NCBI GenBank assembly: GCA_016208015.1
Contig: JACQYW010000015.1
Location: 43,903-107,902, forward strand
DNA: 64,000 nt
Reading direction: 5' to 3'
DNA from: Nitrosomonadales bacterium
Lineage (GTDB): Bacteria; Pseudomonadota; Gammaproteobacteria; Burkholderiales; Gallionellaceae
In this document: positions 1 through 64,000 of the stretch, one piece after another
Position numbering within the stretch: the first letter of the stretch is position 1
Layout of the letters: the number at the start of each line of letters is the position of its first letter
Program-made: the position numbers and the translations under genes
The notes under the pieces: model-generated
Databases searched by the model: none
What the model was told of the DNA's origin: nothing
What the model saw: only the letters and a program-made list of their open reading frames with translations

Positions 1-21
1 CTGCCCGACCTGGGTGCAGTA

Positions 22-417
22 TTACCACTCTTGCGGCAGCCGGTATCTTTCCGGCAACAGGTCGAGGATCTCGCGCTGCACCACGATGTTGTGCTCTTCG
101 TAGAGTGGCTTGCCGCACAACGGCATCTTTTCCTCAAAAGATTCCACGGCCTTCTCGCCCTGCCAGACCCAATCGACCGGGAGGCAGACATCGGGCATGC
201 GTTCGCTGGGGAACTCCGATTGCACGACCCCGATGGCCTTGATATGCAGGTCAGACAGTGAGGTGCAGTGTTTGATGAAAACGATGTCTTCCTTGTGGAA
301 GGGGGCGACGACGTAACGCAGATCCGTCTTGCCGTCCGCAGTGTGGGGCAGGCACACCGTATGCCTGTCGATGAAACCTTGCGCATCGCGCTCTTCGAAT
401 CCGAAAAAAGTGGCCAT
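22..417 (-). CDS. Hypothetical protein (~131 aa), downstream of and co-oriented with the cbb3 genes
   Basis: ORF 22..486; likely start at ATG 417 (MATFFGFEE). No family recognised. Confidence 0.55.
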   Translation of the reverse strand: MATFFGFEERDAQGFIDRHTVCLPHTADGKTDLRYVVAPFHKEDIVFIKHCTSLSDLHIKAIGVVQSEFPSERMPDVCLPVDWVWQGEKAVESFEEKMPLCGKPLYEEHNIVVQREILDLLPERYRLPQEW

Positions 418-458
418 GATGTCCTCTCTTTCTTTAACAGTTTTCCATCCCGTTTCCC

Positions 459-686
459 TCACATCGGGCCCACCGGGGCGCTCCAATAGGTGACGAGGTA
501 ATACACACCCCAGACCAGCAAGGAAACGACGACGAACCAGAGCCAGACCGGCACGTTGCCTTCGCGTTCCGTAATACCTGCACTGGCATAGTTGTAAACG
601 GCTTGCCCCTGCTCGTTAACAGATTGCTCGCCGGAATTCTTTCCGGTTCCAATGCCTGTATCGATCGGATTTTCAGTCATGGCCAT
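459..686 (-). CDS. 75-aa membrane peptide resembling the N-terminal (FixP_N) segment of cbb3 subunit CcoP
   Basis: YASAGITEREGNVPVWLWFVVVSLLVWGVYYL aligns by eye with the CcoP motif (W/Y)DGIxExDNPLPxWW plus a TM helix. Overlaps the stop of the upstream oxidase gene. Confidence 0.7.
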   Translation of the reverse strand: MAMTENPIDTGIGTGKNSGEQSVNEQGQAVYNYASAGITEREGNVPVWLWFVVVSLLVWGVYYLVTYWSAPVGPM

Positions 687-3600
687 CTTCCTTTCCCGGT
701 TTTGGCGGTGTCGATGACGGGTATCCCGGGACGGTCCACCTGCACTACCTGCGCATCGATCTGACCGTGATCAGCCGCCTCGGATAGCGAAGCCCAGATC
801 CTTGCGCGCGCATCCGCCAACTGCAATTTCGTGCCGGCCGCTTTCGCTTCCAGCGGCCCTCCCGCCGAGCAGAAGTTGATAATGGGCAATACCACGTTGC
901 TGCACGCGGCGAGCAGCCAGGGCACGCTGGAAGTGCAGAAGTTCGCGGCCTGTTCCGGTTCGGTCATCCCGGCTTGCTTCAGCGACGCGAGATGCGCATC
1001 CACCCGCAGTGACTGCATGTAATGCACGATGTCCCAGATCTGTTCCGGCGTGAACGTGCCCGCAAAGGCCGGCATGGGCGTGCCGCCGACGCCGGTCATG
1101 ATGGTCCTGTAGACATGACGTCCGTCGTGGCCAAGTTTGACACCACCCGGCGCTCCGGCGGGCAGGGTGAAGTTGGCGGGATTGACCGGGTTGCCCCACA
1201 TATCGGAAAAGACGCCCGCAGGCATGCCATCGCCGAGCCCGCCCAAGCCGTGGCAGGCGGCACAGATGGTGTCGAATTGCTGTTTGCCGCGCGCGATCGA
1301 ATCCACCGACACCGGCGGCTCATCGCCGACCGGCACGGGCGCACCGGGGCGCGCCGTTCTCCAGCGCGCAGAGAAGGTCTTGATGTACTGGATGACGGCA
1401 AGACGTTCCTGCACCGGAATGTCGAACCAGGACGGCATCGCGGTTCCCCACAGTCCGTGGCTGATCGTAACGAACAGGTCCCCGTCCGAGGGCAGCGAAT
1501 TCGCATCGCCCGCGGTCGAGCGGAACTTGAACGTGCCGGTCGTGAAATCGCGCGGTTTCGGGTTCATGAAACGGGCGGACGGACCGTTGCCGTCGCCTTT
1601 CTCGCCATGGCAACCAACGCAGCGGCGCAGGTAGACCTGCTTGCCGCGCGGCAGCAGATCCTGCATCGTTTCCGTGTAGCTCGACCGCAAAGCGGCCCCG
1701 GAGGTCAGTCGCGTCGACACGAAGGTCTCGCGCCAATCGCCGATCGAGGTGCCGAGTTTTTGCAGATAGGCAACCAGCGCCAGCCCGTCCTCGTTGAGTT
1801 GCGGAGCGGTCTTGCCGTCGCTGTCCTTGAACAACCAGGGGAAGCGCGGCATGACCGAATCCGGCACGACATCGCGCGGATTCCAGTGATGCGCGGCTTG
1901 CCAATCGTCGCCGTATTTCCCGCCGACGCGCAACAGGTCGGGGCCGATCCGCCGCGTGCTGAGCATCTGCGGCTGGTCGTACACATATTCACCCGCCTGC
2001 GAGACCGGTCCCCAGCGCAGGTTCTCTCCCGTCACCGGGCGCACATATTGCGAATGGCAATACCAGCAACCTTCGCGGATATAGACCTGCCTGCCCCTGC
2101 GTTCCTGCAGCGTGTAATCGGCGACCTGGATGATCTGTCCGCTGCTCGCGGAAACGACCGTGGGGTTGTAGGTCTGCGGCAGGATGGAAGGCAGGATGCC
2201 CTGGATCAGCACGGCCAGAAAGAAGAACGCGATACCGGCGACGATGAACACGCCGGAGGGGCGGCTGTACCAGGTCGCCCCGACTGCGGCAGGGCGCGCT
2301 TCGGAAACGGCCAGCAGCGCGCTATCCGCGATCATCTCGAACGGCACACCCTCGCGCGCCGTCATGACCAGATTGACCGCCATCAGGAGCAAGCCGAGAT
2401 CCATCGAGGCGCCCGCCAGCGTGCGCGCGAACCACCACGGTTTCATCTCGACCACCGAGTCGACGAAGTTCGCGCCGTATTCGAGCATGCTGCCCTGGAT
2501 GAAACCCTGCGCGGCCAGCCCCGCCAGCATGATCGTGGTGCCGGCGATGGTCAGCCACACATGCCAGCTCGCTAGCTTGGCGCTCCACAATCGGCGTCCG
2601 GTCACGCGCGGCCACACGTAATACATGCTGCCCACCGCCGCCAGCACGAAGGTGGCGAACACGGTGAAGTGCGAATGCGAGATGACGAAGTCGGTGAAGT
2701 GCGTGAGTTCCTGCACCCGGCGCAGCGCTTCGGTCGATCCCTGGAAGCAGCCGACCAGATAGAAGAAGGTCGCCAGCAGCAGGAACTTGGCCGCATAACT
2801 GTCCGCATCGTTGCCGCCCACGATGGCGCCCCAGCGCCCCCTGGCGGTGCCGAACAGGTTGGTGATCACCGCCCACACCGGGATGATGAGCATCATGCTG
2901 GTGACGATGGAGATGGTCTGGTTGTGATACGGAATGGGGCTGAACAGGTAGTGGTGCGTGCCGACGAAGGGATAGAAGAACGCCAGCGCCCAGAAGCCCA
3001 GCAACGACAAGCGATGGCTGTACAGCGGCGCTCTCGCGGCTAGCGGCAGGAAGTAATACATCAGCGCCAGCCCCGCAGGCGTGATCCACAGTCCGACCAC
3101 ATAGTGGATATAGAGTCCGTGCAAAGCGGCATTGCTGATGCCGGACATCGGCACATAAGGCAGCACGACATTGCCGAGGATCAGGTTCATCGCCGTCCAC
3201 ACCAGCGCCGCCAGCGTGTACCACAGCGCGACGTAGAAGCCTTTTTCCTTGCGCGTGAATATCGTCGCCAGGACCTGGTAGCCGATCGCAGCCAGGATGA
3301 TCCAGCGCAGGATATTGATCGGCCATTCATACTCGCCCGCCTCGAAACCGGTGTTGTACCCCATCATCAGGGAGAGGGAGCCGGCGACCAGAAAGAAATT
3401 CCAGCCCCACAGCAACGGCCATCCCCAATGTTCCTTGACCATGGGGCGACCGCACAATCGCGGCACCAGGTAATACAGCAGGCCGAGCACGGGCGTGGAG
3501 AATGCGCCGAAGATGACGCCGTTGACATGCACGGGTCGCAGGCGTCCGAACGTCAGCCACGACGTCTCACCGAGGAAATCCGGGAGATGGAATTTGATTG

Positions 3601-3769
3601 AGACGAGCAGGCCGACCAGCGGGAAAACAGACAGCCAGGCGAGCGACCACCACAGCCAGGCACGCACCAGATATTTGTTTACGAGTCCGGTTACATCGGG
3701 CGCTTGCGACAAACTATCCGCCGCGTTTGCATCCCAGGCATCCATGTTGCGCAATCGTTGGTCAGGCAT
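677..3769 (-). CDS. ccoNO: cbb3-type (C-family) cytochrome c oxidase: subunit I + subunit II + dihaem cytochrome c fusion
   Basis: CcoN motifs FGRLRPVHVN, HYVVG, FYPFVGTHH, HSHF. CcoO motifs GRQVYIREGCWYCHSQ, RRIGPDL, VPDSVMP. Further CVGCH and CAACH. RBS GGAGGAG precedes ATG 3769. Confidence 0.9.
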   Translation of the reverse strand: MPDQRLRNMDAWDANAADSLSQAPDVTGLVNKYLVRAWLWWSLAWLSVFPLVGLLVSIKFHLPDFLGETSWLTFGRLRPVHVNGVIFGAFSTPVLGLLYYLVPRLCGRPMVKEHWGWPLLWGWNFFLVAGSLSLMMGYNTGFEAGEYEWPINILRWIILAAIGYQVLATIFTRKEKGFYVALWYTLAALVWTAMNLILGNVVLPYVPMSGISNAALHGLYIHYVVGLWITPAGLALMYYFLPLAARAPLYSHRLSLLGFWALAFFYPFVGTHHYLFSPIPYHNQTISIVTSMMLIIPVWAVITNLFGTARGRWGAIVGGNDADSYAAKFLLLATFFYLVGCFQGSTEALRRVQELTHFTDFVISHSHFTVFATFVLAAVGSMYYVWPRVTGRRLWSAKLASWHVWLTIAGTTIMLAGLAAQGFIQGSMLEYGANFVDSVVEMKPWWFARTLAGASMDLGLLLMAVNLVMTAREGVPFEMIADSALLAVSEARPAAVGATWYSRPSGVFIVAGIAFFFLAVLIQGILPSILPQTYNPTVVSASSGQIIQVADYTLQERRGRQVYIREGCWYCHSQYVRPVTGENLRWGPVSQAGEYVYDQPQMLSTRRIGPDLLRVGGKYGDDWQAAHHWNPRDVVPDSVMPRFPWLFKDSDGKTAPQLNEDGLALVAYLQKLGTSIGDWRETFVSTRLTSGAALRSSYTETMQDLLPRGKQVYLRRCVGCHGEKGDGNGPSARFMNPKPRDFTTGTFKFRSTAGDANSLPSDGDLFVTISHGLWGTAMPSWFDIPVQERLAVIQYIKTFSARWRTARPGAPVPVGDEPPVSVDSIARGKQQFDTICAACHGLGGLGDGMPAGVFSDMWGNPVNPANFTLPAGAPGGVKLGHDGRHVYRTIMTGVGGTPMPAFAGTFTPEQIWDIVHYMQSLRVDAHLASLKQAGMTEPEQAANFCTSSVPWLLAACSNVVLPIINFCSAGGPLEAKAAGTKLQLADARARIWASLSEAADHGQIDAQVVQVDRPGIPVIDTAKTGKGRWP

Positions 3770-4121
3770 ATCTCCTCCCAACTTCGAACATCGTTATCAC
3801 CGCCCCGAGCGGTGGCGGCGGCGAACATGGGATTCGCCTGTCACTCAGTTATGCCATGCTGAACAACATCATTGAAAGGATATGGGGAAGGTGAGTAACC
3901 ACTCATCTGCCGGGCATGGCAACAGCGACTACCGGACTTCGCGGATGTTGTAGAAACCATCCAGAGTAGACATCCTAAGAAGCCGGATTATTTTTGTCAA
4001 CTATTGCGGCGTGACTCCATGCGGGAGTGACAGATATTGAGTTGTGAAGCAGTATCGATTTGGTGGGACGGCGCCTGTATATATGGTGTGGCAATCAGCA
4101 GAATCGCCCCGGCGATGTCGA

Positions 4122-5480
4122 TCAGTTGTGTTCATAAAAACGAACCCGATTCCGTCCAGCCTCCTTGGCTTGATACATGGCCGCATCGGACTGCTTGAGT
4201 ATCTCGTTATGGTTCGCGTCGCGGTTGATGAAGAGCGAAACGCCGATGCTCGATGTGCAGTGATGTTCTATCTGTGTTTCCTTGCGGTCTTCTGCTTCGG
4301 GATTCAGGAGATACGGCGCAGCAAGCGCGACGCGGATCTTCTCGGAGATGGCCATGGCCAAACCGGTGGCCTCGGTTTTTTCCTTGCTTAATTCGCTGAC
4401 CAGGACAACGAATTCATCGCCACCGATGCGCGCGACGGTATCGACTGCCCGCAGGCAGGAAGTGAGGCGGCGCGCGACTTCGACCAGCAGAAGATCGCCA
4501 ACGGCATGCCCGTGGCTGTCGTTGAGCGGCTTGAAGTTATCCAGATCGATGTACATCACGGCCCCGTAACGTTCGCTGCGCTTGCTCGCAGCCAGCGACT
4601 GGTTCAGCCGGTCATCCAGCAGGCGGCGGTTGGGAAGCTGCGTCAGGGGGTCGTGGAATGCGAGTTCTCGTACGAGCGCTTCCTGCTTCTTGCGTTCGGT
4701 GATGTCGAGGAAGGTGGCAATCGCTCCCACCACAACGTCATCCCGCAGAATGGGTTTCGACCAGTATTCCACCGGGATGGAAGTCCCGTCCTTGCGCCAG
4801 AACACTTCATCCGAGACATGGATGTCCTGATGGCGCTGATAAGCCGCATACATCCGGCATTCCGTGGCCGGATAGGGGCGGCCGTCCGCGTGCGAATGGT
4901 GTATGAGGCCGTGGATATGCTTGCCGATGATCTCTTTGGTGCTTTCAAACCCGAGAATCTGCATGAATGACTTGTTCACGAAGGTGCACATGCCATCGGT
5001 ATCCACGCCGTAAGCGCCCTCGGCCATCGAATTGAGCAGCAGATCCAGCTTCTCATGCGATTCGCGCAGATCGAATTCGGCCTGCTTGCGCCGGGTGACA
5101 TCGTCATAGATCGCGACGACTTCACCTGTTGGCAAACGATATACATAGTTCTCGCGCCAACCGGTGATCCGGCTGTCCTCGTAATAGCTGGCAGGGAAAT
5201 GCTGTGGCTGTCCGGTCTTCCAGACGCGCTTCAGAATGGGAAGAAAGCCGAACTCTTTTACTCCGGGGAAGCAATCCGTCAATCGTTTCCCGATGACCGC
5301 TTCGCGTTCCAGCTTATCCAGTACTTCGGCAGAGCGGTTGAAGTCCAGAAAGATGAAATCATCGCCGCCGTCTATCGCGGCATACACGGCCACACAACTG
5401 CTCATGTGCTGGAACAACTCGCGAAACAAGGCCTCGCTATAGGCGACGCGGTTCAATTCCGCTTCCTTGGGATTTTGCAT
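4122..5480 (-). CDS. PAS-PAS-GGDEF diguanylate cyclase
   Basis: Two PAS-like domains, HDPLTQLPNRR, RxxD I-site, intact GGDEF. Confidence 0.9.
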   Translation of the reverse strand: MQNPKEAELNRVAYSEALFRELFQHMSSCVAVYAAIDGGDDFIFLDFNRSAEVLDKLEREAVIGKRLTDCFPGVKEFGFLPILKRVWKTGQPQHFPASYYEDSRITGWRENYVYRLPTGEVVAIYDDVTRRKQAEFDLRESHEKLDLLLNSMAEGAYGVDTDGMCTFVNKSFMQILGFESTKEIIGKHIHGLIHHSHADGRPYPATECRMYAAYQRHQDIHVSDEVFWRKDGTSIPVEYWSKPILRDDVVVGAIATFLDITERKKQEALVRELAFHDPLTQLPNRRLLDDRLNQSLAASKRSERYGAVMYIDLDNFKPLNDSHGHAVGDLLLVEVARRLTSCLRAVDTVARIGGDEFVVLVSELSKEKTEATGLAMAISEKIRVALAAPYLLNPEAEDRKETQIEHHCTSSIGVSLFINRDANHNEILKQSDAAMYQAKEAGRNRVRFYEHN

Positions 5481-5750
5481 ATCTCCACCTCGTTACTACT
5501 GTTTTATTGTTTTGCTTGCTTGAGCCTGTGGACATTTTACCAGCAAGCGGGGGCGAAAGTGGTGAGCGAAGCGGAATGGTATTGATATCGGATTCGGCGA
5601 TACTGTCTTGTCACCGTGCGTACAATTTGCCCGATTTTCGGGCTTTCTTCAAATAACCGTGCCAGTCAACTTCAACCTTTCCTGGGCCAAAACGGTACCG
5701 CAGGGTTGAGGGAACAGGGTGCGAAGCCGGTCGGCCTCGCCTTGGGCGAT

Positions 5751-6077
5751 TCAGGACCCCGCGAACCAGTTCAGCAACCACCCCGCCGTGAACAGGATGC
5801 TGCCGAGAACGGCAGCCAGCATGGTGATGCTCGTGTCGCGTCCGGCCGAGGCGACCCAGCGATACGGGAACGCGATGTAATTCCCGAAGTAGCTCAACGG
5901 ATCAGTGCATCCGGCAAACAGGATCAGCGAGAGTCCTGCACCTTTCATCGCGTCATATGGTTTGCCGACGAAATAGGCATGCCCGGCCCAGATCAGGGCC
6001 GACACGGCCGCCGCAAAAAAGAGGCTGCCGAGGAGGAATTCGGAAATCGAATATTCCGGCGGTTCTTCGATGTTCAT
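5751..6077 (-). CDS. Small multi-pass membrane hypothetical protein
   Basis: 108-aa ORF with about three hydrophobic segments. Confidence 0.55.
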   Translation of the reverse strand: MNIEEPPEYSISEFLLGSLFFAAAVSALIWAGHAYFVGKPYDAMKGAGLSLILFAGCTDPLSYFGNYIAFPYRWVASAGRDTSITMLAAVLGSILFTAGWLLNWFAGS

Positions 6078-6113
6078 TCAGATTTCCGGTGGAACCGCAA
6101 CATTCATCTCGCG

Positions 6114-8057
6114 TCACCGACCATGAAACGTAACTGGCGTGGCCGTCGGCGGCGCAGTCTTTAAAACGTGTTTCTTCATCCTCCCCATCACGTGCATCTC
6201 GCACTTCCTGCAGTCGAATTCCAGCCGTAGCTTTTCACTGCCGTTGACCAATGTCATCGGTTCGGCGCGCACCTGGCCCTGTACGCCGATGACGCCCTTG
6301 GCCTGCTTCGGGCACAGGCTCAGCGAGTAGCGGATGCAGTGGCGGGTGATCATCAGCGAGACTTCGCCGTCTTCCTTGTGTTGTTCGTAGGCGGCCTCGA
6401 TCAGCTTCACGCCGTGCTTGCCGTAGAAAGATTGTGCGGCGGAGTTGTAGACGTTGGCGAGGTAGGAGAGGGTCTCTTCCGGGTATTGCGCGGGCGGTTC
6501 TACCGCAGCATTGCGCGGCAACGGTTGATAGGCGGCGAGGCGGGCGGCTTCGAGTTTTTCCACGGCGTCGCGGCGCAGTTTGTTGAGCAGGGAGCTGGGG
6601 GAGAACAGCGGCTGCGACCATTCGACCTTGAGTTCTTCCAGTTCGAAATCGGTGTTGCCGAAGCGCGCCAGTTGTTCGCGCATGCTGTCTTCCGCTTCCG
6701 CCGGATTCTTGGCGGGTTGTTTCTCGAACGCGGCAGCGGCGGTGGCGCGGATGCCATCTTCATCCTGCAAGGTGAGTTCAAAACCATCCGCCGTTTCGGC
6801 GAAGGCGGCGTTCACGCCTATCTTGCGCTCGGCGGATTTTTTGTTGAGTGTCATCTCCCAGGCGTGGTCGCGGTTGCGGCTGATGGCGAGGCCGACGCGC
6901 AATCCGGTCAAGGTGTGCATGGGTTCGTTGGGGAACACGCGCCACACATTGCCTTTGTGCTCGACCACGTTCGCCTGCAAACCGATCACTTCGCGCTTGT
7001 GCAGGTAATTCAGTCCGTCGCTGTTGGCCAGGTCTTCGTTCGATTCCATCTCGAACCACTTGTCGCCGAGTTTGGTCACGGTGCCGAGTTCAAGGCCGAC
7101 GAAGGTGGGGGTGTCGAACGCGCCGATGTCGGCCTTGCGGCCCTGCGAGAAATAATCCGTCGCGCCGCGATGAAAGGTCTTGTCCGGATTCGGGGTGAAC
7201 AGCAGACTGGTCTTGCCGCTGGAAGCGGCGTGCAGTTCCGGGCGCTCGTTCAATATCTCGTCGAGCAACTGGCGGTAGTGGCCAGTGATGTTCTTCACAT
7301 AGGGCGCGTCCTTGTAGCGGCCCTCGATCTTGAAGCTGCGCACCCCGGCGTCGATCAGTGCGCGCAGGTTGCCGCTCTGGTTGTTGTCCTTCACCGACAG
7401 CAGGTGCTTCTCGAACGCGACGATCTGTCCTTTGGAATCTTCCAGCGTGTAGGGCAGGCGGCAGGCCTGCGAGCAGTCGCCGCGGTTGGCACTGCGCCCG
7501 GTATGCGCGTGGCTGATGTAGCACTGGCCGGAATAGGCCACGCACAGCGCGCCGTGGATGAAGTGCTCGATGACGGTGTCGGCGGGCACGGCCGCGCGCA
7601 CGGCTTTGACCTCTTCGATAGTGAGTTCGCGCGCCAGCACCAGTTGCGAGAAACCGACATCGGCGAGGAACTTCGCCTTCTCCGGTGTGCGGATGTCGCA
7701 TTGCGTGGAGGCATGCAGGTCGATGGGCGGCAGGTCGAGTTCGAGCAGTCCCATGTCCTGAACGATGAGCGCATCCACGCGGATGTCATAGCAGTCGTGC
7801 GCGAATTTGCGCGCGGACTCCAGTTCGGCATCGTGCAGGATGGTATTGAGCGTGACGTAGATCTTCGCGTGGAAGCGGTGGGCGTAGTTCACCAGTTCGG
7901 CGATCTCTTCGAGAGAATTGCCCGCCTTGTCGCGCGCGCCAAAGGATGGGCCACCGATGTAGACGGCATCCGCGCCGTGCAATATGGCCTCGCGACCGAT
8001 GGCGGCGGTCTTGGCGGGGGCGAGGAGTTCGAGGGTTTGGGAGTACTCAGACATCAT
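6114..8057 (-). CDS. rlhA: U32-family protein, RlhA/YdcP-like (23S rRNA hydroxylation)
   Basis: LELLAPA...GADAVYIGG, HASTQ, HGALCVAYSGQC, GRSANRGDCSQACR, FKIEGR, long C-terminal domain. Start trimmed to MMSEYSQ. Confidence 0.85.
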   Translation of the reverse strand: MMSEYSQTLELLAPAKTAAIGREAILHGADAVYIGGPSFGARDKAGNSLEEIAELVNYAHRFHAKIYVTLNTILHDAELESARKFAHDCYDIRVDALIVQDMGLLELDLPPIDLHASTQCDIRTPEKAKFLADVGFSQLVLARELTIEEVKAVRAAVPADTVIEHFIHGALCVAYSGQCYISHAHTGRSANRGDCSQACRLPYTLEDSKGQIVAFEKHLLSVKDNNQSGNLRALIDAGVRSFKIEGRYKDAPYVKNITGHYRQLLDEILNERPELHAASSGKTSLLFTPNPDKTFHRGATDYFSQGRKADIGAFDTPTFVGLELGTVTKLGDKWFEMESNEDLANSDGLNYLHKREVIGLQANVVEHKGNVWRVFPNEPMHTLTGLRVGLAISRNRDHAWEMTLNKKSAERKIGVNAAFAETADGFELTLQDEDGIRATAAAAFEKQPAKNPAEAEDSMREQLARFGNTDFELEELKVEWSQPLFSPSSLLNKLRRDAVEKLEAARLAAYQPLPRNAAVEPPAQYPEETLSYLANVYNSAAQSFYGKHGVKLIEAAYEQHKEDGEVSLMITRHCIRYSLSLCPKQAKGVIGVQGQVRAEPMTLVNGSEKLRLEFDCRKCEMHVMGRMKKHVLKTAPPTATPVTFHGR

Positions 8058-8237
8058 GCGGATTATACCGGACTGCGCGTTGCACCCTGTTCTGGAAAGG
8101 TGGTGCGAGTCCAGGCTGAGAATATTCATGTATTTCATACATGCCGCGACAGATATCACTCATTTTGCACATCAATTGTTGTTGTACAAGCATGGATAAC
8201 CCGTTACGGTTAGGCTACTTATCCAAATATTGATCTC

Positions 8238-8612
8238 ATGACAACCTTCAAGAAGTTCAAAAAGATCAAATCTGTCCTGAATGAGATTCCGGGAATCAAG
8301 ACATATAAAGAATTCGATATTCTTATCGAGATCGGCTACCACGAAGAGTTGGGAAAACCGCTGACCTTGAAGCAATTGACGCAGCTGGGGATCGCTTCCC
8401 AAGCGACATTGTGCAGGCATCTGAACCGTCTGGTGCAAGAAGGCATGGTGAAAAAAGAAGCATCCGCCGATGATCGTCGATCTTTCGTTTTGCGATTAAG
8501 TACAACGGCCACCAGATCCTTTACCAGCCATTTTTCCAAGATCATCGAGCACCTTGGTGATTGTGCTGTTTTTTCTCCCAAGTCACGTAGCCGCACATTC
8601 AAGAAGTTGTAG
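8238..8612 (+). CDS. MarR-like winged-helix transcriptional regulator
   Basis: LTLKQL...SQATLCRHLNRLVQEGMVKK...DDRRS. AT-richer codons than the flanks. Confidence 0.75.
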   Translation: MTTFKKFKKIKSVLNEIPGIKTYKEFDILIEIGYHEELGKPLTLKQLTQLGIASQATLCRHLNRLVQEGMVKKEASADDRRSFVLRLSTTATRSFTSHFSKIIEHLGDCAVFSPKSRSRTFKKL

Positions 8613-8659
8613 CAACTTCAGATGAAGGTTGGGGATCCACAAATTCATATGCCGCGGGG

Positions 8660-10015
8660 ATGCCAATGAACATGACCGAGCAGATAATGAGGCGTGGCGG
8701 TGCGCCACTTGATGTGGAGTTCCTGAAGAATGTTTTCGACCGATTGGTGGACAGCGTTTATTGGCTAAACCGGGAAGGGAGAGTTATATACGCCAACGAG
8801 GCAGCTTGCCGATCCCTGGAATGTACTTGCGAGGAGATGCTTGCATACAAGGTCCCGGATTTTGACCCAAATTTCAGCGAGAACTCATGGCTGACCCACT
8901 GGCAGAAAGTGAAGGCTCTCGGTTCGTTCACAATGCAAACGCTGCACCTTTCAAAGAGCGGGCGGATATTCCCTGTAGAAGTGTCCATCAATTATTTTGT
9001 GTATGGCAAAAACGAGTTTGACTGCGTCATTGCAAGAGATATTTCTGCGCGCAACCATCTGGAAGGATCCATGAGTTTTGCAGCGGATATCTTCCGAATG
9101 AGCAATGAAGCCATCATGGTGACCGATGACAACAATCATATTGTCGAAGTGAATCAGGCGTTCGAGCGGATAACCGGATATACCCTTGATGAATTATTTG
9201 GGAAGAACCCCAGCATCCTTCAGTCCGAGATACATGACTTGGCGTTCTATCTGAAGATGTGGCATGAAATCAGAAGTAATGGGACATGGCAGGGCGAAGT
9301 TTGCGGCCGTCGCAAGAATGGTGAGATCTTCGTCACATGGATCACCTTCAGTCTTATCAGGCATAAAGATGGCAGTGTGTTCCGGCATGTCGCGCAATTT
9401 ACAGATATCACTGAGAAGAAAAAGAGGGAAGAAGAAGTTTGGCAGCATGCCAACTTTCACTCTTTGACCAATCTTCCAAACCGACGCCTGTTTGTTGATC
9501 GTCTTGAACAGGAAATCAAGAAAGCAAACCGGGCGGAGCATCAACTGACGCTGTTGTTCATTGACCTCGATGAATTCAAGCGGATCAACGATCAGTTTGG
9601 CCATGAGAAGGGAGACCGGCTTTTGGTGGAGGCGGCGCGGCGTATTGGCCTATGCGTACGAGAAACAGATACGGTGGCACACATCGGAGGAGATGAATTT
9701 ACCGTTATCTTGCCAAAGTTGGGCAGGAGTCCGGATGTTGCGCGCATCGCGCAAGCCATTGTTCACGAACTGGGCGGCCCTTTCGAGCTGGGTGAAAATA
9801 CCGGTTTTGTTTCTGCGAGTGTCGGAATCGCACTTTATCCGGCAGATGCACAGAATGTACTTGGCCTGTTGAATTGCGCCGATCGTGCAATGTACGAAGC
9901 AAAGAAAAATGGACGAAACTGTTATGCCTATTTCTCTGATTCTGCGAATCCGGACAATGCCCACAGTTCATATGAAAAGCGAAGGTCGATTTACTTGCAG
10001 CGGGAAGAGCCGTAA
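8660..10015 (+). CDS. PAS-PAS-GGDEF diguanylate cyclase
   Basis: Two PAS domains, LTNLPNRR, RETD I-site, GGDEF. Confidence 0.9.
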   Translation: MPMNMTEQIMRRGGAPLDVEFLKNVFDRLVDSVYWLNREGRVIYANEAACRSLECTCEEMLAYKVPDFDPNFSENSWLTHWQKVKALGSFTMQTLHLSKSGRIFPVEVSINYFVYGKNEFDCVIARDISARNHLEGSMSFAADIFRMSNEAIMVTDDNNHIVEVNQAFERITGYTLDELFGKNPSILQSEIHDLAFYLKMWHEIRSNGTWQGEVCGRRKNGEIFVTWITFSLIRHKDGSVFRHVAQFTDITEKKKREEEVWQHANFHSLTNLPNRRLFVDRLEQEIKKANRAEHQLTLLFIDLDEFKRINDQFGHEKGDRLLVEAARRIGLCVRETDTVAHIGGDEFTVILPKLGRSPDVARIAQAIVHELGGPFELGENTGFVSASVGIALYPADAQNVLGLLNCADRAMYEAKKNGRNCYAYFSDSANPDNAHSSYEKRRSIYLQREEP

Positions 10016-10087
10016 GTAGATAACTGCCAGCAGTCAATCTGCATGCATCCGTGAAAGAAAAGGGCGGCGTCCAGATATCGGATGGTG

Positions 10088-11287
10088 TTACTTCGCGCGG
10101 AAGATGATCTCTTTCATCCGCTCCAGCTTCGGCGACACCACCGGCACGGTGAGCATGGTGCTGGCGACGGCCATCAGCAGCAGCGCGGTGAAGGTCTCGC
10201 TGGTGATGATCTGCTTGTCGAGCAGGATGTTGGCGAAGATGATCATGATGAGCGCTTTGGTCTGCAGCAGCCAGCCGATGATGGAGGCTTCGCCCGGTTT
10301 CCACTTGAGTATCTTTCCGGCGGCGTGAACGCCGATCAATTTTCCCGACACCGAGGCAAGTAGCAGCACCCCGGCCGCGATGAACACGGTGCTGCCGCCC
10401 ATATCCCAGTTGGTGCGCAGGCCGGTGCTGAGGAAGAACACCGGCATGATCACCAGCAGCACGTGGTGGCGCATCAGGTCCATCTTCTTCTGGTCGAACC
10501 AGTGGCTGTCGGTGACCGCACCGGCGAGGAAAGCGCCGACCATGAAGTGCAGGCCGGACCAGTCCGCGCCGAAGCCGCACACGGCCAGCCAGATCAGCCC
10601 GACATACCAGCGGTCGCGTTCTTCCAGCCACAGCATGAGCTTGCGGAACAGCCAAGCGGCGACGGCGAAGAGCATCAGGAAGCCGAGCTGTTTGCCGACG
10701 CGTTCCCAGTCCATCAGGATCAGCGCGAGCACGCCCCAGATGGCGACGTCGTCCATGCTGGCGTAGCGCAGGATGCGCTGGCCGATGGGCTGGCGCAGGA
10801 TGGCGAGTTTTTCCATGAACAGGATGAGGATGGGCAGCGCGGTGACGGCGCAGGCCATGCCGACGCCCGCCACGAACTGCCACGAGTAGGCTTTCGGACC
10901 GACCCAGCCGTCATACATCAGCATGCCTGCGGCAGCGAGACAGCCGAACAGCAGCGGGGTGCCGAGCGCCAGCCCGGCGGTGATGCCGCTCTCGCGCCGG
11001 TATTTCCACGCCTGGCGCAGGTCGAGTTCGATGCCGGCGATCCACACGAACACCATCACCGCCCACCAGGCGATGCCGTTGAGCGACTGGATGACCTGCG
11101 GCGTGAACACGAAGCCGTAATAGTCGGGGAAAGCCGCGCCGAGAATGCCGGGGCCGAGCAGGATGCCGGTGATGATCTGCACCACCACCAGGGGCGCGTA
11201 GTATTCCGTCCTGCCCACCCGCCAGATGAGATAAGGGATGGTGAAGATCAGCGTCATCGCGATGAGGAAGATCTCGGTGGTGCTCAT
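10088..11287 (-). CDS. CPA2-family cation:proton antiporter
   Basis: About 12 TM helices; GILLGP, FVWIAGIELD, ACAVTALP, GAFLAG. Start trimmed to MSTTE (11287) or MHAAM (11299). Confidence 0.85.
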   Translation of the reverse strand: MSTTEIFLIAMTLIFTIPYLIWRVGRTEYYAPLVVVQIITGILLGPGILGAAFPDYYGFVFTPQVIQSLNGIAWWAVMVFVWIAGIELDLRQAWKYRRESGITAGLALGTPLLFGCLAAAGMLMYDGWVGPKAYSWQFVAGVGMACAVTALPILILFMEKLAILRQPIGQRILRYASMDDVAIWGVLALILMDWERVGKQLGFLMLFAVAAWLFRKLMLWLEERDRWYVGLIWLAVCGFGADWSGLHFMVGAFLAGAVTDSHWFDQKKMDLMRHHVLLVIMPVFFLSTGLRTNWDMGGSTVFIAAGVLLLASVSGKLIGVHAAGKILKWKPGEASIIGWLLQTKALIMIIFANILLDKQIITSETFTALLLMAVASTMLTVPVVSPKLERMKEIIFRAK

Positions 11288-11533
11288 GGCGGCGTGCATG
11301 GCTGCGCTCTGATGTCGAAAACAAAAGTATGCCACAAGTGCGTTGGCCGAAGCCGCTCGAAGAGCGGGTAAAGCCGGTTTGTCGTCGATTGGTGACAATC
11401 GTAATGTGCCGTCTGCTGGATGGCGTTCGGCATTTCCTGATGCCGCAGGCAGGGATTGACGTGCAGGCGCGATGCTATCGACAGTCATGCAAATATATTG
11501 TAGAGAACACAACAAGTGTGTAGAGTTAACAAC

Positions 11534-12445
11534 ATGAACATATCGACCGAATGGATAACGCTGGTCACTTCCCTGCCGGCACGCAACACAACTGCGCGCA
11601 TGCGCCTTTGGCGTGCGGTCAAGGCGCTGGGTGCGGCGACGCTGCGCGATGGTGTTTACCTGTTGCCATCAACGGATTCCACCGGCGAGGGGTTGCGCGC
11701 CCTGGCAAACGATGTGCGCGCCGCCGATGGCAGCGCAGAGGTGCTGCTGGTTACCGCAACGGGCGAGCAGGGCGAAAGTTTTCGCGCCTTGTTCGGTCGC
11801 ACTGACGACTATGCAGCGTTGATCGCGGCGACCCGCGAAAAGGGGCAGGATGAAAAATCGCTGCGCCGACTGATGCGCGATTTCGATACGTTGGCTGCCA
11901 TCGATTATTTTCCCGGTGAAGCGCGCGAGCAGGCTCGCGCCGCATTGGCTGAACTGGCGGCCCGGCTATCGCCGGGCGAACCCTCGACCATACACGGCAA
12001 CCTGCGCCGCCTCGCGAGTTCCGATTATTCGGGGCGGACCTGGGCGACACGCAAACATCTTTGGGTAGACCGGATGGCATCCGCCTGGCTGATTCGCCGC
12101 TTCATCGACAGGAAGGCGAAATTCCTCTGGCTCGATGCGCCTGCAGTGTGCCCGGCCAAAGCACTCGGCTTTGACTTCGACGGTGCGACCTTCACGCATA
12201 TCGACGGACGCGTGACCTTCGAGGTGCTGGCGGCAAGTTTCGGGCTGGAGGCCGATGTCGCCATTGCCCGCATCGGCGCCATTGTGCATTGCCTGGATGT
12301 CGGCGGTGTGCCGGTGCCCGAGGCGGCCGGCATCGAAGCCGTCCTGGCCGGTCTGCGCGCTACGGTGCCGGATGACGACAAGCTGCTGACGGCGGCAGGC
12401 CGCATCTTCGACAGTCTGTATCGAAACTATCAACAGGAGAGTTGA
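11534..12445 (+). CDS. chrB: Chromate resistance regulator ChrB
   Basis: SLPARNTTARMRLWRAVKALG N-domain; WATRKHLWVDRMASAWLIRRFID and FDFDGATFTH C-domain. Confidence 0.9.
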   Translation: MNISTEWITLVTSLPARNTTARMRLWRAVKALGAATLRDGVYLLPSTDSTGEGLRALANDVRAADGSAEVLLVTATGEQGESFRALFGRTDDYAALIAATREKGQDEKSLRRLMRDFDTLAAIDYFPGEAREQARAALAELAARLSPGEPSTIHGNLRRLASSDYSGRTWATRKHLWVDRMASAWLIRRFIDRKAKFLWLDAPAVCPAKALGFDFDGATFTHIDGRVTFEVLAASFGLEADVAIARIGAIVHCLDVGGVPVPEAAGIEAVLAGLRATVPDDDKLLTAAGRIFDSLYRNYQQES

Positions 12446-12446
12446 C

Positions 12447-13790
12447 ATGAGTGACGCACCCATCCCCGCCACAGCGCCGCCAGCCCCCACGCTCGGCGAA
12501 GCCTTCAAATACTGGCTCAAGCTGGGTTTCATCAGTTTTGGCGGCCCCGCCGGACAGATATCGATGATGCACCAGGAACTGGTCGAGCGCCGCCGCTGGA
12601 TTTCCGAACATCGCTATCTTCACGCGCTCAACTTCTGCATGTTGCTTCCCGGCCCCGAGGCTATCCAGCTCGCGATCTACATCAGCTGGCTGATGCATGG
12701 GGTGCGCGGAGCCGTGATGGCGGGAGTCCTGTTCTTCTTGCCGGCCTTTGTACTGCTGTCTTTGCTTGCCGGAATCTATCTGTCCTTCGGCGATGTGCCG
12801 GCGGTACAGGGCATTTTTTACGGCATCAAGCCTGCCGTGGTCGCCATCGTGCTGTTCGCCGCCTGGCGCATCGGCTCCCGCTCGATCAAGAACAAGGTAT
12901 TGCTTGGCATCGCTGCACTCGCCTTCGTCGGGATCTTCTTTTTCAAGATCGATTTCCCCTGGATCGTGCTGGCCGCTGCCCTACTCGGCGCGATCGGCGG
13001 CAAGTTGATGCCGGACAAATTCAAGGCGGGCGGCGGACATGGTGCGAGCGACAAGACCTACGGTCCGGCACTGATCGACGATGAGACCCCGCCGCCGGCC
13101 CATGCCCGATTTTCCTGGGGCAAGCTCGCGTTGACGGTCGCGGTGTTCGTGCTGGTCTGGCTTGTCGTCATGCTGGCGATCAGCGGCGTGCCCAGCCTGT
13201 ACGACATGGGTGATTTCTTCACCAAGGCCGCTTTCCTCACCATCGGCGGCGCTTATGCCGTGCTGCCCTACGTCTATCAGGGTGCGGTGGAACATTACAG
13301 CTGGCTCACCGGTCCGCAGATGATGGATGGCCTTGCGCTTGGCGAAAGCACGCCGGGACCGCTCATCATGATCGTGACCTGGGTGGGTTATCTGGGCGGC
13401 GTGGCCACGCACGCCTTCGACAACCCCATCCTGGCGGGGATCGCAGGCGCTGCGGTCGCCACTTTCTTCACCTTTCTGCCGTCCTTCCTGTTCATTCTGG
13501 GTGCGGGGCCGTTGGTGGAGTCGACACGCGGCGAACTGAAGTTCACCGCACCGCTCACCGCAATCACCGCAGCCGTGGTCGGCGTGATCATCAACCTCGC
13601 GACTTTCTTCGCCTGGCATACCTTCTGGCCCAAGGCGACAGAGGCGGCGCCTTTCGCCGGCTTTTTCGATGCGATCCCGGTCGTCATCGCAGTGATATCG
13701 TTTGTTGCACTATGGAAGTACAAGGCCGACATCATGAAAGTGATTGGTGTGTGTGCCGTGTTCGGTCTTGTTTACTCCTTCATTGTCTAA
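12447..13790 (+). CDS. chrA: Chromate efflux transporter ChrA (long CHR)
   Basis: GFISFGGPAGQI, PGPEAIQ, GGAYAVL, ESTPGP. Confidence 0.95.
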   Translation: MSDAPIPATAPPAPTLGEAFKYWLKLGFISFGGPAGQISMMHQELVERRRWISEHRYLHALNFCMLLPGPEAIQLAIYISWLMHGVRGAVMAGVLFFLPAFVLLSLLAGIYLSFGDVPAVQGIFYGIKPAVVAIVLFAAWRIGSRSIKNKVLLGIAALAFVGIFFFKIDFPWIVLAAALLGAIGGKLMPDKFKAGGGHGASDKTYGPALIDDETPPPAHARFSWGKLALTVAVFVLVWLVVMLAISGVPSLYDMGDFFTKAAFLTIGGAYAVLPYVYQGAVEHYSWLTGPQMMDGLALGESTPGPLIMIVTWVGYLGGVATHAFDNPILAGIAGAAVATFFTFLPSFLFILGAGPLVESTRGELKFTAPLTAITAAVVGVIINLATFFAWHTFWPKATEAAPFAGFFDAIPVVIAVISFVALWKYKADIMKVIGVCAVFGLVYSFIV

Positions 13791-13799
13791 GGGGGCGGA

Positions 13800-14246
13800 A
13801 TGAAGTGGATCACGCGTGAACGCCCGAAGATCGACCGTATCGCCTGTCCGTGGCTGATTGCCCGCTTCATCGACCGCGAGCCGGAATTTCTGTACGTGCC
13901 CAGCGGCGATGTGTTGAGGGTGGCCGCTGAGACCGGCGCGATACCCTTCGATATCCCCGGTGTCGAGCTCTCGCACGAGGGCGAACTGTGCAGCTTCGAT
14001 ACCTTCCTCAAGAAGTACGGCCTGACCGATCCGGCCTTGCAGGATCTGGCCGTCATTGTGCGCGGCGCGGATACCGACCGTCTCGATCTGGCACCGCAGT
14101 GTGCCGGGTTGCTGGCAATCTCGCTGGGCTTGTCGCACAACCTGACCGATGACCATGAGATGCTGAAGTCCGGTCTGGTGATGTACGACGCGCTCTATGC
14201 GTGGTGCCGCCATGCAAGAGGCGAGACGCATACCTGGAAATACTAG
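13800..14246 (+). CDS. ChrF-like protein (ChrB C-terminal domain only)
   Basis: MKWITRERPKIDRIACPWLIARFID, FDIPGVELSH; follows chrA. Confidence 0.8.
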   Translation: MKWITRERPKIDRIACPWLIARFIDREPEFLYVPSGDVLRVAAETGAIPFDIPGVELSHEGELCSFDTFLKKYGLTDPALQDLAVIVRGADTDRLDLAPQCAGLLAISLGLSHNLTDDHEMLKSGLVMYDALYAWCRHARGETHTWKY

Positions 14247-14310
14247 CCGGGGTGTCCCCCGGTAGAAACAGAGATTGGTGCGCAAGCGCACCACATCAGG
14301 ATTCCCTTGC

Positions 14311-15387
14311 CTAGATCAACCCCATCGCCACCAGCGCGATGAAGGCCGCAAACAGCGCAAAGTGGCTGATGCCCTCGATGGCGTTGGTCTCGCCGTCGTG
14401 CAGGTTGTTCATCACGGTGAGGAAAGTCAGCAGCAGCATGCCGCCTTGCACCGGCGTGAGCGCCATGACGATGCGTTCGCCGCTGACCAGCGCGATGAAC
14501 TCGATCACCGGCAGGGTCAGCAGCACGGTCGCGAGCGACGCGCCGAGCGCGATGTTGACCGTGGTCTGCATGCGGTTGTTTTGCGCGGCGCGTAGCGCGG
14601 TGAGGATCTCGGGGCTGGCCGAGATCAGCGCGACCAGCACCGCCGGGATGGCCTTGGGCAGGCTGCTGCCGGTGAGTCCGGCATCCAGCAGCACCGACAA
14701 TACTTCGGAGAGCAGTCCGACCAATATGATCGCGCCGATCATCATGCCGACATGCAGTGCGTTCGGGCTGTGTGCCTCGTCATGCGCCTCTTCGTCGGTG
14801 TCGCTGGAGTATTCGAAGAAGGTGCGGTGTTCCACCGTCTGCAGGCGCAGGAAACCGGCGTACATGACTGCCATCATGCCGATGGAGAAGATGGAGTAGA
14901 TCTGCCATTTGTCATCCGGCACGAAGTCGGGCACGAACATGCCGATGCCGATGGCGACCAGCAGCATGGCGACGAAGGAGTTGGCCGAGGAGATGTTGTA
15001 TTTGGTCTGGCCGTGTTTGAGACCGCCGACGATGGCGGCGAGGCCGAGGATGCCGTTGATGTCGAACATCACGGCGGCGAACACGGTGTCGCGCGCCAGC
15101 GTCGGGTTGGGCTCGCCCATCAGCAATACCACCAGGATCACCACTTCCACCGACACGGCGGCGAGCGTGAGGATCAGCGTGCCGTAAGGTTCGCCGAAAC
15201 GCACCGCCAGCACTTCCGCGTGGTGCGCGATGCGGAAGGCGACGCCGATGATGGCGGCGAGGATCACCAGCAGCAAGCCCCACAGTGCGCCGCCGCCGTG
15301 CTCGACCGCGCCGTGTTCGAGCGCAAATCCCAGGCCGAGCATGAGGAGCGCGATGGCGATGGGGAATTCGGATTTGAGGTATTTCAT
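14311..15387 (-). CDS. chaA: Ca2+(Na+)/H+ antiporter, CaCA family
   Basis: GEPYGTLILTLA...VEV, SPEILTAL, NIALGASLAT, ETNAIEG. Confidence 0.85.
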   Translation of the reverse strand: MKYLKSEFPIAIALLMLGLGFALEHGAVEHGGGALWGLLLVILAAIIGVAFRIAHHAEVLAVRFGEPYGTLILTLAAVSVEVVILVVLLMGEPNPTLARDTVFAAVMFDINGILGLAAIVGGLKHGQTKYNISSANSFVAMLLVAIGIGMFVPDFVPDDKWQIYSIFSIGMMAVMYAGFLRLQTVEHRTFFEYSSDTDEEAHDEAHSPNALHVGMMIGAIILVGLLSEVLSVLLDAGLTGSSLPKAIPAVLVALISASPEILTALRAAQNNRMQTTVNIALGASLATVLLTLPVIEFIALVSGERIVMALTPVQGGMLLLTFLTVMNNLHDGETNAIEGISHFALFAAFIALVAMGLI

Positions 15388-15396
15388 GGGTCTTCC

Positions 15397-15882
15397 TTAG
15401 CTGCGTTGATAGGTGACGAAATGATATTCCAGCGGCTGCGGCGACTCTTGCGTGCGCACTTCGCGCGAGGTTTCCCGCCATGCGCTTTTGTCGTACTCGG
15501 GAAAGTGCGCGTCGCCTTCCACGTCCTGTTGTATCTCGGTGATGTAGAGCGTATCTACCAGCGTGATGGCTTGCCGGTATAGTTCGGCCCCCCCCACGAT
15601 GAATATCTCCTCATCTCCTGCGCAGGTGTAGACCGCCTCTTTCAATGAATGCGAGATGACACAGCCTTCTATCTCCAGATCGTTGTTGCGCGTGACCACT
15701 ACCGTCGTGCGTCCCGGCAGCGGCTTGCCGATGGAATCGAAGGTCTTGCGTCCCATGATCATGTGATGTCCCATGGTCAGCGTCTTGAAATGCTTGAGGT
15801 CTTCCGGGCAGCGCCAAGGCAGGGCGTTGTTCACCCCGATGGTGCGATTCTTCGCCATCGCGACGATGATGGATAACTTCAT
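15397..15882 (-). CDS. folA: Dihydrofolate reductase
   Basis: [34 protein letters not shown]. Confidence 0.97.
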
Positions 15883-16673
15883 ATCGCGACAGGCGCCTTG
15901 ATTGCGGGGTGCGGGTCGTAACCTTCCAGCGCGAAATCCTCGAACTTGAAGCTGAAGATGTCTTTTACCGCCGGGTTGATCTGCATGGACGGCAGTGCGC
16001 GCGGTTCGCGCGAGAGTTGCAGTTGCGTCTGTTCCATGTGGTTGGAATAGAGGTGTGCGTCACCGAATGTATGCACGAAGTCGCCCGCCTTCAAACCGCA
16101 CACCTGCGCCATCATCATGGTCAGCAGCGCGTAGCTGGCGATGTTGAACGGCACGCCAAGGAAGATGTCGGCACTGCGCTGGTAGAGCTGGCAGGAGAGC
16201 TTGCCGTCTGCCACATAGAACTGGAAGAAGGCATGGCAGGGTGCCAGCGCCATCTTGTCGAGCTCGCCCACGTTCCACGCCGAGACGATGATGCGGCGCG
16301 AATCGGGATTGGTCTTGATCTGGTCGACTGCGATCCTGATCTGGTCGATCACCCGACCGTCGATGGTTTCCCACGAGCGCCACTGCTTGCCATACACCGG
16401 GCCGAGGTTGCCGTCCTCGTCCGCCCATTCGTCCCAGATGCTGACCCCGTTCTCCTTGAGGTATTGGGTGTTGGTACTGCCCTGCAGGAACCACAGCAGT
16501 TCGTGAATGATGGATTTCAGGTGGCACTTCTTGGTCGTGACCAGCGGGAAGCCATTGGAAAGGTCGAAGCGCATCTGGTAGCCGAACACGCTGGTGGTGC
16601 CGGTGCCGGTGCGGTCGGACTTTTTCGTTCCGTTATCGAGGACGTGCTGCATTAATTCGAGGTATTGGCGCAT
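15879..16673 (-). CDS. thyA: Thymidylate synthase
   Basis: [42 protein letters not shown]. Confidence 0.98.
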
Positions 16674-16722
16674 GGTGTAGCCCGTATAATCGAGGCGTTT
16701 TATGACTTAATTCGAGGACGCA

Positions 16723-18168
16723 ATGCTAGCACAACTGACCCTGTTCCCTGCCCTGCCCAAGACCCTGACTGCCTCGCACCTGCTGGTGCTGTTGCCCAAG
16801 ACCAAGTTGCTTCCCAAGGATGTTCCGCACGGCGATCTGCTCGCTACGTTGCTCAAGCGCCGCGACATGAAGGCTGACGAACTGGCGAAATCGCCGGTCG
16901 CCGCCAATGCAGTCAACGGCACGCTGGTGGTGTGGGCGATGCTGGATATCGACAAGGACACCTTTGCCCAGCAGGTGCAGGTGCGCAAGGGCTTGCAACT
17001 GTTGCTGGAAGAACAGCCCAAGGGCATCGCGGTCGCGGTGAGCGGCGATGCGGCGCAGCGCCAGCGCATGGCCGAACTGGCGGTCTATGGCGCCTGGGTG
17101 AACGGCGCGCTGTTGCCGGTCCACAAGAAGAAGGATGAGCGCAAAGCGTTGCAGAAGATCGAGTTGGTCGGCTGCAACGACAAAAAACCGTTCGACGCGC
17201 TCAAGGCGCAGGCCGCAGGCAATCTGCTGTGCCGCGAACTGACCGTGTTGCCGCCCAACGAACTCACACCGGGTGCTTATCGTTTGCGCGTGAAGAAGAT
17301 GGCGCAGGCCAACGGCTGGAAGCACGAGGAGTTCACCATGCCCAAGTTGCGCAAGATGGGCGCGGGCGCCTTCGTCGCCGTGGCGCAGGGCAGCGATCCG
17401 GAAGATGCGGCCATCGTGCATCTCAGCTACAAACACCCGAAAGCGAAGCAGACCATCGCGCTGGTGGGCAAGGGCATCTGCTTCGACACCGGCGGCCACA
17501 ACCTCAAGCCCTCGCGCTACATGCACAACATGCACGAGGACATGAACGGTTCGGCGGTGAGCTTGGGCATCCTGCTCGCTGCCACGCAGCAGAAGCTGCC
17601 GGTGAACATCGACTGCTGGCTGGCGCTGGCGCAGAACCACATCAGCCCCAAGGCCTACAAGCAGAACGACATCGTGAAAGCGCTGAACGGCACGAACATC
17701 GAGGTCATGCACACCGACGCCGAAGGCCGCATGGTGCTGGCCGATACGCTCACGCTGGCGTCGCGCGCAAAACCGGATTTGATGATCGACTTCGCCACAT
17801 TGACCGGCAGCATGGCGATGGCGCTGGGGGCGCGCTATTCAGGTGTGTTCGGCACGACGGACGAGTTGGCGCAACGCGCAGTGAGCGTGGGCAAGCAAAC
17901 CGGCGAACGCCTGTGCGCTTTCCCGCAGGACGAGGATTACGAACCGGCGCTGGATTCAAAAGTGGCCGACATCAAACAATGCACGCTGGACGGCGAAGCC
18001 GACCACATCCTTGCCACGCGCTTTCTCAGGCGTTTCGTCGAATACGACACGCCATGGCTGCACGTGGACCTCTCGGCCAGCCGCTGCGAAGGGGGACTGG
18101 GCATCGTCGCGCATGACGTGAACGGTTTCGGCGTGGCGTGGGGCTTGCAGATGCTGCAGGGGAAATGA
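16723..18168 (+). CDS. M17 leucyl aminopeptidase family protein
   Basis: VGKGICFDTGG, DMNGSA, TDAEGRMVLAD, ATLTG. Confidence 0.9.
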   Translation: MLAQLTLFPALPKTLTASHLLVLLPKTKLLPKDVPHGDLLATLLKRRDMKADELAKSPVAANAVNGTLVVWAMLDIDKDTFAQQVQVRKGLQLLLEEQPKGIAVAVSGDAAQRQRMAELAVYGAWVNGALLPVHKKKDERKALQKIELVGCNDKKPFDALKAQAAGNLLCRELTVLPPNELTPGAYRLRVKKMAQANGWKHEEFTMPKLRKMGAGAFVAVAQGSDPEDAAIVHLSYKHPKAKQTIALVGKGICFDTGGHNLKPSRYMHNMHEDMNGSAVSLGILLAATQQKLPVNIDCWLALAQNHISPKAYKQNDIVKALNGTNIEVMHTDAEGRMVLADTLTLASRAKPDLMIDFATLTGSMAMALGARYSGVFGTTDELAQRAVSVGKQTGERLCAFPQDEDYEPALDSKVADIKQCTLDGEADHILATRFLRRFVEYDTPWLHVDLSASRCEGGLGIVAHDVNGFGVAWGLQMLQGK

Positions 18169-18188
18169 TCCGGGCCTGCAGGCCAGGA

Positions 18189-18962
18189 TCATTTGTTGAA
18201 CTGGAGTTCCGCGATCAGGATGTGGTGATCCGACGCCGGGGTCGGCTTCACGCTGTGGCGCACCGGATGAAAGTGCTTGCTGTAGAAGATATGGTCGAGC
18301 ACAAACGGGCGTTGGCGCCAGGTGATCTCGGTCGTCTGCACAGTCTGATATCCGGCGTCGGAGAATTGGCGAACCAGCGATTCGCGGTTGCTGACATTGA
18401 AGTCTCCGGCGATCAGCGTCGCACCCTTCGCGCGGCTCAATCGTTCGACCACGAGCTGGCGTTGATCGGGGTGCTGCTCACTCGAAGAGTTGAGCATGAA
18501 GTACGCCAGCAGATGGGTGTTGAAGAGTTGCAACTCATGGCCGTCGATCGTCGTTGTAGCGCCGATGAGCAAGCGGTCGGTGGGCGTCATCTTCTTGCCC
18601 TGGAATTCGAACTCGATGGGTGTCGAAGGCAGGTCTAAGCGGAAGGTGTCGCGCAAAGGCGTCCTGGAAAAGATGGCGAGTCCGATGCCGAAGGGCAGTT
18701 CGCGCGGGTCGGCTTTCGGGTAGGAAAAATAACCGTGGTAACCCTTGAGCGCCGCCTTGATGCGCGTGTAATTGGGCGGCGGATCGAACTGCATGCCGCC
18801 GGGTTGTGCGCGTTCCACTTCCTGCAACATCACGATATCGGCATCGGTGCGCAGGATCTCGGCGATGGTCATGTCGAGGTCGATGGGAGCACGGTCAGGA
18901 TCGGCCGCATCCCAGATTTGGCCGAACTGCATGTTGAACTGCATGACTTTAAATGTGCTCAT
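18189..18962 (-). CDS. Endonuclease/exonuclease/phosphatase (EEP) family protein
   Basis: FN, LQEV, NTHL, GDFN, LDHIF, SDH catalytic motifs. Confidence 0.85.
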   Translation of the reverse strand: MSTFKVMQFNMQFGQIWDAADPDRAPIDLDMTIAEILRTDADIVMLQEVERAQPGGMQFDPPPNYTRIKAALKGYHGYFSYPKADPRELPFGIGLAIFSRTPLRDTFRLDLPSTPIEFEFQGKKMTPTDRLLIGATTTIDGHELQLFNTHLLAYFMLNSSSEQHPDQRQLVVERLSRAKGATLIAGDFNVSNRESLVRQFSDAGYQTVQTTEITWRQRPFVLDHIFYSKHFHPVRHSVKPTPASDHHILIAELQFNK

Positions 18963-19040
18963 GGGGGTCTATGATGCCATTGCAAGCGCTTTGTGCAAAC
19001 CACCATATGTCGGTTCGCGGGATTTCCCGGTTTTGTGACC

Positions 19041-19529
19041 TCAGACCGAATAAGCGACCAGGGCATAACGCGCCAGCTTGCCGACCAGCATGAACAGGGC
19101 TGCCTGCCACGGATTCAGGCGCAGCCAACCCGCTGCAAGGCACAGCGCATCGCCGACGAACGGTAACCAGGCGAACAGCAGGGCCGGTGTCCCGTGTCGT
19201 CGCACCCTCTCCACATGCTTGAGTTGCCGGGTCCTTGCCCGCGATGCTTCATCTGGAACCATGTCTGTCCGCGTCAGCGGGCCAGGAGCAGCTCCTCCCG
19301 CACCACCGTGTCGAAACTGCGGCAACAGCCAGCCCATGCCGAAAGTGATCATCCCGCCCAATGTGTTGCCCAGCGTTGCCAGCAGCAGCGCCGGCCAGAA
19401 CAATCCCGGGTGAAGACTCAGAACGCCGACCAGTACCAGTTCCGAGCCACCCGGCAGCAGCGTCGCACCAAGCAGGCTGGACATGAACAGCCCCCACAGG
19501 CTGAGGTCGCTTGTAAAGAAATCTGCCAC
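19041..19529 (-). CDS. YqaA/DedA-like membrane protein with an apparent internal insertion
   Basis: ATLLPGGSE, ATLGNTLG, GDALCLAAGWLRL, GKLARY. GTG start. Confidence 0.8.
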   Translation of the reverse strand: MADFFTSDLSLWGLFMSSLLGATLLPGGSELVLVGVLSLHPGLFWPALLLATLGNTLGGMITFGMGWLLPQFRHGGAGGAAPGPLTRTDMVPDEASRARTRQLKHVERVRRHGTPALLFAWLPFVGDALCLAAGWLRLNPWQAALFMLVGKLARYALVAYSV

Positions 19530-19537
19530 GAGGGGGC

Positions 19538-19677
19538 TTAGCGAAACACGCGGAGAATCGTTGCGAGCAGGTCAAGAGGCAAGGCGCGGCGGAGCGAGAT
19601 GCGAGACATACCTTGTGGGGTAGGCGAGCATAGAGCGAGTACGCAACGCAGCATATTGACCGCGCAGTAGGTTCTTA
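19538..19677. mobile_element. MITE-like intergenic element (AAGGCGCG...CAACGCAG type)
   Basis: AAGGCGCG at 19581 and CAACGCAG at 19644, enclosed by GTCAA/TTGAC; ends TAGGTTCTTAG. No real ORF. Confidence 0.5.
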
Positions 19678-21435
19678 GTGCTTCTTCTTCGGGGCCATGA
19701 TATCGGTGATGGTCCCTTCCGCCATCTCGGCAGCGAAGCACAAGGTCTCCGACAGCGTCGGGTGCGGGTGGATGGTGAGACCGATGTCTTCCATGTCCGC
19801 GCCCATCTCCAGCGCCAGCACGCCTTCGGCGATCAACTCACCGGCATTCACGCCGACGATGCCCATGCCGAGGATGCGGCGCGACTTGGGATCGAGCAGC
19901 ACTTTCGTTGCGCCTTCTTCGCGCGCGATCGAGAGCGCGCGGCCTGAGGCGGCCCACGGGAAGGAGGCCTTCTCGTATTCGATGCCCTGTGCCTTGGCTT
20001 GTGTCTCGGTCAGTCCCATCCATGCGATCTCGGGATCGGTGTACGCGACGGAAGGAATGGTCAATGGCTCGAAGAAAGCCTTGTGTCCGGCGATGTTCTC
20101 CGCCGCGACCTTGCCCTCGTGCACCGCCTTGTGCGCCAGCATCGGGTCGCCGACGATGTCGCCGATGGCGAAGATGTGCGGCACGTTGGTGCGCATCTGT
20201 TTGTCGACGGGGATGAATCCGCGCTCGTTGACGATGAGGCCGGCCGCTTCGGCGGCGATCTCGCGCCCGTTCGGGCGGCGGCCCACGGCCATCAGCACCT
20301 TGTCGTAGACCTGCGCTTCGGCCGGCGCCTGTTCGCCTTCGAAGGTGACCTTGAGGCCGGCCTTGGTCGCCTCGATCTTCGTGACCTTGGTCTTCAGCAT
20401 GATGGCTTCGTAACGTTTGGCGATGCGCGTGTGCAACGGCTTGACCATGTCCTTGTCGGCGCCGGGCATGATCTGGTCCATCAATTCGACCACGGATATC
20501 TTTGCGCCGAGCGCTTCGTACACCGTCGCCATCTCCAGGCCGATGATGCCGCCGCCGATGACCAGCATGCGCTTCGGCACGTCCTTCAATGCCAGCGCGC
20601 CGGTGGAGTCGATGATGCGCGGATCGTCGTAGGGGAAGCCGGGGATGCGCGCCACGCTGGAGCCGGCAGCCACGATGGCGTTATCGAAGGTGACGATCTT
20701 CTCGCCTTCGGCGGTCTGCACCGCGAAGCTGTTGGGCGAGGTGAACTTGGCGGTGCCGCGCACCACCTGTACCTTGCGCTGCTTGGCGAGCGAAGCGAGG
20801 CCGCCGGTGAGCTTGCCGATCACGCTTTCCTTCCAGGCACGGATGGCATCGATGTCGATCTTCGGTTTGGCGAAGGTCACACCGTGGTGGCTGACTTCTT
20901 CCGCCTCGTTGATCACCTTGGCCACATGCAGCAGCGCCTTGGACGGGATGCAGCCGACATTGAGGCAGACGCCGCCGAGCGACGCATGCTTCTCGATCAG
21001 CACCACCTGCTTGCCCAGGTCGGCGGCGCGGAACGCGGCGGTGTAGCCGCCGGGGCCGGCACCGAGTACAACCACTTCGGCGTGGATGTCGCCCTTGGCG
21101 ACTTTGGCTGCGGGAGTGGGCGCGGCCTGCGCTGCGGCAACCGGAGCTGCGGCCTGCGGCGCAGGAGCCGCCTTGGCCGGAGCGGGGGCGGCGGCACTGC
21201 TTTCAAGCATCAAGATGACGGAACCCTCGGAAACCTTGTCGCCGACCTTCACTTTCATCTCCTTGACCGTACCTGCGACCGGCGAAGGCACTTCCATGGT
21301 CGCCTTGTCGGTCTCCAGCGAGATGAGCGCCTGCTCCTTCTCGATCTTTTCGCCGGGCTTCACGGCGATCTCGATGACGGCGACGCCCTTGAATCCGCCG
21401 ATGTCCGGCACTTTGATTTCGATGGTTTGGCTCAT
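19675..21435 (-). CDS. lpdA: Dihydrolipoamide dehydrogenase (E3) with N-terminal lipoyl domain
   Basis: LETDKATME lipoyl site, GAGPGGY, GGVCLNVGCIPSK, HPHPTLSE. Confidence 0.97.
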   Translation of the reverse strand: MSQTIEIKVPDIGGFKGVAVIEIAVKPGEKIEKEQALISLETDKATMEVPSPVAGTVKEMKVKVGDKVSEGSVILMLESSAAAPAPAKAAPAPQAAAPVAAAQAAPTPAAKVAKGDIHAEVVVLGAGPGGYTAAFRAADLGKQVVLIEKHASLGGVCLNVGCIPSKALLHVAKVINEAEEVSHHGVTFAKPKIDIDAIRAWKESVIGKLTGGLASLAKQRKVQVVRGTAKFTSPNSFAVQTAEGEKIVTFDNAIVAAGSSVARIPGFPYDDPRIIDSTGALALKDVPKRMLVIGGGIIGLEMATVYEALGAKISVVELMDQIMPGADKDMVKPLHTRIAKRYEAIMLKTKVTKIEATKAGLKVTFEGEQAPAEAQVYDKVLMAVGRRPNGREIAAEAAGLIVNERGFIPVDKQMRTNVPHIFAIGDIVGDPMLAHKAVHEGKVAAENIAGHKAFFEPLTIPSVAYTDPEIAWMGLTETQAKAQGIEYEKASFPWAASGRALSIAREEGATKVLLDPKSRRILGMGIVGVNAGELIAEGVLALEMGADMEDIGLTIHPHPTLSETLCFAAEMAEGTITDIMAPKKKH

Positions 21436-21457
21436 GTTTTCTCCTCTTTATATTTTT

Positions 21458-21598
21458 GGTCACCTCTAAAAATCCAAACTTCGTCGCAATACTGCGTTGC
21501 TCACAAAAAATCACTCCTTACAGATTGCGTATATGCCGCGTCGTAATTTTTTGCTCGCGCCTTGTCTTGCTTAGAATTTTGAAATTTTAGAGGTAACC
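21458..21598. mobile_element. 141-bp MITE-like element with terminal inverted repeats
   Basis: GGTCACCTCTAAAAAT (21458) and ATTTTAGAGGTAACC (ends 21598). Internal CTGCGTTG (21492) and CGCGCCTT (21556) are the same core motifs as the 19538 element, on the opposite strand. Confidence 0.65.
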
Positions 21599-21603
21599 AC
21601 TAT

Positions 21604-22863
21604 TCAGACTCTGATCTGCCCGTTGCCGAGCACGATGTACTTCTGCGACGTCAGTCCTTCCAAGCCCACCGGACCGCGCGCATGGATCTTGTCGGTGGAG
21701 ATGCCGATCTCCGCGCCCAGGCCGTACTCGAAACCGTCGGCGAAGCGCGTGGAGGCGTTCACCATCACGCTGGCCGAATCCACCTCGCGCAGGAAACGCA
21801 TCGCCTTGCTGTAGTTTTCGGTGACGATACTGTCGGTGTGCTGCGAGCCGTAGGTGTTGATATGCGCAATGGCCTCGTTCAGGTCGGCAACCACGCGGAT
21901 GCTCAGGATAGGCGCGAGGTATTCGGTATGCCAGTCTTCCTCGGTCGCCGCCTTCATCTGCGTCACCAGTTTGCGCGATGCGTTGTCGCCGCGCAGTTCC
22001 ACGCCTTTGTGCAGGTAGATGGCGCACAACTCGGGCAGCACTTTTGCCGCGACCTTCGCGTTCACCAGCAGCGTTTCCATCGCATTGCACACGCCGTAGC
22101 GATGGGTCTTTGCGTTGTCGGCGATGCGGATCGCCTTGGTCAGGTCGGCGTCGTCGTCGATGTATACATGGCACACCCCGTGCAGGTGCTTGATCACCGG
22201 GATGCGCGCCTCGCTGGAAACGCGTTCGATCAATTCCTTGCCGCCGCGCGGCACGATCACGTCCACATAGTCCTTCATCGTGATGAGTTCGCCCACCGCG
22301 GCGCGGTCCACGGTATTCACCACCTGCACCGCCGTTTCCGGCAAGCCCGCTTCGCGCAGGCCCTGGTGCACGCAGGCCGCGATGGCCTGGTTGGAATGGA
22401 TCGCTTCCGAACCGCCGCGCAGGATGGCCGCGTTGCCGGACTTCAGGCACAGGCCGGCTGCATCCGCCGTCACGTTCGGGCGCGATTCGTAGATGATGCC
22501 GATGACGCCCAGCGGCACGCGCATCTTGCCGACCTGGATGCCGGAAGGGCGGTACTTCATGTCGCTGATCTCGCCGATGGGATCGGGCAGCGCGGCGATC
22601 TGGCGCAGGCCTTCGGCCATGCCCTTGACGGTCTTCTCGGTGAGGGTGAGGCGGTCGATGGAAGCCGCGTCGAGACCGTTGAGTTTTGCGTAGGCAACAT
22701 CGTTGGCGTTCGCGGCGATCAGTTTGGCGCTGTTGATCAGGATGGCCGTGGCGATGTTTTCCAGCGCATGGTTCTTGGCGTTGGTGTCGGCCATGGCCAT
22801 CAGGCGCGAGGCGGCACGGGCGGCCTGCCCGACGGATTTCATGTAGTCCTTGATGTTTTCCAT
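21604..22863 (-). CDS. proA: Gamma-glutamyl phosphate reductase
   Basis: [46 protein letters not shown]. Confidence 0.98.
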
Positions 22864-22970
22864 GATGCTTTCAGTGAATAGCTACGGAGCGCATTTTACC
22901 CGATTGGGCGGGCGGTTTTGGTCGCGTGTGACGGGGTTGCAGCGAGAAAGCCCGCGCAGCCGTGAAAGCG

Positions 22971-25808
22971 TCAGTTCTTTTTCCGGCTGAGCATAAGCTC
23001 GAACTCATCGGCCGGAACCGGCCTGGAAAACAGGTAGCCCTGGGCGTAATCGCAGCCGGCCTCGACCAGCAGGTCTTTTTGCTGGATCGTCTCGACCCCC
23101 TCGGCGATCACCTTGAGCCCCAGCTTGTGTGCCATGACGACGATAGCCTCGATCAGCACGAGGTCATCCGAGCCCCGTTGCAAGTTGCGTACAAAGACCT
23201 GGTCGATCTTGAGGAAGTCGATATCGAACTTCCTCAGGTACGCCAGGGAGGAGTAGCCCGTGCCGAAATCGTCGATCGCCACCCGTACGCCGGCGTCATG
23301 AAAGGCCATCAGCTCATTCTGGATCTCCTGTTCGGCATTCAGCAGCAAACCCTCGGTGATCTCGAAAACGATGCTTTGTCCGGGCAGGCCGAGCTTCTCC
23401 AGATCGTTCCGCCAGTGTCTCTGGAGGGTCGAATTGACCCGGAACTGGACGGGCGACCGGTTCACGCTGACCTGAAAATCCTTGTCAAAGGCCGTTCGCC
23501 AATGCGCGACTTGCCGGGTCGCCTGCTGATAGACCCATTCCCCGATCTCGACGATCAGGCCGGTCTCCTCGGTCAACGGGATGAACTCGGCCGGCCCGAC
23601 CAGTCCGCGGACCGGATGGTTCCAGCGGATCAGGGCTTCTGCCTTGCGGATGTGCCCGCTCGCCAGCTCGATGATCGGCTGGTAATACACGCAGAACTGC
23701 TGCTTTGCCAGCGCGTTGCGCAGATCGCCAAGCAGACGCATGCGGTTCTGCGCGTCTTCCTGGAGCGTGACGGTGAAATAGCTGAAGCGGTTCCTGCCCT
23801 GGCTCTTCGACTGGTACATCGCCTGGTCGGCATTCTTCATCAGGGTCTCGGCATCCGTCGCGTCGATCGGGTAGAACGTGATGCCGATGCTGGCGGAGAT
23901 GAAGGCCTGTTCATCGTCGAGCTGGAACGGGTTGATCAGCCGGGAGATGATGTGCTGCGCGACGCGCTCCACATTGCTGGTGTCCTCGATGCCGGGAAGG
24001 ATGATGGCGAACTCGTCGCCGCCCAGACGTGCCACGGTGTCCGATTCGCGCACGCATTCGGAGATACGCAGCGCAGTCTCGACCAGCAGCGTGTCGCCCT
24101 TGTCATGGCCCAGTGTGTCGTTCACTTCCTTGAAGTTGTCGAGGTCGATGAGCATCAGGGCGAAACGCTGTCCGGCGCGATGCGCCTTCTTGAGTTCCTG
24201 ACCCAGCCGGTCGAGGAGCAGGCGGCGGTTCGGCAGTCGTGTGAGCGTGTCGTAATTGGCGAGGCTTTCCAGATGCTGCTGCGTGTTCTTCAGGTCGGTG
24301 ATGTCGGCGAAGGCGCCGATGTAATTGGTCAGTTCCCCCTGAGTATTCCTGACGGCGCTGATCGAAAGGATCTCGGCATAGAGCGTGCCGTTCTTGTTGC
24401 GGTTCCACACTTCGCCGCGCCAGTGCCCCGCGGTGGAGATGCTGTGCCACATCTCCTTGTAGAAAGACGGGTCGTGCCGCTCCGATTTCAACAGGCGGGG
24501 GTTCTTGCCCAATACCTCGTCGCGCGCATAACCGCTCACCTCCGTGAAGGCTTCGTTCACCGCGATGATGTTCCCGTCGGCTTCGGTGATCATGATGCCT
24601 TCCCAGGTGTTGTCGAACACGCTGGCATGCAGGCGCAACGCTTCTTCAGAACGTTTGCGTTCGCTGATGTCGGAGTGCGTGCCTATCATCCGCAACGGCT
24701 TGCCTTTTGCATCGCGGCTGACCAGCATCCCCCTGGCCATGATCCATTTCCAGGAACCGTCTTTGTGGCGCATGCGGAACTCGACCACATAGAAAGGTTC
24801 CTTCCCGGCCAAATATCCCCGGATGTTGGATAGCACGCGCTCCCGGTCGTCGGGATGGAGACTGTCCAGCCAGGCAGCGCCGATATCCGGGAATTCATCT
24901 TCCGCATAGCCGATCATTTCTTTCCAGCGCTTCGAGAACAGCGCCTTGTCGGTCTGCGGGTTCCAGTCCCACACACCATCACCGGCTCCTTCCAGTGCGA
25001 ACTTCCAGCGTTCCTCACTCTCGCGCAACTGGTCGTTCATCTCGCGGTTGCGCGAAATGGTGGCGAGCGCCAATGCGGCCAGCGCCAGAAAGACGGTGAT
25101 GAGGGCGATCAGAAAGGCGAGCGTATCGGTGGTGAAAACGGACGCGGGCAGGGCTGCCACGTCACCGCGCACGAAATAGGCGGCGGACATGGCGGTGTAA
25201 TGCATGCCGGAAACCGCGCAACCCATGATGACCGCGACCAGCGCGTTGCAGCGCTTCTTCAGGCAGACCACGCCGTTCTTCACGCGCAGCGCGAGATAAG
25301 ACAGGGCGACGGCGACGATGATCGACGAGGCGAACAAGGTCGGGTCGTATCGCACGAAACCTTCCATGCGGATCGCAGCCATGCCGGTGTAGTGCATGGT
25401 GCCGATGCCGGCGCCGAGCAGGATGCTGCCGGTCAGCGGAGAGAGGTGTCTGTTGCCGTGATTCCACAGCACGCCCAGCGCGACCCCGCTCGCCAGGATG
25501 CCCGGGACCATCGAAAGCAGAGTGACGAACGGGTCGTAATAGATGCCGCAGGGCAGGCTCAAGGCCAGCATGCCGATGAAATGCATCGCCCAGATGCCGA
25601 TCCCCAGGGTGAGGGCGCTGATCAGCGTCCAGGTCAGTCTGGAAGCGTCGTTGTTCAATCGCTCGACCCGGGACGAGGCGTTCAGTGCCGCATAGGAAGC
25701 GAGGATGGCGAGCAATACCGAAATGACGACCCAGGCCGGGTTGTATGTTCCGACGTAAAGCAGGCTTTGCGCGGGCGGCGTCGGCAGGAATTGGAGTGCA
25801 TCGATCAC
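22971..25808 (-). CDS. MHYT-PAS-PAS-GGDEF-EAL c-di-GMP signalling protein
   Basis: MHFIGM, MHYTGM and MHYTAM repeats; two PAS domains; GGDEF; EAL; DDFGTGYSS. Confidence 0.92.
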   Translation of the reverse strand: MIDALQFLPTPPAQSLLYVGTYNPAWVVISVLLAILASYAALNASSRVERLNNDASRLTWTLISALTLGIGIWAMHFIGMLALSLPCGIYYDPFVTLLSMVPGILASGVALGVLWNHGNRHLSPLTGSILLGAGIGTMHYTGMAAIRMEGFVRYDPTLFASSIIVAVALSYLALRVKNGVVCLKKRCNALVAVIMGCAVSGMHYTAMSAAYFVRGDVAALPASVFTTDTLAFLIALITVFLALAALALATISRNREMNDQLRESEERWKFALEGAGDGVWDWNPQTDKALFSKRWKEMIGYAEDEFPDIGAAWLDSLHPDDRERVLSNIRGYLAGKEPFYVVEFRMRHKDGSWKWIMARGMLVSRDAKGKPLRMIGTHSDISERKRSEEALRLHASVFDNTWEGIMITEADGNIIAVNEAFTEVSGYARDEVLGKNPRLLKSERHDPSFYKEMWHSISTAGHWRGEVWNRNKNGTLYAEILSISAVRNTQGELTNYIGAFADITDLKNTQQHLESLANYDTLTRLPNRRLLLDRLGQELKKAHRAGQRFALMLIDLDNFKEVNDTLGHDKGDTLLVETALRISECVRESDTVARLGGDEFAIILPGIEDTSNVERVAQHIISRLINPFQLDDEQAFISASIGITFYPIDATDAETLMKNADQAMYQSKSQGRNRFSYFTVTLQEDAQNRMRLLGDLRNALAKQQFCVYYQPIIELASGHIRKAEALIRWNHPVRGLVGPAEFIPLTEETGLIVEIGEWVYQQATRQVAHWRTAFDKDFQVSVNRSPVQFRVNSTLQRHWRNDLEKLGLPGQSIVFEITEGLLLNAEQEIQNELMAFHDAGVRVAIDDFGTGYSSLAYLRKFDIDFLKIDQVFVRNLQRGSDDLVLIEAIVVMAHKLGLKVIAEGVETIQQKDLLVEAGCDYAQGYLFSRPVPADEFELMLSRKKN

Positions 25809-25902
25809 GGAAAGGTGACTGACTTTATTTTCGAGCGTTCATTCTAGCAAACGGCAAGGATCGCCGATGCTAGAATGTTGCCCTATTTCAAGAAAGTGCA
25901 GC

Positions 25903-26709
25903 ATGTCCGACATCCTCAACAAGATCCTCGCGGTCAAAAATCTGGAAGTTGCAGCCGCATTGTCGGCAAAGCCGTTACCCGTCATCCGTGCCGAAGCCGA
26001 ACAGGCCGCGCCGGTGCGCGATTTCGTCGCCGCCATCCGCGGCAAGATCGCGGCGGGGCAGCCTGCCGTGATCGCCGAGATCAAGAAAGCCAGTCCGAGC
26101 AAAGGAGTCATACGCGCCGACTTCCGGCCGGCCGAGATCGCGGCCGGTTATGCGCGGCACGGCGCGGCCTGCCTGTCTGTGCTGACCGACGAGCAGTTCT
26201 TCCAGGGCAGCGCCGAATATCTGCAGCAGGCGCGCGCGGCCTGCGACCTGCCGGTGCTGCGCAAGGATTTCATGGTGCACGAGTACCAGGTCTATCAGGC
26301 GCGCGCGATGGGCGCGGATGCCATCCTGCTGATCGCGGCGGCGCTGACCTTGCACCAGATGAAGACGCTCGAAGCGCTGGCGCACAAGCTCGGCATGGCG
26401 GTACTGGTCGAGGTGCACGACGGCAAGGAACTGGAGATCGCCCTGCAACTGGCGACGCCGCTGATCGGCATCAATAACCGCAACCTGCGCACCTTCGAGG
26501 TGAGCCTGCAGGTCACGCTCGATCTGCTGTCGGTCATCGCCGCATCGGACAAAGGGCGGGATCGTATCGTCGTCACCGAGAGCGGCATCTTCACCGCGCA
26601 GGATGTGAAACTGATGCGCGACCACCAGGTGCATGCATTCCTCGTCGGCGAGGCATTCATGCGCGCGGACGATCCGGGCGCGGAGTTGGCGAAGGTCTTC
26701 GGGGCATAA
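25903..26709 (+). CDS. trpC: Indole-3-glycerol phosphate synthase
   Basis: [34 protein letters not shown]. Confidence 0.97.
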
Positions 26710-26754
26710 CTTGTATCAGGCGTAGCCGGAAATCAAATCAGTCAGGGGTATCTC

Positions 26755-28653
26755 ATGAGTGCGATCCATCCTTCCGAACTTTCGTTTATCACCAAACACG
26801 CACCGTTCGACCGCATGGAGCTGGCGCATGTGCTGTGGATGCTGGAACGCATGAATCTCGGTTACTACGCCGAGGGCGAGGTGATCGTCTCGCCCGAGCA
26901 GGGTGCGGTGGACCGTTTTCTTGTCATCAAGCAGGGCGTGGTGCACGGCGAGCAGAGCGTGGCCAAGGCGTCGGATGCCGATACCTGGCTGGAGCTGATG
27001 GAAGGCGAATGTTTCCCGCTCGGCGCGTTGCTGGCCAACCGTCCGGTGGCCAGCGTCTACCGTGCCGGCACCGATATCTTTTGTTATGAACTTCCGGCGG
27101 ATGCTTTCCGCGAACTGATCGGACTGAGCGCGGCGTTCCGCGATTTCTGCACGCGCCGCATCGCCAATCTGCTGGAACATTCCAAGCAGGTCATCCAGGC
27201 ACAGTACAGTCAGTCCAGCGTCGAACAGCAATCGCTGGCCAGCCCGTTATCGGCCATCATCCGCCGCGCACCTGTCACCTGTCCGCCCGAAACGTCCGTG
27301 CGGCAGGCACTGGAGACCATGCGCGAGAAGCGCATCGGCTCGATGGTCGCCGCCGAGGACGGACGTCCGCTCGGCATCATGACCTTGCACGATGTACTCG
27401 ACCGTATCGCGATCCCGCAGATCGATCTGGACCAGCCGGTCATCGAGGTGATGAGCACGCAACTCAACAGTCTGCCGCCGCAGGCGCTGGCGCACGAGGC
27501 GGCGCTGATGATGGCCAAGCATGGTTTCCGCCATGTGCTGGTGGTCGAGAACGAGAAGCTGGTCGGGTTGGTCTCGGAAAAGGACCTGTTCGCCCTGCAG
27601 CGCGTCGGCCTGCGCCAGATCGGCTCCGCCATCCGCCATGCGGCCACGCCGCAGGTGTTGCAGCAGGGCGCCGCCGACATCCGCAAGATGGCGCACAACA
27701 TGATGGCGCAGGGCGTGGCGCCGGAACAATTGACCCAGTTCATCTCCGCCTTCAACGACCTGCTCACCGCGCGCGTGGTGGAACTGGAATGCAAGGCCAG
27801 CGGGCTGCTCGGCACGCCGCTGCATGACGGCCTGTGCTGGATGGCGCTGGGATCGGAAGGGCGCTTCGAGCAGACGCTGAACACCGACCAGGACAACGCC
27901 ATCATCTTCGAGGTTCCGGCAGGCATGACGGCGGACCAGGTGCGCGAAAGACTGCTGCCCGTCGCTCGGCGCATCAACGAGACGCTGGCACTGTGCGGCT
28001 TCCCGCTGTGCAAGGGCGAGATCATGGCAAGCAACCCGAAGTGGTGCCTGTCGCTGGAAGAGTGGAAACGCACCTTCAACGGCTGGATCAGCGGCGGTTC
28101 GCCGGAGTCGCTGTTGAACGCCTCCATATTCTTTGATTTCCGCGCGCTCTATGGTGCGGAGCATCTGGCCGAAGACCTGCGCGGCTGGCTGGCGCGGGTC
28201 GCCAGCGACAACAGCCGCTTCCTGCACATGATGGCCGAGAACGCGCTGCGCAACCGTCCGCCGCTGGGCGTGGTGCGCGACTTCGTGGTGGGCAAGGAGA
28301 ACAAGCTCGACCTCAAGCTCAACGGCATCACACCCTTCGTCGATGCGGCGCGCATCTTCGGTCTCGCCACCGGTGTGACGCAGACCAATACCATCCAGCG
28401 CCTGCGCGCGAGTGCGGCCAGGATGAACCTGCATGAATCGGAGATCGACGCCTGGATCGATGCCTTGCTGTTCATCCAGGTGCTGCGTCTGCGCCACCAT
28501 GACGAAGCAAGTGCGCAGGGTCTGAGTGACGATGCGCTGGATAATCTGATCGATCCCGAGAAGCTGAACGAACTCGACCGCCGCATCCTGAAGGAAGCGT
28601 TCCGCCAGGCGCGCAAACTACAGGCACGCCTGGCGCTGGAGTATCACCTGTGA
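26755..28653 (+). CDS. cNMP-binding + 2xCBS + DUF294 (GlnD-like nucleotidyltransferase) protein
   Basis: N-terminal cNMP-like domain (GECFPLGAL), CBS pair, GSEGRFEQTLNTDQDN, SIFFDFR, LDLKLNG. Confidence 0.88.
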   Translation: MSAIHPSELSFITKHAPFDRMELAHVLWMLERMNLGYYAEGEVIVSPEQGAVDRFLVIKQGVVHGEQSVAKASDADTWLELMEGECFPLGALLANRPVASVYRAGTDIFCYELPADAFRELIGLSAAFRDFCTRRIANLLEHSKQVIQAQYSQSSVEQQSLASPLSAIIRRAPVTCPPETSVRQALETMREKRIGSMVAAEDGRPLGIMTLHDVLDRIAIPQIDLDQPVIEVMSTQLNSLPPQALAHEAALMMAKHGFRHVLVVENEKLVGLVSEKDLFALQRVGLRQIGSAIRHAATPQVLQQGAADIRKMAHNMMAQGVAPEQLTQFISAFNDLLTARVVELECKASGLLGTPLHDGLCWMALGSEGRFEQTLNTDQDNAIIFEVPAGMTADQVRERLLPVARRINETLALCGFPLCKGEIMASNPKWCLSLEEWKRTFNGWISGGSPESLLNASIFFDFRALYGAEHLAEDLRGWLARVASDNSRFLHMMAENALRNRPPLGVVRDFVVGKENKLDLKLNGITPFVDAARIFGLATGVTQTNTIQRLRASAARMNLHESEIDAWIDALLFIQVLRLRHHDEASAQGLSDDALDNLIDPEKLNELDRRILKEAFRQARKLQARLALEYHL

Positions 28654-29357
28654 TGAAGTGGCTTGGCAGTTGGTTCGGTCCGAAGGTGCGGCTGGATACC
28701 GGGCAGCAGCGCCGCCTGACTGCGTGGCAGGCACTGCCGCAAGCGGAACTCAAAGTGCCGGTCGCCGAGTCGCGCTGCGTCGTCGTGGACGTGGAGACCA
28801 CCGGCCTCAACCTGATGCAGGACCGGCTCATCTCCATCGGTGCCGTGGCGGTGGTCAACGGCAAGATCGCGCTGGGCGACAGCTTCTACGTGGTGTTGCA
28901 GCAACAGGCGGCCAGCGACAAGGGCAACATCCTGCTGCATGGCATCGGTACTTCGGCGCAGCTCGAGGGCGAGCCGCCGGTCGAGGCGCTGCTGGCCTTT
29001 CTGGAGTATCTCGGCAAATCGCCGCTGGTCGCTTTTCACGTGACCTTCGACGAGACCATGATCAAGCGCGCCCTGCGCGATTATCTGGGACTCAACTTCA
29101 AACATCCGTGGTCGGATCTGGCCTATGTGATGCCCGGTCTCAACCCGCCGCTGGCGCGCAAATATCGCGCGCTGGATCACTGGATCGGACATTTCAACAT
29201 CCGCATCGATGCCCGCCACAACGCACTGGCCGATGCTCTCGCCACCGCGCAACTGTTCCAGGTCGCGCATGCCCAGGCACTCGGCAAGAACATCCCCGAC
29301 ATGGCCGGCCTGCGTGACCTGGAAAAGAACCAGCGCTGGGTCAGTGCTGTAAGTTGA
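28653..29357 (+). CDS. DEDDh 3'-5' exonuclease (DnaQ-like)
   Basis: VVDVETTG, FHVTFD, HNALADA. TGATG coupling to the upstream gene. Confidence 0.9.
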   Translation: MKWLGSWFGPKVRLDTGQQRRLTAWQALPQAELKVPVAESRCVVVDVETTGLNLMQDRLISIGAVAVVNGKIALGDSFYVVLQQQAASDKGNILLHGIGTSAQLEGEPPVEALLAFLEYLGKSPLVAFHVTFDETMIKRALRDYLGLNFKHPWSDLAYVMPGLNPPLARKYRALDHWIGHFNIRIDARHNALADALATAQLFQVAHAQALGKNIPDMAGLRDLEKNQRWVSAVS

Positions 29358-29366
29358 ACGTAAGTC
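29347..29366 (+). promoter_or_regulatory. Putative OmpR-family response-regulator box upstream of DUF485-actP
   Basis: CTGTAAGTTGAACGTAAGTC: GTAAG repeated at 11-bp spacing. Shares CTGTAAGTTG with the box at 34878. Confidence 0.5.
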
Positions 29367-29446
29367 TCCACGCGTAATCTCGCGCCCCGTTTGATAGGGG
29401 GAAGTGGGGGTTTTTAAACCCATCTTTTTATAAATAAGGAGCTTAC

Positions 29447-29767
29447 ATGTCCAGCAGCAACTTCAATTGGGCGGTGATCGATGCCGATCCCAAATTTCAG
29501 GCTCTGCACCGGAAGAAGACTTTCTTCCTGTGGGGGCTGATGGTTTTTTCCATCATCTATTACTTCCTGTTGCCCATCGGTGCGGCGTATTACCAGGAGC
29601 TGTTCAAGACCAAGGTGTGGGGCGTCGTCAACTTCGGCCTGCTGTTCGCCTTGTCCGAGTTCGTGGTGGCCTGGGTGATCGCGTTCGTCTATTCGAAGAA
29701 GGCCAATGCCCAATTCGACGCGATGGCGCAAGAGATCATCAACGATGTGAATAGCGGGAGGATCTGA
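29447..29767 (+). CDS. DUF485 (YjcH-like) small membrane partner of ActP
   Basis: DPKFQALHRKK, two TM helices, YSKKANAQFD. Coupled to actP. Confidence 0.88.
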   Translation: MSSSNFNWAVIDADPKFQALHRKKTFFLWGLMVFSIIYYFLLPIGAAYYQELFKTKVWGVVNFGLLFALSEFVVAWVIAFVYSKKANAQFDAMAQEIINDVNSGRI

Positions 29768-31848
29768 TGAGCATGTTGAATAAATTGATGCTGTCTGCGG
29801 CCGCCCTGGGCGCCAGCAGCGCAGCGTTCGCGGGCAACGGCGCGGTCGCCGACGAGTTCAAGTGGATGACCTTCACCGTTTTCGGCGTGATCATCGCCAT
29901 TACCATGGCGATCACTTTCTGGGCGGCACGCACCACGCACACGACTTCCGAGTTCTATGCGGCAGGCCGTTCGGTCAGCGGTATCCAGAACGGCTGGGCG
30001 ATCGCGGGCGACTATCTGTCCGCCGCGTCCTTCCTCGGTATCGCCGGTCTGATCTCCCTGTACGGCTACGACGGCTTCATGTATTCCGTGGGCTGGCTGG
30101 TGGCTTACATCACCGTGTTGCTGGTGATCGCCGAGCCTTGCCGCAACATCGGCAAGTACACCATGGGCGACATCCTGGCCTTCCGCAACGACCCCAAGAA
30201 GACCAAGACCGTGGCGGCGCTGTCCACCATCACCGTGTCCACCTTCTACCTGACCGCGCAAATGGTCGGCGGCGGCGTGCTGATCAAGACGCTGATCGGC
30301 ATCGACTACGAGATCTCCGTGATCGGCGTGGGTATCCTGATGCTGGCCTACGTGGTGTTCGGCGGCATGAAGGCGACCACCTGGGTGCAGATCACCAAGG
30401 CCGTGCTGCTGGTGACCGCTTCCATCATCCTCGTGATCATGGTGTGGGCACCGTACGGATTCAGCCTGCCGGGCTACCTGCAAGCCGTGGTCGGCGATGC
30501 GGATGTGCAGAAACAAGTCGCCAAGCTGTTGGGCGACAAGGCTGCAACCATGACACCGGAAGAGCTGGGTCAACGCTTCCTCGAACCAGGCCTGTTCCTG
30601 AAGAACCCGATCGACCAGATCTCGCTGGGTCTGGCACTGGTGCTGGGTACCGCCGGCATGCCGCACATCCTGATGCGCTTCTTCACCGTGCCGACGGCAC
30701 AGGCTGCGCGCACTTCCGTGATCTGGGCGATGGGTATCATCGGCGGCTTCTACGTGCTGACCCTGTTCCTGGGCACCGGTGCTGCGATGCTGGTCGGTCC
30801 GGACAAGATCGCTGCGGTGGACGCGGGCGGCAACATGGCCGGTCCGCTGCTGGCACAGTTCCTGGGCGGTGGCGAGAACTCCCTGCTGGGTAACTTCATG
30901 CTGGCCTTCGTTGCTGCAGTTGCTTTTGCAACTATCGTGGCAGTGGTGGCGGGTCTGGTGCTGGCAGCGGCTTCCGCAATGGCGCACGACATCTATGTCG
31001 GCGTGATCCGCGGCGACCATGCCACTCCGAAAGAACAAGTGGTTGCAGCGCGCGTGGCTTCCGTCATCGTCGGCGTGATCGCGATCACCGTCGGCATCCT
31101 GGCCAAGGGCCAGAACGTGGCTCACCTGGTGGCGCTGGCGTTCGCGGTGGCTGCTTCCTCCAACCTGCCGGCCGTATTCCTCACGCTGTACTGGAAGAAG
31201 TGCAATACCACCGGCATCATCCTCGGCATGATCGTGGGTACCGTGACCGCCATCGGTCTGGTGATGATCTCCCCCAACATGACCTATCCGAAGGCAGTCA
31301 TCGCCTCGGCTAACAAGGTGTTGAGCGGTGAGCCTGCTGTGCCCGCCAAGGAAGCCGCACCCGCTGTCGAGCGTTCCAGCTTCATGTGCGAACTGTTTGC
31401 CATGGAAGGCTGCGTACTGGCCAAACCGGCACAAGCCGCAGCGGCTGAAAAACCGGCCAAGCCGGGCGCTGCCGAGAAGCTGGCCGGTTTGAATGCCAGG
31501 CTGCCGACTCTGGAAACGGATCTCGCCAAGGCTGCCACTCCCGAGCTCAAGGCAACTGTCGAAGCCGACCTCGCCAAGGTGAAGAAAGATATCGCCGCGG
31601 TTGAGAAGGCCAAAGCAAAGGCCGAGGGCGACTTGGCCAAGTTCGAAGGCCAGACCACCAGCATCATGGGTCTGGAGAAGCCATTCTTCCTGTTGAAGAA
31701 CCCCGGCCTGATCTCCATCCCGCTGGGCTTCCTGCTGGTCATCTTCGGTTCGTTGTTCACCCGCGACAAGCGTGCGGAAGAGATGTGGGACGAACTCTAC
31801 GTGCGCCAGAACACCGGCATCAACGCAGAGGCCGCATCGGCTCACTAG
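29767..31848 (+). CDS. actP: Cation/acetate (monocarboxylate) symporter, ActP-like, with a large C-terminal loop insertion
   Basis: FYAAGRS, QNGWAIAGDYLSAASFLG, GTAGMPHILMRFFTVP, AASAMAHD, NPGLISIP. Confidence 0.88.
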   Translation: MSMLNKLMLSAAALGASSAAFAGNGAVADEFKWMTFTVFGVIIAITMAITFWAARTTHTTSEFYAAGRSVSGIQNGWAIAGDYLSAASFLGIAGLISLYGYDGFMYSVGWLVAYITVLLVIAEPCRNIGKYTMGDILAFRNDPKKTKTVAALSTITVSTFYLTAQMVGGGVLIKTLIGIDYEISVIGVGILMLAYVVFGGMKATTWVQITKAVLLVTASIILVIMVWAPYGFSLPGYLQAVVGDADVQKQVAKLLGDKAATMTPEELGQRFLEPGLFLKNPIDQISLGLALVLGTAGMPHILMRFFTVPTAQAARTSVIWAMGIIGGFYVLTLFLGTGAAMLVGPDKIAAVDAGGNMAGPLLAQFLGGGENSLLGNFMLAFVAAVAFATIVAVVAGLVLAAASAMAHDIYVGVIRGDHATPKEQVVAARVASVIVGVIAITVGILAKGQNVAHLVALAFAVAASSNLPAVFLTLYWKKCNTTGIILGMIVGTVTAIGLVMISPNMTYPKAVIASANKVLSGEPAVPAKEAAPAVERSSFMCELFAMEGCVLAKPAQAAAAEKPAKPGAAEKLAGLNARLPTLETDLAKAATPELKATVEADLAKVKKDIAAVEKAKAKAEGDLAKFEGQTTSIMGLEKPFFLLKNPGLISIPLGFLLVIFGSLFTRDKRAEEMWDELYVRQNTGINAEAASAH

Positions 31849-31871
31849 AACTACAAGCAGTTCATCCCTTC

Positions 31872-31901
31872 AGCCCCGCCCTGACCGGCGGGGCTTTTTT
31901 A
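31872..31901 (+). terminator. Rho-independent terminator after actP
   Basis: AGCCCCGCC-loop-GGCGGGGCT followed by a T-run. Confidence 0.85.
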
Positions 31902-32045
31902 TTTGTGCTTCGCCCATCGGAAGAGCAGGTGTTTTTCCCCCGCTCGCGAATCGCGATCGGGGAATATTGATTGACCTGCTTTTATGCGCAATGCCAGAAT
32001 GCCGCCCGTTGGCCAACTAAACGGAACTGGGCGAAAGGGAAGACG

Positions 32046-32717
32046 ATGAATATCAGGTCATGGGGATGGATGTTGATGGGTTGCGCGGTTGCTATGCCGG
32101 CTTTGGCTCAGGATGGTGACTACAACGTCGCGGCAACCAATTCGTATGCCCTGCTGAGTGCCGGTCGCTCCAGTACGCCGGCGGCTTGCGATAACAGATG
32201 GCTGGCTGACTCGACTTGCAGCTCCAAGGGCACGATCTATCGGCTCGGCTATGGATATAACCTGAACTCGCTTCTGGGTGTCGAGATCAGTTATGGTGAT
32301 TTTGCACATGCCAGAGAGGATGGGATCGATCCCACTCCGCCGGCGATAATTCCGGGTGGCGGACCCATACCTTACTATCGGACCTGGTCGGTGATCGGCT
32401 GGGAACTCGCAGCGGTCGCTACGGTGCACCTGGGGCAGCACCTGTCTTTGCATGGAAAGGCGGGATGGCTGCGTGCCAATATGGAAGAGGAGGTCTGGTA
32501 CTACGCGTTGAATGGCGAGTTGTGGCATGGCAACTATCATGAGACCAGGAACACCACTTCAGTCAGCGGCGGCATCCAGTACGATTTCAACCGTGACGTC
32601 GGTTTGCGCTTCCAGGTCAACCGCTATAACAAGCTGCCGGGTGCCTATCAGCTGGACGGCACCACTTACCGGTTCAAAACGACCTCGGCACTTGCCAGTC
32701 TGGTGTTGAAGTTTTAA
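32046..32717 (+). CDS. Small outer-membrane beta-barrel protein (OmpA-TM/porin-like)
   Basis: Signal peptide (ALA|Q), alternating beta strands (LGYGYNL, GGIQYDF), C-terminal Phe. Confidence 0.75.
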   Translation: MNIRSWGWMLMGCAVAMPALAQDGDYNVAATNSYALLSAGRSSTPAACDNRWLADSTCSSKGTIYRLGYGYNLNSLLGVEISYGDFAHAREDGIDPTPPAIIPGGGPIPYYRTWSVIGWELAAVATVHLGQHLSLHGKAGWLRANMEEEVWYYALNGELWHGNYHETRNTTSVSGGIQYDFNRDVGLRFQVNRYNKLPGAYQLDGTTYRFKTTSALASLVLKF

Positions 32718-32735
32718 ACAGACGACCTGTCTCAC

Positions 32736-34199
32736 TCAAGCCCCGCCGTAAAACGCGGGGCTTTTTCTTGGGTCGTCGGCTATCGTTGGCGCAGGCGGCG
32801 GACGGCGCGGGAAGCGGATGCTGATCACCGTGCCTTTGCCGCCGCTGCCCGCATCCAGTCTGAGCGTGGCGTGGTGGCGCTTGGAGACTTCGGCGACGAT
32901 AGCGAGGCCGAGCCCGCTTCCGCTCTGTCCGGTTCCCAGCACACGGTAGAAACGCTCGAACACGCGCTCGCGGTGTTGCGGGTCGATGCCGGGGCCGTTG
33001 TCTTCCACGCTCAATACGCTGCCCTGTGCCGTCGCATTGACGCTGACGGTGATGTGTCCACTTGCGGGCGTGTAGCGGATCGCGTTGTCGATCAGGTTGT
33101 TGAGCATCTCGATCAGGCTGCTCGCATCGCCCATCGCTTCTGCGGCTGCGGGCGCGCCATCGAAGCCGAGGTCGATATTCTTTTCCAGCGCTGCCGAAAT
33201 CCAACCAGCGGTGCATTCCTGCGCCAACTGGTTGAGATTGATCGCGACGAAATTCTCGCTACCCTGGCCGCCCGGCTCGTTGCGCGCCAGCGCCATCAGC
33301 TGGTTGACCAGGCGGATGCCGTGCTGGGTACTGGTGAGGATATGCTCCAGCGCCTGCTGTTTCTGTTCCGGGTCGGTCGTGCGCAAGGCCAGTTCGGACT
33401 GGGTCTTCAGGCCCGCGATAGGTGTGCGTAACTGGTGCGCGGCGTCGGCGACGAAACGTTTTTGCGCCTGCATCGCCTGTTGCAGGCGTTCGAGCAGGTT
33501 GTTCACCGCATCGATCAGCGGGCGCACTTCTTCCGGTGCCAGACTGCCATCGAGTTGGCTCAGGTCGTCGCGACTGCGGTTCTTCACTTCGCGCCGCAGC
33601 CGTTCCAGCGGGGCCAGACCCTGCTTCAGCGCGTACCACACGGCGGCTACCGCGATGAGGATCAGCAGCAATTGCGGAATGACGATGTTGGCGAGGATGC
33701 CGCGTATCAGCGCCTGCCGTTGCTGGATGGTCTCAGACATATGCAACTGGTACAGCTTCTTGCTGTCGGGGTTGTAGAACACCATGCTCACGTTGCGTGT
33801 CTTTGCACCGTCGCGTTCGCCATTGCTGAACAGCGGATTGATCTTGCCGCCGCGGTACGCCAGCGGCCGACCGAGATTGGCGTTTCCGGCGAGCTTCTTT
33901 CCCTCGCGGTCGCTGACGGTATAGAACACCTTGTCCGGCGAGGTGGGCGAGGAGCCATCGGGCAGTTTCAGGTCGATCTCCAGGCGTTCCCGGCCACCGC
34001 CCAAGCGAAGCTGTTCCGCCACCGCCTGCGCGCGCTGCAGCAGCACCTGGTCGTACGGCTTGTTGGCGTAGTTCAGGGTGGCGACATAACCGGCGATGGT
34101 GCTGAACAGCCACAAAACGAACAGCGGCGTCAGCAGCCAGTTGATGAGGTGGATGCGTAGCGAGAGGACATCGGCACCCGATTCGGCGGGACTAGCCAT
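32736..34199 (-). CDS. Sensor histidine kinase, TctE/QseC-like
   Basis: TM-periplasmic-TM, HAMP, DAAHQLRTP, NLIDNAIRY, DNGPGI, GSGLGL. Confidence 0.9.
   Translation of the reverse strand: MASPAESGADVLSLRIHLINWLLTPLFVLWLFSTIAGYVATLNYANKPYDQVLLQRAQAVAEQLRLGGGRERLEIDLKLPDGSSPTSPDKVFYTVSDREGKKLAGNANLGRPLAYRGGKINPLFSNGERDGAKTRNVSMVFYNPDSKKLYQLHMSETIQQRQALIRGILANIVIPQLLLILIAVAAVWYALKQGLAPLERLRREVKNRSRDDLSQLDGSLAPEEVRPLIDAVNNLLERLQQAMQAQKRFVADAAHQLRTPIAGLKTQSELALRTTDPEQKQQALEHILTSTQHGIRLVNQLMALARNEPGGQGSENFVAINLNQLAQECTAGWISAALEKNIDLGFDGAPAAAEAMGDASSLIEMLNNLIDNAIRYTPASGHITVSVNATAQGSVLSVEDNGPGIDPQHRERVFERFYRVLGTGQSGSGLGLAIVAEVSKRHHATLRLDAGSGGKGTVISIRFPRRPPPAPTIADDPRKSPAFYGGA
32738..32767 (+). terminator. 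Terminator for the barrel gene, overlapping the 3' end of the convergent kinase gene
   Basis: AAGCCCCGC...GCGGGGCTT + TTT. Confidence 0.75.
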
Positions 34200-34875
34200 G
34201 TGTTTCGGAGGCCTTGTCGATGATGTAGCCCAGACCGCGGATGGTGCGTATGGTCACGCCCGCGGGTTCGATCTTTTTGCGCAGGCGGTGGATGTAGACC
34301 TCGATGGCGTTGCTGCTGGCTTCTTCCGAATAGCTGTACAGGCGCTCCAGCAGCTGCTCCTTGCTGATGACCCAGCCGATGCGCGACATCAGCGCTTCCA
34401 GCACACTGAGTTCGCGCGTGGTGAGGTCCAGCGTCTCTCCGTTGATCGTGGCGCGCCGCCCGACGCTGTCATAGCTCAATGCACCGCAGACATACGCCGG
34501 GTTCACGCCGCATTGGCCGCGCCGGATCAACGCGCGCACGCGCGCTTCCAGTTCCGGCAGGCTGAACGGCTTGATCATGTAATCGTCCGCGCCCAGATCG
34601 AGTCCCTTGACGCGCTCTTCTTCCGCATCGCGCGCGGTGAGGATGATCACGGGAACTTGTTTGTTCTTTTCGCGCAAACTCTTTAACACATTGAAACCAT
34701 CGATTTTTGGCAAGCCCAGATCGAGAATCACCAGATCGAACGGCTGTTCGCCGCTTAGGATGGTGGTGGCCGCCTGCCCGTCCTTGACGCAATCGACGGC
34801 ATAGCCGGATTGGCGCATGGAACGGCACAGACCGTCGGAAAGGACTTCATCATCTTCGGCGATCAGGATGCGCAT
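34192..34875 (-). CDS. OmpR-family response regulator, TctD/QseB-like
   Basis: MRILIAEDD, DLGLP, GADDYMIKPF, NAIEVYIHRLRKK. Confidence 0.92.
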   Translation of the reverse strand: MRILIAEDDEVLSDGLCRSMRQSGYAVDCVKDGQAATTILSGEQPFDLVILDLGLPKIDGFNVLKSLREKNKQVPVIILTARDAEEERVKGLDLGADDYMIKPFSLPELEARVRALIRRGQCGVNPAYVCGALSYDSVGRRATINGETLDLTTRELSVLEALMSRIGWVISKEQLLERLYSYSEEASSNAIEVYIHRLRKKIEPAGVTIRTIRGLGYIIDKASETHG

Positions 34876-34877
34876 GG

Positions 34878-34897
34878 GTCTGTAAGTTGTCTGTAAG
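34878..34897. promoter_or_regulatory. Direct-repeat box for the adjacent response regulator
   Basis: GTCTGTAAG at 34878 and 34889 (perfect 9-mers, 11-bp period), in the divergent intergenic region. Confidence 0.65.
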
Positions 34898-35095
34898 GCT
34901 GGAGCATTATGGTTCGTAAATGGGACGGATGGGTAGGGGATATCACACCCGTCTCACGTAGGGCTATTCTAAGTGGAGGACGGAAATTGTCCAAGCCACA
35001 GACCTGCTGGATCGGGGAGGCGTTTGTATCAGCATCGCTTGATGAATCGCCCGTCTTGCATTTAAAAATGATTGACCTTTTTTATCGGGGGAAAC

Positions 35096-35359
35096 ATGCA
35101 ACTTACTGAAAAACACAAGGAGTATTGGCAGAAGAATCTCCGCGTGACGGGAATATTGCTGGCGTTGTGGTTCATCGTCACTTTCGTCATCGGCTACTTC
35201 GCCAGAGACCTGCAATCCATCACCATCCTCGGCTTCCCATTCCCGTTCTACATGGGCGCACAGGGTTCGCTGGCGATCTATGTGGCAATCATCTGGTATT
35301 ACGCCCATTACATGAACAAGCTCGACAAAGAATATGGCGTACATGAAGGAGACGACTAA
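35096..35359 (+). CDS. DUF4212 small membrane subunit of a solute symporter
   Basis: YWQKNLR, GFPFPFYMGAQGS, MNKLDKEYGV. TAATG coupling. Confidence 0.88.
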   Translation: MQLTEKHKEYWQKNLRVTGILLALWFIVTFVIGYFARDLQSITILGFPFPFYMGAQGSLAIYVAIIWYYAHYMNKLDKEYGVHEGDD

Positions 35360-37446
35360 TGGCTACGCAATCCCAATCGCAATTCTTCGCATCGCTTAAG
35401 CGTTACTACTCCTTCTATACCGGAGGATTCGTCGCTTTCGTGATCATCGTCGCCATACTTGAACAGATGGGCGTGCCGAACAAGGTGCTCGGCTACATCT
35501 TCCTGGCTGCGACTGTATTGTTGTACGCAGGTATCGGCGTGATGTCCCGCACCGCGGACGTGTCGGAATACTACGTGGCCGGACGCCGCGTACCGGCGCT
35601 GTTCAACGGCATGGCGACCGGCGCGGACTGGATGTCGGCTGCGTCCTTCATCGGTATGGCCGGTACCTTGTACCTGTCCGGCTATGACGGCCTCGCCTTC
35701 GTGCTGGGCTGGACCGGCGGCTACTGCCTGGTGGCGCTGCTGCTGGCACCGTACCTGCGCAAGTTCGGCCAGTTCACCATCCCCGACTTCCTCGGCGCGC
35801 GTTACGGCGGCAACATTCCCCGTTCCATCGGCGTGTTCGCGGCGATCCTGTGCTCCTTCACCTATGTGATCGCGCAGATCTACGGCGTGGGCCTGATCAC
35901 CAGCCGTTTCACCGGTCTGGAGTTCGGCGTCGGTGTGTTCGCCGGTCTGGGCGGCATCCTGGTGTGCTCTTTCCTCGGCGGTATGCGTGCGGTTACGTGG
36001 ACCCAGGTTGCGCAGTACATCATCCTGATCGTGGCGTACATGATTCCGGTGGTGTGGCTGTCGGTTAAACATACCGGCAACCCGGTTCCGCAGATCGCTT
36101 ACGGTTATGTGCTGGAGAAGGTTACTGCGCGCGAAGTCGTGCTGAACGACCCGACCACGCCGGACGGCGCGAAGGAAGCCGAAGTGCGCGCGATCTTCAA
36201 GACTCGTCAGGAAGCCACTGAAGCCAAGCTGAAGGCTCTCGAAGCCGGTGGCGCGACCTATCTGGCAGAAGAGAAGGCCAAGCTGGAAACAGCCGCAGCC
36301 ACTCTGAAGGCGACCAAGGATGCCGATCCGGCAGCCGTGGCTGCAGCCGACAAGGCAGTGACCGACTTCCCGGCAGATGCAGCAGCAGCGAAAGCGGCAT
36401 GGACGAAAGCCGCCGCCGGTGCGAAGGCCAAAACTGCTCCGATCGCCTCGCATGCCGAGCCGTTCGCCGGCAAGGATCAAGCGGCTATCGACAAGAAGCG
36501 CAAGAACTTCTTGGCACTGGTACTGTGCCTGATGGTGGGTACGGCCGCGTTGCCGCACATCCTGATGCGTTACTACACGACCCCGTCGGTGAAGGAAGCG
36601 CGCAAGTCGGTGTTCTGGTCGCTGTTTTTCATCTTCCTGCTCTACTTCACCGCGCCTGCACTGGCAGTATTGGCCAAGTTCGACGTTTACACCTTGCTGG
36701 TCGGCTCTAGCTTCTCCGAGTTGCCAAGCTGGGTAGCATCGTGGGCCGCTGTGGACAAGACGCTGATGAGTGTTACCGACATCAACAAGGACGGTATCGT
36801 GCAACTGGCCGAAATCACCATCGGCGGTGACCTGATCGTGCTGGCGACGCCGGAAATCGCGGGTCTGCCCTATGTGATCACCGGTCTGGTGGCTGCGGGC
36901 GGTCTGGCTGCCGCGTTGTCTACTGCCGACGGTCTGCTGTTGACCATCGCCAACGCGCTGTCGCACGACGTGTACTACAAGATGATCGATCCGCATGCGC
37001 CGACGACCCGTCGTCTGGCCATCTCCAAGGGTCTGTTGCTGGTGGTCGCCGTGTTCGCCGCCTACGTGACTTCGCTGAAGCCGGGTGACATCCTGTTCCT
37101 GGTCGGTGCGGCGTTCTCGCTGGCTGCTTCCGCGTTCTTCCCGGCCCTGGCGCTGGGCGTGTTCTGGAAGCGTGCGAACAAGTGGGGTGCGATCCTCGGT
37201 ATGTCGGCCGGTCTGGGTACCTGCATGTACTACATGTACATGACCTATCCGTTCTTCGGCGTCAACGCACCGCTGTGGTGGGACATCAACCCGATCTCTG
37301 CCGGTATCTTCGGCATGCCCGCCGGTGTCATCGGCGTGATCGTCGGCAGCCTGTTGACCACAGCGCCGAACAAGGAGATCCAGGACCTGGTCGACCACGT
37401 TCGTTACCCGAACCTGGAAGGCGATATCGACACCAAAGCTGCATAA
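35359..37446 (+). CDS. Sodium:solute symporter (VC_2705-like subfamily)
   Basis: YYVAGRRVP, GMATGADWMSAASF, GTAALPHILMRYYT, LSTADGLL. Confidence 0.9.
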   Translation: MATQSQSQFFASLKRYYSFYTGGFVAFVIIVAILEQMGVPNKVLGYIFLAATVLLYAGIGVMSRTADVSEYYVAGRRVPALFNGMATGADWMSAASFIGMAGTLYLSGYDGLAFVLGWTGGYCLVALLLAPYLRKFGQFTIPDFLGARYGGNIPRSIGVFAAILCSFTYVIAQIYGVGLITSRFTGLEFGVGVFAGLGGILVCSFLGGMRAVTWTQVAQYIILIVAYMIPVVWLSVKHTGNPVPQIAYGYVLEKVTAREVVLNDPTTPDGAKEAEVRAIFKTRQEATEAKLKALEAGGATYLAEEKAKLETAAATLKATKDADPAAVAAADKAVTDFPADAAAAKAAWTKAAAGAKAKTAPIASHAEPFAGKDQAAIDKKRKNFLALVLCLMVGTAALPHILMRYYTTPSVKEARKSVFWSLFFIFLLYFTAPALAVLAKFDVYTLLVGSSFSELPSWVASWAAVDKTLMSVTDINKDGIVQLAEITIGGDLIVLATPEIAGLPYVITGLVAAGGLAAALSTADGLLLTIANALSHDVYYKMIDPHAPTTRRLAISKGLLLVVAVFAAYVTSLKPGDILFLVGAAFSLAASAFFPALALGVFWKRANKWGAILGMSAGLGTCMYYMYMTYPFFGVNAPLWWDINPISAGIFGMPAGVIGVIVGSLLTTAPNKEIQDLVDHVRYPNLEGDIDTKAA

Positions 37447-37468
37447 GCTGAAGTCGTCGTAGTAAGTC

Positions 37469-37502
37469 AAAGAGGCCTGCGCAAGCAGGCCTCTTTATTT
37501 TT
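37469..37502 (+). terminator. Rho-independent terminator
   Basis: AAAGAGGCCTGC-GCAA-GCAGGCCTCTTT + T-run. Confidence 0.88.
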
Positions 37503-37523
37503 GCGGGAGGAAATTGGAAAGGC

Positions 37524-37680
37524 AATTTAGCCACGGATGGACACGGATTTACACGGATAAATACAAACCCAACGATATGCAGGGTGTTATCCGTGTTTCA
37601 TCCGCACCCGCAAGGGGTAGGCCGTGGTTGTACAGCCGCTGAAGCGGCAACAACCACGCACTGTGCATCCGTGGCTAATT
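37524..37680. repeat. Composite palindromic REP-like element
   Basis: 13-bp IR TTAGCCACGGATG (37527) / CATCCGTGGCTAA (37666); three (A/C)CACGGAT units at 10-bp period; nested internal hairpin. Confidence 0.7.
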
Positions 37681-37686
37681 AGGTTT

Positions 37687-38277
37687 TCAAACTGCCAGAT
37701 CGGCCACCATATAAGCCAGATCGGAACGCCCGGTATCCTGGATCAGGTGACGGGTCATGATGGGGTCGAAGCGGTGCAGGTACTTGATCACTTCGGTGAC
37801 GCGCTCCGGGTCGTTCAGGTGATGGTGGGCCATGCCCAGCGCATACCAGGCGTGCGGGTTCATCGGTTGCAGGTTCGCCGCTTCGTGCAGCGCCTTCGCG
37901 GCCTCGGCATGCTGGCCGAGTTTGGCATGGCAGATGCCCAGGCCGTACCAGGCGCGGTCGAATTGCGGATTCAAGCGCGTGGCCGATTGAAACGCGGTGA
38001 TCGCTTCCGCCAGTTCGCCCTGCTTGTCGCAGGCGTAACCCAGATTGAAGAGTATCTCGGCATTGTCCGGTTCGCTGTTCAGCACCTCGCGGAAATGCGT
38101 CGCGGCCTGGCCGAAGTCGTTGCGCTTGGCGTGGATGAAGGCCATGGCGAGGGTGGCGCGGGTGTACTCGGGTGCTGCCGCCAGCGTCAGCCGGTATTCG
38201 TCCAGCGCCGCATCTTCCTTGTTCATGAATTGGTAGAAGCGCGCGCGCAGCAGGTGTTGCCATTTTTCGTAGTTCAT
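37687..38277 (-). CDS. Tetratricopeptide-repeat protein
   Basis: Repeated TPR patterns (LFNLGYA, AWYGLGIC, AWYALGMA). Start trimmed to MNYEKW. Confidence 0.85.
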   Translation of the reverse strand: MNYEKWQHLLRARFYQFMNKEDAALDEYRLTLAAAPEYTRATLAMAFIHAKRNDFGQAATHFREVLNSEPDNAEILFNLGYACDKQGELAEAITAFQSATRLNPQFDRAWYGLGICHAKLGQHAEAAKALHEAANLQPMNPHAWYALGMAHHHLNDPERVTEVIKYLHRFDPIMTRHLIQDTGRSDLAYMVADLAV

Positions 38278-38391
38278 TGCAGTGACCCGTTGATGAAAGC
38301 AGGTGTCATTCTGCGCATTGCACACCGTGGCCGCAAGCATAATCGCCGCGAGGTGATAAAATCCGGGCTTGTTCAATCCAATCACAAAATC

Positions 38392-38703
38392 ATGTCATCT
38401 CCCGAACTGTTCGTCGTCAGCGTGCTGAAAGCGCTGGTCGAGGTCGCCGCTCTGGCATTGCTCGCCCAGGGTTTGATCGGTGTGCTGTCCGGCAAGGCGA
38501 AAGACAACAATTTCGTCTACCGGCTGTTCCAGGTCGTCACCGGCCCCATCTACAAGGGCGTGCGCAAGATCACGCCGAAGTTCATCGCCGAACAGCATAT
38601 CGGCCTGGTCAGTTTCTTCGTGCTGTTCTGGATCTGGATCGCGCTGATCTACGCCAAGGGCTATGTCTGCCACGCGCAGAATCTGGCCTGCGTCCCGAGC
38701 TGA
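38392..38703 (+). CDS. Small membrane protein, YggT-like
   Basis: 103 aa; [16 protein letters not shown] resembles the YggT NP-x-x-F...TxP motif; two TM segments. Confidence 0.6.
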
Positions 38704-38722
38704 ACATCGCCGCCGGGCGGAC

Positions 38723-39538
38723 ATGACTATCCCTAAACGCACCGTCATCTACGTGTCGGACGGCACCGGCATCACTGCCGAGACGCTGGGCCACGGCTTG
38801 CTCTCGCAGTTCGAGGGCATCGAATTCAAGCCCCTGCGTTTTCCGTTCCAGGATAGCGAAGACAAGGCCAGGGAGTGTGTGACACGTATCAATGAAGTGA
38901 CGCAGCGCGAAGGCGTGCATCCCATCGTCATCCTCACGCAGACCAACGCCGAACTCAGCGCCATCCTGCACCAAGCCGACGCCTTCTTCATCGACCTGTT
39001 CGATACCTTCATCGTGCCGCTGGAAAAGGAACTGGGCAGCCGCTACACCCGCGCCGTGGGCCGCTCTCACGGGCAGGCCAATCCGGAATACAACTCGCGC
39101 ATCGCCGCGATGAATTTCGCCCTGGCGCACGACGACGGCGTCTCGGATACCGACCTGAAGAGCGCCGACATCATCCTCGTCGGGGTATCGCGCAGCGGCA
39201 AGACGCCGACCAGTCTGTACCTCTCCCTGCAGTTTTCGCTCAGGGCCGCCAACTACCCGCTCATCCCGGAAGACTTCGAGCGCGGCCACCTGCCGTCGAG
39301 ATTGCAACCCTATCGCGACAAATTGTTCGGCCTCACCATCGATCCCGAGCAATTGCAGCGTATCCGCTTCGAGCGGCGCCCGAACAGCAAATATGCCTCG
39401 CTGGACAACTGCCGCTATGAAGTGGCGGCGGCGGAGAAGATGATGAAGCGCGAGGGCATCAAATGGTTCGACACCACCTCGCGCTCCATTGAGGAGCTGG
39501 CCGTGCAGTTGATGCAGGAACTCAAGCTCGAGCAGTGA
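38723..39538 (+). CDS. ppsR: PEP synthase regulatory kinase/pyrophosphorylase (DUF299)
   Basis: [31 protein letters not shown]. Confidence 0.93.
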
Positions 39539-40469
39539 GTTCCGCGGGCGACGATTTGATGCCGTAGACTTCGTACAGTATCTCGACGAAGCGCCGCGCC
39601 TGCGGCGACAGGAAACGCCCCTTGCGCAGGACCAGTCCGTAACCGCGCTGCGGGAAATATTGCTTGAGCGGGATGCGCACCAGTTTTTCGCTTCCGGTGA
39701 GGCAGATGTCGGTGACGATGGAGATGCCCATGCCCAGTTCGACGTATTTCTTGATGACTTCCCAGCCGCCCGCTTCCAGTGTCACGGTGAACGTCAGGTT
39801 GTGCTGCTGGAACACGTATTTCACCATGCGCCAGGTCGAGAGGTGGCGCGGCGGCAGGATCAGACCGTAATGGCTGATGTCTTCCAGTGTGACGCTGGAA
39901 TGCTTGGCCAGCGGATGGTCCAGCGGCACGATGAGCGCCGGGTCGTAAGTCACCACCGGCTGGTAGGTGATGTCGTCGGGTACGTCCAGCATGGAACCGA
40001 CCACCAGATCGATATCGTCGGCGCGCAGCATCTTCAGGCCGTCGCGCCCGGTCTCGTTGTGGATCTTGAGCTGGATGCGCGGGTGGGCGCTGACGAAACG
40101 GCGCACCGCTTCCGGCAATATATAAAGAATGGTGGATTCGCCCGCGCCGATGTTCAGTTCGCCGGAATCCAGTTTGCCGTGCTGTGCGGCGAAGTTCTCT
40201 TCCAGGCCGTCTATCCCCTTTACCAGCGGTTCCGACAGCGCAAACAAAGACTCGCCATCAGGAGTAAGCTTGAGCACGGGGCCGCGTCTTTCGAACAAGG
40301 TCACCCCCAGTTCCCGCTCCAGCGCCTGGATCTGCAACGTCACCGACGGCTGGCTCAGGAACAAATGCTGGGCGGCCAGAGTCACACTGCCGGTGCGAAC
40401 GACTTCGCAGAACGCACGCATCTGTTTGAGTCTGTTGTTTTTGTAGTAGCTTTGTTTTTCAGTGTTCAT
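39522..40469 (-). CDS. LysR-family transcriptional regulator, divergent from the rnf/por operon
   Basis: [28 protein letters not shown]; LTTR substrate-binding domain. Confidence 0.92.
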
Positions 40470-40697
40470 CCCGCCTCCCCGTGCCAGTACCGCGATTATT
40501 CATTTATTAATAGTAATGATTGAAACAATTGATTCGCGAAATGATTGTAGTTTGTTTAGTCTGCGTCCAACAAGAAAAACAGTAGAGACACAAGGGTGTA
40601 ATTGATTCACCTGGCGCTAGTGGGGCGTAAATAAGTGCAGCGATAGAGAGCCGGATTGCCGCGTTCTCTGCGCAAATTTATTGCAGCGGGGAGAGAC

Positions 40698-41582
40698 ATG
40701 AGTATTGTTTACAGCATTTTAGTCACAGGAGCCTTTATGGCCGGCCTCGGCGGCCTGCTGGCGATTCTGTTGGCTATTGCGAGCAAGAAGCTCTATGTCT
40801 TTGAAGACCCCCGTATCGAGCAAGTCGAAGAACTCCTTCCCCATTCCAATTGCGGCGCCTGCGGTACGGCAGGTTGCCATAACTTCGCCGAAAAGGCCGT
40901 CGCGGGCGAGATCGAGCCCGGCCGCTGCACGGTGAATACCCCCGACCAGAACAAGAACATCGCATCGTTGCTGGGTGTCGCCCTGGGCGATATCGAGAAA
41001 CGCGTGGCACGGTTGGCCTGCGCTGGCGGCAAGCATGTCGCCACGATGCGCGCCCAATACGCCGGACTTTCTTCCTGCCGCGCCGCGACCGTGGCAGGAG
41101 GCGGCGGCAAGAGCTGCGCCTGGGGTTGCCTCGGATTGGGCGATTGCGCCGACGTGTGCGATTTCGATGCCATCACCATGGATGTCCACGGTTTGCCGGT
41201 GGTCGACAGTGCCAAATGCACCGCCTGCGGCGACTGCGTCGATATCTGCCCGAAAGACCTGTTCTCGCTGCAAGTCATGTCGCATAAATTGTGGATGGCC
41301 TGCCGCAACGAAGAGAGCGATCCCGATGCCGCCGAAGCGGCTTGCGAAGTGGCCTGCACCGCCTGCGGGCGCTGCGTGGTCGACGGCGCTCCCGGCCTGA
41401 TCCATCTGGAACGCAATCTGGCCGTGATCGACTACGCCAAGAACGGGACAGCAAGCCGCGAGGCCATCGATCGCTGCCCCACCGGCGCCATCGTCTGGCT
41501 CGAGGGTGACCGCATCAGCAAAGGCAAAGCCGCAAAGAAAATCATCCGTATCGAACCATTACCTGCCACTACCGAGGCCTAG
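40698..41582 (+). CDS. rnfB: Rnf complex subunit B (polyferredoxin)
   Basis: N-terminal TM, LPHSNCGACGTAGC, CLGLGDCADVC, CTACGDCVDICP, CTACGRC...CPTGAI. Confidence 0.9.
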   Translation: MSIVYSILVTGAFMAGLGGLLAILLAIASKKLYVFEDPRIEQVEELLPHSNCGACGTAGCHNFAEKAVAGEIEPGRCTVNTPDQNKNIASLLGVALGDIEKRVARLACAGGKHVATMRAQYAGLSSCRAATVAGGGGKSCAWGCLGLGDCADVCDFDAITMDVHGLPVVDSAKCTACGDCVDICPKDLFSLQVMSHKLWMACRNEESDPDAAEAACEVACTACGRCVVDGAPGLIHLERNLAVIDYAKNGTASREAIDRCPTGAIVWLEGDRISKGKAAKKIIRIEPLPATTEA

Positions 41583-41590
41583 GGGGAATC

Positions 41591-44500
41591 ATGCTGAACA
41601 AACTCAAACAATTCAAATTGGCTGGCGCCGCTACCGGAGCCGATGGCAGCCGCACCAAATTCAAGTACCCCGGCACGCGCGATGCCATCGACGGCAACAC
41701 CGCCGTGATCATGGTGGAACGCGAAGCCTCGCAGGGCGCGGGCGCCTACCCCATCACGCCGTCCACGCAGATGGGCGAATACTGGGCGGAAGAAGTCGCC
41801 AAGGGCCACCTCAATACGGCAGGTCACCCGCTGATCTTCGTCGAGCCGGAATCCGAACACGCTGCTGCCGGTGTCACTGCCGGCATGTCGATGACCGGTC
41901 TGCGCGCGGTCAACTTCACTTCCTCGCAGGGTCTGGCCTTCATGCACGAATCGCTGTATGCCGCCGTCGGCAAGCGTCTGCCCTATGTGCTCAACCTCGG
42001 TTGCCGCGCCATCACCAAGGCCTCGCTGAACGTGCACTGCGCGCATGACGACTACCACTGTGCCGACGATACCGGTTTCATCCAGGTGATGGGCAAGAAC
42101 GCGCAGGAAGCCGCCGACCTCAACATGATCGCCCGCAAGACCGCCGAACTGGCGCTGACCCCGGCCATCGTGGCGCAGGACGGCTTTCTCACCACCCACC
42201 TGATCGAGCCGATGCAGGTGCCGGAACGCGAACTGATCGCCGAATATCTGGGCAATGCCGACGACCTCATCGACACCCCGACCCCCGCGCAGCAGATGCT
42301 GTACGGTCCCAAGCGCCGCCGCGTGCCGTCGAGCTGGGACGTGGACAATCCCATGCAGACCGGCGTGGTGCAGAACCAGGACGCCTACATGCAGGCCGTG
42401 GCCGCGCAGCGTCCGTATTTCTTCGACCATATCCCGGCGCTGTTCGACAAGAACGCGGAAGAGTTCCATGAACTGACTGGCCGCCGCTACAACCGTGTCG
42501 ATGCCTATCGTTGCGACGACGCCGACTACATCATCCTCGGCCAGGGCAGCATGACCGTGCAGGCCGCCGCCGTCGCCGACTGGCTGCGCGAGACGCGCAA
42601 GATCAAGGTGGGCGTGGTCAACATCACCATGTTCCGTCCTTTCCCCGGCGATCTGCTGGGCCAGGTGCTGAAAGGCAAGAAGGGCGTGGCCGTGCTGGAA
42701 CGCACCGACCAGCCGCTGTCGGAAGACCTGCCGCTGATGCGCGAAGTGCGCTCCACCATCACCAAATGTGTAGAGAATGCGCGCGAGAATTCCTATGCCG
42801 ATTACGCCTGCTACGAGAGCGCCAAGGACATGCCGTCGCTGTACTCCGGCTGCTACGGTCTGGGTTCGCGTGACCTGCAACCGGAAGGCCTGATCGCCGC
42901 CGTCGAAAACATGCTGCCCGGCGCGGCGCACCGCAAGTTTTACTATCTGTCCGTCGACTTCGTGCGCGACGAATCCGCCAATCCGAAACAGGAGATCCGC
43001 CAGCAGGAACTGCAGACCGCCTATCCCGGCATCAAGGCGTTGGCGCTGCGCGGCTCCGAGAATCCCAACCTGTTGCCCAAGAACGCCATCGCCGTGCGCA
43101 TGCACTCCATCGGCGGCTGGGGCGCGGTGACCACCGGCAAGAACCTGGCGATGACGCTGTTCGAACTGCTGGGCTGGGACATCAAGGCCAATCCGAAATA
43201 CGGTTCCGAGAAGAAGGGACAGCCGACCACCTATTATCTGTCCGCCGCGCCCGAGCCCATCCGCATCAACTGCGAATACACCAACGTCGACGTGGTGCTG
43301 TCGCCGGACCCGCAAGTGTTCGGCCACACCAATGCGCTGGAAGGCATGAAAGAGGGCGGCGTGTTCATCATCCAGAGCAATCTGGACAGTGCGGAAGCAG
43401 TATGGGAGACCTTCCCCATGCGTACCCAGCAATACATCGTCGACAAGAAGATCCGCGTGTTCTACCTCGATGCGTTCAAGATCGCGCGCGAGGAGTCGAG
43501 CAATGCCGACCTGCAGTTGCGCATGCAGGGCAACGCCTTCCAGGGTGCGTTCTTCCATGCCTCCGACGTGAAGGACCGTGCCGGTCTGAGCGAAGAGACA
43601 TTGTTCACCGCCATCGAGAATCAGCTCGAATCCAAGTTCGGCAAGAAGGGCAAGCGCATCGTCGATGACAACCTGCGCGTGGTGCGCCGCGGTTATGAGG
43701 AGATGTTCGAGATCAAGCCGGAGCAGATGAAGGTAGGCCAGCGCGCCAAGGTCGTGGGCAAGCCGGCTCCCGCGCTGCCCGTCATGCTGAAGCAACTGCC
43801 GGAAGGCGACGGCGGTCTCTCCGACATCCACCGTTTCTGGGAACAGACCGGCAGCTTCTACATGAAGGGCCAGGGTTCCGACAACCTGGTCGATCCGTTC
43901 ATGGGGCTGTCCGTCATCCCGGCCGTGACCGGTGTGTATCGCGACATGACGGGTGTGCGTTTCGAACATCCCGAGTGGAACGCGGAGAACTGCACCGCCT
44001 GCGGCGAATGCTTCACGCAATGCCCGGACAGCGCTATCCCCGGTCTGGTCTCGACCACCACCGATGTGCTGAATACCGCCATCCAGAACATCGAGATCGG
44101 CGGGCGTCCGACGCGTTTCCTGCGCAAGTTCAGCCGCGTCATCGACAAGAAATTGCGCAACGCGCTGGACAAGGACGGACTCGATGTGCGCGCGCTGCTG
44201 GCCAACGCCATCACCGAGGCGTTCGCGGAAGACCCGACCCAGGGTGACGACCGCGGCCGTCTGGAAGCGGAACTGAATCTGCTGCGCGAAGCGATCGGCG
44301 GCTTCAAGTTCGCCACGACCAAACCGTACTGGAACCAGAAAGAGAAGAAGGAGAAGGGCGCCGGCGGCCTGTTCTCCATCACCGTCAATCCCTATACCTG
44401 CAAGGGCTGCGCCTTGTGCGTGGAAGTGTGCGACGACGATGCGCTGAAGATGGTCACGCAGACCAAGGAGAGCATCGAGACGCTGCGCGACGACTGGAAC

Positions 44501-46522
44501 TTCTGGCTCGACCTGCCGACCACGCCGCCGCAATACAGCCGCATCGACGACCTGGACGAGAAGGTCGGCGCGCTGGAAACACTGCTGCTGGACAAGCACA
44601 ACTACCAGTCGCTGGCCAGCGGCGACGGTGCCTGCCTCGGTTGCGGCGAGAAGGGCACCATCCACCTGTTCACCAGCACGGTCACCGCGCTGCAGCAGCC
44701 GCGCGTGAAGAAGTTCCTCGGCAAGCTGGATACGCTGATCTCCGGTCTGGAGAACCATATCCGCACGAAGCTGAGCAGCTCGGTCGACCTGACCGACACG
44801 CAGGCGCTCATGCAAGCCGTGCAGGCGCACAGCGGGCACGATCTGACACTGGCCAACCTGTCGGAAAGCCTGTTGCAGAAACATCCGGGCCAGCCTATCG
44901 ATCCGCAATGGCTCAAGCGCGTGAGCCAGATGCTGGAGAAACTGAAGGACCTGCGCTGGCGTTATATGGAAGGCCCGAGCAAGAAGGGGCGCGCCGAGAT
45001 GGGTATCGTCAACTCGACCGGTTGCACCTCGGTGTGGGCATCCACTTTCCCGTTCAATCCCTACCCCTTCCCGTGGACATCGCACCTGTTCCAGGATTCG
45101 CCCTCGGTGGCGATGGGCGTGTTCGAAGGTCACATGGCCAAGATGGCGGAAGGTTTCAAGACCGTGCGCCAGGCCGAGAAAGAACTCGCGGGCGGATATG
45201 AGCCTGCCGAGAGCGACGACTTCTTCGCCCGCTTCAACTGGGAGCAGTTCAGCGAGGAAGAATGGCATCTGTGCCCGCCGGTCGTGGCGATGGGCGGCGA
45301 TGGCGCGATGTTCGACATCGGCTTCCAGAACCTGTCGCGCGCCCTGATGTCGGGCAAGCCGGTCAAGATCCTGATCGTCGACACGCAGGTGTATTCCAAC
45401 ACCGGCGGCCAGGCTTGCACCTCCGGCTTCATCAGCCAGGTGGCAGACATGTCGCCCTACGGCGCAAGCAAGCACGGCAAGACCGAGAAGCGCAAAGAGA
45501 TCAGCATCATCGGCATGGCTCACCGCACCTCGTTCGTGGCGCAGGGCGCGCTGTCCAACACCACGCACCTGCTGGAGAGCTTCATCGACGGCATCAACAG
45601 CCGTCACCCGGCATTGTTCAACGTGTACGCGGTATGCCCGCCGGAACACGGCGTCGGCGACAACAGTGCGGTGGCGCAAAGCAAGATGGCGGTGGAATCG
45701 CGCGCCTTCCCGCTGTTCCGCTACAACCCCGATCTGGGCGTGACCTTCTCCGAATGCGCCACGCTCGAAGGCAACCCGTCACTGGATGCCGACTGGCCGA
45801 CCTACAAGCTCGAGTATGCGGACGAGAGCGGCAACAAGCAGACGATGATGCTGCCGATGACCTTCGCCGATTTCGCGCTGAGCGAAGGACGTTTCGCCAA
45901 ACAGTTCAAGAAGGCGCCGCCGGAGACCTGGAACGACGACATGGTGCTGCTGGGCGATTTCCTCGAGCTGTCCGAGGACGAGCGCGAGGGCAAGTTCCCC
46001 TTCATCTGGTCGGTGGACAAGAAGAACCGCCTGATGCGCGTGCTGACCTCGGTGGAGATGGTGCGTGCCTGCGAGGAGCGTCTGCAGTTCTGGCACCAAC
46101 TGAAGGATGTGGCCGGTGTTGGCCGGGCCCGGGTCGGTGCAGTCGACGAAACGGCCATCGCCAACCGCGTGCGCCAGGAGCTTATCCAGAAGCTGTCTTC
46201 CGGTCTGGGCATCAGCTCCAGCGATGCGCCACAAGCAACCGCGGCCGCGTCACCCGCGGCAGCTGCGGGCGGTTACGAGGCCGTGTACGTGGACACACCG
46301 GAATGCACCGCCTGCGACGAATGCATCAACATCAACCCGAAAGTGTTTGCCTACAATGAAACGAAAAAAGTCGTTGTGCTCGACCCGAAGGCGGGCAGTT
46401 ATCTGGATCTCGTCAAAGCGGCGGAAAAGTGCACAGCCGGCATCATCCATCCCGGCACGCCCTGGAACATGAGCGAGGCGAATCTGGACAAACTGAAAGC
46501 GCGTGCGGCCAAGTTCAACTGA
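41591..46522 (+). CDS. por: Single-chain pyruvate:ferredoxin/flavodoxin oxidoreductase (1643 aa) with extra C-terminal ferredoxin domain
   Basis: YPITPST, CRAIT, CTACGECFTQCP, CKGCALCVEVC, GACLGCGE, TGC, GGDGAMFDIG...YSNTGGQ (TPP site); C-terminal CTACDEC...C. Confidence 0.92.
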   Translation: MLNKLKQFKLAGAATGADGSRTKFKYPGTRDAIDGNTAVIMVEREASQGAGAYPITPSTQMGEYWAEEVAKGHLNTAGHPLIFVEPESEHAAAGVTAGMSMTGLRAVNFTSSQGLAFMHESLYAAVGKRLPYVLNLGCRAITKASLNVHCAHDDYHCADDTGFIQVMGKNAQEAADLNMIARKTAELALTPAIVAQDGFLTTHLIEPMQVPERELIAEYLGNADDLIDTPTPAQQMLYGPKRRRVPSSWDVDNPMQTGVVQNQDAYMQAVAAQRPYFFDHIPALFDKNAEEFHELTGRRYNRVDAYRCDDADYIILGQGSMTVQAAAVADWLRETRKIKVGVVNITMFRPFPGDLLGQVLKGKKGVAVLERTDQPLSEDLPLMREVRSTITKCVENARENSYADYACYESAKDMPSLYSGCYGLGSRDLQPEGLIAAVENMLPGAAHRKFYYLSVDFVRDESANPKQEIRQQELQTAYPGIKALALRGSENPNLLPKNAIAVRMHSIGGWGAVTTGKNLAMTLFELLGWDIKANPKYGSEKKGQPTTYYLSAAPEPIRINCEYTNVDVVLSPDPQVFGHTNALEGMKEGGVFIIQSNLDSAEAVWETFPMRTQQYIVDKKIRVFYLDAFKIAREESSNADLQLRMQGNAFQGAFFHASDVKDRAGLSEETLFTAIENQLESKFGKKGKRIVDDNLRVVRRGYEEMFEIKPEQMKVGQRAKVVGKPAPALPVMLKQLPEGDGGLSDIHRFWEQTGSFYMKGQGSDNLVDPFMGLSVIPAVTGVYRDMTGVRFEHPEWNAENCTACGECFTQCPDSAIPGLVSTTTDVLNTAIQNIEIGGRPTRFLRKFSRVIDKKLRNALDKDGLDVRALLANAITEAFAEDPTQGDDRGRLEAELNLLREAIGGFKFATTKPYWNQKEKKEKGAGGLFSITVNPYTCKGCALCVEVCDDDALKMVTQTKESIETLRDDWNFWLDLPTTPPQYSRIDDLDEKVGALETLLLDKHNYQSLASGDGACLGCGEKGTIHLFTSTVTALQQPRVKKFLGKLDTLISGLENHIRTKLSSSVDLTDTQALMQAVQAHSGHDLTLANLSESLLQKHPGQPIDPQWLKRVSQMLEKLKDLRWRYMEGPSKKGRAEMGIVNSTGCTSVWASTFPFNPYPFPWTSHLFQDSPSVAMGVFEGHMAKMAEGFKTVRQAEKELAGGYEPAESDDFFARFNWEQFSEEEWHLCPPVVAMGGDGAMFDIGFQNLSRALMSGKPVKILIVDTQVYSNTGGQACTSGFISQVADMSPYGASKHGKTEKRKEISIIGMAHRTSFVAQGALSNTTHLLESFIDGINSRHPALFNVYAVCPPEHGVGDNSAVAQSKMAVESRAFPLFRYNPDLGVTFSECATLEGNPSLDADWPTYKLEYADESGNKQTMMLPMTFADFALSEGRFAKQFKKAPPETWNDDMVLLGDFLELSEDEREGKFPFIWSVDKKNRLMRVLTSVEMVRACEERLQFWHQLKDVAGVGRARVGAVDETAIANRVRQELIQKLSSGLGISSSDAPQATAAASPAAAAGGYEAVYVDTPECTACDECININPKVFAYNETKKVVVLDPKAGSYLDLVKAAEKCTAGIIHPGTPWNMSEANLDKLKARAAKFN

Positions 46523-46547
46523 TATGAAATTGCATATTCAAATCGAC

Positions 46548-46673
46548 CGTCATTCCGGCGCAGGCCGGAATCCAGGTGATTCAATATCTCCCGCGCAGCG
46601 GGACAAAGCCTTGGTTTCGTCCGCTTCGCGGAGGTATTTTTCTGGCTGGATACCGGCCTGCGCCGGTATGACG
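46548..46673. repeat. 126-bp palindromic REP-like element between por and rnfC
   Basis: CGTCATTCCGGCGCAGGCCGGAATCCAG / CTGGATACCGGCCTGCGCCGGTATGACG (28-bp IR, 2 mismatches), plus an inner stem. Confidence 0.8.
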
Positions 46674-46700
46674 AAGTTTTGTGCGAATGATTGAATTGGG

Positions 46701-48047
46701 ATGAATATGCGACTGCCCTTCTTCCATCGCGCGGCGACCTTTGAGCACGGTATCCATCCGGACTACCACAAGGAGACCGGGAGCCTGCCGATCAAGCGCC
46801 TGGCTTTTGCGCCGCGCCTGATCGTGCCGCTGTCGCAGCACATCGGCAAACCTGCCGTGTGTTGCGTCAGCGTGGGAGAAGAAGTTTTGCGCGGCCAGGT
46901 CATCGCGACGGCGGATGGTTTCGTCTCGCTGCCCGTGCATGCCCCGGCGACCGGTGTGGTGGAAGCCATCGGCGTGATGCCCGCAGCCAACGGCAAGATG
47001 GTGGATTCCATCACCCTCCGCGTGTACGAGGCCGACAGCCAGCAAGTGCAGGTGAGCGCTCCGCGCGATATCGAAGCGATGGACAAGAAGGAACTGCTGG
47101 CCGCGATCCAGAGCACCGGCATCTCCGGTCTGGGCGGCGCGACCTTTCCCGCGCACGTGAAGCTCAGCGTGCCGCCGGATGTCGTGATCGACACCATGGT
47201 CGTCAACGGCGCCGAATGCGAACCCTTCCTGACCTGCGACCACCGCATCATGGTGGAGCGCACCAAGGACCTGATCCGCGGCATCCGCATCGCGATGAAG
47301 GTCAGCGGTGCGCCGCGCACCATCATCGGTGTCGAAGACAACAAGCCGGATGCCATCGCCGCGATCCGGGCGGCATTGCCCGCCGACGGCACGATCACGG
47401 TGCAGGCGCTGGAGACCAAATATCCGCAGGGCGCGGAAGACACCATCATCTACGCGCTGCTCGGGCGCGAGATCCCCGCCGGTCAGCGTCCTGCCTCCAT
47501 CGGCGTGCTGGTGAACAACGTGATGACGCTGGCTTATCTGGGTCGCCTGCTGCCCGCGGGCGAAGGCATCGTCGAGCGCGTGCTCACCGTGGCCGGTCCC
47601 GGCGTGGAAAAGCCCGGCAACTACATCGTTCCCATCGGCACCCCGTTGCGCTTCCTGCTCGAACAGGTCGGTGCAAAGAGCAGCGCGCAGGAGATCATCC
47701 TCGGCGGGCCGATGATGGGCATGACCATCTCGTCGCTGGACGTGCCGGTGACCAAGGGCACTTCCGGTGTACTCGCCTTCGGCAAGGGCGAATTGCAGGA
47801 GGAAACGCCGCGCGTCTACGCCTGCATCAAGTGCGGCGAATGCCTCAAGGTGTGCCCGAAGTTCCTCAATCCCTCGCAACTCGGCTTGCTGGCGGCCAAG
47901 CGCGAATATGCCGAGATGGCCGAGCGCTACAACCTGGACCGCTGTTTCGAGTGCGGCTGCTGCAGCTACGTCTGCCCGTCGCATATTCCGCTGGTGCAAC
48001 AGTTCCGCATCGCCAAAGCGGTCAATAGAGAGAAAGCCTCAGCATGA
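46701..48047 (+). CDS. rnfC: Rnf subunit C
   Basis: PLSQHIGKP, GLGGATFP, NGAECEPFLTCD, KYPQGAE, GGPMMG, CIKCGEC, CFECGCCSYVCPS. Confidence 0.95.
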   Translation: MNMRLPFFHRAATFEHGIHPDYHKETGSLPIKRLAFAPRLIVPLSQHIGKPAVCCVSVGEEVLRGQVIATADGFVSLPVHAPATGVVEAIGVMPAANGKMVDSITLRVYEADSQQVQVSAPRDIEAMDKKELLAAIQSTGISGLGGATFPAHVKLSVPPDVVIDTMVVNGAECEPFLTCDHRIMVERTKDLIRGIRIAMKVSGAPRTIIGVEDNKPDAIAAIRAALPADGTITVQALETKYPQGAEDTIIYALLGREIPAGQRPASIGVLVNNVMTLAYLGRLLPAGEGIVERVLTVAGPGVEKPGNYIVPIGTPLRFLLEQVGAKSSAQEIILGGPMMGMTISSLDVPVTKGTSGVLAFGKGELQEETPRVYACIKCGECLKVCPKFLNPSQLGLLAAKREYAEMAERYNLDRCFECGCCSYVCPSHIPLVQQFRIAKAVNREKASA

Positions 48048-49084
48048 GCATGGAACTCCGTACCTCCCCGCATCAAATAAGCGACCGCAGCGTCGAACGC
48101 ATCATGAAGCACGTGGTGCTGTCGCTGCTGCCGGTCTGCGGATTCTCGATCTGGCAATACGGCCTGTCGGCACTGGCGCTGTTGCTGACCGTGACCGCGA
48201 CCTGTCTTGCCACCGAGCGCCTGCTCAATCGTGCCGCCAGCCAGCCGAGCACGCTGAACGACTGGAGCGCCACCATCACCGGCGTGCTGCTGGCGCTGAC
48301 GCTGCCGCCCGCGTTCCCGCTGTGGATGGCGGTCGTCGCCGGTTTTGTCGCCATCGCCATCGGCAAGGCGCTGTTCGGCGGACTGGGCTTCAACGTGTTC
48401 AACCCGGCGCTGATCGGCCGCGCTTTCGTGCAGGCCGCTTTCCCGGTCGCCATCACCACCTGGGTCCCGGCGTTCTCGGCGCAACGCTTCAGCGAGTTCG
48501 TACCGACCACGCTGACCGCGCCGCTGATGATGCCGCCCGATATCGTCGAATGGATCAAGCTGCAAGCCGTCGATGCCTTCACCGGCGCGACGCCGCTGGC
48601 GCGCTGGAAGTTCGAGAACGTGGTCGCCTCTTCCTATGACTTGCTGACCGGTGTCGTGACCGCTTCCGCAGGCGAGACCTCGGCCATCCTCATCCTGTTG
48701 TGCGGCGCTTACCTCGCCGCACGCAAATTCATGGACTGGCGCATCCCGGTGGCGGTGCTGGCTTCGGCTGCACTCACCGCGTGGATGTTCCAGCTGTACG
48801 ACCCGACCCACTACCCCGCACCGAGCTTCGTGCTGCTCTCCGGCGGTCTGATGCTGGGCGCGGTGTACATGGCGACCGACATGGCGACCTCGCCGGTGAC
48901 GCCGCTGGGTGTGTGGATCTACGGCGCGGTGATCGGCGTGGTGACGGTGATGATCCGTTATTTCGGCGGCCTGACCGAGGGGGTGATGTACGCCATTCTG
49001 CTCGGCAACGCGCTGACCCCGTTCATCGACCTGTACACGCAGCCGCGCGTGTTCGGGACCCGCCAGCAAGGGAAGAAAAAATGA
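48044..49084 (+). CDS. rnfD: Rnf subunit D
   Basis: SPH, FGGLGFNVFNPA, DAFTGATPL (FMN-Thr), GETS, MATD. Confidence 0.95.
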   Translation: MSMELRTSPHQISDRSVERIMKHVVLSLLPVCGFSIWQYGLSALALLLTVTATCLATERLLNRAASQPSTLNDWSATITGVLLALTLPPAFPLWMAVVAGFVAIAIGKALFGGLGFNVFNPALIGRAFVQAAFPVAITTWVPAFSAQRFSEFVPTTLTAPLMMPPDIVEWIKLQAVDAFTGATPLARWKFENVVASSYDLLTGVVTASAGETSAILILLCGAYLAARKFMDWRIPVAVLASAALTAWMFQLYDPTHYPAPSFVLLSGGLMLGAVYMATDMATSPVTPLGVWIYGAVIGVVTVMIRYFGGLTEGVMYAILLGNALTPFIDLYTQPRVFGTRQQGKKK

Positions 49085-49758
49085 GCGAGCCGACCCAAGT
49101 TCAAGTGACGCCAAGCGGCAAGATGATCGCCACCATGGCGCTGGTCGCCAGCATCTGTGGCGTGCTCATCGTCGGCGCCTTCGAGGGCACGCAGGATGCG
49201 ATCGCCGAGAACAAACGCATCATGCTCGAGCGCGCCGTGTTCAAAGTGTTGCCCGGAGCGGCGAGCGTGCGTGAATACGCCGCGACGAGCGCCGGTATCC
49301 GGCAGCTGGCAGCGGGCGCAGCCTTGCCGGAAGGCGGCGTGAAGTTCTATGCCGCTTACGACCAGGCCGGTGTGCTGAAAGGTGTCGCCGCCGAAGCCGC
49401 CGGCAAGGGTTATGCCGACGTGGTGCGCGTGCTTTACGGTTATGACGCGGAACGCCAGGTCATCATCGGGATCGGCGTGGTGTCCATGCGCGAAACACCG
49501 GGCATCGGCGACAAGATCATCACCGACCAAGCGTTCCTGAAGAACTTCGAGGCATTGGATGTGCGCGTGAATGCCGAGCTGACGGCGCTGGCCAATGCGG
49601 TGAAAGTCGTCAAGCACGGCAGCAAGACCGATCCGTGGCAGATCGATGCCATCGCCGGTGCGACGGTGACTTCCAAAGCGGTCGGTCGCGGCATCAACGA
49701 CAGCGCGCAGAAACTGCTGCCGCTGCTGGTCCCCCATATCGCGGAGTTGAAATCATGA
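49081..49758 (+). CDS. rnfG: Rnf subunit G
   Basis: N-terminal TM, GKGY, ETPGIG, IDAIAGATVTS (FMN site). Confidence 0.93.
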   Translation: MSEPTQVQVTPSGKMIATMALVASICGVLIVGAFEGTQDAIAENKRIMLERAVFKVLPGAASVREYAATSAGIRQLAAGAALPEGGVKFYAAYDQAGVLKGVAAEAAGKGYADVVRVLYGYDAERQVIIGIGVVSMRETPGIGDKIITDQAFLKNFEALDVRVNAELTALANAVKVVKHGSKTDPWQIDAIAGATVTSKAVGRGINDSAQKLLPLLVPHIAELKS

Positions 49759-50390
49759 GCCTGCCCAATCAAGCCGACGAAGGCATCACCTTCGACACCT
49801 TCATGGAAGGCGTGTGGCGCCAGAACCCGGTGTTCGTGATGGTGCTGGGCATGTGCCCGACGCTGGCGGTCACCGTCTCCGCCGTCAACGGCCTGTCGAT
49901 GGGCGTCGCCACCCTGTTCGTGCTGGTCAGTTCCTGTCTGCTGGTGTCGCTGATCCGCCACCTGGTGCCCAAGGAAGTGCGCATCGCCACCTACATCGTG
50001 ATCATCGCCACTTTCGTGACGCTGGTCGATTACCTGATCCAGGCGGCCAGTCTGGCCCTGTATGAAGCACTGGGCGCGTTCATCCAGCTGATCGTGGTCA
50101 ACTGCATCATCCTCGGCCGCGCCGAAGCGCACGCGTCGAAGAACCCGCCGCTGAAAGCCGTGATCAACGCGCTGGGCATGGGCGTCGGTTTCGCCATCGG
50201 CCTGTTCGCGCTGGGCGCGACGCGCGAGATCCTGGGGGCGGGCAAGCTGTTCGGCATCACGCTGTTCGGCGAGAATTTCCAGCCCTGGGTGGTGATGGTG
50301 TTGCCGCCGGGCGGCTTCTTCGTGCTGGGCGGCTGGCTGTTGCTGTTCTCGCTGCTGCGCAGCCGCAAGGAAGGGAAGGTGCAGGCATGA
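49755..50390 (+). CDS. rnfE: Rnf subunit E
   Basis: QNPVF...LGMCPTLA, LIVVNCIILGRAE, PPGGF. Confidence 0.95.
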   Translation: MSLPNQADEGITFDTFMEGVWRQNPVFVMVLGMCPTLAVTVSAVNGLSMGVATLFVLVSSCLLVSLIRHLVPKEVRIATYIVIIATFVTLVDYLIQAASLALYEALGAFIQLIVVNCIILGRAEAHASKNPPLKAVINALGMGVGFAIGLFALGATREILGAGKLFGITLFGENFQPWVVMVLPPGGFFVLGGWLLLFSLLRSRKEGKVQA

Positions 50391-50971
50391 ACGAATCATT
50401 GAGCCAGATATTCATCGGCACGCTGCTGACCAACAACTTCGTGCTGGCCATGTTCCTCGGTCTGTGCCCCTTCCTTGGCGTATCGAGCCGTCTGGGCACC
50501 GCGGTTCCGATGGGCGCGGCGACGACCTTCGTGATGCTGGTCGCGTCGGTGTGCGCCTACGCGCTGAACCTGCTGCTGAACTATTTCCAGCTCGAATTCC
50601 TGCGCCTGATCTCCTACATCGTGGTGATCGCTTCTTCGGTGCAACTGGTCGAGATGGTGATGAAGAAGTACAGCCCGGCGCTGTTCCGCGCGCTCGGCAT
50701 CTTCCTGCCGCTGATCACCACCAACTGCGCGGTGCTGGCGGTGGCGCTGTTCCAGACCGCGCGCGAATACAGTTTCTCGCAATCGCTGGTGTTCGCGCTC
50801 GGCGGCGGTGCCGGCTTCACGCTGGCGCTGGTGCTGATGGCCTCGCTGCGCGAGCGCTTGCAACTCTCCAACGTGCCGACGCTGGTGCAGGGCACAGCGC
50901 TATCGCTGATCCTGGCGGGCCTGCTGTCGCTGACCTTCATGGGCTTCGCCGGATTGGGAGCGGGCGAATGA
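50387..50971 (+). CDS. rnfA: Rnf subunit A
   Basis: NNFVLAMFLGLCPFLG, LGIFLPLITTNCAVL. Confidence 0.95.
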   Translation: MNESLSQIFIGTLLTNNFVLAMFLGLCPFLGVSSRLGTAVPMGAATTFVMLVASVCAYALNLLLNYFQLEFLRLISYIVVIASSVQLVEMVMKKYSPALFRALGIFLPLITTNCAVLAVALFQTAREYSFSQSLVFALGGGAGFTLALVLMASLRERLQLSNVPTLVQGTALSLILAGLLSLTFMGFAGLGAGE

Positions 50972-51153
50972 TCTATTTGAAAACGATACTGATCGTACTG
51001 GGCCTGCTGGCCGGCTGGCTGGTCGTGCGCGCCATCGCGCGCCGCTTCGCCGCGCATCATCCCGAGTTCGGCGCGGTGCGCGAAGAGGGTGAAGGCTGCG
51101 GCTGCGGCAACCACAAGTGCGGCACCGACCAGTGCAAGCGCGAGGCGCATTGA
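50968..51153 (+). CDS. 61-aa membrane microprotein with Cys-rich C-terminal tail
   Basis: ATGA overlap with the rnfA stop; MIYLKTILIVLGLLAGWLVVRAIARR...GCGCGNHKCGTDQC. Confidence 0.7.
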   Translation: MIYLKTILIVLGLLAGWLVVRAIARRFAAHHPEFGAVREEGEGCGCGNHKCGTDQCKREAH

Positions 51154-51207
51154 GAGCAGATATTTATTTGTTCGGAAGATAGCAGTTCAACTTAACAGGA
51201 GAAGTTC

Positions 51208-53583
51208 ATGCAACCGTACGTCATTCCTTTCCAGTCTCTGGGAATCGCAGACATCCCGGAAGTGGGCGGAAAGAACGCATCGCTCGGAGAGATGATCTCC
51301 AACCTGAGTTCATCCGGCGTCCATGTGCCCGGCGGTTTCGCTACCACGGCACAGGCATACCGTGATTTTCTGGCGCATGACGGACTGGACAAACGCATCG
51401 AACAGGCGCTGGTCAAACTGAACATCGAGGATGTCACCGCGCTGGCCGAAGCCGGTCGCATGATCCGCAACTGGATCGTCGAAGCGCCGCTGCCCAAGCG
51501 ACTGGAAGACGAGATCCGCACCCACTACGCCAAGCTGGCCGCGGAAGGCGAAGGCAGCTTCGCGGTGCGTTCGTCGGCGACGGCAGAAGACCTGCCGGAC
51601 GCTTCGTTCGCTGGACAGCAGGAGACTTTCCTGAACATCCAGGGCATCGAGAACATCCTGCACGCGATCCGCGAAGTGTTCGCCTCGCTGTACAACGACC
51701 GCGCGATCTCTTACCGCGTGCACAAAGACTTTACGCATGCCGACGTGGCGCTGTCCGCCGGGGTGCAGCGCATGGTGCGTTCCGATCTGGGCGCGTCCGG
51801 CGTGTTGTTCACGCTGGATACCGAATCCGGTTTCCGCGACGCGGTGTTCGTCACTTCGTCTTTCGGTCTGGGCGAGATGGTAGTGCAGGGTGCGGTGAAT
51901 CCGGACGAGTTCTATGTGCACAAACAGCAACTGGCTGCGGGCTATCCGGCTGTCATCCGCCGCGCGCTGGGTTCCAAACAACAACGCATGGTGTTCGATG
52001 AGCAGCGTTCAGCCGGGCGTTCCTGCCGCATCGAACCGGTGCCGGTCGCCGACCAGCAGCGCTTCTCGCTCAGCGATGAAGACGTGCTGCAACTGGCACG
52101 CTACGCGGTCTCCATCGAGAAGCACTACGGGCGTCCGATGGACATCGAGTGGGGCAAGGACGGCATCGACGGCAAGCTCTACATCCTGCAAGCGCGCCCC
52201 GAGACGGTGAAGTCGAACGCGGGCAACGGCGGCACGGAGAAATTCCGCCTGCACCAGCGCGGCACCGTGCTGGTCGAAGGCCGCGCCATCGGCCAGAAGA
52301 TCGGCTCCGGCCGCGTGCGCATCGTCGCCAGCACCGCCGAGATGGACAAGGTGCAGGAAGGCGACGTGCTGGTCACCGACATGACCGACCCGAACTGGGA
52401 GCCGGTGATGAAGAAGGCTGCCGCCATCATCACCAACCGCGGCGGCCGCACCTGCCATGCCGCCATCATCGCGCGCGAACTGGGCATCCCCGCCATCGTC
52501 GGTTGCGGCCATGCCACCACCGCCTTGCAGGAAGGCGAGACCGTCACCGCCTCCTGTGCCGAAGGTGACACCGGTTACGTCTATCACGGCAAGCTGAATT
52601 TTGAAGTGGCCGTGCACAGCGAAGAAGAACTGCCGCCCATTCCCGTCAAGCTCATGCTCAATGTGGGCAATCCCACGCTGGCCTTCGAGTTCGCGCAACT
52701 GCCGTCGGCGGGCGTCGGTCTGGCGCGCCTCGAATTCATCATCAACAACCTCATCGGCATCCACCCCAAGGCGGTGCTGGAGCACAACAAGCTGCCGGCC
52801 AAACTTCACGAAGCCGTGCTGCAACGCTCGGCGGGTTACGCCAGCCCCGAGGAGTTCTACGTCGAGAAGATCACCGAGGGCGTGTCCACACTGGCGGCCG
52901 CGTTCTGGCCCAAGCCCGTGATCGTGCGCATGTCCGACTTCAAGTCGAACGAATACCGCAAGCTGATCGGCGGCGATATCTACGAGCCGATGGAAGAGAA
53001 CCCGATGATCGGTTTCCGCGGCGCGGGCCGTTACGTCGCGGCGAATTTCTCGGATTGTTTCGAATTGGAATGCCGCGCGATGAAGCGTGCGCGCGAGAAG
53101 CTCGGCTACACCAACATCGAGCTGATGATCCCCTTCGTGCGCACCGTCAAGGAAGCGAGCGAAGTCGTCTCCACGCTGGCCAAGCACGGTCTGAAACGCG
53201 GCGACAAAGGCCTGCGCCTGATCATGATGTGCGAGATCCCGTCCAACGCGCTACTGGCGGAAGAGTTCCTGCAACACTTCGACGGCTTCTCCATCGGCTC
53301 CAACGACCTGACCCAGCTCACGCTCGGTCTGGACCGCGACTCCAGCCTGGTGGCGGACCGCTTCGACGAGCGCGACCCGGCGGTGAAGGCATTGCTGAAG
53401 ATGGCGATCACGACCTGCAACCGTCTGGATAAATACGTGGGCATCTGCGGACAGGGCCCATCCGATCATTTCGATTTCGCCGAGTGGCTGGTTGAAGCAG
53501 GCATACAGACCATGTCGCTGAACCCGGACACGGTCATCGAGACCTGGCGCAGATTGGCCGAGAAAGGAATTGCCAAGCCTTAA
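51208..53583 (+). CDS. ppsA: Phosphoenolpyruvate synthase
   Basis: [50 protein letters not shown]. Confidence 0.97.
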
Positions 53584-53686
53584 AAACTTGGCGACCACGG
53601 CAGCCGGATCCGGGTGAGTCCGGCTGCAGTAACCTCCAACCGGGCACGCAATGTGCGCGGTATCACCCAGTAAGTGTTTTCCTCTG

Positions 53687-53734
53687 CCCCTCCCCCATCC
53701 CACTCTCCCCTTTTGGGGGGAGGGGTCTTTTTTT
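53687..53734 (+). terminator. Terminator/REP-like hairpin after ppsA
   Basis: CCCCTCCCCC...GGGGGAGGGG followed by a T-run. Confidence 0.6.
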
Positions 53735-53829
53735 GTGCTTCGGAAAGTAGTGTGGAATCGAGTGCGAGACTGTTCGGTTGCCGGAAGGAAGACAGTTTCC
53801 TACGGCGTGGTTAGTGAGCCAAGAGAATG

Positions 53830-54231
53830 CTACGCAGCCTTAACCTCGTTGAGCAGGTCTGGGTGACGGTCCAACACCTTGAGCAGCTTCACCAAAGCCA
53901 GCGGCGGCTTGGTCTTCCCGTTCTCGTAACGCGAAAAGGCATTGATACCGCCACCGAATATTTCTGAGGCTTCGCGCTGGTCGAGAGCAAGCTTCTTGCG
54001 CACACTGGCGATATAGCCGGGGTCGATATAAGCGGCATTCACTTGCTTGTTGAATTGCAGCATCAAGTCACTGGTGCGAGTCGATTCTCCAAGGTCAAGA
54101 ATGGACTCGCCACAAGAGGGACAAAAATCGCCTGTCACCGCTACCATAGTGATGGTTTCACCCTTGTAGGTATAAGGCAGATCGCGGGTATCGTGGATCA
54201 GTTCGGCCGCGCCACATACTGGACATTTCAT
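53830..54231 (-). CDS. mqsA: MqsA antitoxin (Zn finger + HTH)
   Basis: MKCPVCG...CPSCGE; IFGGGINAFSRYENGKTKP. Confidence 0.95.
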   Translation of the reverse strand: MKCPVCGAAELIHDTRDLPYTYKGETITMVAVTGDFCPSCGESILDLGESTRTSDLMLQFNKQVNAAYIDPGYIASVRKKLALDQREASEIFGGGINAFSRYENGKTKPPLALVKLLKVLDRHPDLLNEVKAA

Positions 54232-54233
54232 GT

Positions 54234-54530
54234 TCATAGCTCCTTGAAAGACACAATCAGCACGTCATCAATGACCGTTAGCTTCAGATACACATCGCCC
54301 GCCTGCGTGCTTGTGCGGTAAACGTCCTGCCAGATCGTGTGATCGGCGTGCGTGGTCATGCTCTTGTAAAAATCCGCCGCCTTAAGTGCCATTACCACGG
54401 CCAGCATGTCAGGAACCCCAAGCCCCATCTGAGCCGCACCCAACACCGCCGAGTAAGTGGTGCGCACTTTTCCGGCCTCGACCAAGGTTCTGACGATAAC
54501 CAGCTTGCAGTGCGCGGTTCGTTTCTCCAT
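54234..54530 (-). CDS. mqsR: MqsR mRNA-interferase toxin
   Basis: MEKRTAHCKL, DFYKSMTT, WQDVYR, VSFKEL. Confidence 0.95.
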   Translation of the reverse strand: MEKRTAHCKLVIVRTLVEAGKVRTTYSAVLGAAQMGLGVPDMLAVVMALKAADFYKSMTTHADHTIWQDVYRTSTQAGDVYLKLTVIDDVLIVSFKEL

Positions 54531-54539
54531 AGTCGAATA

Positions 54540-54556
54540 CTAACCTAGTTGGTTAG
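54540..54556. promoter_or_regulatory. MqsA operator
   Basis: CTAACCTAGTTGGTTAG, one mismatch to the E. coli MqsA site TAACCT-N3-AGGTTA, 10 bp upstream of mqsR. Confidence 0.75.
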
Positions 54557-54600
54557 TGTTATCAATATGAAGCATTGCCTGGCGTTTGAACTTTTCATAT

Positions 54601-54800
54601 GGGCACCTCTAAAAATTCCAATTTCGTCATTCCGGCGGAGGCCGGAATCCAGTGAATTTAATAAATATGCCTTTGATGTTTGTCCTTGCGATGCAAGGAA
54701 TTTTTTAAGGACTGGATTCCGGCCTCCGCCGGATAACCAGCCACTTGCCAGCTTGCTGGCTTAGTGGATTGGCTAGTCGTTCCATCAATGACGGGGTTTA
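54601..54800. mobile_element. Composite MITE/REP element
   Basis: Starts GGGCACCTCTAAAAATT (same terminus as 21458). Contains CGTCATTCCGGCGGAGGCCGGAATCCAGT (54625) / ACTGGATTCCGGCCTCCGCCGGA (54711), the same family as 46548. Confidence 0.65.
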
Positions 54801-55034
54801 GGAGAAGCGTTGCACCGATATACGTTTTCCACATAACTCATTTTGATTGCAATCTCGTTACAAACCCAATGCTGTAGCGCGTTTGAGACGGTCGCGTGAA
54901 TTTTTTATTACAAGTCGGGTTTGAAAAGTTTCTTCGGCAGAATGCGCCTCGAATTCTCACTCAGGGGAATTTATCTGATTCCGTTGGTCGGTGTGTCGAT
55001 CAACGCAACCAACCCAAACTAAAGGAGCTTCAAG

Positions 55035-56132
55035 ATGCAAAAGAAACTGATCGCGCTGGCAATCGCCTCTGCAATTTCCGCACCTGCTTTCGCTGACAAC
55101 GCGAACTTCACCTTCTACGGCGCAGTCGATGTGTCCTATGACATGGTCAGCACCGGCGACGGCACGACCACTGCCAACGGCGCGACTGCCGTTACCGGCA
55201 CCAGCAAGCGCGTGGTGTCGAGCAACGTCTCCAAGTTCGGCTTCAAGGGTGCTGAAGACCTGGGCGGCGGTCTGGCTGCAGTCTGGCAGGTCGAGCAACA
55301 GATCAATACCGATGACGCTGCCAAAAACACCTTCGCCAGCCGCAACACTTTCGCCGGTTTGAAGAGCGAGACGCTGGGCACCGTGTTGATGGGCATCCAT
55401 GACACACCTTACAAGATATCCACCCGCAAGCTGGACGTGTTCGGCGACAACATCGCCGACAACCGCGCACTGCTGGGCAACAAGAGCAGCGCCGGTTTCG
55501 AACTCCGTCCCAAGGATGTGCTGGCCTATATCAGCCCGGCCCTGGGCGGCGTGACGGTGGCTGTTGCTACCGTCAACCTGACTGAAGGCAACACCACCAG
55601 CACGCAAAAGACCAACACCGCATTGAGCCTGGCCGCGATGTATGACGTCGCTCCTTTCTACGGTTCCGTCGCTTATGAAAAGCATGCCTTGGAAACAGTC
55701 GCTGCCGGCGCAAACGAGACGGCGACCCGTCTGGGTTTCGGTTTCAGCGAAGAGATGTTCTCGGTCGGTCTGGTGTATGAAAAGACCAGCGACAATCTTG
55801 GTGCGGCACAAGTCAACTCTCTGGGCCACACCGCATACTACCTGGGCGGCAAGTTCAATATCGGCCAAGATGCTGTGAAGTTCGCCTATGGCAAGGCTGG
55901 CGTGTTGGGTACCGGTGCAGCTCAAGTGGCCAACAGCGGCGCGAGCCAGGTTTCCGTCGGTTACGACCTGAGCATGAGCAAGCGTACCAAGCTGTATGCC
56001 CTGTACACCAAGATCAGCAACGGCAAGGGCATCAACTACGGCTTCTCGCAGAATTCCGGCGCCGCCAGCACCACTTCCGGTTTCGGTACATCGCCTTCCG
56101 CGATCTCGCTGGGCATGAAGCACTCTTTCTAA
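55035..56132 (+). CDS. Gram-negative general porin (betaproteobacterial type) 1
   Basis: MQKKLIALAI signal, FYGAVD, SKFGFKGAEDLGGG, LSMSKRT, GMKHSF. Confidence 0.92.
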   Translation: MQKKLIALAIASAISAPAFADNANFTFYGAVDVSYDMVSTGDGTTTANGATAVTGTSKRVVSSNVSKFGFKGAEDLGGGLAAVWQVEQQINTDDAAKNTFASRNTFAGLKSETLGTVLMGIHDTPYKISTRKLDVFGDNIADNRALLGNKSSAGFELRPKDVLAYISPALGGVTVAVATVNLTEGNTTSTQKTNTALSLAAMYDVAPFYGSVAYEKHALETVAAGANETATRLGFGFSEEMFSVGLVYEKTSDNLGAAQVNSLGHTAYYLGGKFNIGQDAVKFAYGKAGVLGTGAAQVANSGASQVSVGYDLSMSKRTKLYALYTKISNGKGINYGFSQNSGAASTTSGFGTSPSAISLGMKHSF

Positions 56133-56164
56133 GCAACTGCCCCATTAAGAAGCTTGAAAGACAG

Positions 56165-56192
56165 AACGGACACCTTCGGGTGTCCGTTTTTT
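56165..56192 (+). terminator. Rho-independent terminator (UUCG loop)
   Basis: AACGGACACC-TTCG-GGTGTCCGTT + T-run. Confidence 0.92.
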
Positions 56193-56397
56193 ATTGCGTT
56201 AAAACCCGACAAAATTGCTACAAAAATATGTAGCAGAAATGACACAAATCAACGGTTAATTATGGAGCAAACATTGATACAGCAAGGAGGAGGGTGATAC
56301 CTTGCGCCTCGGACTGGACGGGACATCCCGCCGATCCATAATTTTTCGGCAGGGATTGGCCCTGACGAAAAAATAACCCCCTGAGGAGATCATTCAA

Positions 56398-57477
56398 ATG
56401 CAAAAGAAAATTATCGCTTTGGCTATCGCTGCTGCTTTCTCCGCTCCGGCAATGGCCGATGTGACTATGTACGGTATCGTTGACGCTGCTGTGGTTAACG
56501 TTTCTGCTTCCGGTCAAAAGAGCGACCTGCTCGCTTATTCCGGTGGTCTGTCCGGTTCCCGTATCGGCGCCAAGGGTGCTGAAGACCTGGACAACGGCAT
56601 GAAGGCAGTTGTCGTGCTGGAATACGCTCTGGATACACAATCTTCTGATGCCATCGGCGTTGGTGCAATTCCTGCACGTCAAGAAATGCTGGCACTGGCT
56701 GGCGGCTTCGGTACCGTTGCTACCGGCTTCCTGCAAACCACCGGCTATGACTTCGCTGTCAAGTTCGACCCGACTTCCGGTTCTGCCGTGTCTCCGCTGC
56801 AAAACGTGACCAAGGGCCGTTTCCTGATCGGTACCGCAGCAGTTGCTGCTCGTGCTCCGCGCGCTCTGGCTTACATCTCCCCGGACATGGGCGGCGTGAC
56901 CGTTGCCGTGAACTACTCGACCGCTCTGGGTGGTCTGGGCAACCTGACTTTGGGTTCCGGCGCAACCACTGGCCTGAAGACCACAGCGATGCTGTTGTCC
57001 GCAACCTACACTGGCGTGGACAAGCTGGTCGTTGGTGCTGTGTATGCCGATACAGCCAACTCCAGCACTGGTGCAGGCGGTAACGGAACCACAGACCTGG
57101 CTCTGGGCGCTTCCTATGACCTGGGCGTTGCCAAGCTGATGGGTACTTACCAGACCAGCAAGGTTGACAACGGTACCGGTACCGACAAGGCGATTTCCAT
57201 GACTGCAGTTGCTCCGGTCGGTCCCGGCGCGGTGGTATTCACCTATGCCAAGAACACCATCGCCAGCACAGCTGCTGCCGACAGTGCGAACGGCATGACG
57301 CTGGCATGGCTGCAAGGTCTGTCCAAGACCACCACGCTGTACGCTGCCTACTCCAAGATGAGCCAGGATTCCGGTACACGTGCATACAGCGTGATCGGCA
57401 ACGCTTTGGCAGCACCGACTCTGGATCTGGGCGGCGGTTCCACTCTGATCGCTGTTGGCCTGAAGAAGGCATTCTAA
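56398..57477 (+). CDS. Gram-negative general porin 2
   Basis: MQKKIIALAI signal, MYGIVD, SRIGAKGAEDLDNG, LSKTT, GLKKAF. Codon use typical of highly expressed genes. Confidence 0.92.
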   Translation: MQKKIIALAIAAAFSAPAMADVTMYGIVDAAVVNVSASGQKSDLLAYSGGLSGSRIGAKGAEDLDNGMKAVVVLEYALDTQSSDAIGVGAIPARQEMLALAGGFGTVATGFLQTTGYDFAVKFDPTSGSAVSPLQNVTKGRFLIGTAAVAARAPRALAYISPDMGGVTVAVNYSTALGGLGNLTLGSGATTGLKTTAMLLSATYTGVDKLVVGAVYADTANSSTGAGGNGTTDLALGASYDLGVAKLMGTYQTSKVDNGTGTDKAISMTAVAPVGPGAVVFTYAKNTIASTAAADSANGMTLAWLQGLSKTTTLYAAYSKMSQDSGTRAYSVIGNALAAPTLDLGGGSTLIAVGLKKAF

Positions 57478-57505
57478 TCTGACCTAACCGTCAATTTAGG
57501 ATCTG

Positions 57506-57534
57506 AAACGGCCACCTTCGGGTGGCCGTTTTTT
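57506..57534 (+). terminator. Rho-independent terminator (UUCG loop)
   Basis: AAACGGCCACC-TTCG-GGTGGCCGTTT + T-run. Confidence 0.92.
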
Positions 57535-57536
57535 AT

Positions 57537-57565
57537 TTGACAGTCCATCGTTGAATGCCTACATT
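57537..57565 (+). promoter_or_regulatory. Sigma70 promoter of the DUF4160/DUF2442 pair
   Basis: TTGACA (57537) - 17 bp - TACATT (57560). Confidence 0.7.
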
Positions 57566-57597
57566 CAGTGGCATCTCTTGCTGGGAGGAAATTCAGA

Positions 57598-57867
57598 ATG
57601 CCAACGATCAGCATGTTTTATGGAATCGTTATCTACTTGTATTTCTTTGATGACGAGCGCCATAAATTGCCGCACTTTCACGCAAAATATCAAGGTCAGG
57701 ATGCGTCGTTCTCGATCCTCGATGGATCAATATTGTCGGGTCAAATACCGCCAGGAAAAGTAAAATTGGTTCAGGCGTAGATTGAAATTCATCGAGAAGC
57801 GCTGATGGCTGACTGGGAATTGGCGGTTAATGGTGAAGCGCCTTTTCGGATAGAGCCGCTTCAATAG
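57598..57867 (+). pseudogene. DUF4160 (putative type II toxin) interrupted by an in-frame TAG at 57778
   Basis: MPTISMFYGI...HKLPHFHAKY...VQA*IEIHREALMADWELA...IEPLQ. The frame continues in family-like sequence after the stop, where Trp (TGG) is expected. Confidence 0.8.
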
Positions 57868-57879
57868 GAGGGACGTAAC

Positions 57880-58128
57880 ATGGAATGCGTCACGAAAGTA
57901 CATACGAGATCTGATTTTAAAATGGAGTTGGAATTCAGCACTGGGGAATCGCGCCTTTTTGACCTGCGCCCCTATCTCGATAAAGGAGTATTCCAGCGTC
58001 TTAATGATGTTTCCCTATTCAAACAGGCATATGTCGCGTTCGATACGGTTTGCTGGCCGGGGAACATCGATATTGCGCCGGAGACGCTTTATGACTTGTC
58101 AGTCCCAATGCTGCAAACGGAGCATTAG
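57880..58128 (+). CDS. DUF2442 protein (putative antitoxin)
   Basis: LEFSTGESRLFDL, VCWPGNIDIAPETLY. Confidence 0.85.
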   Translation: MECVTKVHTRSDFKMELEFSTGESRLFDLRPYLDKGVFQRLNDVSLFKQAYVAFDTVCWPGNIDIAPETLYDLSVPMLQTEH

Positions 58129-58137
58129 GAGAAAAGT

Positions 58138-58764
58138 ATGCTGAATCTGGATACTTTGATCATCGAATTCGACAAGGGCCTGCGCACTCTGTTTGCCAAA
58201 GCGCCGACCGCGCGTCCCTATCCCGATGCCGATATCGCCGATGCGGCGATGAGCGAGGCGGAGAAGAAACATGCCGCCGCGCTGATGCGCATCAACCATA
58301 CCGGCGAGATCTGCGCCCAGGCCTTGTATCAGGGGCAGGCGTTGACGGCGAAGGACCCCGCGGTGGAGGCCAAGCTGAACCACGCGGCATGGGAAGAGAC
58401 CGAGCACCTGGCCTGGACCTCGCACCGCGTGTATGAACTGGGCGGTCGCCTGAGCCTGCTCAATCCATTCTGGTACACCGGCTCGCTGGCACTAGGGGCG
58501 CTGGCCGGTGCCTTGGGTGACAAGTGGAACCTGGGTTTTCTGGCCGAGACCGAGCGCCAGGTCGGCTCGCATCTACAGCATCACTTGGATACCCTGCCGC
58601 CGCAGGATGCCAAGAGTCGCGCCGTGGCGCAGCAGATGTACGTCGATGAAGTGGGTCATGCCGATATGGCGGTCGAGCTGGGTGCGGCGGAACTGCCGTT
58701 GCCGGTGAAACTGGCGATGCGCGGGATGTCGAAGGTGATGACGAAGACGGTTTATTGGGTTTGA
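58138..58764 (+). CDS. coq7: Demethoxyubiquinone hydroxylase Coq7 (di-iron)
   Basis: [42 protein letters not shown]. Confidence 0.93.
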
Positions 58765-58810
58765 TGCGGTTGATGGTTGATGGCAGAGTCTTTTCAACCA
58801 TCAACCGGTT

Positions 58811-59227
58811 TCACCCCTCCACGATCTCGAAGTCGTGCGTCACCTTTGCCGTCTTTCCCAGCATGATGGAAGCCGAGCAGTATTTTTCCGCCGACAGCAG
58901 GATGGCTCGCTCGACCTGTTCGCGGCGCAGGTTCTTGCCGGTGATGACGAAATGCAGGTGGATGCTGGTGAACACTTTGGGGTCGGTATTGGCGCGTTCC
59001 GACTGGACGTCCACCACGCAGTCGGAGATCAGCTGCCGGGATTTCTTCAGGATGTTCACGACGTCGTAGGCGGTGCAGGCACCCGTTCCGAGCAGCAGCA
59101 TCTCCATCGGTCGCGGCCCCAGGTTGCGACCGCCGCCCGCAGGCGGACCGTCCATCAGAACCGCGTGGCCGCTTTCGGTTTCACCGAGGAAAGAGACTTC
59201 TTCTACCCATTTGATGCGTGCTTTCAT
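58811..59227 (-). CDS. OsmC/YhfA family protein
   Basis: GPRPMEMLLLGTGACT, SAEKYCSAS. Confidence 0.9.
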   Translation of the reverse strand: MKARIKWVEEVSFLGETESGHAVLMDGPPAGGGRNLGPRPMEMLLLGTGACTAYDVVNILKKSRQLISDCVVDVQSERANTDPKVFTSIHLHFVITGKNLRREQVERAILLSAEKYCSASIMLGKTAKVTHDFEIVEG

Positions 59228-59347
59228 GAGACACCTCGAAATATAGATTCGGAAACGCGACATTCTCGGTAAAACAAGGCATTAGCGCCATCACCCGCAA
59301 GGGGTACACCTTCGTTGCGGCATTCGGCAAACAGATACGGACTGACG

Positions 59348-60100
59348 TCAGGATTTTAACTGATACCAGAGTATTCCGATCAACTCATGCAGGAATATCC
59401 TGCTGTCGCGCAAGGCCTTGGCAGTCGGGATGAAGGCGAGCAAGTCTGTCCGGTAGCGTGTGGTGTAGGCGGTCGGGGCCGGGACGATCTGGAACCCGGC
59501 TGTTTGAAAAGCCTGCACCGCCCGTGCCATGTGCGAGGCATGGGTGACCAGATAGACGCGGCTGATGCCCGCCTGCTTGAGCATCGCGCGGCTCAGGCGC
59601 GCATTCTCGAAGGTATTGGCCGATTCACCCTCGACCCATTGCACCGGCACGTTGAATTCCTGCTCCAGCACCTGTTTCATCTGCACTGCTTCGGACAGGC
59701 TGTTGCCTGCCGGGGCTCCACCGGTGACCAAAATCGGTCTGCCAGTTTCACGGTGCAACTTAGCTGCAAAGCGCAAACGTACCAGCGTTCCTTCGCTGAC
59801 CGTATCCGTGCCGCCATATTCGGGAGCATGGAAATAAGTATTACCGCCCAATACCACGATGGCATCTGCGAGCGGTTTCTTCGTATCGGTGACATAGGGA
59901 TCGCCCTCGATCTCATGCAGCAATGCCTCGGCGACGAACGGGGTGGAAAGTAACCACAGCAGCATGACGGCCGAGGTGAGCAACACGCGGGCGATGACAG
60001 GACGCTTGTGCCAGAGCCACAGGCCCAAAGCGGCAAGCAGCAGCAGGTTGAGCGGCGGCAGCAAGAACGCACCGATGAGATTGGTGAAGAACCAGGACAT
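59348..60100 (-). CDS. YdcF/DUF218 family membrane protein
   Basis: AIVVLGG, LVTGG, EGESANTFENA, LVTHASHMARA. Confidence 0.88.
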   Translation of the reverse strand: MSWFFTNLIGAFLLPPLNLLLLAALGLWLWHKRPVIARVLLTSAVMLLWLLSTPFVAEALLHEIEGDPYVTDTKKPLADAIVVLGGNTYFHAPEYGGTDTVSEGTLVRLRFAAKLHRETGRPILVTGGAPAGNSLSEAVQMKQVLEQEFNVPVQWVEGESANTFENARLSRAMLKQAGISRVYLVTHASHMARAVQAFQTAGFQIVPAPTAYTTRYRTDLLAFIPTAKALRDSRIFLHELIGILWYQLKS

Positions 60101-60160
60101 GGCTGGGATCCGGAAATCGTTGAGGAGCATTATCGCAGAAGGCGGTACTGCGGTCGGCAA

Positions 60161-60193
60161 CGTCACAATAAAATCATCTGTGCGTCATTAAAG
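60161..60193 (+). promoter_or_regulatory. Pho-box-like array upstream of the Zn-PLC gene
   Basis: CGTCAC (60161), AATCAT (60172), CGTCAT (60183): exact 11-bp period. Confidence 0.65.
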
Positions 60194-60222
60194 CTTCGCA
60201 TGCCGCGGCGACACTGCGCGGC

Positions 60223-61071
60223 ATGAAACGCGTACTCGGACATTGGCGCTGGCTGTTCCCTCTGCTGTTGTGGAGTGTCGATGCGCATGCCTGGGGTCTG
60301 TACACCCATGTCTATTTCGCCCAGTTGCTGCTGTGGGCGGTACCGCTCACCGATCCCCGTTTTCGCAAGGCGGTCATCGCTTATCCGAAGCTGGTGCTGG
60401 CCGGTGCCTGTCTGCCCGATCTGGCGCTGCTGAGCGAACGCCCCTGGGGCGAACCGTTCTCCACCACGCACCAGTGGCAGCGCGCACGCAAACTGCTGGA
60501 CGATGCGCAAAGCGATGAAGAATGCGCTTTGTCGCTCGGTTTCGTCAGCCACCTGATGGTCGACGTGATCGCACACAACCACTTCGTGCCGGCGCATGAA
60601 AAGATGTGGGGCAACGTGCCCGTGCTGACGCATGCGGCCTGCGAGTGGGCGATGGACATGCATCTGCGCGAACAGCTCTTTGCCGAGCCCGGTGACCTGA
60701 TGGTCAGCCATCGCAACGAGCTGGCGGAATACGTCGCGCAGCATTTCGCCTGTTCGCCTGCAGTGGCCAAACGCGGGGTGGGCATGCTGGCGGGGGCGGA
60801 GAACCTGTTGCGCAGCAGCCGCTTGTCGCAACTGTGCTATCACGTCGCCCGCACGCTCGATGTAAGAATGCAGCGCCGCTTCAACTACTACTTGAGCGAG
60901 ACGAGTGCGCGCCTGATGCATATCGACCGCATCCTGTCCGGCGAGGAACCGGTGTGGGATGCCAACCCGCACGCCGACGATCCGGAGATCCGCCAGCGCA
61001 TCGCGCTCATCACGCCGCAGCAGTTGCGCCATCGCATCCCGCTGCCGCAGGATGTGTTCAGCCAGGCTTGA
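60223..61071 (+). CDS. Exported zinc-dependent phospholipase C family protein
   Basis: Signal peptide ending AHA|WGLYTH (mature N-terminal W..H Zn ligands), LPD, SHLMVDVIAH, HAACE. Confidence 0.75.
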   Translation: MKRVLGHWRWLFPLLLWSVDAHAWGLYTHVYFAQLLLWAVPLTDPRFRKAVIAYPKLVLAGACLPDLALLSERPWGEPFSTTHQWQRARKLLDDAQSDEECALSLGFVSHLMVDVIAHNHFVPAHEKMWGNVPVLTHAACEWAMDMHLREQLFAEPGDLMVSHRNELAEYVAQHFACSPAVAKRGVGMLAGAENLLRSSRLSQLCYHVARTLDVRMQRRFNYYLSETSARLMHIDRILSGEEPVWDANPHADDPEIRQRIALITPQQLRHRIPLPQDVFSQA

Positions 61072-61075
61072 TCAT

Positions 61076-61102
61076 TCCCTCTTCCGCAGGCGGGAGAAGG
61101 GA
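61076..61102. repeat. Short REP-like hairpin / bidirectional terminator between convergent genes
   Basis: TCCCTCTTCCGC-AG-GCGGGAGAAGGGA. Confidence 0.55.
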
Positions 61103-61123
61103 GTGGTTGCCGTGGTGAATCTT

Positions 61124-61654
61124 TTAGAACGAGAGAGAAAGGCACGCGATCACGGCCCCCAGCGCCGCGCCAGCCAGCACATCGCTGGGGTAGTGCAGGC
61201 CGAGTATCGGGCGCGACAGCGCGACCAGGACGGCGAACGGCGCGACCAGCCAGAGCAGGGCGGGGTAGTAAGAGAAGGCCACGATGCTGAACGCGACCGC
61301 GTGCATGGTGTGGCCGGAAGGGAAGCTGAACTGGTCCAGCGTCTTGCCGACACAGACGATGGCCGGATAGACGTTGAAGGGGCGCGGACGCAGGGTCTTG
61401 CCCTTGATGAATTTGTACAGCACGGTGCCGACCAGACCGACCGCGATCATGTGCAACACGGCGGGCAGGGCCGCCGCGCCGTCTTCCAGCAACAAGACGA
61501 TCATGAGTGTGTACCAGAACACGCCGTCGCCCAGCCGGCTGGCGAGACGGAAAGAATTGCGCACCGTGAAGTTGCGGCTGCGCCGGTTGCAGAAGGCGCA
61601 GAGCTCGGCGTCCCAGCGGCTAATCTGTTGCAGCGGAAAGTTCAGGTTGGCCAT
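61124..61654 (-). CDS. PAP2-family phosphatase
   Basis: K..RPRP, FSFPSGH, SR...GLHYPSDV. Confidence 0.9.
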   Translation of the reverse strand: MANLNFPLQQISRWDAELCAFCNRRSRNFTVRNSFRLASRLGDGVFWYTLMIVLLLEDGAAALPAVLHMIAVGLVGTVLYKFIKGKTLRPRPFNVYPAIVCVGKTLDQFSFPSGHTMHAVAFSIVAFSYYPALLWLVAPFAVLVALSRPILGLHYPSDVLAGAALGAVIACLSLSF

Positions 61655-62834
61655 GTTTGACTCCCTGTGCAAGTACGGTGTCGAACAACACCGCTTCCAT
61701 CTGACCCATGATGTGTTCCCAGGTCAGCGATTCAACCGTTTCGCGCGCGGCGAGACGGATACGCTGCACGCGATCCATGTCGGTGATCAATCCCCTGGCT
61801 TGCGTGACGAAGGCATCGGTGTCGGCGAACGGTGCCAGCAGCCCGTTCACGTCGTGGCGGATATGCTGCTGTGCGGCGGCGTAGTCGTAAGCGATCGTGG
61901 CCAGGCCGCTGGCCATCGCCTCGACAGTCACGTTGCCGTAGGTCTCGGTCAGGCTGGGGTAAAGGAAGATGTCGCCGGAGGCATAGTGTTGCGCCAGCGG
62001 TTCGCCGGTCTGCATGCCGGCAAAGATCACGTGCGGATACTGTTTCTCCAGATCGGCGCGGGCGGGGCCGTCGCCCACCATCACCAGCCGTGCCAGCGGG
62101 TTGATCTTGCGCATCTGGTCGAACGCCTGGATGACCACGTGCAGGTTCTTCTCCGGCGCGATGCGGCTCACCAGCATCACCACTGGTGTCTCGTCATCCG
62201 CATTCCACGAGGCGCGCAGTTCGGCACTGCGTTTGGACGGATGGAACAGGGTGCCATCCACGCCGCGCGAGACCACCAGCACGTTCCTGTAGCCCTCGAA
62301 TTCCAGTTGCTGTTGCAGCGACACGGTGGGCACCAGCGTGCAAGCCGCCTTGTTGTGGAAGTGGCGCAGGTAGGCGGCGATGGGTTTCTTGAGCAGGCTG
62401 ATACCGTAATGCGCCGTGTAGCTGTGGAAGTTGGTGTGGAAATCGGTGCTCACCGGGATGCCCAGCTTGTGCGCGGCGGAAAGCGCGGACCAGCCCAGCG
62501 GACCTTCGGTGGCGATATGCACGATGTCTGGACGATGCTGCTTCCACAAGCGCAGCAGCAGACCTTTGGCGGGCAGTCCGGATTTCAGTTCGGGGTAGCC
62601 GGGGATGGGCATGCCGGAGACCAGCGTCTCTTCGTAGCCGTCTTCCTTGGCTGCCTCATCCAGCTTGAACTGGCGCGGCCGGATCATGTGGATGCGGTGT
62701 CCGCGCTGGCGCAAGCCGTGCACCATGCGACCGATGGTGATGGCGACGCCGTTCACCTCGGGCAGGTAGGTTTCGGTGACCAGCGCGATGTTCAGCGGCT
62801 GGCCAGTGCTGGGGGTGTGGTTTGATGTATTCAT
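61620..62834 (-). CDS. GT4 glycosyltransferase (glycosyl-diacylglycerol synthase-like)
   Basis: LVTETYLPEVNGVA, HIATEGPLG, RIAPEKN, ETYGNVTVEAMASG. Confidence 0.85.
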   Translation of the reverse strand: MNTSNHTPSTGQPLNIALVTETYLPEVNGVAITIGRMVHGLRQRGHRIHMIRPRQFKLDEAAKEDGYEETLVSGMPIPGYPELKSGLPAKGLLLRLWKQHRPDIVHIATEGPLGWSALSAAHKLGIPVSTDFHTNFHSYTAHYGISLLKKPIAAYLRHFHNKAACTLVPTVSLQQQLEFEGYRNVLVVSRGVDGTLFHPSKRSAELRASWNADDETPVVMLVSRIAPEKNLHVVIQAFDQMRKINPLARLVMVGDGPARADLEKQYPHVIFAGMQTGEPLAQHYASGDIFLYPSLTETYGNVTVEAMASGLATIAYDYAAAQQHIRHDVNGLLAPFADTDAFVTQARGLITDMDRVQRIRLAARETVESLTWEHIMGQMEAVLFDTVLAQGVKHGQPELSAATD

Positions 62835-62857
62835 GCGGCGCATCTTGTCGCGCGCGC

Positions 62858-62895
62858 ATGAAATTCTGATGAATTATTGGTGAATGTTTTATGAC
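62858..62895 (-). promoter_or_regulatory. Four-unit Pho-box array upstream of the GT4-PAP2 genes
   Basis: Minus strand GTCAT-6-TTCAC-6-TTCAT-6-TTCAT; plus-strand starts at 62858, 62869, 62880 and 62891. Confidence 0.75.
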
Positions 62896-63260
62896 GCCAG
62901 CCAGACCAGCACCCACACCACCACCACGTTGATCAGACTCACCAGCACCGCCGAACTGCCGATGTCCTTGGCGCGTTTGGCGAGGTCGTGGTTCTCCAGC
63001 GAGATGCGATCCACGGTGGCTTCGATGGCGGAGTTGAGCAGTTCGACCATGATGACCAGCAAGACGCTACCGATCATCAGTGCCTTGCCGAGATAGCCCA
63101 CCGGCAGCCACAACGCCAGCGGGATGAGGATGGCGGCGAACAGCACTTCCTGGCGGAACGCGTCTTCGTGTTTGTAGGCGGCGCGGAATCCGGCCAGCGA
63201 ATAGCCGAACGCGTTCCACAACCGAACCAGACCTGTCTTGCCTTTGTACGGACTTTCCAT
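62889..63260 (-). CDS. dgkA: Diacylglycerol kinase
   Basis: AFGYSLAG, EDAFRQE, ELLNSAIEATVD, AKDIGS. Confidence 0.95.
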   Translation of the reverse strand: MESPYKGKTGLVRLWNAFGYSLAGFRAAYKHEDAFRQEVLFAAILIPLALWLPVGYLGKALMIGSVLLVIMVELLNSAIEATVDRISLENHDLAKRAKDIGSSAVLVSLINVVVVWVLVWLAS

Positions 63261-63340
63261 GATGTCGTTCCTTGCGGTGAGCCAAAAAAGAACGCGCATC
63301 ATAATGCATGCGCGCTAATGGAGGAGAGAAGTGGAGCGTT

Positions 63341-64000
63341 TTACGACTGTGCTGTCTGGCGCATGAAGTGTTTGGCGTAGCGTGCGTTCATGCGCGACAC
63401 CGGCATCAGGATGAACAGGTCGGCGCAGTTGAAGTCGGGGTCCCAGGCCGGTTCGCCCGCGACGTAAGCGCCCAGGCGCAGGTAGCCCTTGATCAGCGGC
63501 GGGATGATGACGTCCAGTTCCCGGTTCAGCGATTCCAGCGGCAGGCGGCAATGCGGGAACACGCGGTATTCGGCCGGTGCGCCGTGCAGCTTGTGCACCT
63601 TGTTGTACACGCTGGCCGCGTAGTGGCCGCCGTCGGCCATGCTGATGCTGGCGCAGCCGATCATGTATTCGTGACCGTTCTTGCCGATGTAGTCCGCCAG
63701 CCCGCTCCACAGTTGGGTGATGGTCGCGCCGTCGCGGTAATCGGGATGCACGCAGGAACGGCCGACTTCCATCATGCGGTCGCGCAGGTGCATCAGGCGC
63801 GACAGGTCGAATTCGGTCTCGGAGTAGTAACCGCCCGCGGCACGCGCCTGACCGGGCGGCAGGATGCGGTAGGTGCCGACGACTTTGTCATTGCCGTGAT
63901 CGCGCACCAGCAGGTGGTCGCAGAAGTCGTCGAAGCGGTCGATATCAAGCCCCAGTTCGGCGCTGGGCAGCTTGGCGCCCATCTCTTCGGCGAACACCTT
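63341..64000 (-). CDS. OlsB-like N-acyltransferase (ornithine/amino-lipid synthesis), 5' end outside the window
   Basis: DIDRFDDFCDHLLV, VGTYR, EVGRSCVHPDYR, LIKGYLRLGA, DPDFNCAD. Confidence 0.8.
   Translation of the reverse strand, partial: KVFAEEMGAKLPSAELGLDIDRFDDFCDHLLVRDHGNDKVVGTYRILPPGQARAAGGYYSETEFDLSRLMHLRDRMMEVGRSCVHPDYRDGATITQLWSGLADYIGKNGHEYMIGCASISMADGGHYAASVYNKVHKLHGAPAEYRVFPHCRLPLESLNRELDVIIPPLIKGYLRLGAYVAGEPAWDPDFNCADLFILMPVSRMNARYAKHFMRQTAQS

Follow-up and report, generated by a model that had tools for sequence, protein, structure and literature searches.

A two-gene locus for a probable Nitrospina-type, cbb3-like haem-copper oxygen reductase in a Gallionellaceae genome

A cbb3-type terminal oxidase fused in one gene has been described in Nitrospina gracilis (Lücker et al. 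2013, PMC3578206). In that enzyme, subunit I, subunit II and a di-haem cytochrome are encoded together, with 13 transmembrane (TM) helices and 1+2 haem c sites, while helix VI carries H202, G203, Y205, H207 and Y208 (P. stutzeri numbering), with Gly in place of Trp203; the roles of the Trp203/Glu323 region are also covered there in part. Moreover, another paper (PMC8115632) calls the cbb3 oxidase of Nitrospira marina highly similar to the N. gracilis enzyme and reports a 3.6-fold higher abundance of it at about 5.6 µM O2. Related copies are labelled 'cbb3' in Nitrospira marina, Ca. Nitronereus thalassa and Ca. Manganitrophus. No purified or assayed member of the oxidase subfamily with the helix VI motif H-G-x-Y-x-H-Y was found in the searchable literature. 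Here, the window (the whole stretch of 64,000 nucleotides analysed) comes from a metagenome-assembled genome of the family Gallionellaceae, and its positions 459..3769 on the minus strand are read, with a probability of about 80%, as a two-gene operon for a Nitrospina-type C-family (cbb3-like) haem-copper oxygen reductase. It adds one more member to an oxidase subfamily that is already known but biochemically uncharacterised. An earlier note on this DNA had called the architecture unusual, a view to be given up if it was the already characterised norm for the clade. That refutation applies: the architecture is not a discovery, as it was published in 2013 for N. gracilis (PMC3578206) and is shared by more than 1000 database proteins. 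The features of the locus are collected in Table 1.

Table 1. Positions of the oxidase locus features in the window and the evidence used to place them.
Feature	Window position	Strand	Basis
Small second subunit gene, 75 aa	459..686	-	Sequence, downstream-ORF conservation, Pfam FixP_N, NCBIfam ccoP
Fused oxidase gene, 1030 aa + stop	677..3769	-	ORF translation, Pfam and NCBIfam scans
C-terminal tail, aa 931-1030	680..979	-	Alignment A1, AF2
Di-haem cytochrome c module, aa 685-930	980..1717	-	Profile search, Foldseek
CcoO-like module, aa 500-684 (13th TM helix and mono-haem c domain)	1718..2272	-	Pfam FixO 515-650, PDB CcoO, invariant columns
CcoN-like catalytic domain, aa 1-480, 12 TM helices	2330..3769	-	3mk7_A alignment, hydropathy, AF2, Foldseek
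Candidate sigma-70-like promoter, TTGACA-17-TAGGAT	3972..4000	-	Consensus scan, 10/12 matches

The fused gene starts with an ATG at 3769, with GGGAGGAG just before it, and ends with a TGA at 679-677. Translation of the minus strand bore out the single 1030-aa frame previously claimed, no internal stop being found in it, and the motifs CWYCH, CVGCH, CAACH, HYVVGL and FYPFVGTHH all lie where they had been placed. The ORF and the domain scans gave the order CcoN-like domain, CcoO-like domain and di-haem cytochrome c; the HMM scan proposed as a check returned the Pfam domains COX1 (35-453, 243 bits) and FixO (515-650, 153 bits, over a gathering score of 29.6) plus two cytochrome c domains. It might be objected that the fusion is an artefact, due to a missed stop or a frameshift in the metagenome assembly, or a decaying pseudogene. 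However, the window between 400 and 3900 showed 0 substitutions and 0 indels over 3501 bases against the contigs of four groundwater metagenome runs, which represent four samples from a single study (word depth 15-32) and may include the source of the window itself, and the stop between domains that resequencing might have revealed did not appear in them. Furthermore, the identical protein sequence is on record for 5 contigs, and a single unbroken frame with all the ligands is retained in more than 60 orthologous loci of several phyla. No points in favour of the artefact or pseudogene were found, and the orthologous loci together with the identical metagenome contigs refute it, leaving it a practically negligible probability.

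The alignment of the CcoN-like domain to P. stutzeri CcoN (3mk7_A) gave the ligand set H81, H222, Y266, H272, H273, H365 and H367. H81, H367, H365, H222, H272 and H273 align with H60, H347, H345, H207, H257 and H258, respectively, so that none of the six His ligands is lost; the Tyr of helix VII and the Glu of the Ca site are retained too. Among 52 sequences, the CuB and haem b3 ligands and H367 were invariant, and H81 was at least 90% conserved. The Y266-x5-H272-H273 stretch of helix VII (FYPFVGTHH, aa 265-273), at the cross-link Tyr position, was invariant in the same columns, as expected from the former claim that this Tyr is kept, and the position of Y266 is compatible with a predicted Tyr-His covalent cross-link. 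The 12 helices were predicted by both hydropathy and AF2 (aa 32-473). In the Foldseek comparison of the predicted structure, TMt values of 0.88-0.90 were obtained against CcoN chains and of 0.82-0.83 against cNOR, and the PDB phmmer search with the fused protein matched CcoN chains at E 1e-58 to 1e-60. By its ligands and its closest PDB and Foldseek matches, the fused protein is thus assigned to the C-family (cbb3-like) haem-copper enzymes, in agreement with the earlier note.

Within this family, the fused protein scored 244.8 bits with the ccoN equivalog model TIGR00780, against a cut-off of 583.15 and the 670.3 of the genome's canonical ccoN. Since the score is far under the cut-off, the CcoN-like part is judged from sequence to be a divergent subfamily and not a ccoN equivalog. 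Helix VI of the fused protein is H217-G218-L-Y220-I-H222-Y223 (HYVVGL, aa 222-227), which in the window reads LHGLYIHYVVGLW, with Gly218 in place of Trp203, while helix IX reads FQGS instead of the canonical FEGP, with Gln343 in place of Glu323, both being family-wide. Canonical representatives show QWWYGHNAVGFF at helix VI, in line with the HNAVGF previously given as usual, and the canonical pattern WWYGHNAVGF (Trp203) plus FEGP (Glu323) was not found in the fused protein. The roles of Trp203 and Glu323 belong in part to general background on these oxidases. With both residues replaced family-wide, the active site may handle electrons and protons differently from that of canonical CcoN.

The two replaced residues and the score far under the cbb3 equivalog cut-off could also reflect another substrate, the enzyme being a nitric oxide reductase (NOR) or a dual NO/O2 reductase with no proton pumping; several host lineages process nitrogen oxides, and canonical cbb3 oxidases are reported to have some NO reductase activity. 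NORs are marked by a Glu cluster conserved at the FeB site and by the lack of the cross-link Tyr, and helix VI of cNOR is HLWVEG, with a Glu. In contrast, HYVVGLW in helix VI of the fused protein has no Glu at that position (a comparison of the helix VI position only), the Tyr of helix VII that occupies the cross-link position is invariant, and both sequence and fold are nearer to CcoN than to NorB, as given by the phmmer and TMt values above. None of the PDB phmmer matches at E <= 0.001 was a NOR chain. Another divergent haem-copper locus of the genome could, moreover, act as NOR, and N. marina increases, under O2 limitation, the cbb3 oxidase whose high similarity to the N. gracilis enzyme was stated in the paper named above (PMC8115632). 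A nitric oxide or dual reductase is therefore regarded as very unlikely, and the fused enzyme is most likely an O2 reductase.

Downstream of the catalytic domain, the 13th TM helix (aa ~504-528) is followed by the CWYCH motif (aa 568-572, window 2054-2068), with its Met ligand in the invariant M640-P641. The N-terminal TM anchor and mono-haem c domain that define CcoO are both present; PDB CcoO chains matched this module at E about 1e-35, and the NCBIfam ccoO score was 139, under the cut-off of 200. The two further haem motifs, CVGCH (aa 717-721, window 1607-1621) and CAACH (aa 836-840, window 1250-1264), are paired with M778-P779 and M899-P900, respectively, the alignment columns showing a conserved Met-Pro ligand motif at each of the three haem c sites. 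No TM helix was found between the CcoO domain and the di-haem module. The latter, called a dihaem electron-entry module in the earlier note, is related to Kustc0457 (PDB 6h5l_B), with E 1.6e-52 over residues 5-218 of 226 in the profile search, 38% identity, and a TMt of 0.88 (rmsd 2.2 Å) in Foldseek. CcoP chains reached just E 1e-7 to 1e-10, around CxxCH; the NCBIfam ccoP model gave 35-38 bits on the fused gene, against a cut-off of 180, and BLASTP with the genome's own CcoP matched the CxxCH surroundings alone (E 6e-4). The CcoP layout, in which a single protein carries both a FixP_N anchor and two haem c domains of CcoP type, was not found. With CcoP similarity limited to the CxxCH surroundings, the reading as a 'CcoP domain' was rejected, and profile and predicted structure identify the module as a Kustc0457-type di-haem cytochrome and not a CcoP orthologue. 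Finally, alignment A1 showed in the C-terminal tail a hydrophobic, Cys-rich insertion of 44 aa (aa ~941-984, window 818-949) that only the Gallionellaceae-type subclade has. After it comes a conserved helix with R988, W992, S996 and A999; AF2 placed helices at 950-967 and 984-995.

The small gene was missing from the previous account of the fused oxidase, having been listed there as a separate finding. Its product (73 aa if the second ATG, at 680, is used) has one TM helix and no haem motif, and databases name it 'hypothetical'. A conserved Glu of the small subunit is E41 in the window, within GITEREG. The ATG at 680-678 overlaps the oxidase TGA at 679-677 as ATGA, an arrangement by which the small gene is translationally coupled to the oxidase gene. 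A small ORF follows the oxidase in 78 of the 80 best related loci, from several phyla, the other two being contig ends, and it stands beside both the one-gene and the two-gene forms of the oxidase in the related loci with enough sequence. Pfam FixP_N was the top match for 22 of 26 small-subunit orthologues (best E 2e-5), below the Pfam gathering score (best 21.6 bits vs. 24.9), and positions 16-52 of the NCBIfam ccoP model matched the small subunit at E 7.8e-5. Aligned by hhalign to the genome's own CcoP, the small-subunit alignment fell at the correct place (CcoP 23-54) with a weak signal (probability 10.9%, E 0.0028); the kinship rests on the FixP_N matches and the N-terminus of the NCBIfam ccoP model and not on hhalign. 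On this basis, the small subunit resembles the CcoP membrane anchor (FixP_N-like). The oxidase had been supposed to be self-contained, which would make it a single-polypeptide cbb3 (CcoN-CcoO-CcoP) needing no other subunit, and the sites for two haems b, CuB and three haems c are indeed all on the 1030-aa chain. However, the coupled one-TM gene accompanies it in every related locus with enough sequence and the di-haem module is not CcoP-like, which makes a self-contained enzyme improbable and the two-gene operon the preferred reading.

The family was found in 418 species genomes, including Nitrospira, Nitrospina, Manganitrophus, Gallionellaceae, Zetaproteobacteria and others, and most hosts of the best 80 loci oxidise nitrite, Fe(II) or Mn(II). 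A homologue of 944 aa occurs in Ferrigenium kumadai An22. The fusion, the number of TM helices, the number of CxxCH motifs and helix VI of the Nitrospina type were all found in the window protein, with full-length identities to the Nitrospina and Nitrospira copies of 59-64% (59-63% for the Nitrospina loci L049 and L070). In the phylogeny of the CcoN part against C-family oxidases, which had been suggested beforehand, the fused family fell among other C-family rows, in a tree that takes as its root a third, divergent haem-copper subunit I from the same genome (L006). The window protein clustered with the Nitrospina and Nitrospira copies (99% SH-aLRT), and proteobacterial copies nested beside these. 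The two-gene sequences formed a sister clade (100% SH-aLRT), with one Binatia sequence inside it fused independently; by this tree, the one-gene form appears to sit within a clade also holding the two-gene form.

Regarding the genome, a canonical ccoNOQP-ccoG-ccoI-ccoS cluster is also present, and the fused oxidase, which supplements it, is accessory in this Gallionellaceae genome. Among the neighbouring genes, no ccoQ or assembly gene adjoins the fused gene; elsewhere in the genome, the canonical operon contains ccoQ, ccoG, an ATPase of ccoI type and, where ccoS would be, an ORF, which could all act for the two oxidases alike. Of 201 Gallionellaceae genomes, 20, belonging to 5 of 18 genera, carry the fused gene, which was probably acquired laterally. 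The RND efflux pair downstream is conserved among close Gallionellaceae relatives only, and the upstream PAS-GGDEF gene was discarded as a conserved partner, as the main neighbour clusters had no conserved upstream gene. The candidate promoter, a consensus match alone, lies about 200 nt upstream of the start codon of the fused gene. No FNR/Anr box (TTGAT-N4-ATCAA, <=2 mismatches) was found in the intergenic region 3770-4121, nor upstream of the canonical ccoN, so nothing about regulation follows from it. Sequencing runs holding the sequence were DNA metagenomes only, with no RNA runs among them.

The order of the domains, their conservation, the kinship of each part and the similarity in fold come directly from the analysis; we infer cofactor loading, O2 as substrate, its affinity, proton pumping and association of the small subunit as follows. 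In the large chain, the 12-TM CcoN-like domain, with its Tyr at the cross-link position, would bind haem b and haem b3-CuB; the 13th TM helix would take the chain to the periplasm, where the CcoO-like mono-haem c domain would follow, the Kustc0457-type di-haem cytochrome c being attached to it with no further membrane pass. The small gene would supply one TM helix homologous to the CcoP N-terminal anchor, packing on the CcoN domain as that anchor does in canonical cbb3. Electrons from a periplasmic high-potential cytochrome would enter at the two distal haems c and pass through the CcoO haem c and haem b to haem b3-CuB, where O2 would be reduced to water. A high O2 affinity and a divergent electron donor, as previously proposed, may be expected.

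The replacement of Trp203 and Glu323, the Kustc0457-type wire on CcoO and the retention of the CcoP anchor alone could mark the H-G-x-Y-x-H-Y subfamily as a functionally distinct oxidase rather than a plain cbb3, an idea held tentatively and somewhat doubtful at present. The nitrite-, Fe(II)- and Mn(II)-oxidising hosts among the best 80 loci suggest an enzyme tuned to periplasmic donors of very high potential, whose proton-pumping stoichiometry may be altered. If so, the universal FixP_N-like helix would show that what CcoP cannot do without is this helix rather than its haem domains, and it could be retained as the entrance of a proton channel. A CcoP Glu may lie at the proton-channel entrance, a point for which the literature search found no support. 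To the searchable literature, the analysis adds an oxidase always paired with a CcoP-anchor-like mini-protein, a di-haem entry module akin to an anammox di-haem cytochrome and not to CcoP, and a one-gene form inside a clade with the two-gene form, present in Gallionellaceae as a patchy, probably laterally acquired extra oxidase. For important oxidisers of nitrite, iron and manganese, genome papers routinely describe the protein as a 'canonical high-affinity cbb3'; because of this label and of the two differing conserved CcoN residues, its biochemical characterisation would bear on models of low-oxygen nitrification and iron oxidation.

Compared with known systems, the enzyme shares with canonical cbb3 CcoNOQP (Pseudomonas stutzeri, PDB 3MK7/5DJQ) the catalytic fold (TMt 0.90), every metal ligand, the Tyr of the cross-link position and the Glu of the Ca site, together with a mono-haem domain of CcoO type, a total of three haems c and a FixP_N-type TM helix. 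It differs in sequence (~30% identity in the Foldseek structure-based alignment), the fusion of N and O, the separate 75-aa anchor, the lack of an adjoining ccoQ and the Gly and Gln at Trp203 and Glu323; moreover, its di-haem domains belong to another cytochrome family and sit on the CcoO C-terminus instead of the CcoP anchor. The whole di-haem module can be aligned to Kustc0457 (PDB 6H5L chain B) of Kuenenia stuttgartiensis, which is free-standing and bound to the octahaem HAO-like Kustc0458, whereas here it is a C-terminal extension of the CcoO domain. The two-gene form (ccoN, a ccoO-di-haem fusion and the small gene), with hosts including Tectomicrobia, Methylomirabilota, Geminicoccaceae, Hyphomicrobiales and Nitrospinota UBA7883, matches the window in the helix VI motif, the CcoO-di-haem fusion with three CxxCH and the small downstream gene, but has a separate N of 455-489 aa. 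The N. gracilis fused oxidase is the same as the window protein in its single gene, 13 TM helices, 1+2 CxxCH and H-G-x-Y-x-H-Y helix VI; the small downstream subunit and the non-CcoP nature of the di-haem module are not mentioned in the part of PMC3578206 consulted. Unlike in N. gracilis, the host here belongs to the iron-oxidiser lineage Gallionellaceae and also has a canonical ccoNOQP, and the subclade of the window carries the extra Cys-rich insertion near the C-terminus.

The fused oxidase was confirmed as one uninterrupted 1030-aa ORF, with GGGAGGAG upstream of its start ATG; no stop was found between its domains, and the motifs listed in the earlier note were all present, the three CxxCH motifs exactly where it had placed them. 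An artefactual fusion was excluded, since contigs from four runs of groundwater metagenomes (each run a different sample of a single study, one perhaps the source of the window itself) matched window 400-3900 with 0 substitutions and 0 indels, and the single frame was likewise kept in dozens of orthologous loci. The domain scan suggested in that note, run with Pfam, called COX1, FixO and two cytochrome c domains. Moreover, hydropathy and the AlphaFold2 model (mean pLDDT 76.9, pTM 0.76) gave 12 helices in the N part and a 13th (aa ~504-528) carrying the chain to the periplasm, with no additional membrane pass between it and the haem domains.

Table. Features of the fused oxidase, its surroundings and the canonical cluster of the same genome (G000)
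Feature	Residues (aa)	Position (window unless stated)	Strand	Basis
Fused oxidase ORF	1030 aa	ATG at 3769 to TGA 679-677	(-)	stop-free frame, translation
CWYCH	568-572	2054-2068	(-)	motif mapping
CVGCH	717-721	1607-1621	(-)	motif mapping
CAACH	836-840	1250-1264	(-)	motif mapping
HYVVGL	from 222		(-)	motif mapping
FYPFVGTHH	from 265		(-)	motif mapping
COX1	35-453			Pfam, 243 bits
FixO	515-650			Pfam, 153 bits
P. stutzeri H60	H81			alignment to 3mk7_A
P. stutzeri E122 (Ca site)	E143			alignment to 3mk7_A
P. stutzeri H207	H222			alignment to 3mk7_A
P. stutzeri Y251 (cross-link Tyr)	Y266			alignment to 3mk7_A
P. stutzeri H257 / H258	H272 / H273			alignment to 3mk7_A
P. stutzeri H345 / H347	H365 / H367			alignment to 3mk7_A
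44-aa insertion	~941-984	818-949	(-)	alignment
Small gene	75 aa	459..686	(-)	conserved downstream ORF
Sigma-70-like match, upstream of oxidase		4000-3972		consensus match only
Canonical cbb3 cluster		contig C1, locus L005 5330-13652		ccoN 670 bits

Every cofactor position of Pseudomonas stutzeri CcoN (3mk7_A) was retained in the alignment, and the mapped positions were invariant in 52 family members, except H81 (at least 90% conserved). By sequence, the CcoN-like domain is nevertheless far from canonical, scoring 244.8 bits on the NCBI ccoN model (cut-off 583) versus 670 for the genome's own canonical ccoN. Helix VI, rightly described earlier as non-canonical, reads L-H-G-L-Y-I-H-Y-V-V-G-L-W, so that Trp203 is replaced by Gly, while in helix IX Glu323 of FEGP becomes Gln343; both replacements were family-wide in the alignments and leave room for altered chemistry. 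A function as NO reductase appears improbable, given the invariant Tyr, a helix VI without Glu and a closer kinship to CcoN: TM-scores of the model were 0.88-0.90 to CcoN chains versus 0.82-0.83 to cNOR NorB (Foldseek), and no NOR chain occurred among the PDB sequence matches at E <= 0.001.

The phylogeny that the earlier note had called for, computed by maximum likelihood from 107 N domains (quick search, SH-aLRT support), placed all H-G-x-Y-x-H-Y sequences in one C-family clade, well separated from canonical CcoN. This clade was divided into a one-gene group (Manganitrophaceae, Nitrospira, Nitrospina and Proteobacteria; core support 99%) and a two-gene group (100%), in which a separate ccoN (455-489 aa) precedes a ccoO-di-haem fusion (546-605 aa, three CxxCH). 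Thus, the O-di-haem fusion is older and the N-O join later, with one Binatia sequence of the two-gene group fused independently. Furthermore, tri-haem N-O-di-haem fusions occur in two more C-family lineages that are only distantly related (N domain 35% identical, with another helix VI), represented by P0144 with 947 aa and P0155 with 897 aa, so such fusion arose several times.

Clustering of neighbouring ORFs in 80 loci gave one strongly conserved partner, the small gene directly downstream on the same strand, whose second ATG (680-678) overlaps the oxidase TGA as ATGA and is preceded by an AAGGAAG Shine-Dalgarno-like run. An HMM built from downstream ORFs found it in 78 loci, the contigs of the other two stopping at most 58 bases from the oxidase gene, and it followed one-gene and two-gene forms alike. 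The consensus of its product, Y.Y..AGI.ER.G.VP.WL..V...L..WG.YYL..YW, has one TM helix and no haem motif. Although named 'hypothetical protein' in public databases, it had FixP_N, the N-terminal membrane segment of CcoP, as top Pfam match in 22 of 26 orthologues (best E 2e-5, all below the gathering score), and positions 16-52 of the NCBIfam ccoP model matched it at E 7.8e-5. Conservation and profile matches thereby led independently to the idea of a separate earlier entry on this ORF. The fused oxidase is therefore not a one-polypeptide enzyme, and the self-contained polypeptide formerly proposed is very unlikely, the small gene being universal and translationally coupled.

The di-haem module profile matched PDB chain 6h5l_B (Kustc0457, the di-haem protein that partners the HAO-like Kustc0458 in Kuenenia) at E 1.6e-52, the alignment spanning residues 5-218 of its 226, and Foldseek superposed the two with TMt 0.88 and rmsd 2.2 Å. 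Its identification as CcoP was rejected, as CcoP chains reached only 1e-7 to 1e-10, around the CxxCH motifs, a level equal to that of unrelated class-I cytochromes. A conserved Met-Pro motif at both haems is consistent with His/Met ligation. A two-subunit C-family O2 reductase is the most likely reading (probability about 0.8), in which the distal haems c would take up the electrons and pass them via the haem c of CcoO and haem b to haem b3-CuB; we infer that the enzyme uses O2, has a high affinity, pumps protons and binds the small subunit. The 44-aa insertion, limited to the Gallionellaceae-type subclade, is hydrophobic (F-C-TSSVPWLLAA-C-SNVVLPIINF-C-SAGG; predicted AF2 helix at 950-967) and has three conserved Cys (C-x11-C-x10-C); it may dip into the membrane, form a disulfide or hold a metal site.

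No FNR-type box was found upstream of the oxidase. The region is bordered by two diguanylate cyclase genes of PAS-PAS-GGDEF type (window 4122-5480 (-) and 8660-10015 (+)), of which the one directly upstream of the oxidase did not emerge as a conserved neighbour in related loci, and a PAS-GGDEF-EAL gene lies farther downstream (4014-5837 of L004, the locus around the oxidase). An RND efflux pair (membrane-fusion protein and 1040-aa AcrB-like pump; L004 9558-14021) follows the operon just outside the window's low end, a synteny kept only in ~7 closely related Gallionellaceae loci.

A word-indexed protein search gave 1130 matches (E <= 0.001), the best 120 all having the same domain set, with 60-84% identity and lengths of 781-1034 aa, most above 940. 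Relatives were encoded in 418 genomes (one scanned per prokaryotic species); the best 80 belonged to Gallionellaceae, further Betaproteobacteria, Nitrospirota (Manganitrophaceae among them), Nitrospinota, Chromatiaceae, Thiohalomonadaceae and Zetaproteobacteria, with a few representatives in Binatia, Methylomirabilota, Tectomicrobia, Gemmatimonadota and Alphaproteobacteria. In the family to which the window belongs, just 20 of the 201 genomes (5 of 18 genera) had the fused gene, and this genome has a canonical cluster (ccoN, ccoO, ccoQ, ccoP, ccoG, ccoI-type Cu ATPase and, last, a 65-aa ORF, putative ccoS by position), so the fused gene is a patchy extra oxidase here and not the clade norm. 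The canonical ccoO is unusually long (270 aa). In a third haem-copper locus (contig C9, L006 4845-7337), the subunit I of 463 aa is very divergent, scoring only 38 bits with the ccoN model; a cytochrome c of 141 aa and a subunit-III-like protein of 222 aa are also encoded there, and the locus may belong to a recently described NOR family.

The architecture, deemed unusual in the earlier note, is already published: Lücker et al. (PMC3578206) describe the same fusion in Nitrospina gracilis, with 13 TM helices and haem c sites in a one-plus-two arrangement. It is also reported for other Nitrospinia, and an unfused version for class UBA7883 (PMC10839748). Similar enzymes are labelled 'cbb3' in genome papers on Nitrospira marina, Ca. 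Nitronereus and Ca. Manganitrophus; the N. marina protein, similar by that paper's description, was 3.6-fold more abundant at O2 limitation (PMC8115632). No biochemical characterisation of the type was found in the literature searched. The helix VI features noted by Lücker et al. (Gly replacing Trp203, an additional His at 202, and Tyr205 and Tyr208 on either side of His207; PMC3578206) match the window's helix VI exactly. Relative to canonical cbb3, the components are arranged differently: the anchor of CcoP type is kept as a mini-protein, and a different di-haem cytochrome is borne instead on the CcoO C-terminus, a topologically simple addition because that end is already periplasmic.

Follow-up and report, generated by a model that had tools for sequence, protein, structure and literature searches.

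A stand-alone, haem-less FixP_N protein encoded beside CcoO-dihaem genes, probably an unannotated small subunit of a cbb3 oxidase variant

Near the start of the window (the whole stretch analysed, 64,000 nucleotides of a contig from a Nitrosomonadales bacterium of the Gallionellaceae), two minus-strand genes overlap. The longer one encodes CcoN, CcoO and a dihaem cytochrome c of a cbb3-type oxidase in a single polypeptide, and the shorter one, which follows it directly, encodes a small, predicted single-pass protein, here called the microprotein. The features of the locus are as follows.

459..680, minus strand: microprotein gene, 73 codons plus a TGA stop, its likely true extent (open reading frame list, sequence, homologue N-termini, dN/dS)
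684..686, minus strand: ATG (686-684), an in-frame alternative microprotein start two codons upstream of ATG 680
677..680, minus strand: ATGA overlap of the microprotein start and the stop of the CcoN-CcoO-dihaem gene (sequence)
687..694, minus strand: Shine-Dalgarno-like AAAGGAAG (read directly from the sequence)
549..596, minus strand: FixP_N-like loop Y29-N-Y-A-S-A-G-I-T-E38-R-E-G-N-V-P44 (Pfam and TIGR matches, PDB profile alignment, hhalign)
567-569, minus strand: codon of Glu38
480..548, minus strand: predicted single transmembrane helix V45-S67, VWLWFVVVSLLVWGVYYLVTYWS (AlphaFold2 and conservation)
677..3781, minus strand: 1034-residue CcoN-CcoO-dihaem cytochrome c fusion of a cbb3-type oxidase (Pfam COX1, FixO and two Cytochrom_C domains)
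3972..4000, minus strand: candidate promoter of sigma-70-like type, TTGACA-17-TAGGAT, some 190 nt ahead of the fusion gene (consensus scan only)

The original prediction placed a peptide of 75 residues directly downstream of the fusion gene and overlapping it, and the two reading frames, 459..686 and 677..3781 on the same strand, are arranged in just this way. The full frame 459..686 encodes MAMTENPID...YASAGITEREGNVPVWLWFVVVSLLVWGVYYLVTYWSAPVGPM, ending in ...YNYASAGITEREGNVPVWLWFVVVSLLVWGVYYLVTYWSAPVGPM, and its start probably lies two codons further in. The AAGGA Shine-Dalgarno-like box (AGGA core) is 8 nt from the ATG at 680 and only 2 nt from that at 686, the second ATG (680-678) overlaps the TGA stop of the fusion gene as ATGA, and the N-termini of all 15 close homologues read MTE, MTD, MNE or MI. 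Because of these three features, translation most likely begins at ATG 680 rather than 686 and yields 73 residues, and residues are numbered here in the 73-residue form. Exactly this product is a called protein (P0001) in a public collection. The expectation that annotation pipelines would easily overlook the gene was therefore right only as regards its name: gene callers do find it, and the source annotations give neither the microprotein nor any relative examined a functional name, just 'hypothetical protein'.

The four-nucleotide ATGA overlap recurs in two other loci (L005, L006), and in five more (L007, L008, L009, L013, L026) the microprotein start abuts the last sense codon of the upstream gene. 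The overlap suggests that translation of the microprotein is coupled to that of its upstream neighbor. No terminator-like site was found between the fusion gene, the microprotein gene and the next open reading frame, and promoter-like sites picked up by the consensus scan, the candidate at 3972..4000 among them, are no more numerous than expected in shuffled sequence. That next frame (22-417, minus strand) encodes a soluble protein of 132 residues (MATFFGFEERDAQ...) that has no Pfam match and only a weak DUF8426 assignment in precomputed tables. It lies downstream of the microprotein in a Gallionellaceae subset only, sometimes 1.5-2 kb away, and was for that reason rejected as part of a conserved oxidase core. 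Upstream of the oxidase operon lies a PAS-GGDEF diguanylate cyclase gene (4122-5480, minus strand); the metagenome locus L005 has a MASE1-PAS-GGDEF gene in the matching position.

The linkage of the microprotein to the oxidase was examined in both directions and at the level of whole genomes. Searching with the fusion protein, one genome per species, gave 78 loci from Gallionellaceae, other Burkholderiales, Steroidobacteraceae, Zetaproteobacteria, Nitrospinota, Nitrospirales, Methylomirabilota/Rokubacteria, Tectomicrobia and Acidobacteriota/Thermoanaerobaculia, about eight phylum-level lineages. A same-strand match to the close-family microprotein profile is present at 77 of these, and at the 78th (L037), where the contig end cuts the copy short, it was a wider profile that revealed it. 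Among 301 genomes of the order, six match the close-family profile at E<=1e-5, each match falling a few hundred bases from a CcoO-dihaem gene, and in each of two further genomes that have a CcoO-dihaem gene the wider profile detects a microprotein. The microprotein is present in 8/8 genomes with a CcoO-dihaem gene and in 0/293 of the others; none was found in the roughly 208 genomes that have canonical CcoO only. In the reverse direction, metagenome contigs scanned with the microprotein profile gave 33 loci, six of them at contig edges and counted as uninformative, and same-strand oxidase genes lie nearby in 23 of the 25 informative loci. Constant linkage to the oxidase, as would be expected of a subunit, was thus found at all 78 loci and in all eight genomes.

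Two gene layouts account for this linkage. In the first, the oxidase gene or genes are followed by the microprotein gene, often with the same four-nucleotide overlap. In the second, seen in Acidobacteriota and Steroidobacteraceae, the order is a free dihaem cytochrome, the microprotein (54 residues), separate CcoN, CcoO-dihaem and CcoS; in acidobacterial clusters the free cytochrome is an extra copy of the dihaem module (L039:2824-3666). Because the Acidobacteriota keep CcoN as a separate gene, with the microprotein upstream of it, the constant partner is the CcoO-dihaem gene and not the CcoN-CcoO fusion. The co-occurrence proposed at the outset, with fusions of CcoN, CcoO and cytochrome c, accordingly stands for the oxidase as such, while the fusion of CcoN turns out to be dispensable to the association.

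Several loci call for separate mention. Two metagenome matches (L146, L149) are false positives in which the profile had recognized helix 1 of CcoN. This helix (window about 3640-3700, minus strand; LVRAWLWW...) resembles that of the microprotein closely enough to mislead MAFFT as well, a likeness that we judge to be a chance similarity between aromatic-rich transmembrane segments. In L143 and L150 a relative stands on a short contig with no visible oxidase gene, and the edge case L134 shares the layout of L143. In both L143 (588-743) and L134 (174-401), on contigs of 1.1-1.6 kb with no oxidase gene in view, the relative is flanked on one side by a mono-haem cytochrome c and on the other by a periplasmic protein that contains a haem-like CHE motif, and these loci may represent a second context for the family. 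Apparent natural fusions did not hold up: the 1112-residue oxidase-microprotein frame of L029 (2989-6324) has a tail frameshifted into the microprotein frame and is most likely an indel artefact of long-read assembly, and the long dihaem-microprotein frames of L042, L046 and L070 arise where the upstream gene is read through out of frame.

A short reading frame with a sub-threshold Pfam score and relatives that are all 'hypothetical' might be taken for a chance frame, or for a decaying ccoP remnant that yields no product. Three observations contradict this reading: (i) Over a 39-codon core of 16 Gallionellaceae-type copies, the median dN is 0.15, the median dS 1.15 and the median dN/dS 0.13 (93 pairs). 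(ii) The gene is conserved across some eight phylum-level lineages in a fixed position beside the oxidase. (iii) The overlap at its start is itself conserved. The chance or remnant reading is effectively refuted, and the gene is real and under purifying selection. Conservation is unevenly distributed, since the 15 close homologues (61-75 residues) share 22 invariant positions that all fall within the C-terminal 45 residues, and the N-terminal 28 residues vary freely. When 1.84 billion representative proteins were searched exhaustively with a profile, 122 clusters were recovered at E<=1e-3, nearly all of them stand-alone proteins of 46-130 residues.

The conserved part of the microprotein consists of a loop followed by a helix. 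In an AlphaFold2 model of the monomer, built from the close-family alignment, residues 45-67 form one helix with block pLDDT values of 89-96, residues 1-26 are disordered (pLDDT <50), and the motif region reaches a pLDDT of about 59 in a peptide modelled in isolation. Across the wide family, conservation reaches 90% or more at five helix positions (W46, L47, W57, Y61 and W66). Because the N-terminal tail is acidic (net charge about -5), the positive-inside rule gives no verdict on topology. Homology, the one guide to orientation here, most likely places the N-terminal loop in the cytoplasm and the short C-terminus in the periplasm; the N-terminus of canonical CcoP, as seen in R. capsulatus, is at the n (cytoplasmic) face (PMC7876108). 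Microproteins of the Tectomicrobia-type loci (L031:6140-6460, L034:6146-6466) are longer, about 105 residues, with a second C-terminal transmembrane helix, and in L150 (1920-2072) a helix like this second one is encoded as a separate small frame.

The original prediction held that the peptide carries the N-terminal membrane segment of CcoP and proposed a search with the FixP_N model. That search gives a weak match, 20.1-20.2 bits (E ~5e-4) against a gathering threshold of 24.9 bits for Pfam FixP_N (PF14715), so that by score the single protein falls outside the family; FixP_N is nevertheless the only Pfam family below E=0.01 for the microprotein. At the level of the family the signal is stronger: 101 of 133 members match FixP_N at E<=0.01 (best 6e-9), and no other family comes close in these 133 relatives. 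The TIGR00782 ccoP model matches at E=7.8e-5, with the alignment confined to profile positions 16-52. When the close-family profile is compared with the PDB, the two best matches are CcoP chains (3mk7_C and 9g83_v), with the alignment covering residues 42-76 of 3mk7_C. With the wide-family profile the best four are CcoP chains, at E=1.7e-7 to 1.1e-5, scores to which three haem-bearing members contribute.

We also built a reference alignment from genomes of the class to which this bacterium belongs, comprising 27 canonical CcoP N-termini, and compared the family with it directly. In hhalign, the wide family freed of its haem-bearing members aligns to this reference over 55 columns with a probability of 81% (P=1.2e-5), and the profile-to-profile similarity thus holds at the wide-family level; the close family taken alone gives a weak result (P=0.002, probability 13.5%). 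Every comparison returns the same register, the one put forward in the original prediction, in which A-G-I-T-E38-R-E-G-N-V-P44-V-W46 is set against D-G-(I/D)-(I/L)-x-E-x-N-N-P-L-P-x-W, and the loop Y29-P44 as a whole corresponds to canonical D-G-[ID]-[IL]-x-E-x-N-N-P-L-P. Within the helix, W57-G58-x-x-Y61-L-x-x-Y65 falls on canonical (F/W)-(G/A)-x-x-Y-L-x-x-Y. The FixP_N motif can therefore be read in the microprotein itself, as AGITE38REGNVP44VW...W57G58VYY, where the acid precedes P-x-W by six residues; the alignment to 3mk7_C 42-76 and to the 27 canonical CcoPs holds residue for residue. We regard the homology with FixP_N as solid for the family and borderline for the single protein.

The same comparisons set limits on classification. 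The microprotein has no cysteine and hence no CxxCH motif, as the original prediction had noted, and it has no haem domains; its TIGR00782 score, 22.1 bits, is far below the cut-off of 179.95. FixQ (PF05545) gave no match to the microprotein at E<=1 and none to any of the 133 relatives at E<=0.01. Since it qualifies neither as CcoP nor as a relative of CcoQ/FixQ, the microprotein is best filed, on its sequence, as a divergent FixP_N-only protein.

The glutamate of the GITE motif, singled out in the original prediction, is Glu38, and in the PDB profile alignment (3mk7_C residues 42-58) it falls on residue 49, also Glu, of P. stutzeri CcoP. In C-family oxidases, which have a single proton channel, Buschmann et al. 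2010 and Ahn et al. 2014 reportedly place the entrance of that channel at CcoP Glu49. Of the 27 canonical CcoPs, 26 have Glu at the equivalent position and one has Asp, the exception being the canonical CcoP of this very genome, encoded on another contig (L001:1441-2319; DDDLGDFTNQPPKWW). Among 80 oxidase-linked homologues of the microprotein, 64 have Glu at the position aligned to Glu38, and the other 16, from Methylomirabilota, Tectomicrobia and some Burkholderiales, have A, S, V, T or G there, with the acid (Asp or Glu) displaced three residues upstream. An acidic residue in the loop is kept in all 80. This pattern is compatible with a needed carboxylate, yet it weakens a strict one-residue model; a proton-entry role for Glu38 is plausible.

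Of the two cbb3 systems in this genome, one is a canonical CcoO-CcoP gene pair on another contig and the second is the CcoN-CcoO-dihaem fusion of the window. The fusion is matched by NCBIfam PRK14485 and PRK14486 ('bifunctional cbb3 subunit I/II' and 'subunit II/cytochrome c'), and a FixP_N segment within its 1034 residues was sought at E<=1 with no match. Its dihaem module (962-1819, minus strand) finds its best solved relative in 6h5l_B (146 bits, E=1e-41), chain B of the entry 6H5L for a HAO-like enzyme, a Kuenenia stuttgartiensis protein deposited under the name 'conserved hypothetical cytochrome protein'. The PDB matches of the module at E<=1e-3 include no CcoP haem domain, and in the sole match with CcoP in its name the part matched is the cyt cy of an engineered CcoP-cy fusion. 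Beyond the dihaem domain the fusion has a tail of about 100 residues (approximately 935-1034; window about 677-980, minus strand) with a hydrophobic stretch (VPWLLAACSNVVLPIINF) and three cysteines, which only close relatives match; distant homologues end near residue 925-946.

These matches bear on how the microprotein arose. According to the original prediction, ccoP was literally split, with its two haem domains moved to the end of CcoO and its N-terminal helix left behind as a gene. Such an event would leave a free FixP_N segment while a dihaem module sits on CcoO, and the second cytochrome domain of the fusion does show a weak TIGR00782 match (35 bits). The module, however, is closest to the 6h5l_B family, and the similarity between it and the CcoP of the same genome amounts to 28.9 bits, local to the CxxCH motif. 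The gene order, with haem domains first and the anchor after them, is also unlike the product of a simple cut in ccoP, and the Acidobacteriota have a free paralogue of this module ahead of the microprotein. The module appears to belong to another cytochrome family and is not demonstrably derived from CcoP; the transfer of haem domains from CcoP to CcoO finds no support here, and a literal split is improbable.

Other members of the family allow more than one history. In three metagenome relatives (P0104, P0107 and P0115) the FixP_N module is joined to just one cytochrome domain, and the 16 most divergent microproteins end in Y-W-G-G-L-G-P-G, resembling the Y-P-G-L-G that follows the helix in many canonical CcoPs. 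Both features would suit equally well a loss of haem domains or a fusion of anchor and cytochrome. A tentative possibility, which we put forward with considerable reserve, is that the free FixP_N microprotein represents an ancestral subunit at the entrance of the proton channel, that CcoP arose later by its fusion with a dihaem cytochrome, and that the mono-haem proteins are intermediates. If this were true, the textbook 'third subunit' of cbb3 oxidases would be a chimera of two originally independent parts.

Taken together, the evidence from sequence and gene context indicates that the microprotein is probably an unannotated small subunit of a widespread CcoO-dihaem variant of cbb3 oxidase. 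The periplasmic dihaem module, fused directly to CcoO, needs no membrane anchor of its own, yet the anchor persists as a separate, strongly constrained gene, which speaks for an anchor function that does not depend on haem attachment. In canonical oxidases the CcoP helix contacts CcoN, cytochrome b and CcoH, and CcoH cross-links to both CcoP and CcoN; in R. capsulatus the CcoP helix and helices 8-9 of CcoN flank the bc1 interface (PMC7876108). We infer that the microprotein binds the oxidase physically. The 73-residue, single-pass protein would be translated by coupling to the upstream gene, its helix would pack on CcoN at the usual site of the CcoP helix with the N-terminus in the cytoplasm, and the carboxylate of Glu38 would then be placed at the cytoplasmic mouth of the single proton-input channel. 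The protein may also stabilize the oxidase complex or help to assemble it, and electrons would enter through the unrelated dihaem module fused to CcoO. As a whole, this account of a stand-alone, haem-less FixP_N subunit that occupies the CcoP-helix site and sets Glu38 at the channel mouth is the best explanation we have, and we consider it likely, with room for doubt.

The main rival to this account is a purely structural subunit or assembly factor, which would serve stability or the docking of CcoH-type factors or of a bc1/ACIII supercomplex and take no part in proton uptake. Structural roles of this kind are reported for CcoQ, CcoM and CcoH. There is a precedent in CcoM, a single-helix cbb3 subunit whose loss affects stability only (PMC4742706), and the place of the CcoP helix at the bc1-cbb3 interface, together with its cross-link to CcoH, points the same way (PMC7876108). 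The glutamate is not strictly conserved (64/80), and the best-conserved residues are aromatics along one face of the helix. On the other hand, within the close family the loop Y-x-Y-x-S-A-G-I-x-E-R-x-G-x-V-P is as well conserved as the helix, and the acidic loop residue is never lost among the 80 homologues. We find a purely structural role rather unlikely, and a structural function would in any case be compatible with the preferred explanation, in which Glu38 lies at the channel mouth.

Comparison with known systems helps to define what is new. The microprotein and the N-terminus of CcoP/FixP (PF14715; P. stutzeri 3MK7 chain C, 42-76) share the same loop-plus-helix module within a cco cluster, with G-I-x-E-x-(D/E)-x-x-(L/V)-P-x-W, a helix (F/W)-G-x-x-Y-L-x-x-Y and an acid six residues before the Pro. 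Unlike CcoP, where the module heads a cytochrome subunit, the microprotein stands alone at 73 residues, lacks haem c domains and cysteines, scores below the Pfam cut-off, and is encoded after the catalytic genes (before them in Acidobacteriota). CcoQ (FixQ) and CcoM are likewise small, single-pass and associated with cbb3 oxidases, with a likely stabilizing role (PMC4742706), but neither is related to the microprotein in sequence and neither has the G-I-x-E loop. The catalogued fusions PRK14485 and PRK14486 represent a partner gene of the same kind, and their models cover the large polypeptides only. The mono-haem FixP_N-cytochrome c proteins P0104, P0107 and P0115 share the N-terminal module, and the microprotein profile picks them up; unlike the microprotein they keep one CxxCH cytochrome domain, and for this reason they stand between the microprotein and the dihaem CcoP. 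In the 'distal cbb3' clusters of Sideroxydans ES-1, ccoN and ccoO are separate, so that these are not obviously of the CcoO-dihaem type. The oxidase fusions (NCBIfam) and the FixP_N domain (Pfam) are already known. Full-text searches, with most subscription journals outside their reach, returned no account of a free-standing FixP_N subunit that CcoO-dihaem oxidases would have as their obligate partner. A FixP_N-only partner of this kind is real, conserved and useful, and not categorically new.

The oxidase variant occurs in microaerophiles of ecological importance, among them iron oxidizers (Gallionellaceae, Zetaproteobacteria), nitrite oxidizers (Nitrospinota, Nitrospirales), Methylomirabilota and Acidobacteriota. 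With its small partner recognized, at least 122 clusters (at 50% identity) of metagenome proteins that had no name acquire one, and anyone expressing a CcoO-dihaem oxidase or solving its structure would need the microprotein on the parts list. Canonical CcoP bundles electron entry, through its haem domains, with a membrane segment thought to form the entrance of the only proton channel. With that segment on a 73-residue gene of its own, proton uptake, assembly or supercomplex docking would become separable from electron transfer, by deletion of the gene or by substitution of the glutamate.

What the first reader, a model, noticed from the sequence alone, without database searches (positions are those of the whole stretch)
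26755..53583. A ~27-kb carboxylate-to-PEP supercluster
Seen: two monocarboxylate-type symporter operons with their regulators, then ppsR, LysR, rnf/por and ppsA. ppsR and ppsA, which are neighbours in E. coli, here bracket the LysR-rnf-por block. No acs or ackA-pta lies in the window. Inference: uptake (ActP), reductive carboxylation (PFOR-Rnf) and gluconeogenic entry (PpsA under PpsR control) form a glyoxylate-shunt-independent route for acetate assimilation or mixotrophy.
Basis: inference. Interest (0 to 1): 0.65.

Follow-up and report, generated by a model that had tools for sequence, protein, structure and literature searches.

The report
Carboxylate uptake beside Rnf-pyruvate enzyme-PEP synthase
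An iron-oxidising, CO2-fixing bacterium keeps two organic-acid importers next to a conserved gene set that ties the pyruvate/acetyl-CoA reaction to a membrane ion pump and to PEP synthase; this may let it build biomass from acetate without the glyoxylate shunt, but the direction of the key reaction is untested.

Summary
The organism is a Gallionellaceae (Sideroxydans/Sideroxyarcus type).

The 27 kb is two separable units, not one operon.

- **Unit A, uptake.** It holds a DUF294-exonuclease pair, DUF485 plus an ActP/MctC-like symporter, a TctE/TctD-like two-component system, and a DUF4212 plus VC_2705-type symporter. A CTGTAAG-N4-CTGTAAG box precedes both symporter operons. It occurs only four times in the genome; the other two copies precede pyruvate carboxylase and the cbb3 oxidase.
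- **Unit B, pyruvate node.** It reads LysR | rnfB - 1643-aa ferredoxin-fused PFOR - rnfCDGEA - 61-aa Cys-rich protein - ppsA. The rnf-PFOR core recurs in all informative loci from Beta- and Gammaproteobacterial iron and sulfur oxidisers. ppsA follows in 19 of them.

A and B lie together in at least 6 of 13 related genomes, in three different layouts. In sister lineages the same box also precedes rnfB.

The genome has acs, pyruvate dehydrogenase, a full TCA cycle and a methylcitrate cluster. It lacks isocitrate lyase (0 of 121 genomes in the family), malate synthase, ackA-pta and pflB. A separate Rnf sits by nifH.

Rnf-driven pyruvate synthesis feeding PEP synthase is therefore plausible (about 0.45). 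Energy-conserving pyruvate oxidation is the main rival (about 0.3). The embedded-PFOR Rnf operon was already noted in 2014.

The parts
26755..28653 (+). cNMP-binding/CBS/DUF294 putative nucleotidyltransferase (COG2905 type)
   Evidence: Pfam DUF294, DUF294_C, CBS and cNMP_binding. Found with DnaQ next to ActP or SSS operons in G001, G003, G005, G006, G010 and G014.
28653..29357 (+). DnaQ-like DEDD 3'-5' exonuclease, start overlapping the DUF294 stop
   Evidence: NCBIfam 3'-5' exonuclease families, E 1e-28.
29347..29364 (+). Response-regulator box 1, CTGTAAGTTGAACGTAAG, 83-100 bp before DUF485
   Evidence: Sequence. One of only 4 GTAAG-N6-GTAAG sites in the 2.57-Mb genome. Same position in G001, G003, G005, G006 and G010.
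29447..29767 (+). DUF485 (YjcH-like) small membrane partner of the symporter
   Evidence: Pfam DUF485, 91.8 bits.
29767..31848 (+). ActP/MctC-like sodium:solute symporter, 693 aa, with an Ala/Lys/Glu-rich insert of about 150 aa near the C-terminus
   Evidence: MctC model 587.6 bits (cut-off 670) and ActP models below cut-off. SSS superfamily 216.7 bits (cut-off 184). Tail sequence.
32046..32717 (+). Small outer-membrane beta-barrel protein
   Evidence: Pfam OMP_b-brl and OmpA_membrane.
32736..34199 (-). Sensor histidine kinase (QseC/TctE-like)
   Evidence: NCBIfam hits, all below equivalog cut-offs.
34192..34875 (-). OmpR-family response regulator (TctD/PmrA-like)
   Evidence: TctD 232 bits and PmrA 230 bits, both below cut-off.
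34880..34897 (+). Response-regulator box 2, CTGTAAGTTGTCTGTAAG, in the RR|SSS intergenic region
   Evidence: Conserved in L018, L033, G001 and G002.
35096..35359 (+). Symporter small subunit (TIGR03647 / DUF4212)
   Evidence: 105 bits, cut-off 26.
35359..37446 (+). VC_2705-family sodium/solute symporter, large subunit
   Evidence: TIGR03648, 759.6 bits, cut-off 320.75.
37469..37496 (+). Intrinsic terminator-like hairpin (12 pairs) ending the second symporter operon
37687..38385 (-). TPR-repeat protein, hidden under a spurious 359-aa plus-strand ORF
38392..38703 (+). 103-aa membrane protein directly upstream of ppsR, no family
38723..39538 (+). PpsR, regulatory kinase/phosphorylase of PEP synthase (start inferred from where the model match begins)
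   Evidence: NF049928, 388 bits, cut-off 350.
39522..40469 (-). LysR-type regulator divergent from rnfB
   Evidence: Orthologue (63-92% identity) in the same position in 30 or more loci of both classes.
40507..40563 (.). Conserved operator block with ATTGA repeats between lysR and rnfB
   Evidence: Alignment of 19 Gallionellaceae intergenic regions.
40698..41582 (+). RnfB-like polyferredoxin subunit
   Evidence: NCBIfam RnfB-type models, below cut-offs. Pfam FeS and Fer4.
41591..46522 (+). 1643-aa single-chain PFOR-like enzyme. It has inserts in the ferredoxin domain (between C811 and C937) and in the TPP domain (between C1018 and C1145), an Ala-rich linker and a C-terminal single-cluster ferredoxin domain (C1572, C1575, C1578, C1614).
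   Evidence: Homologues at 64-92% identity in 80 loci.
46701..48047 (+). RnfC
   Evidence: TIGR01945, 491.5 bits, cut-off 246.
48044..49084 (+). RnfD
   Evidence: TIGR01946, 295.6 bits, cut-off 207.
49081..49758 (+). RnfG
   Evidence: Pfam FMN_bind. Start.
49755..50390 (+). RnfE
   Evidence: TIGR01948, 224.3 bits, cut-off 213. Start.
50387..50971 (+). RnfA
   Evidence: TIGR01943, 242.7 bits, cut-off 229.
50968..51153 (+). 61-aa protein with one transmembrane helix and a Cys-rich tail, overlapping the rnfA stop
   Evidence: Conserved right after rnfA in 58 of 59 loci. No family match.
51208..53583 (+). PEP synthase PpsA
   Evidence: NF005057, 1229 bits, cut-off 598.
53703..53724 (+). Terminator-like hairpin after ppsA. 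No strong terminator lies between rnfA and ppsA.

Best explanation
The stretch is two functional units that selection or shared ancestry keeps near each other in this lineage.

**Unit A** is a carboxylate-responsive uptake regulon. A TctE/TctD-like two-component system acts through a CTGTAAG-N4-CTGTAAG box. It would switch on a DUF485 plus ActP/MctC-like symporter and a DUF4212 plus VC_2705-type symporter. In this genome the same box also precedes the two-subunit pyruvate carboxylase and the cbb3 oxidase.

**Unit B** is a conserved module at the pyruvate node, under its own LysR regulator. It consists of a dedicated Rnf complex, a giant PFOR with its own tethered ferredoxin, a small Cys-rich membrane protein and PEP synthase, with PpsR nearby.

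**Proposed mechanism.** Rnf spends the membrane ion gradient to push electrons from NADH through RnfB and the tethered ferredoxin into the PFOR. The PFOR carboxylates acetyl-CoA to pyruvate, and PpsA makes PEP. Acetyl-CoA would come from imported acetate through Acs. Pyruvate made from propionate by the methylcitrate cycle, or imported directly, would enter at PpsA and pyruvate carboxylase. A Calvin-cycle iron oxidiser with no glyoxylate shunt would thereby gain a cheap second carbon entry (mixotrophy).

**Shown:** gene content, conservation, the box, and the genome's enzyme inventory.
**Inferred:** the transporter substrates, regulation by this response regulator, physical coupling of PFOR to Rnf, and above all the reductive direction.
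For: **Core module**
- rnfB-PFOR-rnfCDGEA is present in all loci with enough flank, across two classes.
- The divergent LysR is present in 30 or more loci, with a conserved operator.
- ppsA begins 217-430 bp after rnfA in 19 loci, six of them Gammaproteobacteria. It is on the same contig within 10 kb in 30 of 35 PFOR-positive, PpsA-positive family genomes.
- No strong terminator lies between rnfA and ppsA.

**PFOR features**
- All three cluster Cys sets are kept, plus an invariant C-terminal ferredoxin Cys set.

**Own genome**
- acs scores 997 bits, above the cut-off.
- There is no isocitrate lyase and no aceB, glcB, ackA, pta or pflB.
- PDH E1 is present, so an oxidative route already exists.
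- A separate Rnf lies 8 kb from nifH, and there are three rnf clusters in all.
- No class I PHA synthase was found, so stored polymer is not the acetyl-CoA source.
- A prpBCD plus prpE-like cluster is present.

**Regulon box**
- The box occurs 4 times in the genome, all 4 in promoter regions.
- It sits at the same positions in 7 or more relatives, including the rearranged G006.
- In G002 and G005 it precedes both a symporter operon and rnfB.

**Adjacency and literature**
- Units A and B are adjacent in three layouts.
- PFOR-based assimilation of acetyl-CoA has been proposed for microaerophilic sulfur oxidisers (PMC6593406) and for R. rubrum (PMC13768988).
- The role of Rnf in Gallionellaceae is an acknowledged unknown (PMC10734462).
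Against: - Nothing here shows direction. PFOR and Rnf are both reversible.
- Published readings of this arrangement are oxidative or fermentative (PMC4287430, PMC10734482).
- In 8 other loci the gene after the Rnf small protein is a ferredoxin-NADP reductase-like gene instead of ppsA. That fits a ferredoxin-oxidising hub at least as well.
- The box before pyruvate carboxylase and the mutant data for the VC_2705 family (lactate, D-alanine; bioRxiv 10.1101/072470) point to C3 acids. These reach pyruvate without any reductive step.
- PpsA also occurs in 51 of 84 family genomes without the PFOR.
- By the table in PMC6593406, some symbionts with PFOR and Rnf also have a glyoxylate shunt.
- Ferrigenium straubiae reportedly does not grow on acetate (bioRxiv 10.64898/2026.01.22.701106).
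- In this genome no response-regulator box precedes rnfB.
- The ethylmalonyl-CoA pathway was not checked.
Confidence: 0.45

Rival explanations
1. Oxidative, energy-conserving pyruvate branch. Imported pyruvate or other C3 acids, pyruvate from propionate, or pyruvate from glycogen is oxidised by the PFOR. The tethered ferredoxin hands the electrons to Rnf, which makes NADH and pumps ions. This would be a low-oxygen substitute for pyruvate dehydrogenase. PpsA and pyruvate carboxylase are then the parallel anabolic branches from the same pyruvate pool, which would explain why ppsA sits in the operon.
For: - The Solemya velum symbiont paper reads pyruvate as electron donor to this Rnf (PMC4287430). 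The Gallionellaceae rice-plaque paper reads the PFOR as fermentative (PMC10734482).
- An FNR-like gene follows the module in 8 loci.
- The response-regulator box precedes pyruvate carboxylase and the cbb3 oxidase.
- VC_2705-type symporters have lactate and D-alanine phenotypes (bioRxiv 10.1101/072470).
- A full TCA cycle with sucAB is present.
- Sideroxydans sp. CL21 grows on lactate or pyruvate (PMC12442390).
Against: - PDH is already present.
- There is no ackA, pta or pflB for ATP-yielding acetate formation.
- No lldD, lldP or lutABC was found in this genome.
- This reading gives acetate taken up through an ActP-type carrier no route to net biomass, because there is no glyoxylate shunt.
Confidence: 0.3
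2. No functional supercluster. The symporter units and the rnf-PFOR-ppsA module are unrelated neighbours, kept together only by shared ancestry within one clade.
For: - The symporters are absent from the neighbourhood in all non-Gallionellaceae loci.
- They lie on a different long contig in G001, and on other contigs in G004 and G006-G009.
- Seven or more transcription units, two strand switches and a strong terminator divide the 27 kb.
- This genome has no shared box at rnfB.
Against: - Adjacency persists in three different arrangements: upstream of LysR, the SSS block downstream of ppsA in G002, and the ActP block directly after ppsA in G005.
- The same rare box precedes both a symporter operon and rnfB in G002 and G005.
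- ppsR travels with the SSS block in G002 and G003.
Confidence: 0.12
3. The PFOR and Rnf supply reduced ferredoxin or flavodoxin to nitrogenase or other ferredoxin-dependent enzymes, in the manner of NifJ.
For: - The genome is diazotrophic (nifH).
- Rnf and NifJ have this role in other bacteria (cited in PMC10734482 and PMC13768988).
Against: - A separate rnfABCDGE cluster lies about 8 kb from nifH on another contig.
- The module is not next to nif genes in any locus examined.
- Not all Rnf-bearing Gallionellaceae have nif (PMC10734462).
- A tethered ferredoxin argues for private, not shared, electron delivery.
Confidence: 0.05

Closest known systems
rnf2 operon (rnfB-PFOR-rnfCDGEA) of the Solemya velum gill symbiont (Dmytrenko et al. 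2014, PMC4287430)
   Same: The PFOR gene lies between rnfB and rnfC, in the rnfBCDGEA gene order. The host is a Calvin-cycle chemolithoautotroph with a second, rnfABCDGE-type cluster.
   Different: That paper gave only a sentence and no experiment, and read pyruvate as the electron donor. It did not describe the ppsA link, the LysR regulator, the small Cys-rich protein, the tethered ferredoxin or any link to symporters.
Pyruvate-synthase route of acetate or acetyl-CoA assimilation (R. rubrum PFOR, cited in PMC13768988; proposed for 'Ca. Kentron', PMC6593406)
   Same: Acetyl-CoA plus CO2 plus reduced ferredoxin gives pyruvate, followed by PEP formation. It works without the glyoxylate shunt.
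   Different: There the ferredoxin is reduced by photosynthesis, hydrogenases or unspecified sources, and the PFOR has the ordinary length of about 1170-1230 aa. Here a private Rnf and a fused ferredoxin are encoded with the enzyme, in a microaerophilic iron oxidiser. No activity has been measured.
CrbS/CrbR (MxtR/ErdR) acetate regulon of Vibrio and Pseudomonas (PMC5715377, PMC9927547)
   Same: A two-component system controls an actP-type symporter together with a CBS-domain protein and an exonuclease gene pair. The exonuclease gene affects pyruvate use in P. putida.
   Different: The sensor here is a classical periplasmic-type kinase (QseC/TctE-like), not an SLC5-STAC hybrid kinase. The regulator is of the OmpR type with a GTAAG direct repeat. 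acs is not in the cluster, and no box precedes it.
DUF4212 plus VC_2705-family symporters with mutant phenotypes (bioRxiv 10.1101/072470)
   Same: The symporter has two subunits, and a neighbouring COG2905 (DUF294) gene is cofit with it.
   Different: The tested members carry D,L-lactate or D-alanine. This genome lacks lldD and lutABC, so the substrate here may be pyruvate or another small acid.
E. coli ppsA-ppsR divergent pair
   Same: The enzyme and its regulatory protein are the same, each above its curated cut-off.
   Different: In E. coli they are adjacent and divergent. Here they are co-oriented and 11.7 kb apart, with LysR and the Rnf-PFOR genes between them. In relatives, ppsR follows ppsA (Gammaproteobacteria) or travels with the SSS block (G002, G003).

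Membership tests
Rnf complex (RnfABCDGE) | All six subunits are encoded together. | tested here: met
   RnfC, D, E and A score above the TIGRFAM cut-offs. RnfG is identified by its FMN_bind domain. RnfB-like models score below cut-off (TIGR01944 64.6 vs 68.7) but the FeS and Fer4 domains are present.
Rnf complex (RnfABCDGE) | Ion-coupled ferredoxin:NAD+ oxidoreductase activity. | not testable with these tools
   Needs membrane biochemistry.
Single-chain PFOR (NifJ/YdbK type, TIGR02176) | Score above the curated equivalog cut-off. | tested here: not met
   423.5 bits against a cut-off of 911.35. The best solved relative is Moorella PFOR 6cin, matched only in pieces.
Single-chain PFOR (NifJ/YdbK type, TIGR02176) | Domains I, II, III, V and VI, with the TPP-binding domain and the Cys ligands of three [4Fe-4S] clusters. 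| tested here: met
   Pfam POR_N, PFOR_II, POR, Fer4 and TPP_enzyme_C. Two CxxCxxCxxxC motifs lie at 801 and 937, with further Cys at 1015, 1018, 1145 and 1276. All are invariant in 12 homologues.
Single-chain PFOR (NifJ/YdbK type, TIGR02176) | Pyruvate as the 2-oxoacid substrate. | tested here: inconclusive
   T56, R139, V148 and N1270 align with residues that I recall as the pyruvate contacts of the D. africanus enzyme (alignment; residue roles from memory). The ppsA linkage supports pyruvate. There is no assay.
PEP synthase PpsA and regulator PpsR | Scores above the curated equivalog cut-offs. | tested here: met
   PpsA 1229 vs 598; PpsR 388 vs 350.
Cation/acetate symporter ActP or monocarboxylate transporter MctC | Score above the equivalog cut-off. 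| tested here: not met
   TIGR02711 418 vs 1099; NF006903 518 vs 750; MctC NF058657 588 vs 670. It is a member of the SSS superfamily (217 vs 184) and has a DUF485 partner.
VC_2705-type two-subunit sodium/solute symporter | Large subunit TIGR03648 directly after small subunit TIGR03647. | tested here: met
   759.6 vs 320.75 and 105 vs 26; the genes abut.
Glyoxylate-shunt-independent acetate assimilation through pyruvate synthase | Acetate activation, PFOR, a source of low-potential electrons and PEP synthase are present, while isocitrate lyase and malate synthase are absent. | tested here: met
   The ethylmalonyl-CoA pathway was not checked.
Glyoxylate-shunt-independent acetate assimilation through pyruvate synthase | Net flux from acetyl-CoA to pyruvate in vivo. 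| not testable with these tools
   Needs isotope labelling or enzyme assays.
Conserved gene supercluster (uptake plus Rnf-PFOR plus PpsA) | The neighbourhood is kept across independent lineages. | tested here: inconclusive
   It is kept in at least 6 of 13 Gallionellaceae genomes in three layouts. It is absent in the other families that carry the Rnf-PFOR module.

The most novel reading that the evidence does not exclude
Rnf, the giant PFOR with its swinging ferredoxin and the 61-aa Cys-rich protein form one membrane-bound machine. It would use the ion gradient to carboxylate acetyl-CoA at low oxygen. Calvin-cycle iron and sulfur oxidisers would thereby gain a regulated, energy-cheap second carbon entry (acetate + CO2 -> pyruvate -> PEP), switched on by a carboxylate-sensing two-component system and a LysR regulator. 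This would explain the unexplained Rnf complexes of non-diazotrophic Gallionellaceae. It would also make many 'obligate' lithoautotrophs facultative mixotrophs.
Probability: 0.25. Interest if true: 0.75.

Novelty: new variant of a known kind. Interest (0 to 1): 0.5.

Why it matters
Gallionellaceae are treated as obligate autotrophs, and what their Rnf complexes do is an acknowledged unknown (PMC10734462). This locus gives a concrete, testable proposal. A private Rnf and a ferredoxin-fused PFOR would tie the pyruvate/acetyl-CoA step to the membrane potential and to PEP synthase. Carboxylate importers lie next to it, under a definable regulon.

If the reductive direction holds, energy-starved iron oxidisers can save most of the cost of making C3 units by co-assimilating acetate. 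That would change carbon budgets for iron mats, rice rhizospheres and aquifers. If the oxidative direction holds, the module is an energy-conserving bypass of pyruvate dehydrogenase at low oxygen.

Either way, the same module sits in sulfur-oxidising symbionts and purple sulfur bacteria, so a result in one cultured strain would carry over widely.

Tried and rejected
- **Published transcriptomes.** The ES-1 and CL21 papers and the supplements held for them do not mention these genes.
- **Nitrogenase supply.** Largely rejected, because a separate Rnf lies by nifH.
- **Stored PHA as the acetyl-CoA source.** Rejected for this genome; no class I PHA synthase was found.
- **Lactate as the main substrate here.** Weakened; there is no lldP, lldD or lutABC, and dld and dadA give only weak hits.
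- **Response-regulator box before rnfB in this genome.** None found. It exists only in Gallionella-type relatives.
- **The 359-aa ORF at 37624-38703.** Rejected as spurious.
- **The 61-aa protein.** No Pfam or NCBIfam family, including no NqrM-type hit.
- **Strict dependence of PpsA on the PFOR.** Rejected; PpsA occurs in 51 of 84 PFOR-negative family genomes.
- **Structure prediction of the PFOR.** Not attempted. The protein exceeds the size limit, and a model would not settle direction.
- **Limits of the absence calls.** The absences rest on tblastn with E. coli proteins, so non-homologous substitutes would be missed (ADP-forming acetyl-CoA synthetase, CoA transferases, the ethylmalonyl-CoA pathway).

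Full report
**Organism and observation.** The window is contig C11:43903-107902 of a 2.57-Mb, 18-contig genome rated 100% complete. The large PFOR-like protein is 91-92% identical to proteins of Sideroxydans lithotrophicus and Sideroxyarcus emersonii. The organism is therefore a Gallionellaceae iron oxidiser. It carries RuBisCO, nifH, pyruvate dehydrogenase E1 and a complete TCA cycle including sucAB.

Four corrections are needed.
- The 'regulators' of the first symporter are a cNMP/CBS/DUF294 nucleotidyltransferase and a DnaQ-like exonuclease.
- The 359-aa ORF before ppsR is spurious. It covers a minus-strand TPR gene and a 103-aa membrane protein.
- A 61-aa gene lies between rnfA and ppsA.
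- The 27 kb holds at least seven transcription units, with a strong terminator after the second symporter and another after ppsA.

**The Rnf-PFOR-PpsA unit.** I aligned 12 homologues of the 1643-aa protein and used the alignment to fetch 80 genomic loci. tblastn with all window proteins shows rnfB-PFOR-rnfCDGEA wherever the flank suffices. The hosts span Gallionellaceae, Thiobacillaceae, Hydrogenophilales, Rhodocyclaceae, Methylotenera, Sedimenticola, Ca. Thiodiazotropha, Thiocapsa, Thiothrix and an Acidithiobacillales genome.
- The divergent LysR gene is kept in 30 or more loci at 63-92% identity. A block of about 55 bp with ATTGA repeats is conserved between it and rnfB in Gallionellaceae.
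- The 61-aa protein (one transmembrane helix, RHPEFGP motif, Cys-rich tail) follows rnfA in 58 of 59 loci. It has no family match.
- ppsA starts 217-430 bp after rnfA in 19 loci, six of them gammaproteobacterial.
- In 8 other loci a ferredoxin-NADP reductase-like gene takes that place.
- In a sample of 121 family genomes the PFOR occurs in 37, and in 24 of 26 in the window's own genus.
- PpsA occurs in 86 of those genomes: 35 of 37 with the PFOR and 51 of 84 without. In 30 of the 35 it lies within 10 kb downstream of the PFOR on the same contig.

The enzyme keeps the PFOR domains and all cluster cysteines. It has two large inserts, an Ala-rich linker and a C-terminal single-cluster ferredoxin domain, and it scores far below the NifJ-type cut-off. 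The genome holds three rnf clusters. One, in rnfABCDGE order, lies about 8 kb from nifH, so nitrogenase has its own Rnf.

**The uptake unit.** The first symporter belongs to the ActP/MctC branch but scores below every equivalog cut-off. The second is a clear two-subunit VC_2705-type carrier.

Following a lead from another first-stage note, I found a direct repeat before DUF485 and again between the response regulator and the second symporter. The consensus is CTGTAAG-N4-CTGTAAG, with one copy carrying ACGTAAG in its second half. The looser pattern GTAAG-N6-GTAAG occurs only four times in the whole genome. The other two sites lie directly upstream of a two-subunit pyruvate carboxylase and of ccoN. 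Three of the four sites match the 14 specified bases exactly; my own arithmetic from the base composition gives about 0.01 expected by chance.

The box recurs at the same positions in relatives.
- In G006 the kinase and regulator sit divergently beside DUF485-actP, with the box between them.
- In four Gallionella-type loci (L002, L006, L008, L050) the box lies 30-40 bp before rnfB.
- Two of those genomes (G002, G005) also carry it at a symporter operon.
- This genome has no such box at rnfB.

The literature fits a carboxylate regulon.
- In P. putida, a CBS-domain gene and an exonuclease gene belong to the acetate two-component regulon, and the exonuclease gene affects pyruvate use (PMC9927547).
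- DUF4212-type symporters are needed for growth on lactate or D-alanine, and they are cofit with a COG2905 gene (bioRxiv 10.1101/072470).

**Is it a supercluster?** Positions of the ActP-like, VC_2705-like and PpsA orthologues in 17 genomes, plus fetched regions, give the following picture.

| Arrangement | Genomes |
|---|---|
| The two symporter operons lie next to each other | G000, G011, G001, G003, G014 |
| Both symporter units upstream of LysR | G000, G011 |
| SSS block upstream of LysR | G010, G012 |
| HK-RR-SSS-TPR-ppsR block downstream of ppsA | G002 |
| DUF294-DnaQ-DUF485-ActP directly after ppsA | G005 |
| Units on a different long contig | G001 |
| Units on other contigs | G003, G004, G006-G009 |

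Outside Gallionellaceae the symporters are never in the neighbourhood. The adjacency is therefore more than a one-genome accident, but it is confined to one clade.

**Metabolic context.** The genome encodes an AMP-forming acs, a prpE-like ligase with prpB, prpC and prpD, pyruvate kinase and PEP carboxylase, and pyruvate carboxylase. It lacks the following:
- isocitrate lyase (0 of 121 family genomes);
- malate synthase A and G, ackA, pta and pflB;
- lldP, lldD and lutABC;
- class I PHA synthase.

Acetate can thus be activated and oxidised. It can reach C3 and C4 units only through reductive carboxylation of acetyl-CoA. Propionate or imported pyruvate would reach pyruvate directly.

**Mechanism and rivals.** My best reading is that Rnf uses the ion gradient to reduce the tethered ferredoxin of the PFOR from NADH. 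The PFOR makes pyruvate from acetyl-CoA and CO2, and PpsA makes PEP. The uptake regulon supplies acetate, propionate or pyruvate. I put this at 0.45.

The main rival (0.3) runs the same hardware in reverse. It would be an energy-conserving pyruvate oxidation at low oxygen, with PpsA and pyruvate carboxylase as parallel anabolic branches.
- **In its favour:** the published readings (PMC4287430, PMC10734482), the FNR-like neighbour in other lineages, the box before pyruvate carboxylase, and growth of Sideroxydans CL21 on lactate or pyruvate (PMC12442390).
- **Against it:** the presence of PDH and the absence of ackA-pta.

Mere juxtaposition (0.12) and nitrogenase supply (0.05) are less likely, for the reasons given above. 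No computation available here settles direction.

**Comparison with what is known.** A PFOR between rnfB and rnfC was noted for the Solemya velum symbiont in 2014 (PMC4287430). Pyruvate-synthase assimilation of acetyl-CoA is established or proposed elsewhere (PMC13768988, PMC6593406). A 2026 review of PFOR diversity does not describe this 1640-aa, Rnf-embedded, ferredoxin-fused type. Earlier notes of this scan report the same module in other genomes. They are leads, not evidence, and they agree with what I found.

What this locus adds is threefold: the ppsA, LysR and small-protein anatomy; the family-wide lack of a glyoxylate shunt; and the carboxylate regulon box that links the symporters to pyruvate carboxylase and, in sister lineages, to rnfB.

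**Verdict.** It is a new variant of a known kind, and I rate interest at 0.5.

Noticed in passing
window 50968-51153: A 61-aa protein with one transmembrane helix and a Cys-rich tail overlaps the rnfA stop. It is conserved after rnfA in 58 of 59 related loci (motif RHPEFGP, then a CG-rich tail) and has no family match. It may be a seventh subunit or a maturation factor of this Rnf type.
   Followed up: partly
genome C8:283643 and C1:195251 (outside the window): The only other two copies of the CTGTAAG-N4-CTGTAAG box in the genome lie just upstream of a two-subunit pyruvate carboxylase (pycA-pycB) and of ccoN of a cbb3 oxidase. This suggests one carboxylate-responsive regulon.
   Followed up: partly
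L036:19772-20629 and 7 other loci (L044, L049, L061, L068, L072, L073, L078): In Sulfuritalea, Rhodoferax, Sedimenticola and Thiocapsa, a 285-aa ferredoxin-NADP reductase-like gene follows the Rnf small protein where Gallionellaceae have ppsA.
   Followed up: partly
window 29767-31848: The ActP-like symporter has a signal-like N-terminal extension and an Ala/Lys/Glu-rich insert of about 150 aa before its last helices. Neither is usual for ActP or MctC.
   Followed up: no
window 37624-38703: The long plus-strand ORF is an artefact of high G+C. The real genes are a minus-strand TPR protein (37687-38385) and a 103-aa membrane protein (38392-38703) that precedes ppsR. The TPR-ppsR pair travels with the SSS block in G002.
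   Followed up: partly
genome C8:524000-536000 (L089): A methylcitrate-cycle cluster (prpB, prpC, prpD and a prpE-like propionate-CoA ligase) sits in a supposedly lithoautotrophic genome.
   Followed up: partly
genome C8:52-57 kb and C9:6-11 kb: There are two further rnfABCDGE clusters, so the genome has three Rnf complexes. The C9 cluster lies about 8 kb from nifH. The role of the C8 cluster is unknown.
   Followed up: no
window 19675-21435 (-): A dihydrolipoyl dehydrogenase with an N-terminal lipoyl domain (586 aa) lies away from the aceE gene, which is on contig C6.
   Followed up: no
window 53830-57477: A low-G+C stretch (0.53-0.54) after ppsA holds an MqsA-type antitoxin gene and two PorB-like porin genes. 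Another G+C dip (0.48) lies at 8-10 kb.
   Followed up: no
G002:C44:12112-14472 and G098:C41:523-2891: ppsA next to the Rnf-PFOR module carries an in-frame TAG in one relative and is split into two pieces in another. These may be assembly errors or decay.
   Followed up: no

Follow-up and report, generated by a model that had tools for sequence, protein, structure and literature searches.

PFOR and Rnf, textbook enzymes of strict anaerobes that are joined by free ferredoxin, here form one genetic unit and probably one physical unit. In the window (the whole 64,000-nucleotide stretch of Gallionellaceae DNA analyzed), a plus-strand run reads rnfB, a PFOR-type por, rnfC-D-G-E-A, a gene for a 61-aa peptide, and ppsA. 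We propose that this run encodes a LysR-controlled, self-contained machine linking the interconversion of pyruvate and acetyl-CoA + CO2 to NAD(H) and an ion gradient, and that here it probably acts as a pyruvate synthase feeding PpsA; we give the proposal about an even chance of being correct. Pfam and NCBIfam profile searches recovered every gene named in the initial annotation on the plus strand, with coordinates exact or at most 1 base off. The features are as follows.

38663–39538, plus strand: ppsR, predicted PEP synthase regulatory kinase/pyrophosphorylase (PF03618 Kinase-PPPase, 260.5 bits); the true start is perhaps slightly downstream of 38663
39522–40469, minus strand: lysR, LysR-type regulator (HTH_1 and LysR_substrate domains)
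40507–40536, no strand assigned: conserved candidate LysR operator, TTAATAGTAATGATTGAAACAATTGATTCG
40698–41582, plus strand: rnfB, 294 aa (PF04060 and Fer4 domains)
41591–46522, plus strand: por, single-chain PFOR-type 2-oxoacid:ferredoxin oxidoreductase, 1643 aa
46202–46519, plus strand: linker (residues 1538–1561) and ferredoxin domain (residues 1562–1643) inside por
46523–46700, no strand assigned: por–rnfC spacer, 178 bp, holding a REP-like palindromic unit in two inverted copies plus a weak terminator-like hairpin
46547–46575 and 46646–46673: the REP-like units of the spacer, inverted copies
46620–46632: the weak terminator-like hairpin of the spacer
46701–48047, plus strand: rnfC, 448 aa, NADH/FMN-binding subunit (TIGR01945, 491 bits)
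48044–49084, plus strand: rnfD (PF03116, 352 bits; TIGR01946, 296 bits), 4-bp overlap with rnfC
49081–49758, plus strand: rnfG (TIGR01947, 82 bits, below the 102-bit cut-off and still the best family), its ATG overlapping the rnfD stop
49755–50390, plus strand: rnfE (TIGR01948, 224 bits), ATGA overlap with rnfG
50387–50971, plus strand: rnfA (TIGR01943, 243 bits), overlapping the rnfE stop
50968–51153, plus strand: 61-aa membrane peptide gene, ATGA overlap with rnfA
51208–53583, plus strand: ppsA, PEP synthase (pyruvate, water dikinase; NF005057, 1229 bits against a cut-off of 598; TIGR01418, 1149 bits)
53703–53734, plus strand: strong intrinsic terminator 3' of ppsA, a 9-pair stem (6 G-C) followed by a T-run

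The Rnf–PFOR arrangement recurs far outside chance. In other genomes of Beta- and Gammaproteobacteria, rnfB lies upstream of PFOR in 79 of the 80 best-matching loci (RnfB identity 59–89%), and rnfCDGEA flanks PFOR wherever the contig extends that far; one locus, L067, carries a giant PFOR without Rnf. This synteny bears out the earlier view of Rnf plus PFOR as a dedicated, conserved unit. The core is common to many sulfur and iron oxidizers, and its carriers include purple sulfur bacteria (Thiocapsa, Ectothiorhodospira); Sideroxydans lithotrophicus ES-1, Sideroxyarcus emersonii, and Thiocapsa roseopersicina are cultured examples. The gene order also differs, as had been claimed, from that of the same genome's two further rnfABCDGE operons, both of ordinary order, one of which lies ~8 kb from nifH. 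The place of ppsA is less fixed: it ends the run here but falls outside the conserved core, following rnfA in only 15 of 54 loci, while 16 of 54 carry an FNR-type ferredoxin:NADP reductase gene after the module and none has both. ppsA and ppsR flank the module in Gallionellaceae and, differently arranged, in several gammaproteobacterial lineages; ppsR sits next to lysR in several Gallionellaceae loci and 3' of ppsA in gammaproteobacterial ones. Two side observations run against a synthase direction: the FNR-type gene suits NADPH-making pyruvate oxidation at least equally, and the ppsA linkage also suits a "pyruvate utilisation" operon that sends part of the pyruvate to PEP synthesis and part to oxidation.

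The tight spacing reported for the run holds except at one junction. The rnfB stop is followed by 8 nt and then the por ATG at 41591, as annotated, and every junction from rnfC through the peptide gene is a 4-bp ATGA overlap, but por and rnfC are 178 bp apart. The REP-like palindrome of that spacer has 131 short blastn matches genome-wide, and the insert is missing from close relatives, in which the por stop directly adjoins rnfC; together with the weak hairpin, it could partially uncouple por and rnfC expression in this strain. ppsA begins 54 nt past the peptide gene with no terminator in the gap, and ppsA, as anticipated, ends the run; no strong plus-strand terminator other than the one at 53703–53734 occurs from rnfB to that point. 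Contigs from soil and sediment metatranscriptomes of relatives cross the rnfB/por, por/rnfC, C/D, D/G, G/E, A/peptide, and peptide/ppsA junctions (a relative's contig covers 51067–51405 at the last). These bridges support the run as a single unit, a reading tempered by the contigs being strandless and possibly DNA carry-over and by the REP insert of this strain.

The por product is ~470 residues longer than an ordinary PFOR, C-terminal ferredoxin domain included. Its Pfam domains (POR_N, PFOR_II, POR, Fer4, TPP_enzyme_C) follow the order I-II-III, ferredoxin domain, TPP domain, and it is collinear with Moorella PFOR 6CIN (E 3e-91), which is also the top Foldseek match of an AF2 model of moderate quality (pLDDT 67.5). 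Family-specific helical inserts occupy residues ~823–903 and ~1019–1126, and a beta-rich domain spans ~1383–1538. The domain order and GDG...N site are those of a single-chain PFOR, as are the 12 Cys of three canonical [4Fe-4S] clusters; these Cys and the GGDG...N TPP/Mg site are invariant across 51 homologues. Alignments likewise keep YPITP, Arg139, GGDGAMFDIG, DTQVYSNTGGQ, and every cluster cysteine. The invariant Y53–P57 and R139 predict a pyruvate-type pocket, in which one Ile of Moorella/Desulfovibrio PFOR is Val here (6CIN alignment). TIGR02176 matches in three stretches and stays below its equivalog cut-off (423.5 bits versus 911.35), a shortfall due to the inserts and divergence, and pyruvate is therefore assigned as the substrate from motifs. 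Kor- and oxalate-type models score far below PFOR/PorA models, which give the best full-length and subunit matches; the genome has no POR_N-type gene besides por.

The C-terminal ferredoxin proposed for this protein is present. Fer4_13 matches residues 1567–1620, and the segment has a structural-database match in 1DAX, D. africanus ferredoxin I (E 6e-5). The domain holds a single cluster with ligands Cys1572, 1575, 1578, and 1614, all four invariant in 51 sequences, which places a fourth cluster behind an Ala/Ser/Pro-rich linker. In the AF2 model the linker is predicted to be disordered (pLDDT <50), and the ferredoxin domain scores 66–89.

The run encodes the complete set of six Rnf subunits (A, B, C, D, E, and G). 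Four of them, RnfC, D, E, and A, pass their TIGR cut-offs; RnfB and RnfG fall below theirs, with Rnf models still the best match. RnfB combines a membrane anchor at the N terminus with an Fe-S domain and a polyferredoxin part, and by sequence it is of the acetogen/clostridial type: among solved structures it comes closest to A. woodii 9ERI_B (177 bits, residues 6–270) and C. tetanomorphum 7ZC6_B (162 bits), with only 41 bits for A. vinelandii 8AHX_B. Its identity to the RnfBs of the two further operons in this genome is only 25–28%. RnfC matches 7ZC6_C (359 bits), 8AHX_C (349 bits), and 9ERI_C (345 bits). PpsA passes the PEP synthase equivalog cut-off and carries PPDK_N, mobile, and PEP-binding Pfam domains.

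The 61-aa peptide, predicted to be translationally coupled to rnfA, carries a single TM helix together with an HPEFG motif, and four cysteines lie in its C-terminal part. Homologues lie directly after rnfA in 59 of 61 loci and keep an invariant Pro, Gly, and three Cys, with the fourth Cys nearly invariant. The peptide has no Pfam match, and it makes a candidate assembly factor or extra Rnf subunit. It resembles NqrM (PF04400, Na+-NQR maturation) in architecture only, in its single TM helix and four cysteines; neither the peptide nor 28 homologues matched that family at E ≤ 1.

Upstream, lysR diverges from rnfB across 228 bp, as first described, and combines the marks of a LysR system: N-terminal HTH_1, C-terminal substrate-binding domain, divergence, and a dyad block. 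In Beta- and Gammaproteobacteria, a homologue (62–93% identity) diverges from the same place at 25 of 54 long loci. The candidate dyad block adjoins lysR, with a core dyad ATTG-AAA-CAAT at 40519–40529; in 21 aligned lysR–rnfB intergenic regions, the block ATTGAAAyAATTGAT is kept from Gallionellaceae to gammaproteobacterial loci while the remaining spacer diverges. The LysR regulator would presumably bind there. ppsR lies just past lysR, its end converging with the lysR 3' end, so that the ppsR/ppsA pair brackets the module.

The genome's carbon routes bear on direction. The host iron oxidizer fixes CO2 through RuBisCO. Its aceE (pyruvate dehydrogenase) is shared by 147 of 151 genomes of the family, and the module is thus an add-on, never a replacement for that enzyme. 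No true isocitrate lyase was found in the genome or in 150 of the 151 family genomes (one carries it), so PFOR would be the sole C2-to-C3 route; AcsA is encoded. Pyruvate dehydrogenase is irreversible and PFOR reversible, and in aerobic diazotrophs Rnf pushes electrons from NADH to ferredoxin. From RuBisCO, the retained pyruvate dehydrogenase, and the missing glyoxylate shunt, the module would most likely run "uphill"; gene content (pyruvate dehydrogenase, no isocitrate lyase, AcsA, flanking ppsA/ppsR) favors acetyl-CoA + CO2 to pyruvate to PEP.

Mechanistically, the giant PFOR would perform the TPP chemistry. Electrons would pass along its three canonical [4Fe-4S] clusters and reach the protein's own ferredoxin domain; held on its flexible linker, this domain would deliver them to RnfB, the polyferredoxin of a third, dedicated Rnf (RnfCDGEA). 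This Rnf would trade electrons with NAD+/NADH while translocating H+ or Na+, served by the Cys-rich 61-aa peptide as assembly factor or additional subunit. Uphill, NADH and the ion gradient would reduce the tethered ferredoxin, PFOR would make pyruvate by carboxylating acetyl-CoA (which AcsA could supply from acetate, for example), and PpsA, co-transcribed and PpsR-controlled, would turn that pyruvate into PEP. Of these steps, we infer the electron transfer from tethered ferredoxin to RnfB, the coupling to ions, which way the reaction runs, and what the peptide does. A stronger version, which we entertain only tentatively and think rather unlikely, makes the giant PFOR a stable peripheral Rnf subunit docking on RnfB, the whole being a ferredoxin-free, ion-translocating pyruvate:NAD+ oxidoreductase or NADH-driven synthase supercomplex. 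Docking would proceed through the helical inserts and beta-rich C-terminal domain, the tethered ferredoxin would be a swinging arm, and the peptide would either join the complex as a seventh subunit or serve it as a dedicated metal-delivery factor. If true, oxygen-respiring autotrophs would perform a CO2-fixing step at about −500 mV with no soluble low-potential carrier exposed to O2.

The same hard-wired machine could instead run mainly in the oxidative direction, as an energy-conserving alternative to pyruvate dehydrogenase (pyruvate + CoA to acetyl-CoA + CO2), with Rnf re-oxidizing the tethered ferredoxin for a gain of NADH and ion-motive force, or of NADPH via FNR elsewhere. We regard this as possible, though on the unlikely side. 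It would serve when O2 is low, when NADH/NAD+ is high, or when the cell grows on pyruvate or lactate; PpsA would be co-induced because PpsA and PFOR both consume pyruvate, and a pyruvate-sensing LysR would account for this. By established redox potentials, the pyruvate couple lies ~180 mV from NAD+, a span that would benefit energy-limited lithotrophs. RnfB is of the ferredoxin-oxidizing type of acetogens and clostridia, an FNR-type gene stands 3' of the module in 16 of 54 loci, and a 2014 Solemya paper reads its cluster in this direction (PMC4287430). The oxidative gain would nevertheless be only incremental, since essentially every genome of the family has pyruvate dehydrogenase; a gluconeogenic ppsA behind an oxidative module is the less economical pathway, and the genome lacks another C2-to-C3 route although AcsA is present.

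It is improbable, in our view, that gene order reflects shared regulation only, the products being neither physically nor exclusively coupled and the PFOR ferredoxin domain and Rnf supplying a general low-potential pool (nitrogenase, radical-SAM enzymes, other ferredoxin users). The host is a diazotroph with nifH, a relative's locus L067 keeps the giant PFOR without Rnf, and PFOR–RnfB docking is itself something we infer, all of which suits a shared pool. Yet a separate rnfABCDGE operon already lies near nifH, a covalently tethered ferredoxin is ill-suited to distant soluble enzymes, and rnfB immediately upstream in 79 of 80 best-matching loci of two classes exceeds usual co-regulation synteny. 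Another 2-oxoacid as substrate (such as 2-oxobutyrate, glyoxylate/oxalate, or 2-oxoglutarate), with ppsA an unrelated neighbor, would fit the 423 bits against an equivalog cut-off of 911 and the pocket Val in place of Ile. We consider it very improbable: YPITP and the carboxylate-binding Arg are PFOR-type and invariant, PFOR/PorA models match best with Kor- and oxalate-type models far weaker, and repeated ppsA/ppsR linkage in two proteobacterial classes suits pyruvate.

Known systems each share part of this design. A. woodii (9ERI) and C. tetanomorphum (7ZC6) Rnf have the same six subunits and polyferredoxin-type RnfB, with RnfC and RnfD equally close, but they use free ferredoxin, are ordered rnfCDGEAB, and have no oxidoreductase gene within the operon; compared with A. 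woodii RnfB, the one here is missing the last ferredoxin module, and its host is instead a microaerophilic lithotroph with two other Rnf operons. The homodimeric single-chain PFORs (M. thermoacetica 6CIN, D. africanus 1B0P, and NifJ/YdbK, TIGR02176) share the domain order, TPP site, and three [4Fe-4S] clusters; the ~470 residues that the protein here has in excess make up helical inserts in its ferredoxin and TPP domains, a beta-rich domain toward the C terminus, the flexible linker, and a fused ferredoxin with the fourth cluster. Rnf1 of Azotobacter vinelandii (8AHX) is likewise the Rnf of an oxygen respirer, in which the ion gradient presumably drives electrons from NADH onto a low-potential carrier that serves a single dedicated client; that client, however, is nitrogenase, reached via free ferredoxin/flavodoxin, the RnfB is short, and the order is rnfABCDGE. 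An operon of that kind exists separately in this genome, beside nifH. In Euglena and Cryptosporidium, pyruvate:NADP+ oxidoreductase joins a PFOR to a flavoprotein reductase; it too carries its electron acceptor on the PFOR polypeptide and wires pyruvate oxidation to a pyridine nucleotide. Its partner is a soluble FMN/FAD reductase with neither membrane complex nor ion coupling, whereas the PFOR of this locus is fused to a small ferredoxin and has a separate membrane pump as its reductase.

The closest precedent is rnf2 of the Solemya velum gill symbiont, a chemolithoautotroph that, as the paper describes it, has PFOR between rnfB2 and rnfC2 in the order rnfB-PFOR-rnfCDGEA, besides an ordinary rnfABCDGE operon (Dmytrenko et al. 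2014, PMC4287430). A single sentence of that genome paper reads the cluster as pyruvate giving electrons to Rnf; its treatment of rnf2 includes no account of a tethered ferredoxin, peptide, LysR, or ppsA, and no experiment. The suggestion that the system is undescribed is overstated for its gene order, noted in passing in 2014; our literature search found no experiments or biochemistry on any Rnf-embedded giant PFOR family member, and a term search of a November 2026 review of PFOR diversity (PMC13768988) returned no passage on an Rnf-embedded or ferredoxin-fused class.

The unit is widespread among oxygen-respiring iron and sulfur oxidizers, purple sulfur bacteria, and invertebrate symbionts. 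In the 1960s, Buchanan, Evans, and Arnon reportedly found that Chromatium, including its extracts, and Rhodospirillum assimilate acetate and CO2 through a ferredoxin-dependent pyruvate synthase and then PEP synthase, the sequence (acetyl-CoA + CO2 to pyruvate to PEP) proposed for this locus; to our knowledge, that classical work identified neither the genes nor the source of reduced ferredoxin. Running in reverse, the module would offer Calvin-cycle autotrophs without a glyoxylate shunt a cheap path from acetate and CO2 to PEP, and would name the long-missing reduced ferredoxin source of the purple bacteria's pyruvate synthase. Running forward, it would be an energy-conserving pyruvate dehydrogenase substitute for energy-starved lithotrophs. 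A tethered-ferredoxin pyruvate synthase tolerating microoxic cells would also interest CO2-fixation engineering. In either direction, the module changes how carbon and energy are budgeted in models of Gallionellaceae, Thiobacillus, Rhodocyclaceae, and chemosynthetic symbionts.

Pfam and NCBIfam scans, combined with direct reading of the sequence, confirmed nearly to the base the plus-strand run that the initial annotation had read as rnfB, a pyruvate:ferredoxin oxidoreductase (PFOR) gene, rnfCDGEA, a microprotein gene, and ppsA, divergent from a LysR gene; direct reading also bore out the start of por 8 nt after rnfB. The host genome comprises 2.57 Mb in 18 contigs. The window spans 43903–107902 of contig C11, and its best protein matches are in Sideroxydans, Sideroxyarcus, and other Gallionellaceae.

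Features of the Rnf–PFOR locus (window coordinates)
38663–39538: ppsR (PF03618), just beyond lysR
39522–40469, minus strand: LysR-type regulator gene, divergent from rnfB with 228 bp between
40698–41582, plus strand: rnfB (Pfam/NCBIfam, direct reading)
41591–46522, plus strand: por, PFOR-type, 1643 aa, 8 nt past rnfB
46547–46575 and 46646–46673: REP-like units
46701–48047, plus strand: rnfC, 178 nt past por
48044–49084, plus strand: rnfD (Pfam/NCBIfam, direct reading)
49081–49758, plus strand: rnfG (Pfam/NCBIfam, direct reading)
49755–50390, plus strand: rnfE (Pfam/NCBIfam, direct reading)
50387–50971, plus strand: rnfA (Pfam/NCBIfam, direct reading)
50968–51153, plus strand: 61-aa peptide gene (direct reading)
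51208–53583, plus strand: ppsA, 54 nt past the peptide gene

From rnfC through the peptide gene, neighbouring genes all overlap by 4 bp (ATGA), and the sole strong plus-strand intrinsic terminator of the run (~53703–53734) lies 3′ of ppsA. Adjoining lysR is a candidate operator, the dyad block ATTGAAAyAATTGAT (40519–40533), which is kept while the rest of the spacers diverged.

The giant PFOR is the product of the sole POR_N-type gene in the host genome. Its sequence aligns collinearly with two single-chain PFORs, from Moorella thermoacetica (6CIN; E 3e-91) and from Desulfovibrio africanus (1B0P). It scores 423 bits against the PFOR equivalog model (cut-off 911), a low value because the protein is divergent and ~470 residues longer. 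Alignments of 10 and 51 homologues identified as invariant the YPITP motif (residues 53–57), the carboxylate-binding Arg139, the GGDGAMFDIG/DTQVYSNTGGQ TPP-Mg site, and the full set of twelve cysteines for the three canonical [4Fe-4S] clusters; the catalytic apparatus is intact. An AlphaFold2 model of residues 444–1643 (51-sequence alignment; mean pLDDT 67.5) places a four-helix insert (~823–903) between the two cluster motifs of the ferredoxin domain, a long-helix insert (~1019–1126) in the TPP domain, and a well-predicted beta-rich domain at ~1383–1538. An Ala/Ser/Pro-rich linker (1538–1561; pLDDT <50) then leads to a folded single-cluster ferredoxin (1562–1643), which matches Fer4_13 and D. 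africanus ferredoxin I (1DAX; E 6e-5) and whose four cysteines are invariant across the 51 homologues. A Foldseek search with this partial model returned PFOR/OFOR structures only; the additional C-terminal domain drew no match of its own.

The Rnf genes of the window form the third Rnf operon of the genome. The other two are arranged rnfABCDGE, as is usual in proteobacteria; one is on contig C8 and the other on C9, ~8 kb from nifH. Window subunits share only 37–51% identity with their paralogues, and RnfB only 25–28% with the RnfBs of the other two operons. Window RnfB instead resembles the polyferredoxin RnfBs of A. woodii (9ERI_B; 177 bits over residues 6–270) and C. tetanomorphum (7ZC6_B; 162 bits), whereas its match to A. 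vinelandii RnfB is confined to the N-terminal domain (41 bits). For RnfC and RnfD, the clostridial and Azotobacter complexes are at nearly the same distance. In 59 of 61 loci, the gene after rnfA encodes a homologue of the 61-aa peptide with a single TM helix, four cysteines, and an HPE(F/L)GP motif. The peptide matches no Pfam family, and we rejected its identification as NqrM, as neither it nor 28 homologues matched PF04400.

A pattern scan with one genome per species recovered relatives of the giant PFOR at 530 loci or more, and the best 80 of these loci were fetched with 10-kb flanks. They include Betaproteobacteria (Gallionellaceae, Thiobacillus, Hydrogenophilus, Rhodocyclaceae such as Sulfuritalea and Sulfurisoma, Rhodoferax, and Methylotenera) and Gammaproteobacteria (Sedimenticola, Thiodiazotropha, Ectothiorhodospira, Thiocapsa, Thiothrix, and an Acidithiobacillales MAG). 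The Rnf–PFOR linkage, for which the initial annotation had proposed a synteny survey, is kept in 79 of these best 80 loci: rnfB (59–89% identity) lies directly 5′ of the giant PFOR gene, and rnfCDGEA lies downstream wherever the contig is long enough. The exception is a Dechloromonas MAG (L067:7244–12235) encoding a ferredoxin-fused giant PFOR without rnf genes nearby; an MFS transporter gene is directly upstream, and unrelated genes also adjoin. Two further layouts were observed. Five Thiobacillus/Hydrogenophilales-type loci (L017, L018, L020, L022, and L029) carry an extra 750–900 bp between the rnfC and rnfD matches, suggesting a long RnfC C-terminal extension or an additional small gene. 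In a gammaproteobacterial MAG (L070:14905–20304), 5.4 kb separates por from rnfC and only partial matches to rnfG, rnfE, and rnfA are present, which could reflect insertion with decay of the Rnf genes.

Genes flanking the module vary more. Among the 54 loci with at least 3 kb beyond the peptide gene, ppsA follows that gene in 15 and an FNR-type FAD/NAD(P) reductase gene in 16, with both together in none. A divergent LysR gene (62–93% identity) is present in 25 of 54 long loci. The ppsA-bearing loci belong to Gallionellaceae, a Novimethylophilus MAG, and several gammaproteobacterial lineages, the last with ppsR 3′ of ppsA. Among relatives lacking the module, one has a classical divergent ppsA/ppsR pair and two show no ppsR within 1.5 kb; the gene orientations in the window do not fit simple insertion of the module between an ancestral divergent pair. 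Of 151 genomes sampled from the family, 46 encode the giant PFOR, and they cover 5 of 18 genera. Within the genus of the window organism, 29 of 31 relatives encode it (window genome not counted).

The window organism appears in none of the RNA runs and at near-full sequence only in DNA runs (groundwater metagenomes), so the RNA evidence comes from relatives. Soil and sediment metatranscriptome contigs of relatives (80–95% identity) cover the entire run, and some bridge rnfB/por, rnfC/rnfD, rnfD/rnfG, rnfG/rnfE, rnfA/peptide, and peptide/ppsA; contigs from two runs also bridge por/rnfC. These contigs, which are unstranded and may include DNA, support co-transcription without proving it. The 178-bp por–rnfC spacer of the window consists of two inverted copies of a ~28-nt REP-like palindrome plus a weak hairpin. 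In the por/rnfC-bridging contigs of the two runs, only 12 nt lie between the por stop codon and the start of rnfC, showing that these relatives lack the 178-bp spacer. The REP-like unit (CGTCATTCCGGCGCAGGCCGGAATCCAGG, ~28 nt) has 131 short matches genome-wide, mostly as inverted pairs, and the pair between por and rnfC is particular to this strain. A dedicated regulatory terminator was accordingly rejected as the main reading of the gap, which is a genome-wide REP-like pair missing in close relatives.

Other features of the window (window coordinates)
29689–31845, minus strand: 718-aa ORF, no Pfam match at E ≤ 1e-5
35356–37470, minus strand: 704-aa ORF, no Pfam match at E ≤ 1e-5
37624–38703, plus strand: 359-aa ORF, no Pfam match at E ≤ 1e-5
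53830–54530, minus strand: MqsA-type antitoxin region (PF15731, 213 bits)
54625–54652 and 54712–54733: REP-like units
54957–56123, minus strand: 388-aa ORF, no Pfam match at E ≤ 1e-5
56398–57477: porin gene, in the lower-GC stretch at 54–58 kb

The MqsA-type gene opens this lower-GC stretch (GC 0.53 vs. 0.60), and a 98-aa ORF directly upstream, likewise on the minus strand, probably encodes the MqsR toxin. The four long ORFs lacking Pfam matches could be spurious, given the GC-rich DNA, or could encode uncharacterised proteins. GC dips to 0.48 at 8001–10000 (window average elsewhere ~0.60), possibly marking foreign DNA or an RNA gene.

The host genome encodes one RuBisCO large subunit (459-aa open frame, a length we take to be typical of form II), pyruvate dehydrogenase E1 (1506 bits), and acetyl-CoA synthetase (997 bits). 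It lacks a PhaC_N-type PHA synthase and a true isocitrate lyase (ICL), the best ICL match being a 58-bit partial one. That match lies a few kilobases from an Acs paralogue (660 bits) at C8:526000–535000; the two are probably methylisocitrate lyase and propionyl-CoA synthetase, respectively, suggesting a methylcitrate-cycle cluster. Across the 151 family genomes, aceE occurs in 147 and ICL in 1, and no complementary pattern links the module to ICL or pyruvate dehydrogenase: ICL is nearly always absent and aceE nearly always present, with or without the module. The module therefore always adds to pyruvate dehydrogenase and never replaces it, and where present would be the sole enzyme able to turn C2 into C3.

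Synteny, the separate RnfB and Rnf core, the LysR gene, and the peptide bear out the dedicated Rnf–PFOR module proposed in the initial annotation and strongly support a functional unit comprising a tethered-ferredoxin PFOR, its own RnfB and Rnf core, a LysR regulator, and a Cys-rich membrane peptide. Loose co-regulation, with PFOR and Rnf feeding a general ferredoxin pool, is a minor alternative, as is an oxidoreductase substrate other than pyruvate. From family knowledge, we infer that the tethered ferredoxin would pass electrons to RnfB and that the module would be ion-coupled.

In the synthesis direction, NADH and ion-motive force would reduce ferredoxin, reduced ferredoxin would let PFOR carboxylate acetyl-CoA, and PpsA would then make PEP. 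That this NADH/ion-driven route operates in the window organism is a reading we regard as evenly poised. It is favored because pyruvate dehydrogenase already performs the oxidation yet is irreversible, because there is no glyoxylate shunt, because AcsA is present, and because two proteobacterial classes show linkage of ppsA and ppsR to the module, in differing arrangements. The same sequence—acetyl-CoA carboxylation to pyruvate, then PEP—was reportedly described in the 1960s with extracts of Chromatium, and the module occurs in purple sulfur bacteria. The main rival has this machinery working in the opposite direction, as energy-conserving pyruvate oxidation, and is possible though somewhat unlikely; it accommodates the acetogen-type RnfB and the FNR-linked variants at least as well. 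The pyruvate/acetyl-CoA couple lies ~180 mV from NAD+, against roughly two translocated ions; being this near equilibrium, the couple may be used in both directions.

The initial annotation regarded the system as a candidate for an undescribed one; its gene order had already been noted by Dmytrenko et al. 2014 (PMC4287430), who found a PFOR gene between rnfB2 and rnfC2 in the Solemya velum symbiont and suggested pyruvate as electron donor for that rnf2 cluster. Work on the Riftia symbiont reported Rnf clustered with rTCA genes and a "PFOR-like" isoform, and papers on Gallionellaceae connect Rnf only with nitrogenase or with ferredoxin supply in general. In the term-searched portions of a November 2026 review of PFOR diversity (PMC13768988), Rnf appears only as a generic ferredoxin sink, with no ferredoxin-fused or Rnf-embedded PFOR class. 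Our literature search found no biochemical or genetic study of the module, which is uncharacterised, well conserved, and testable.
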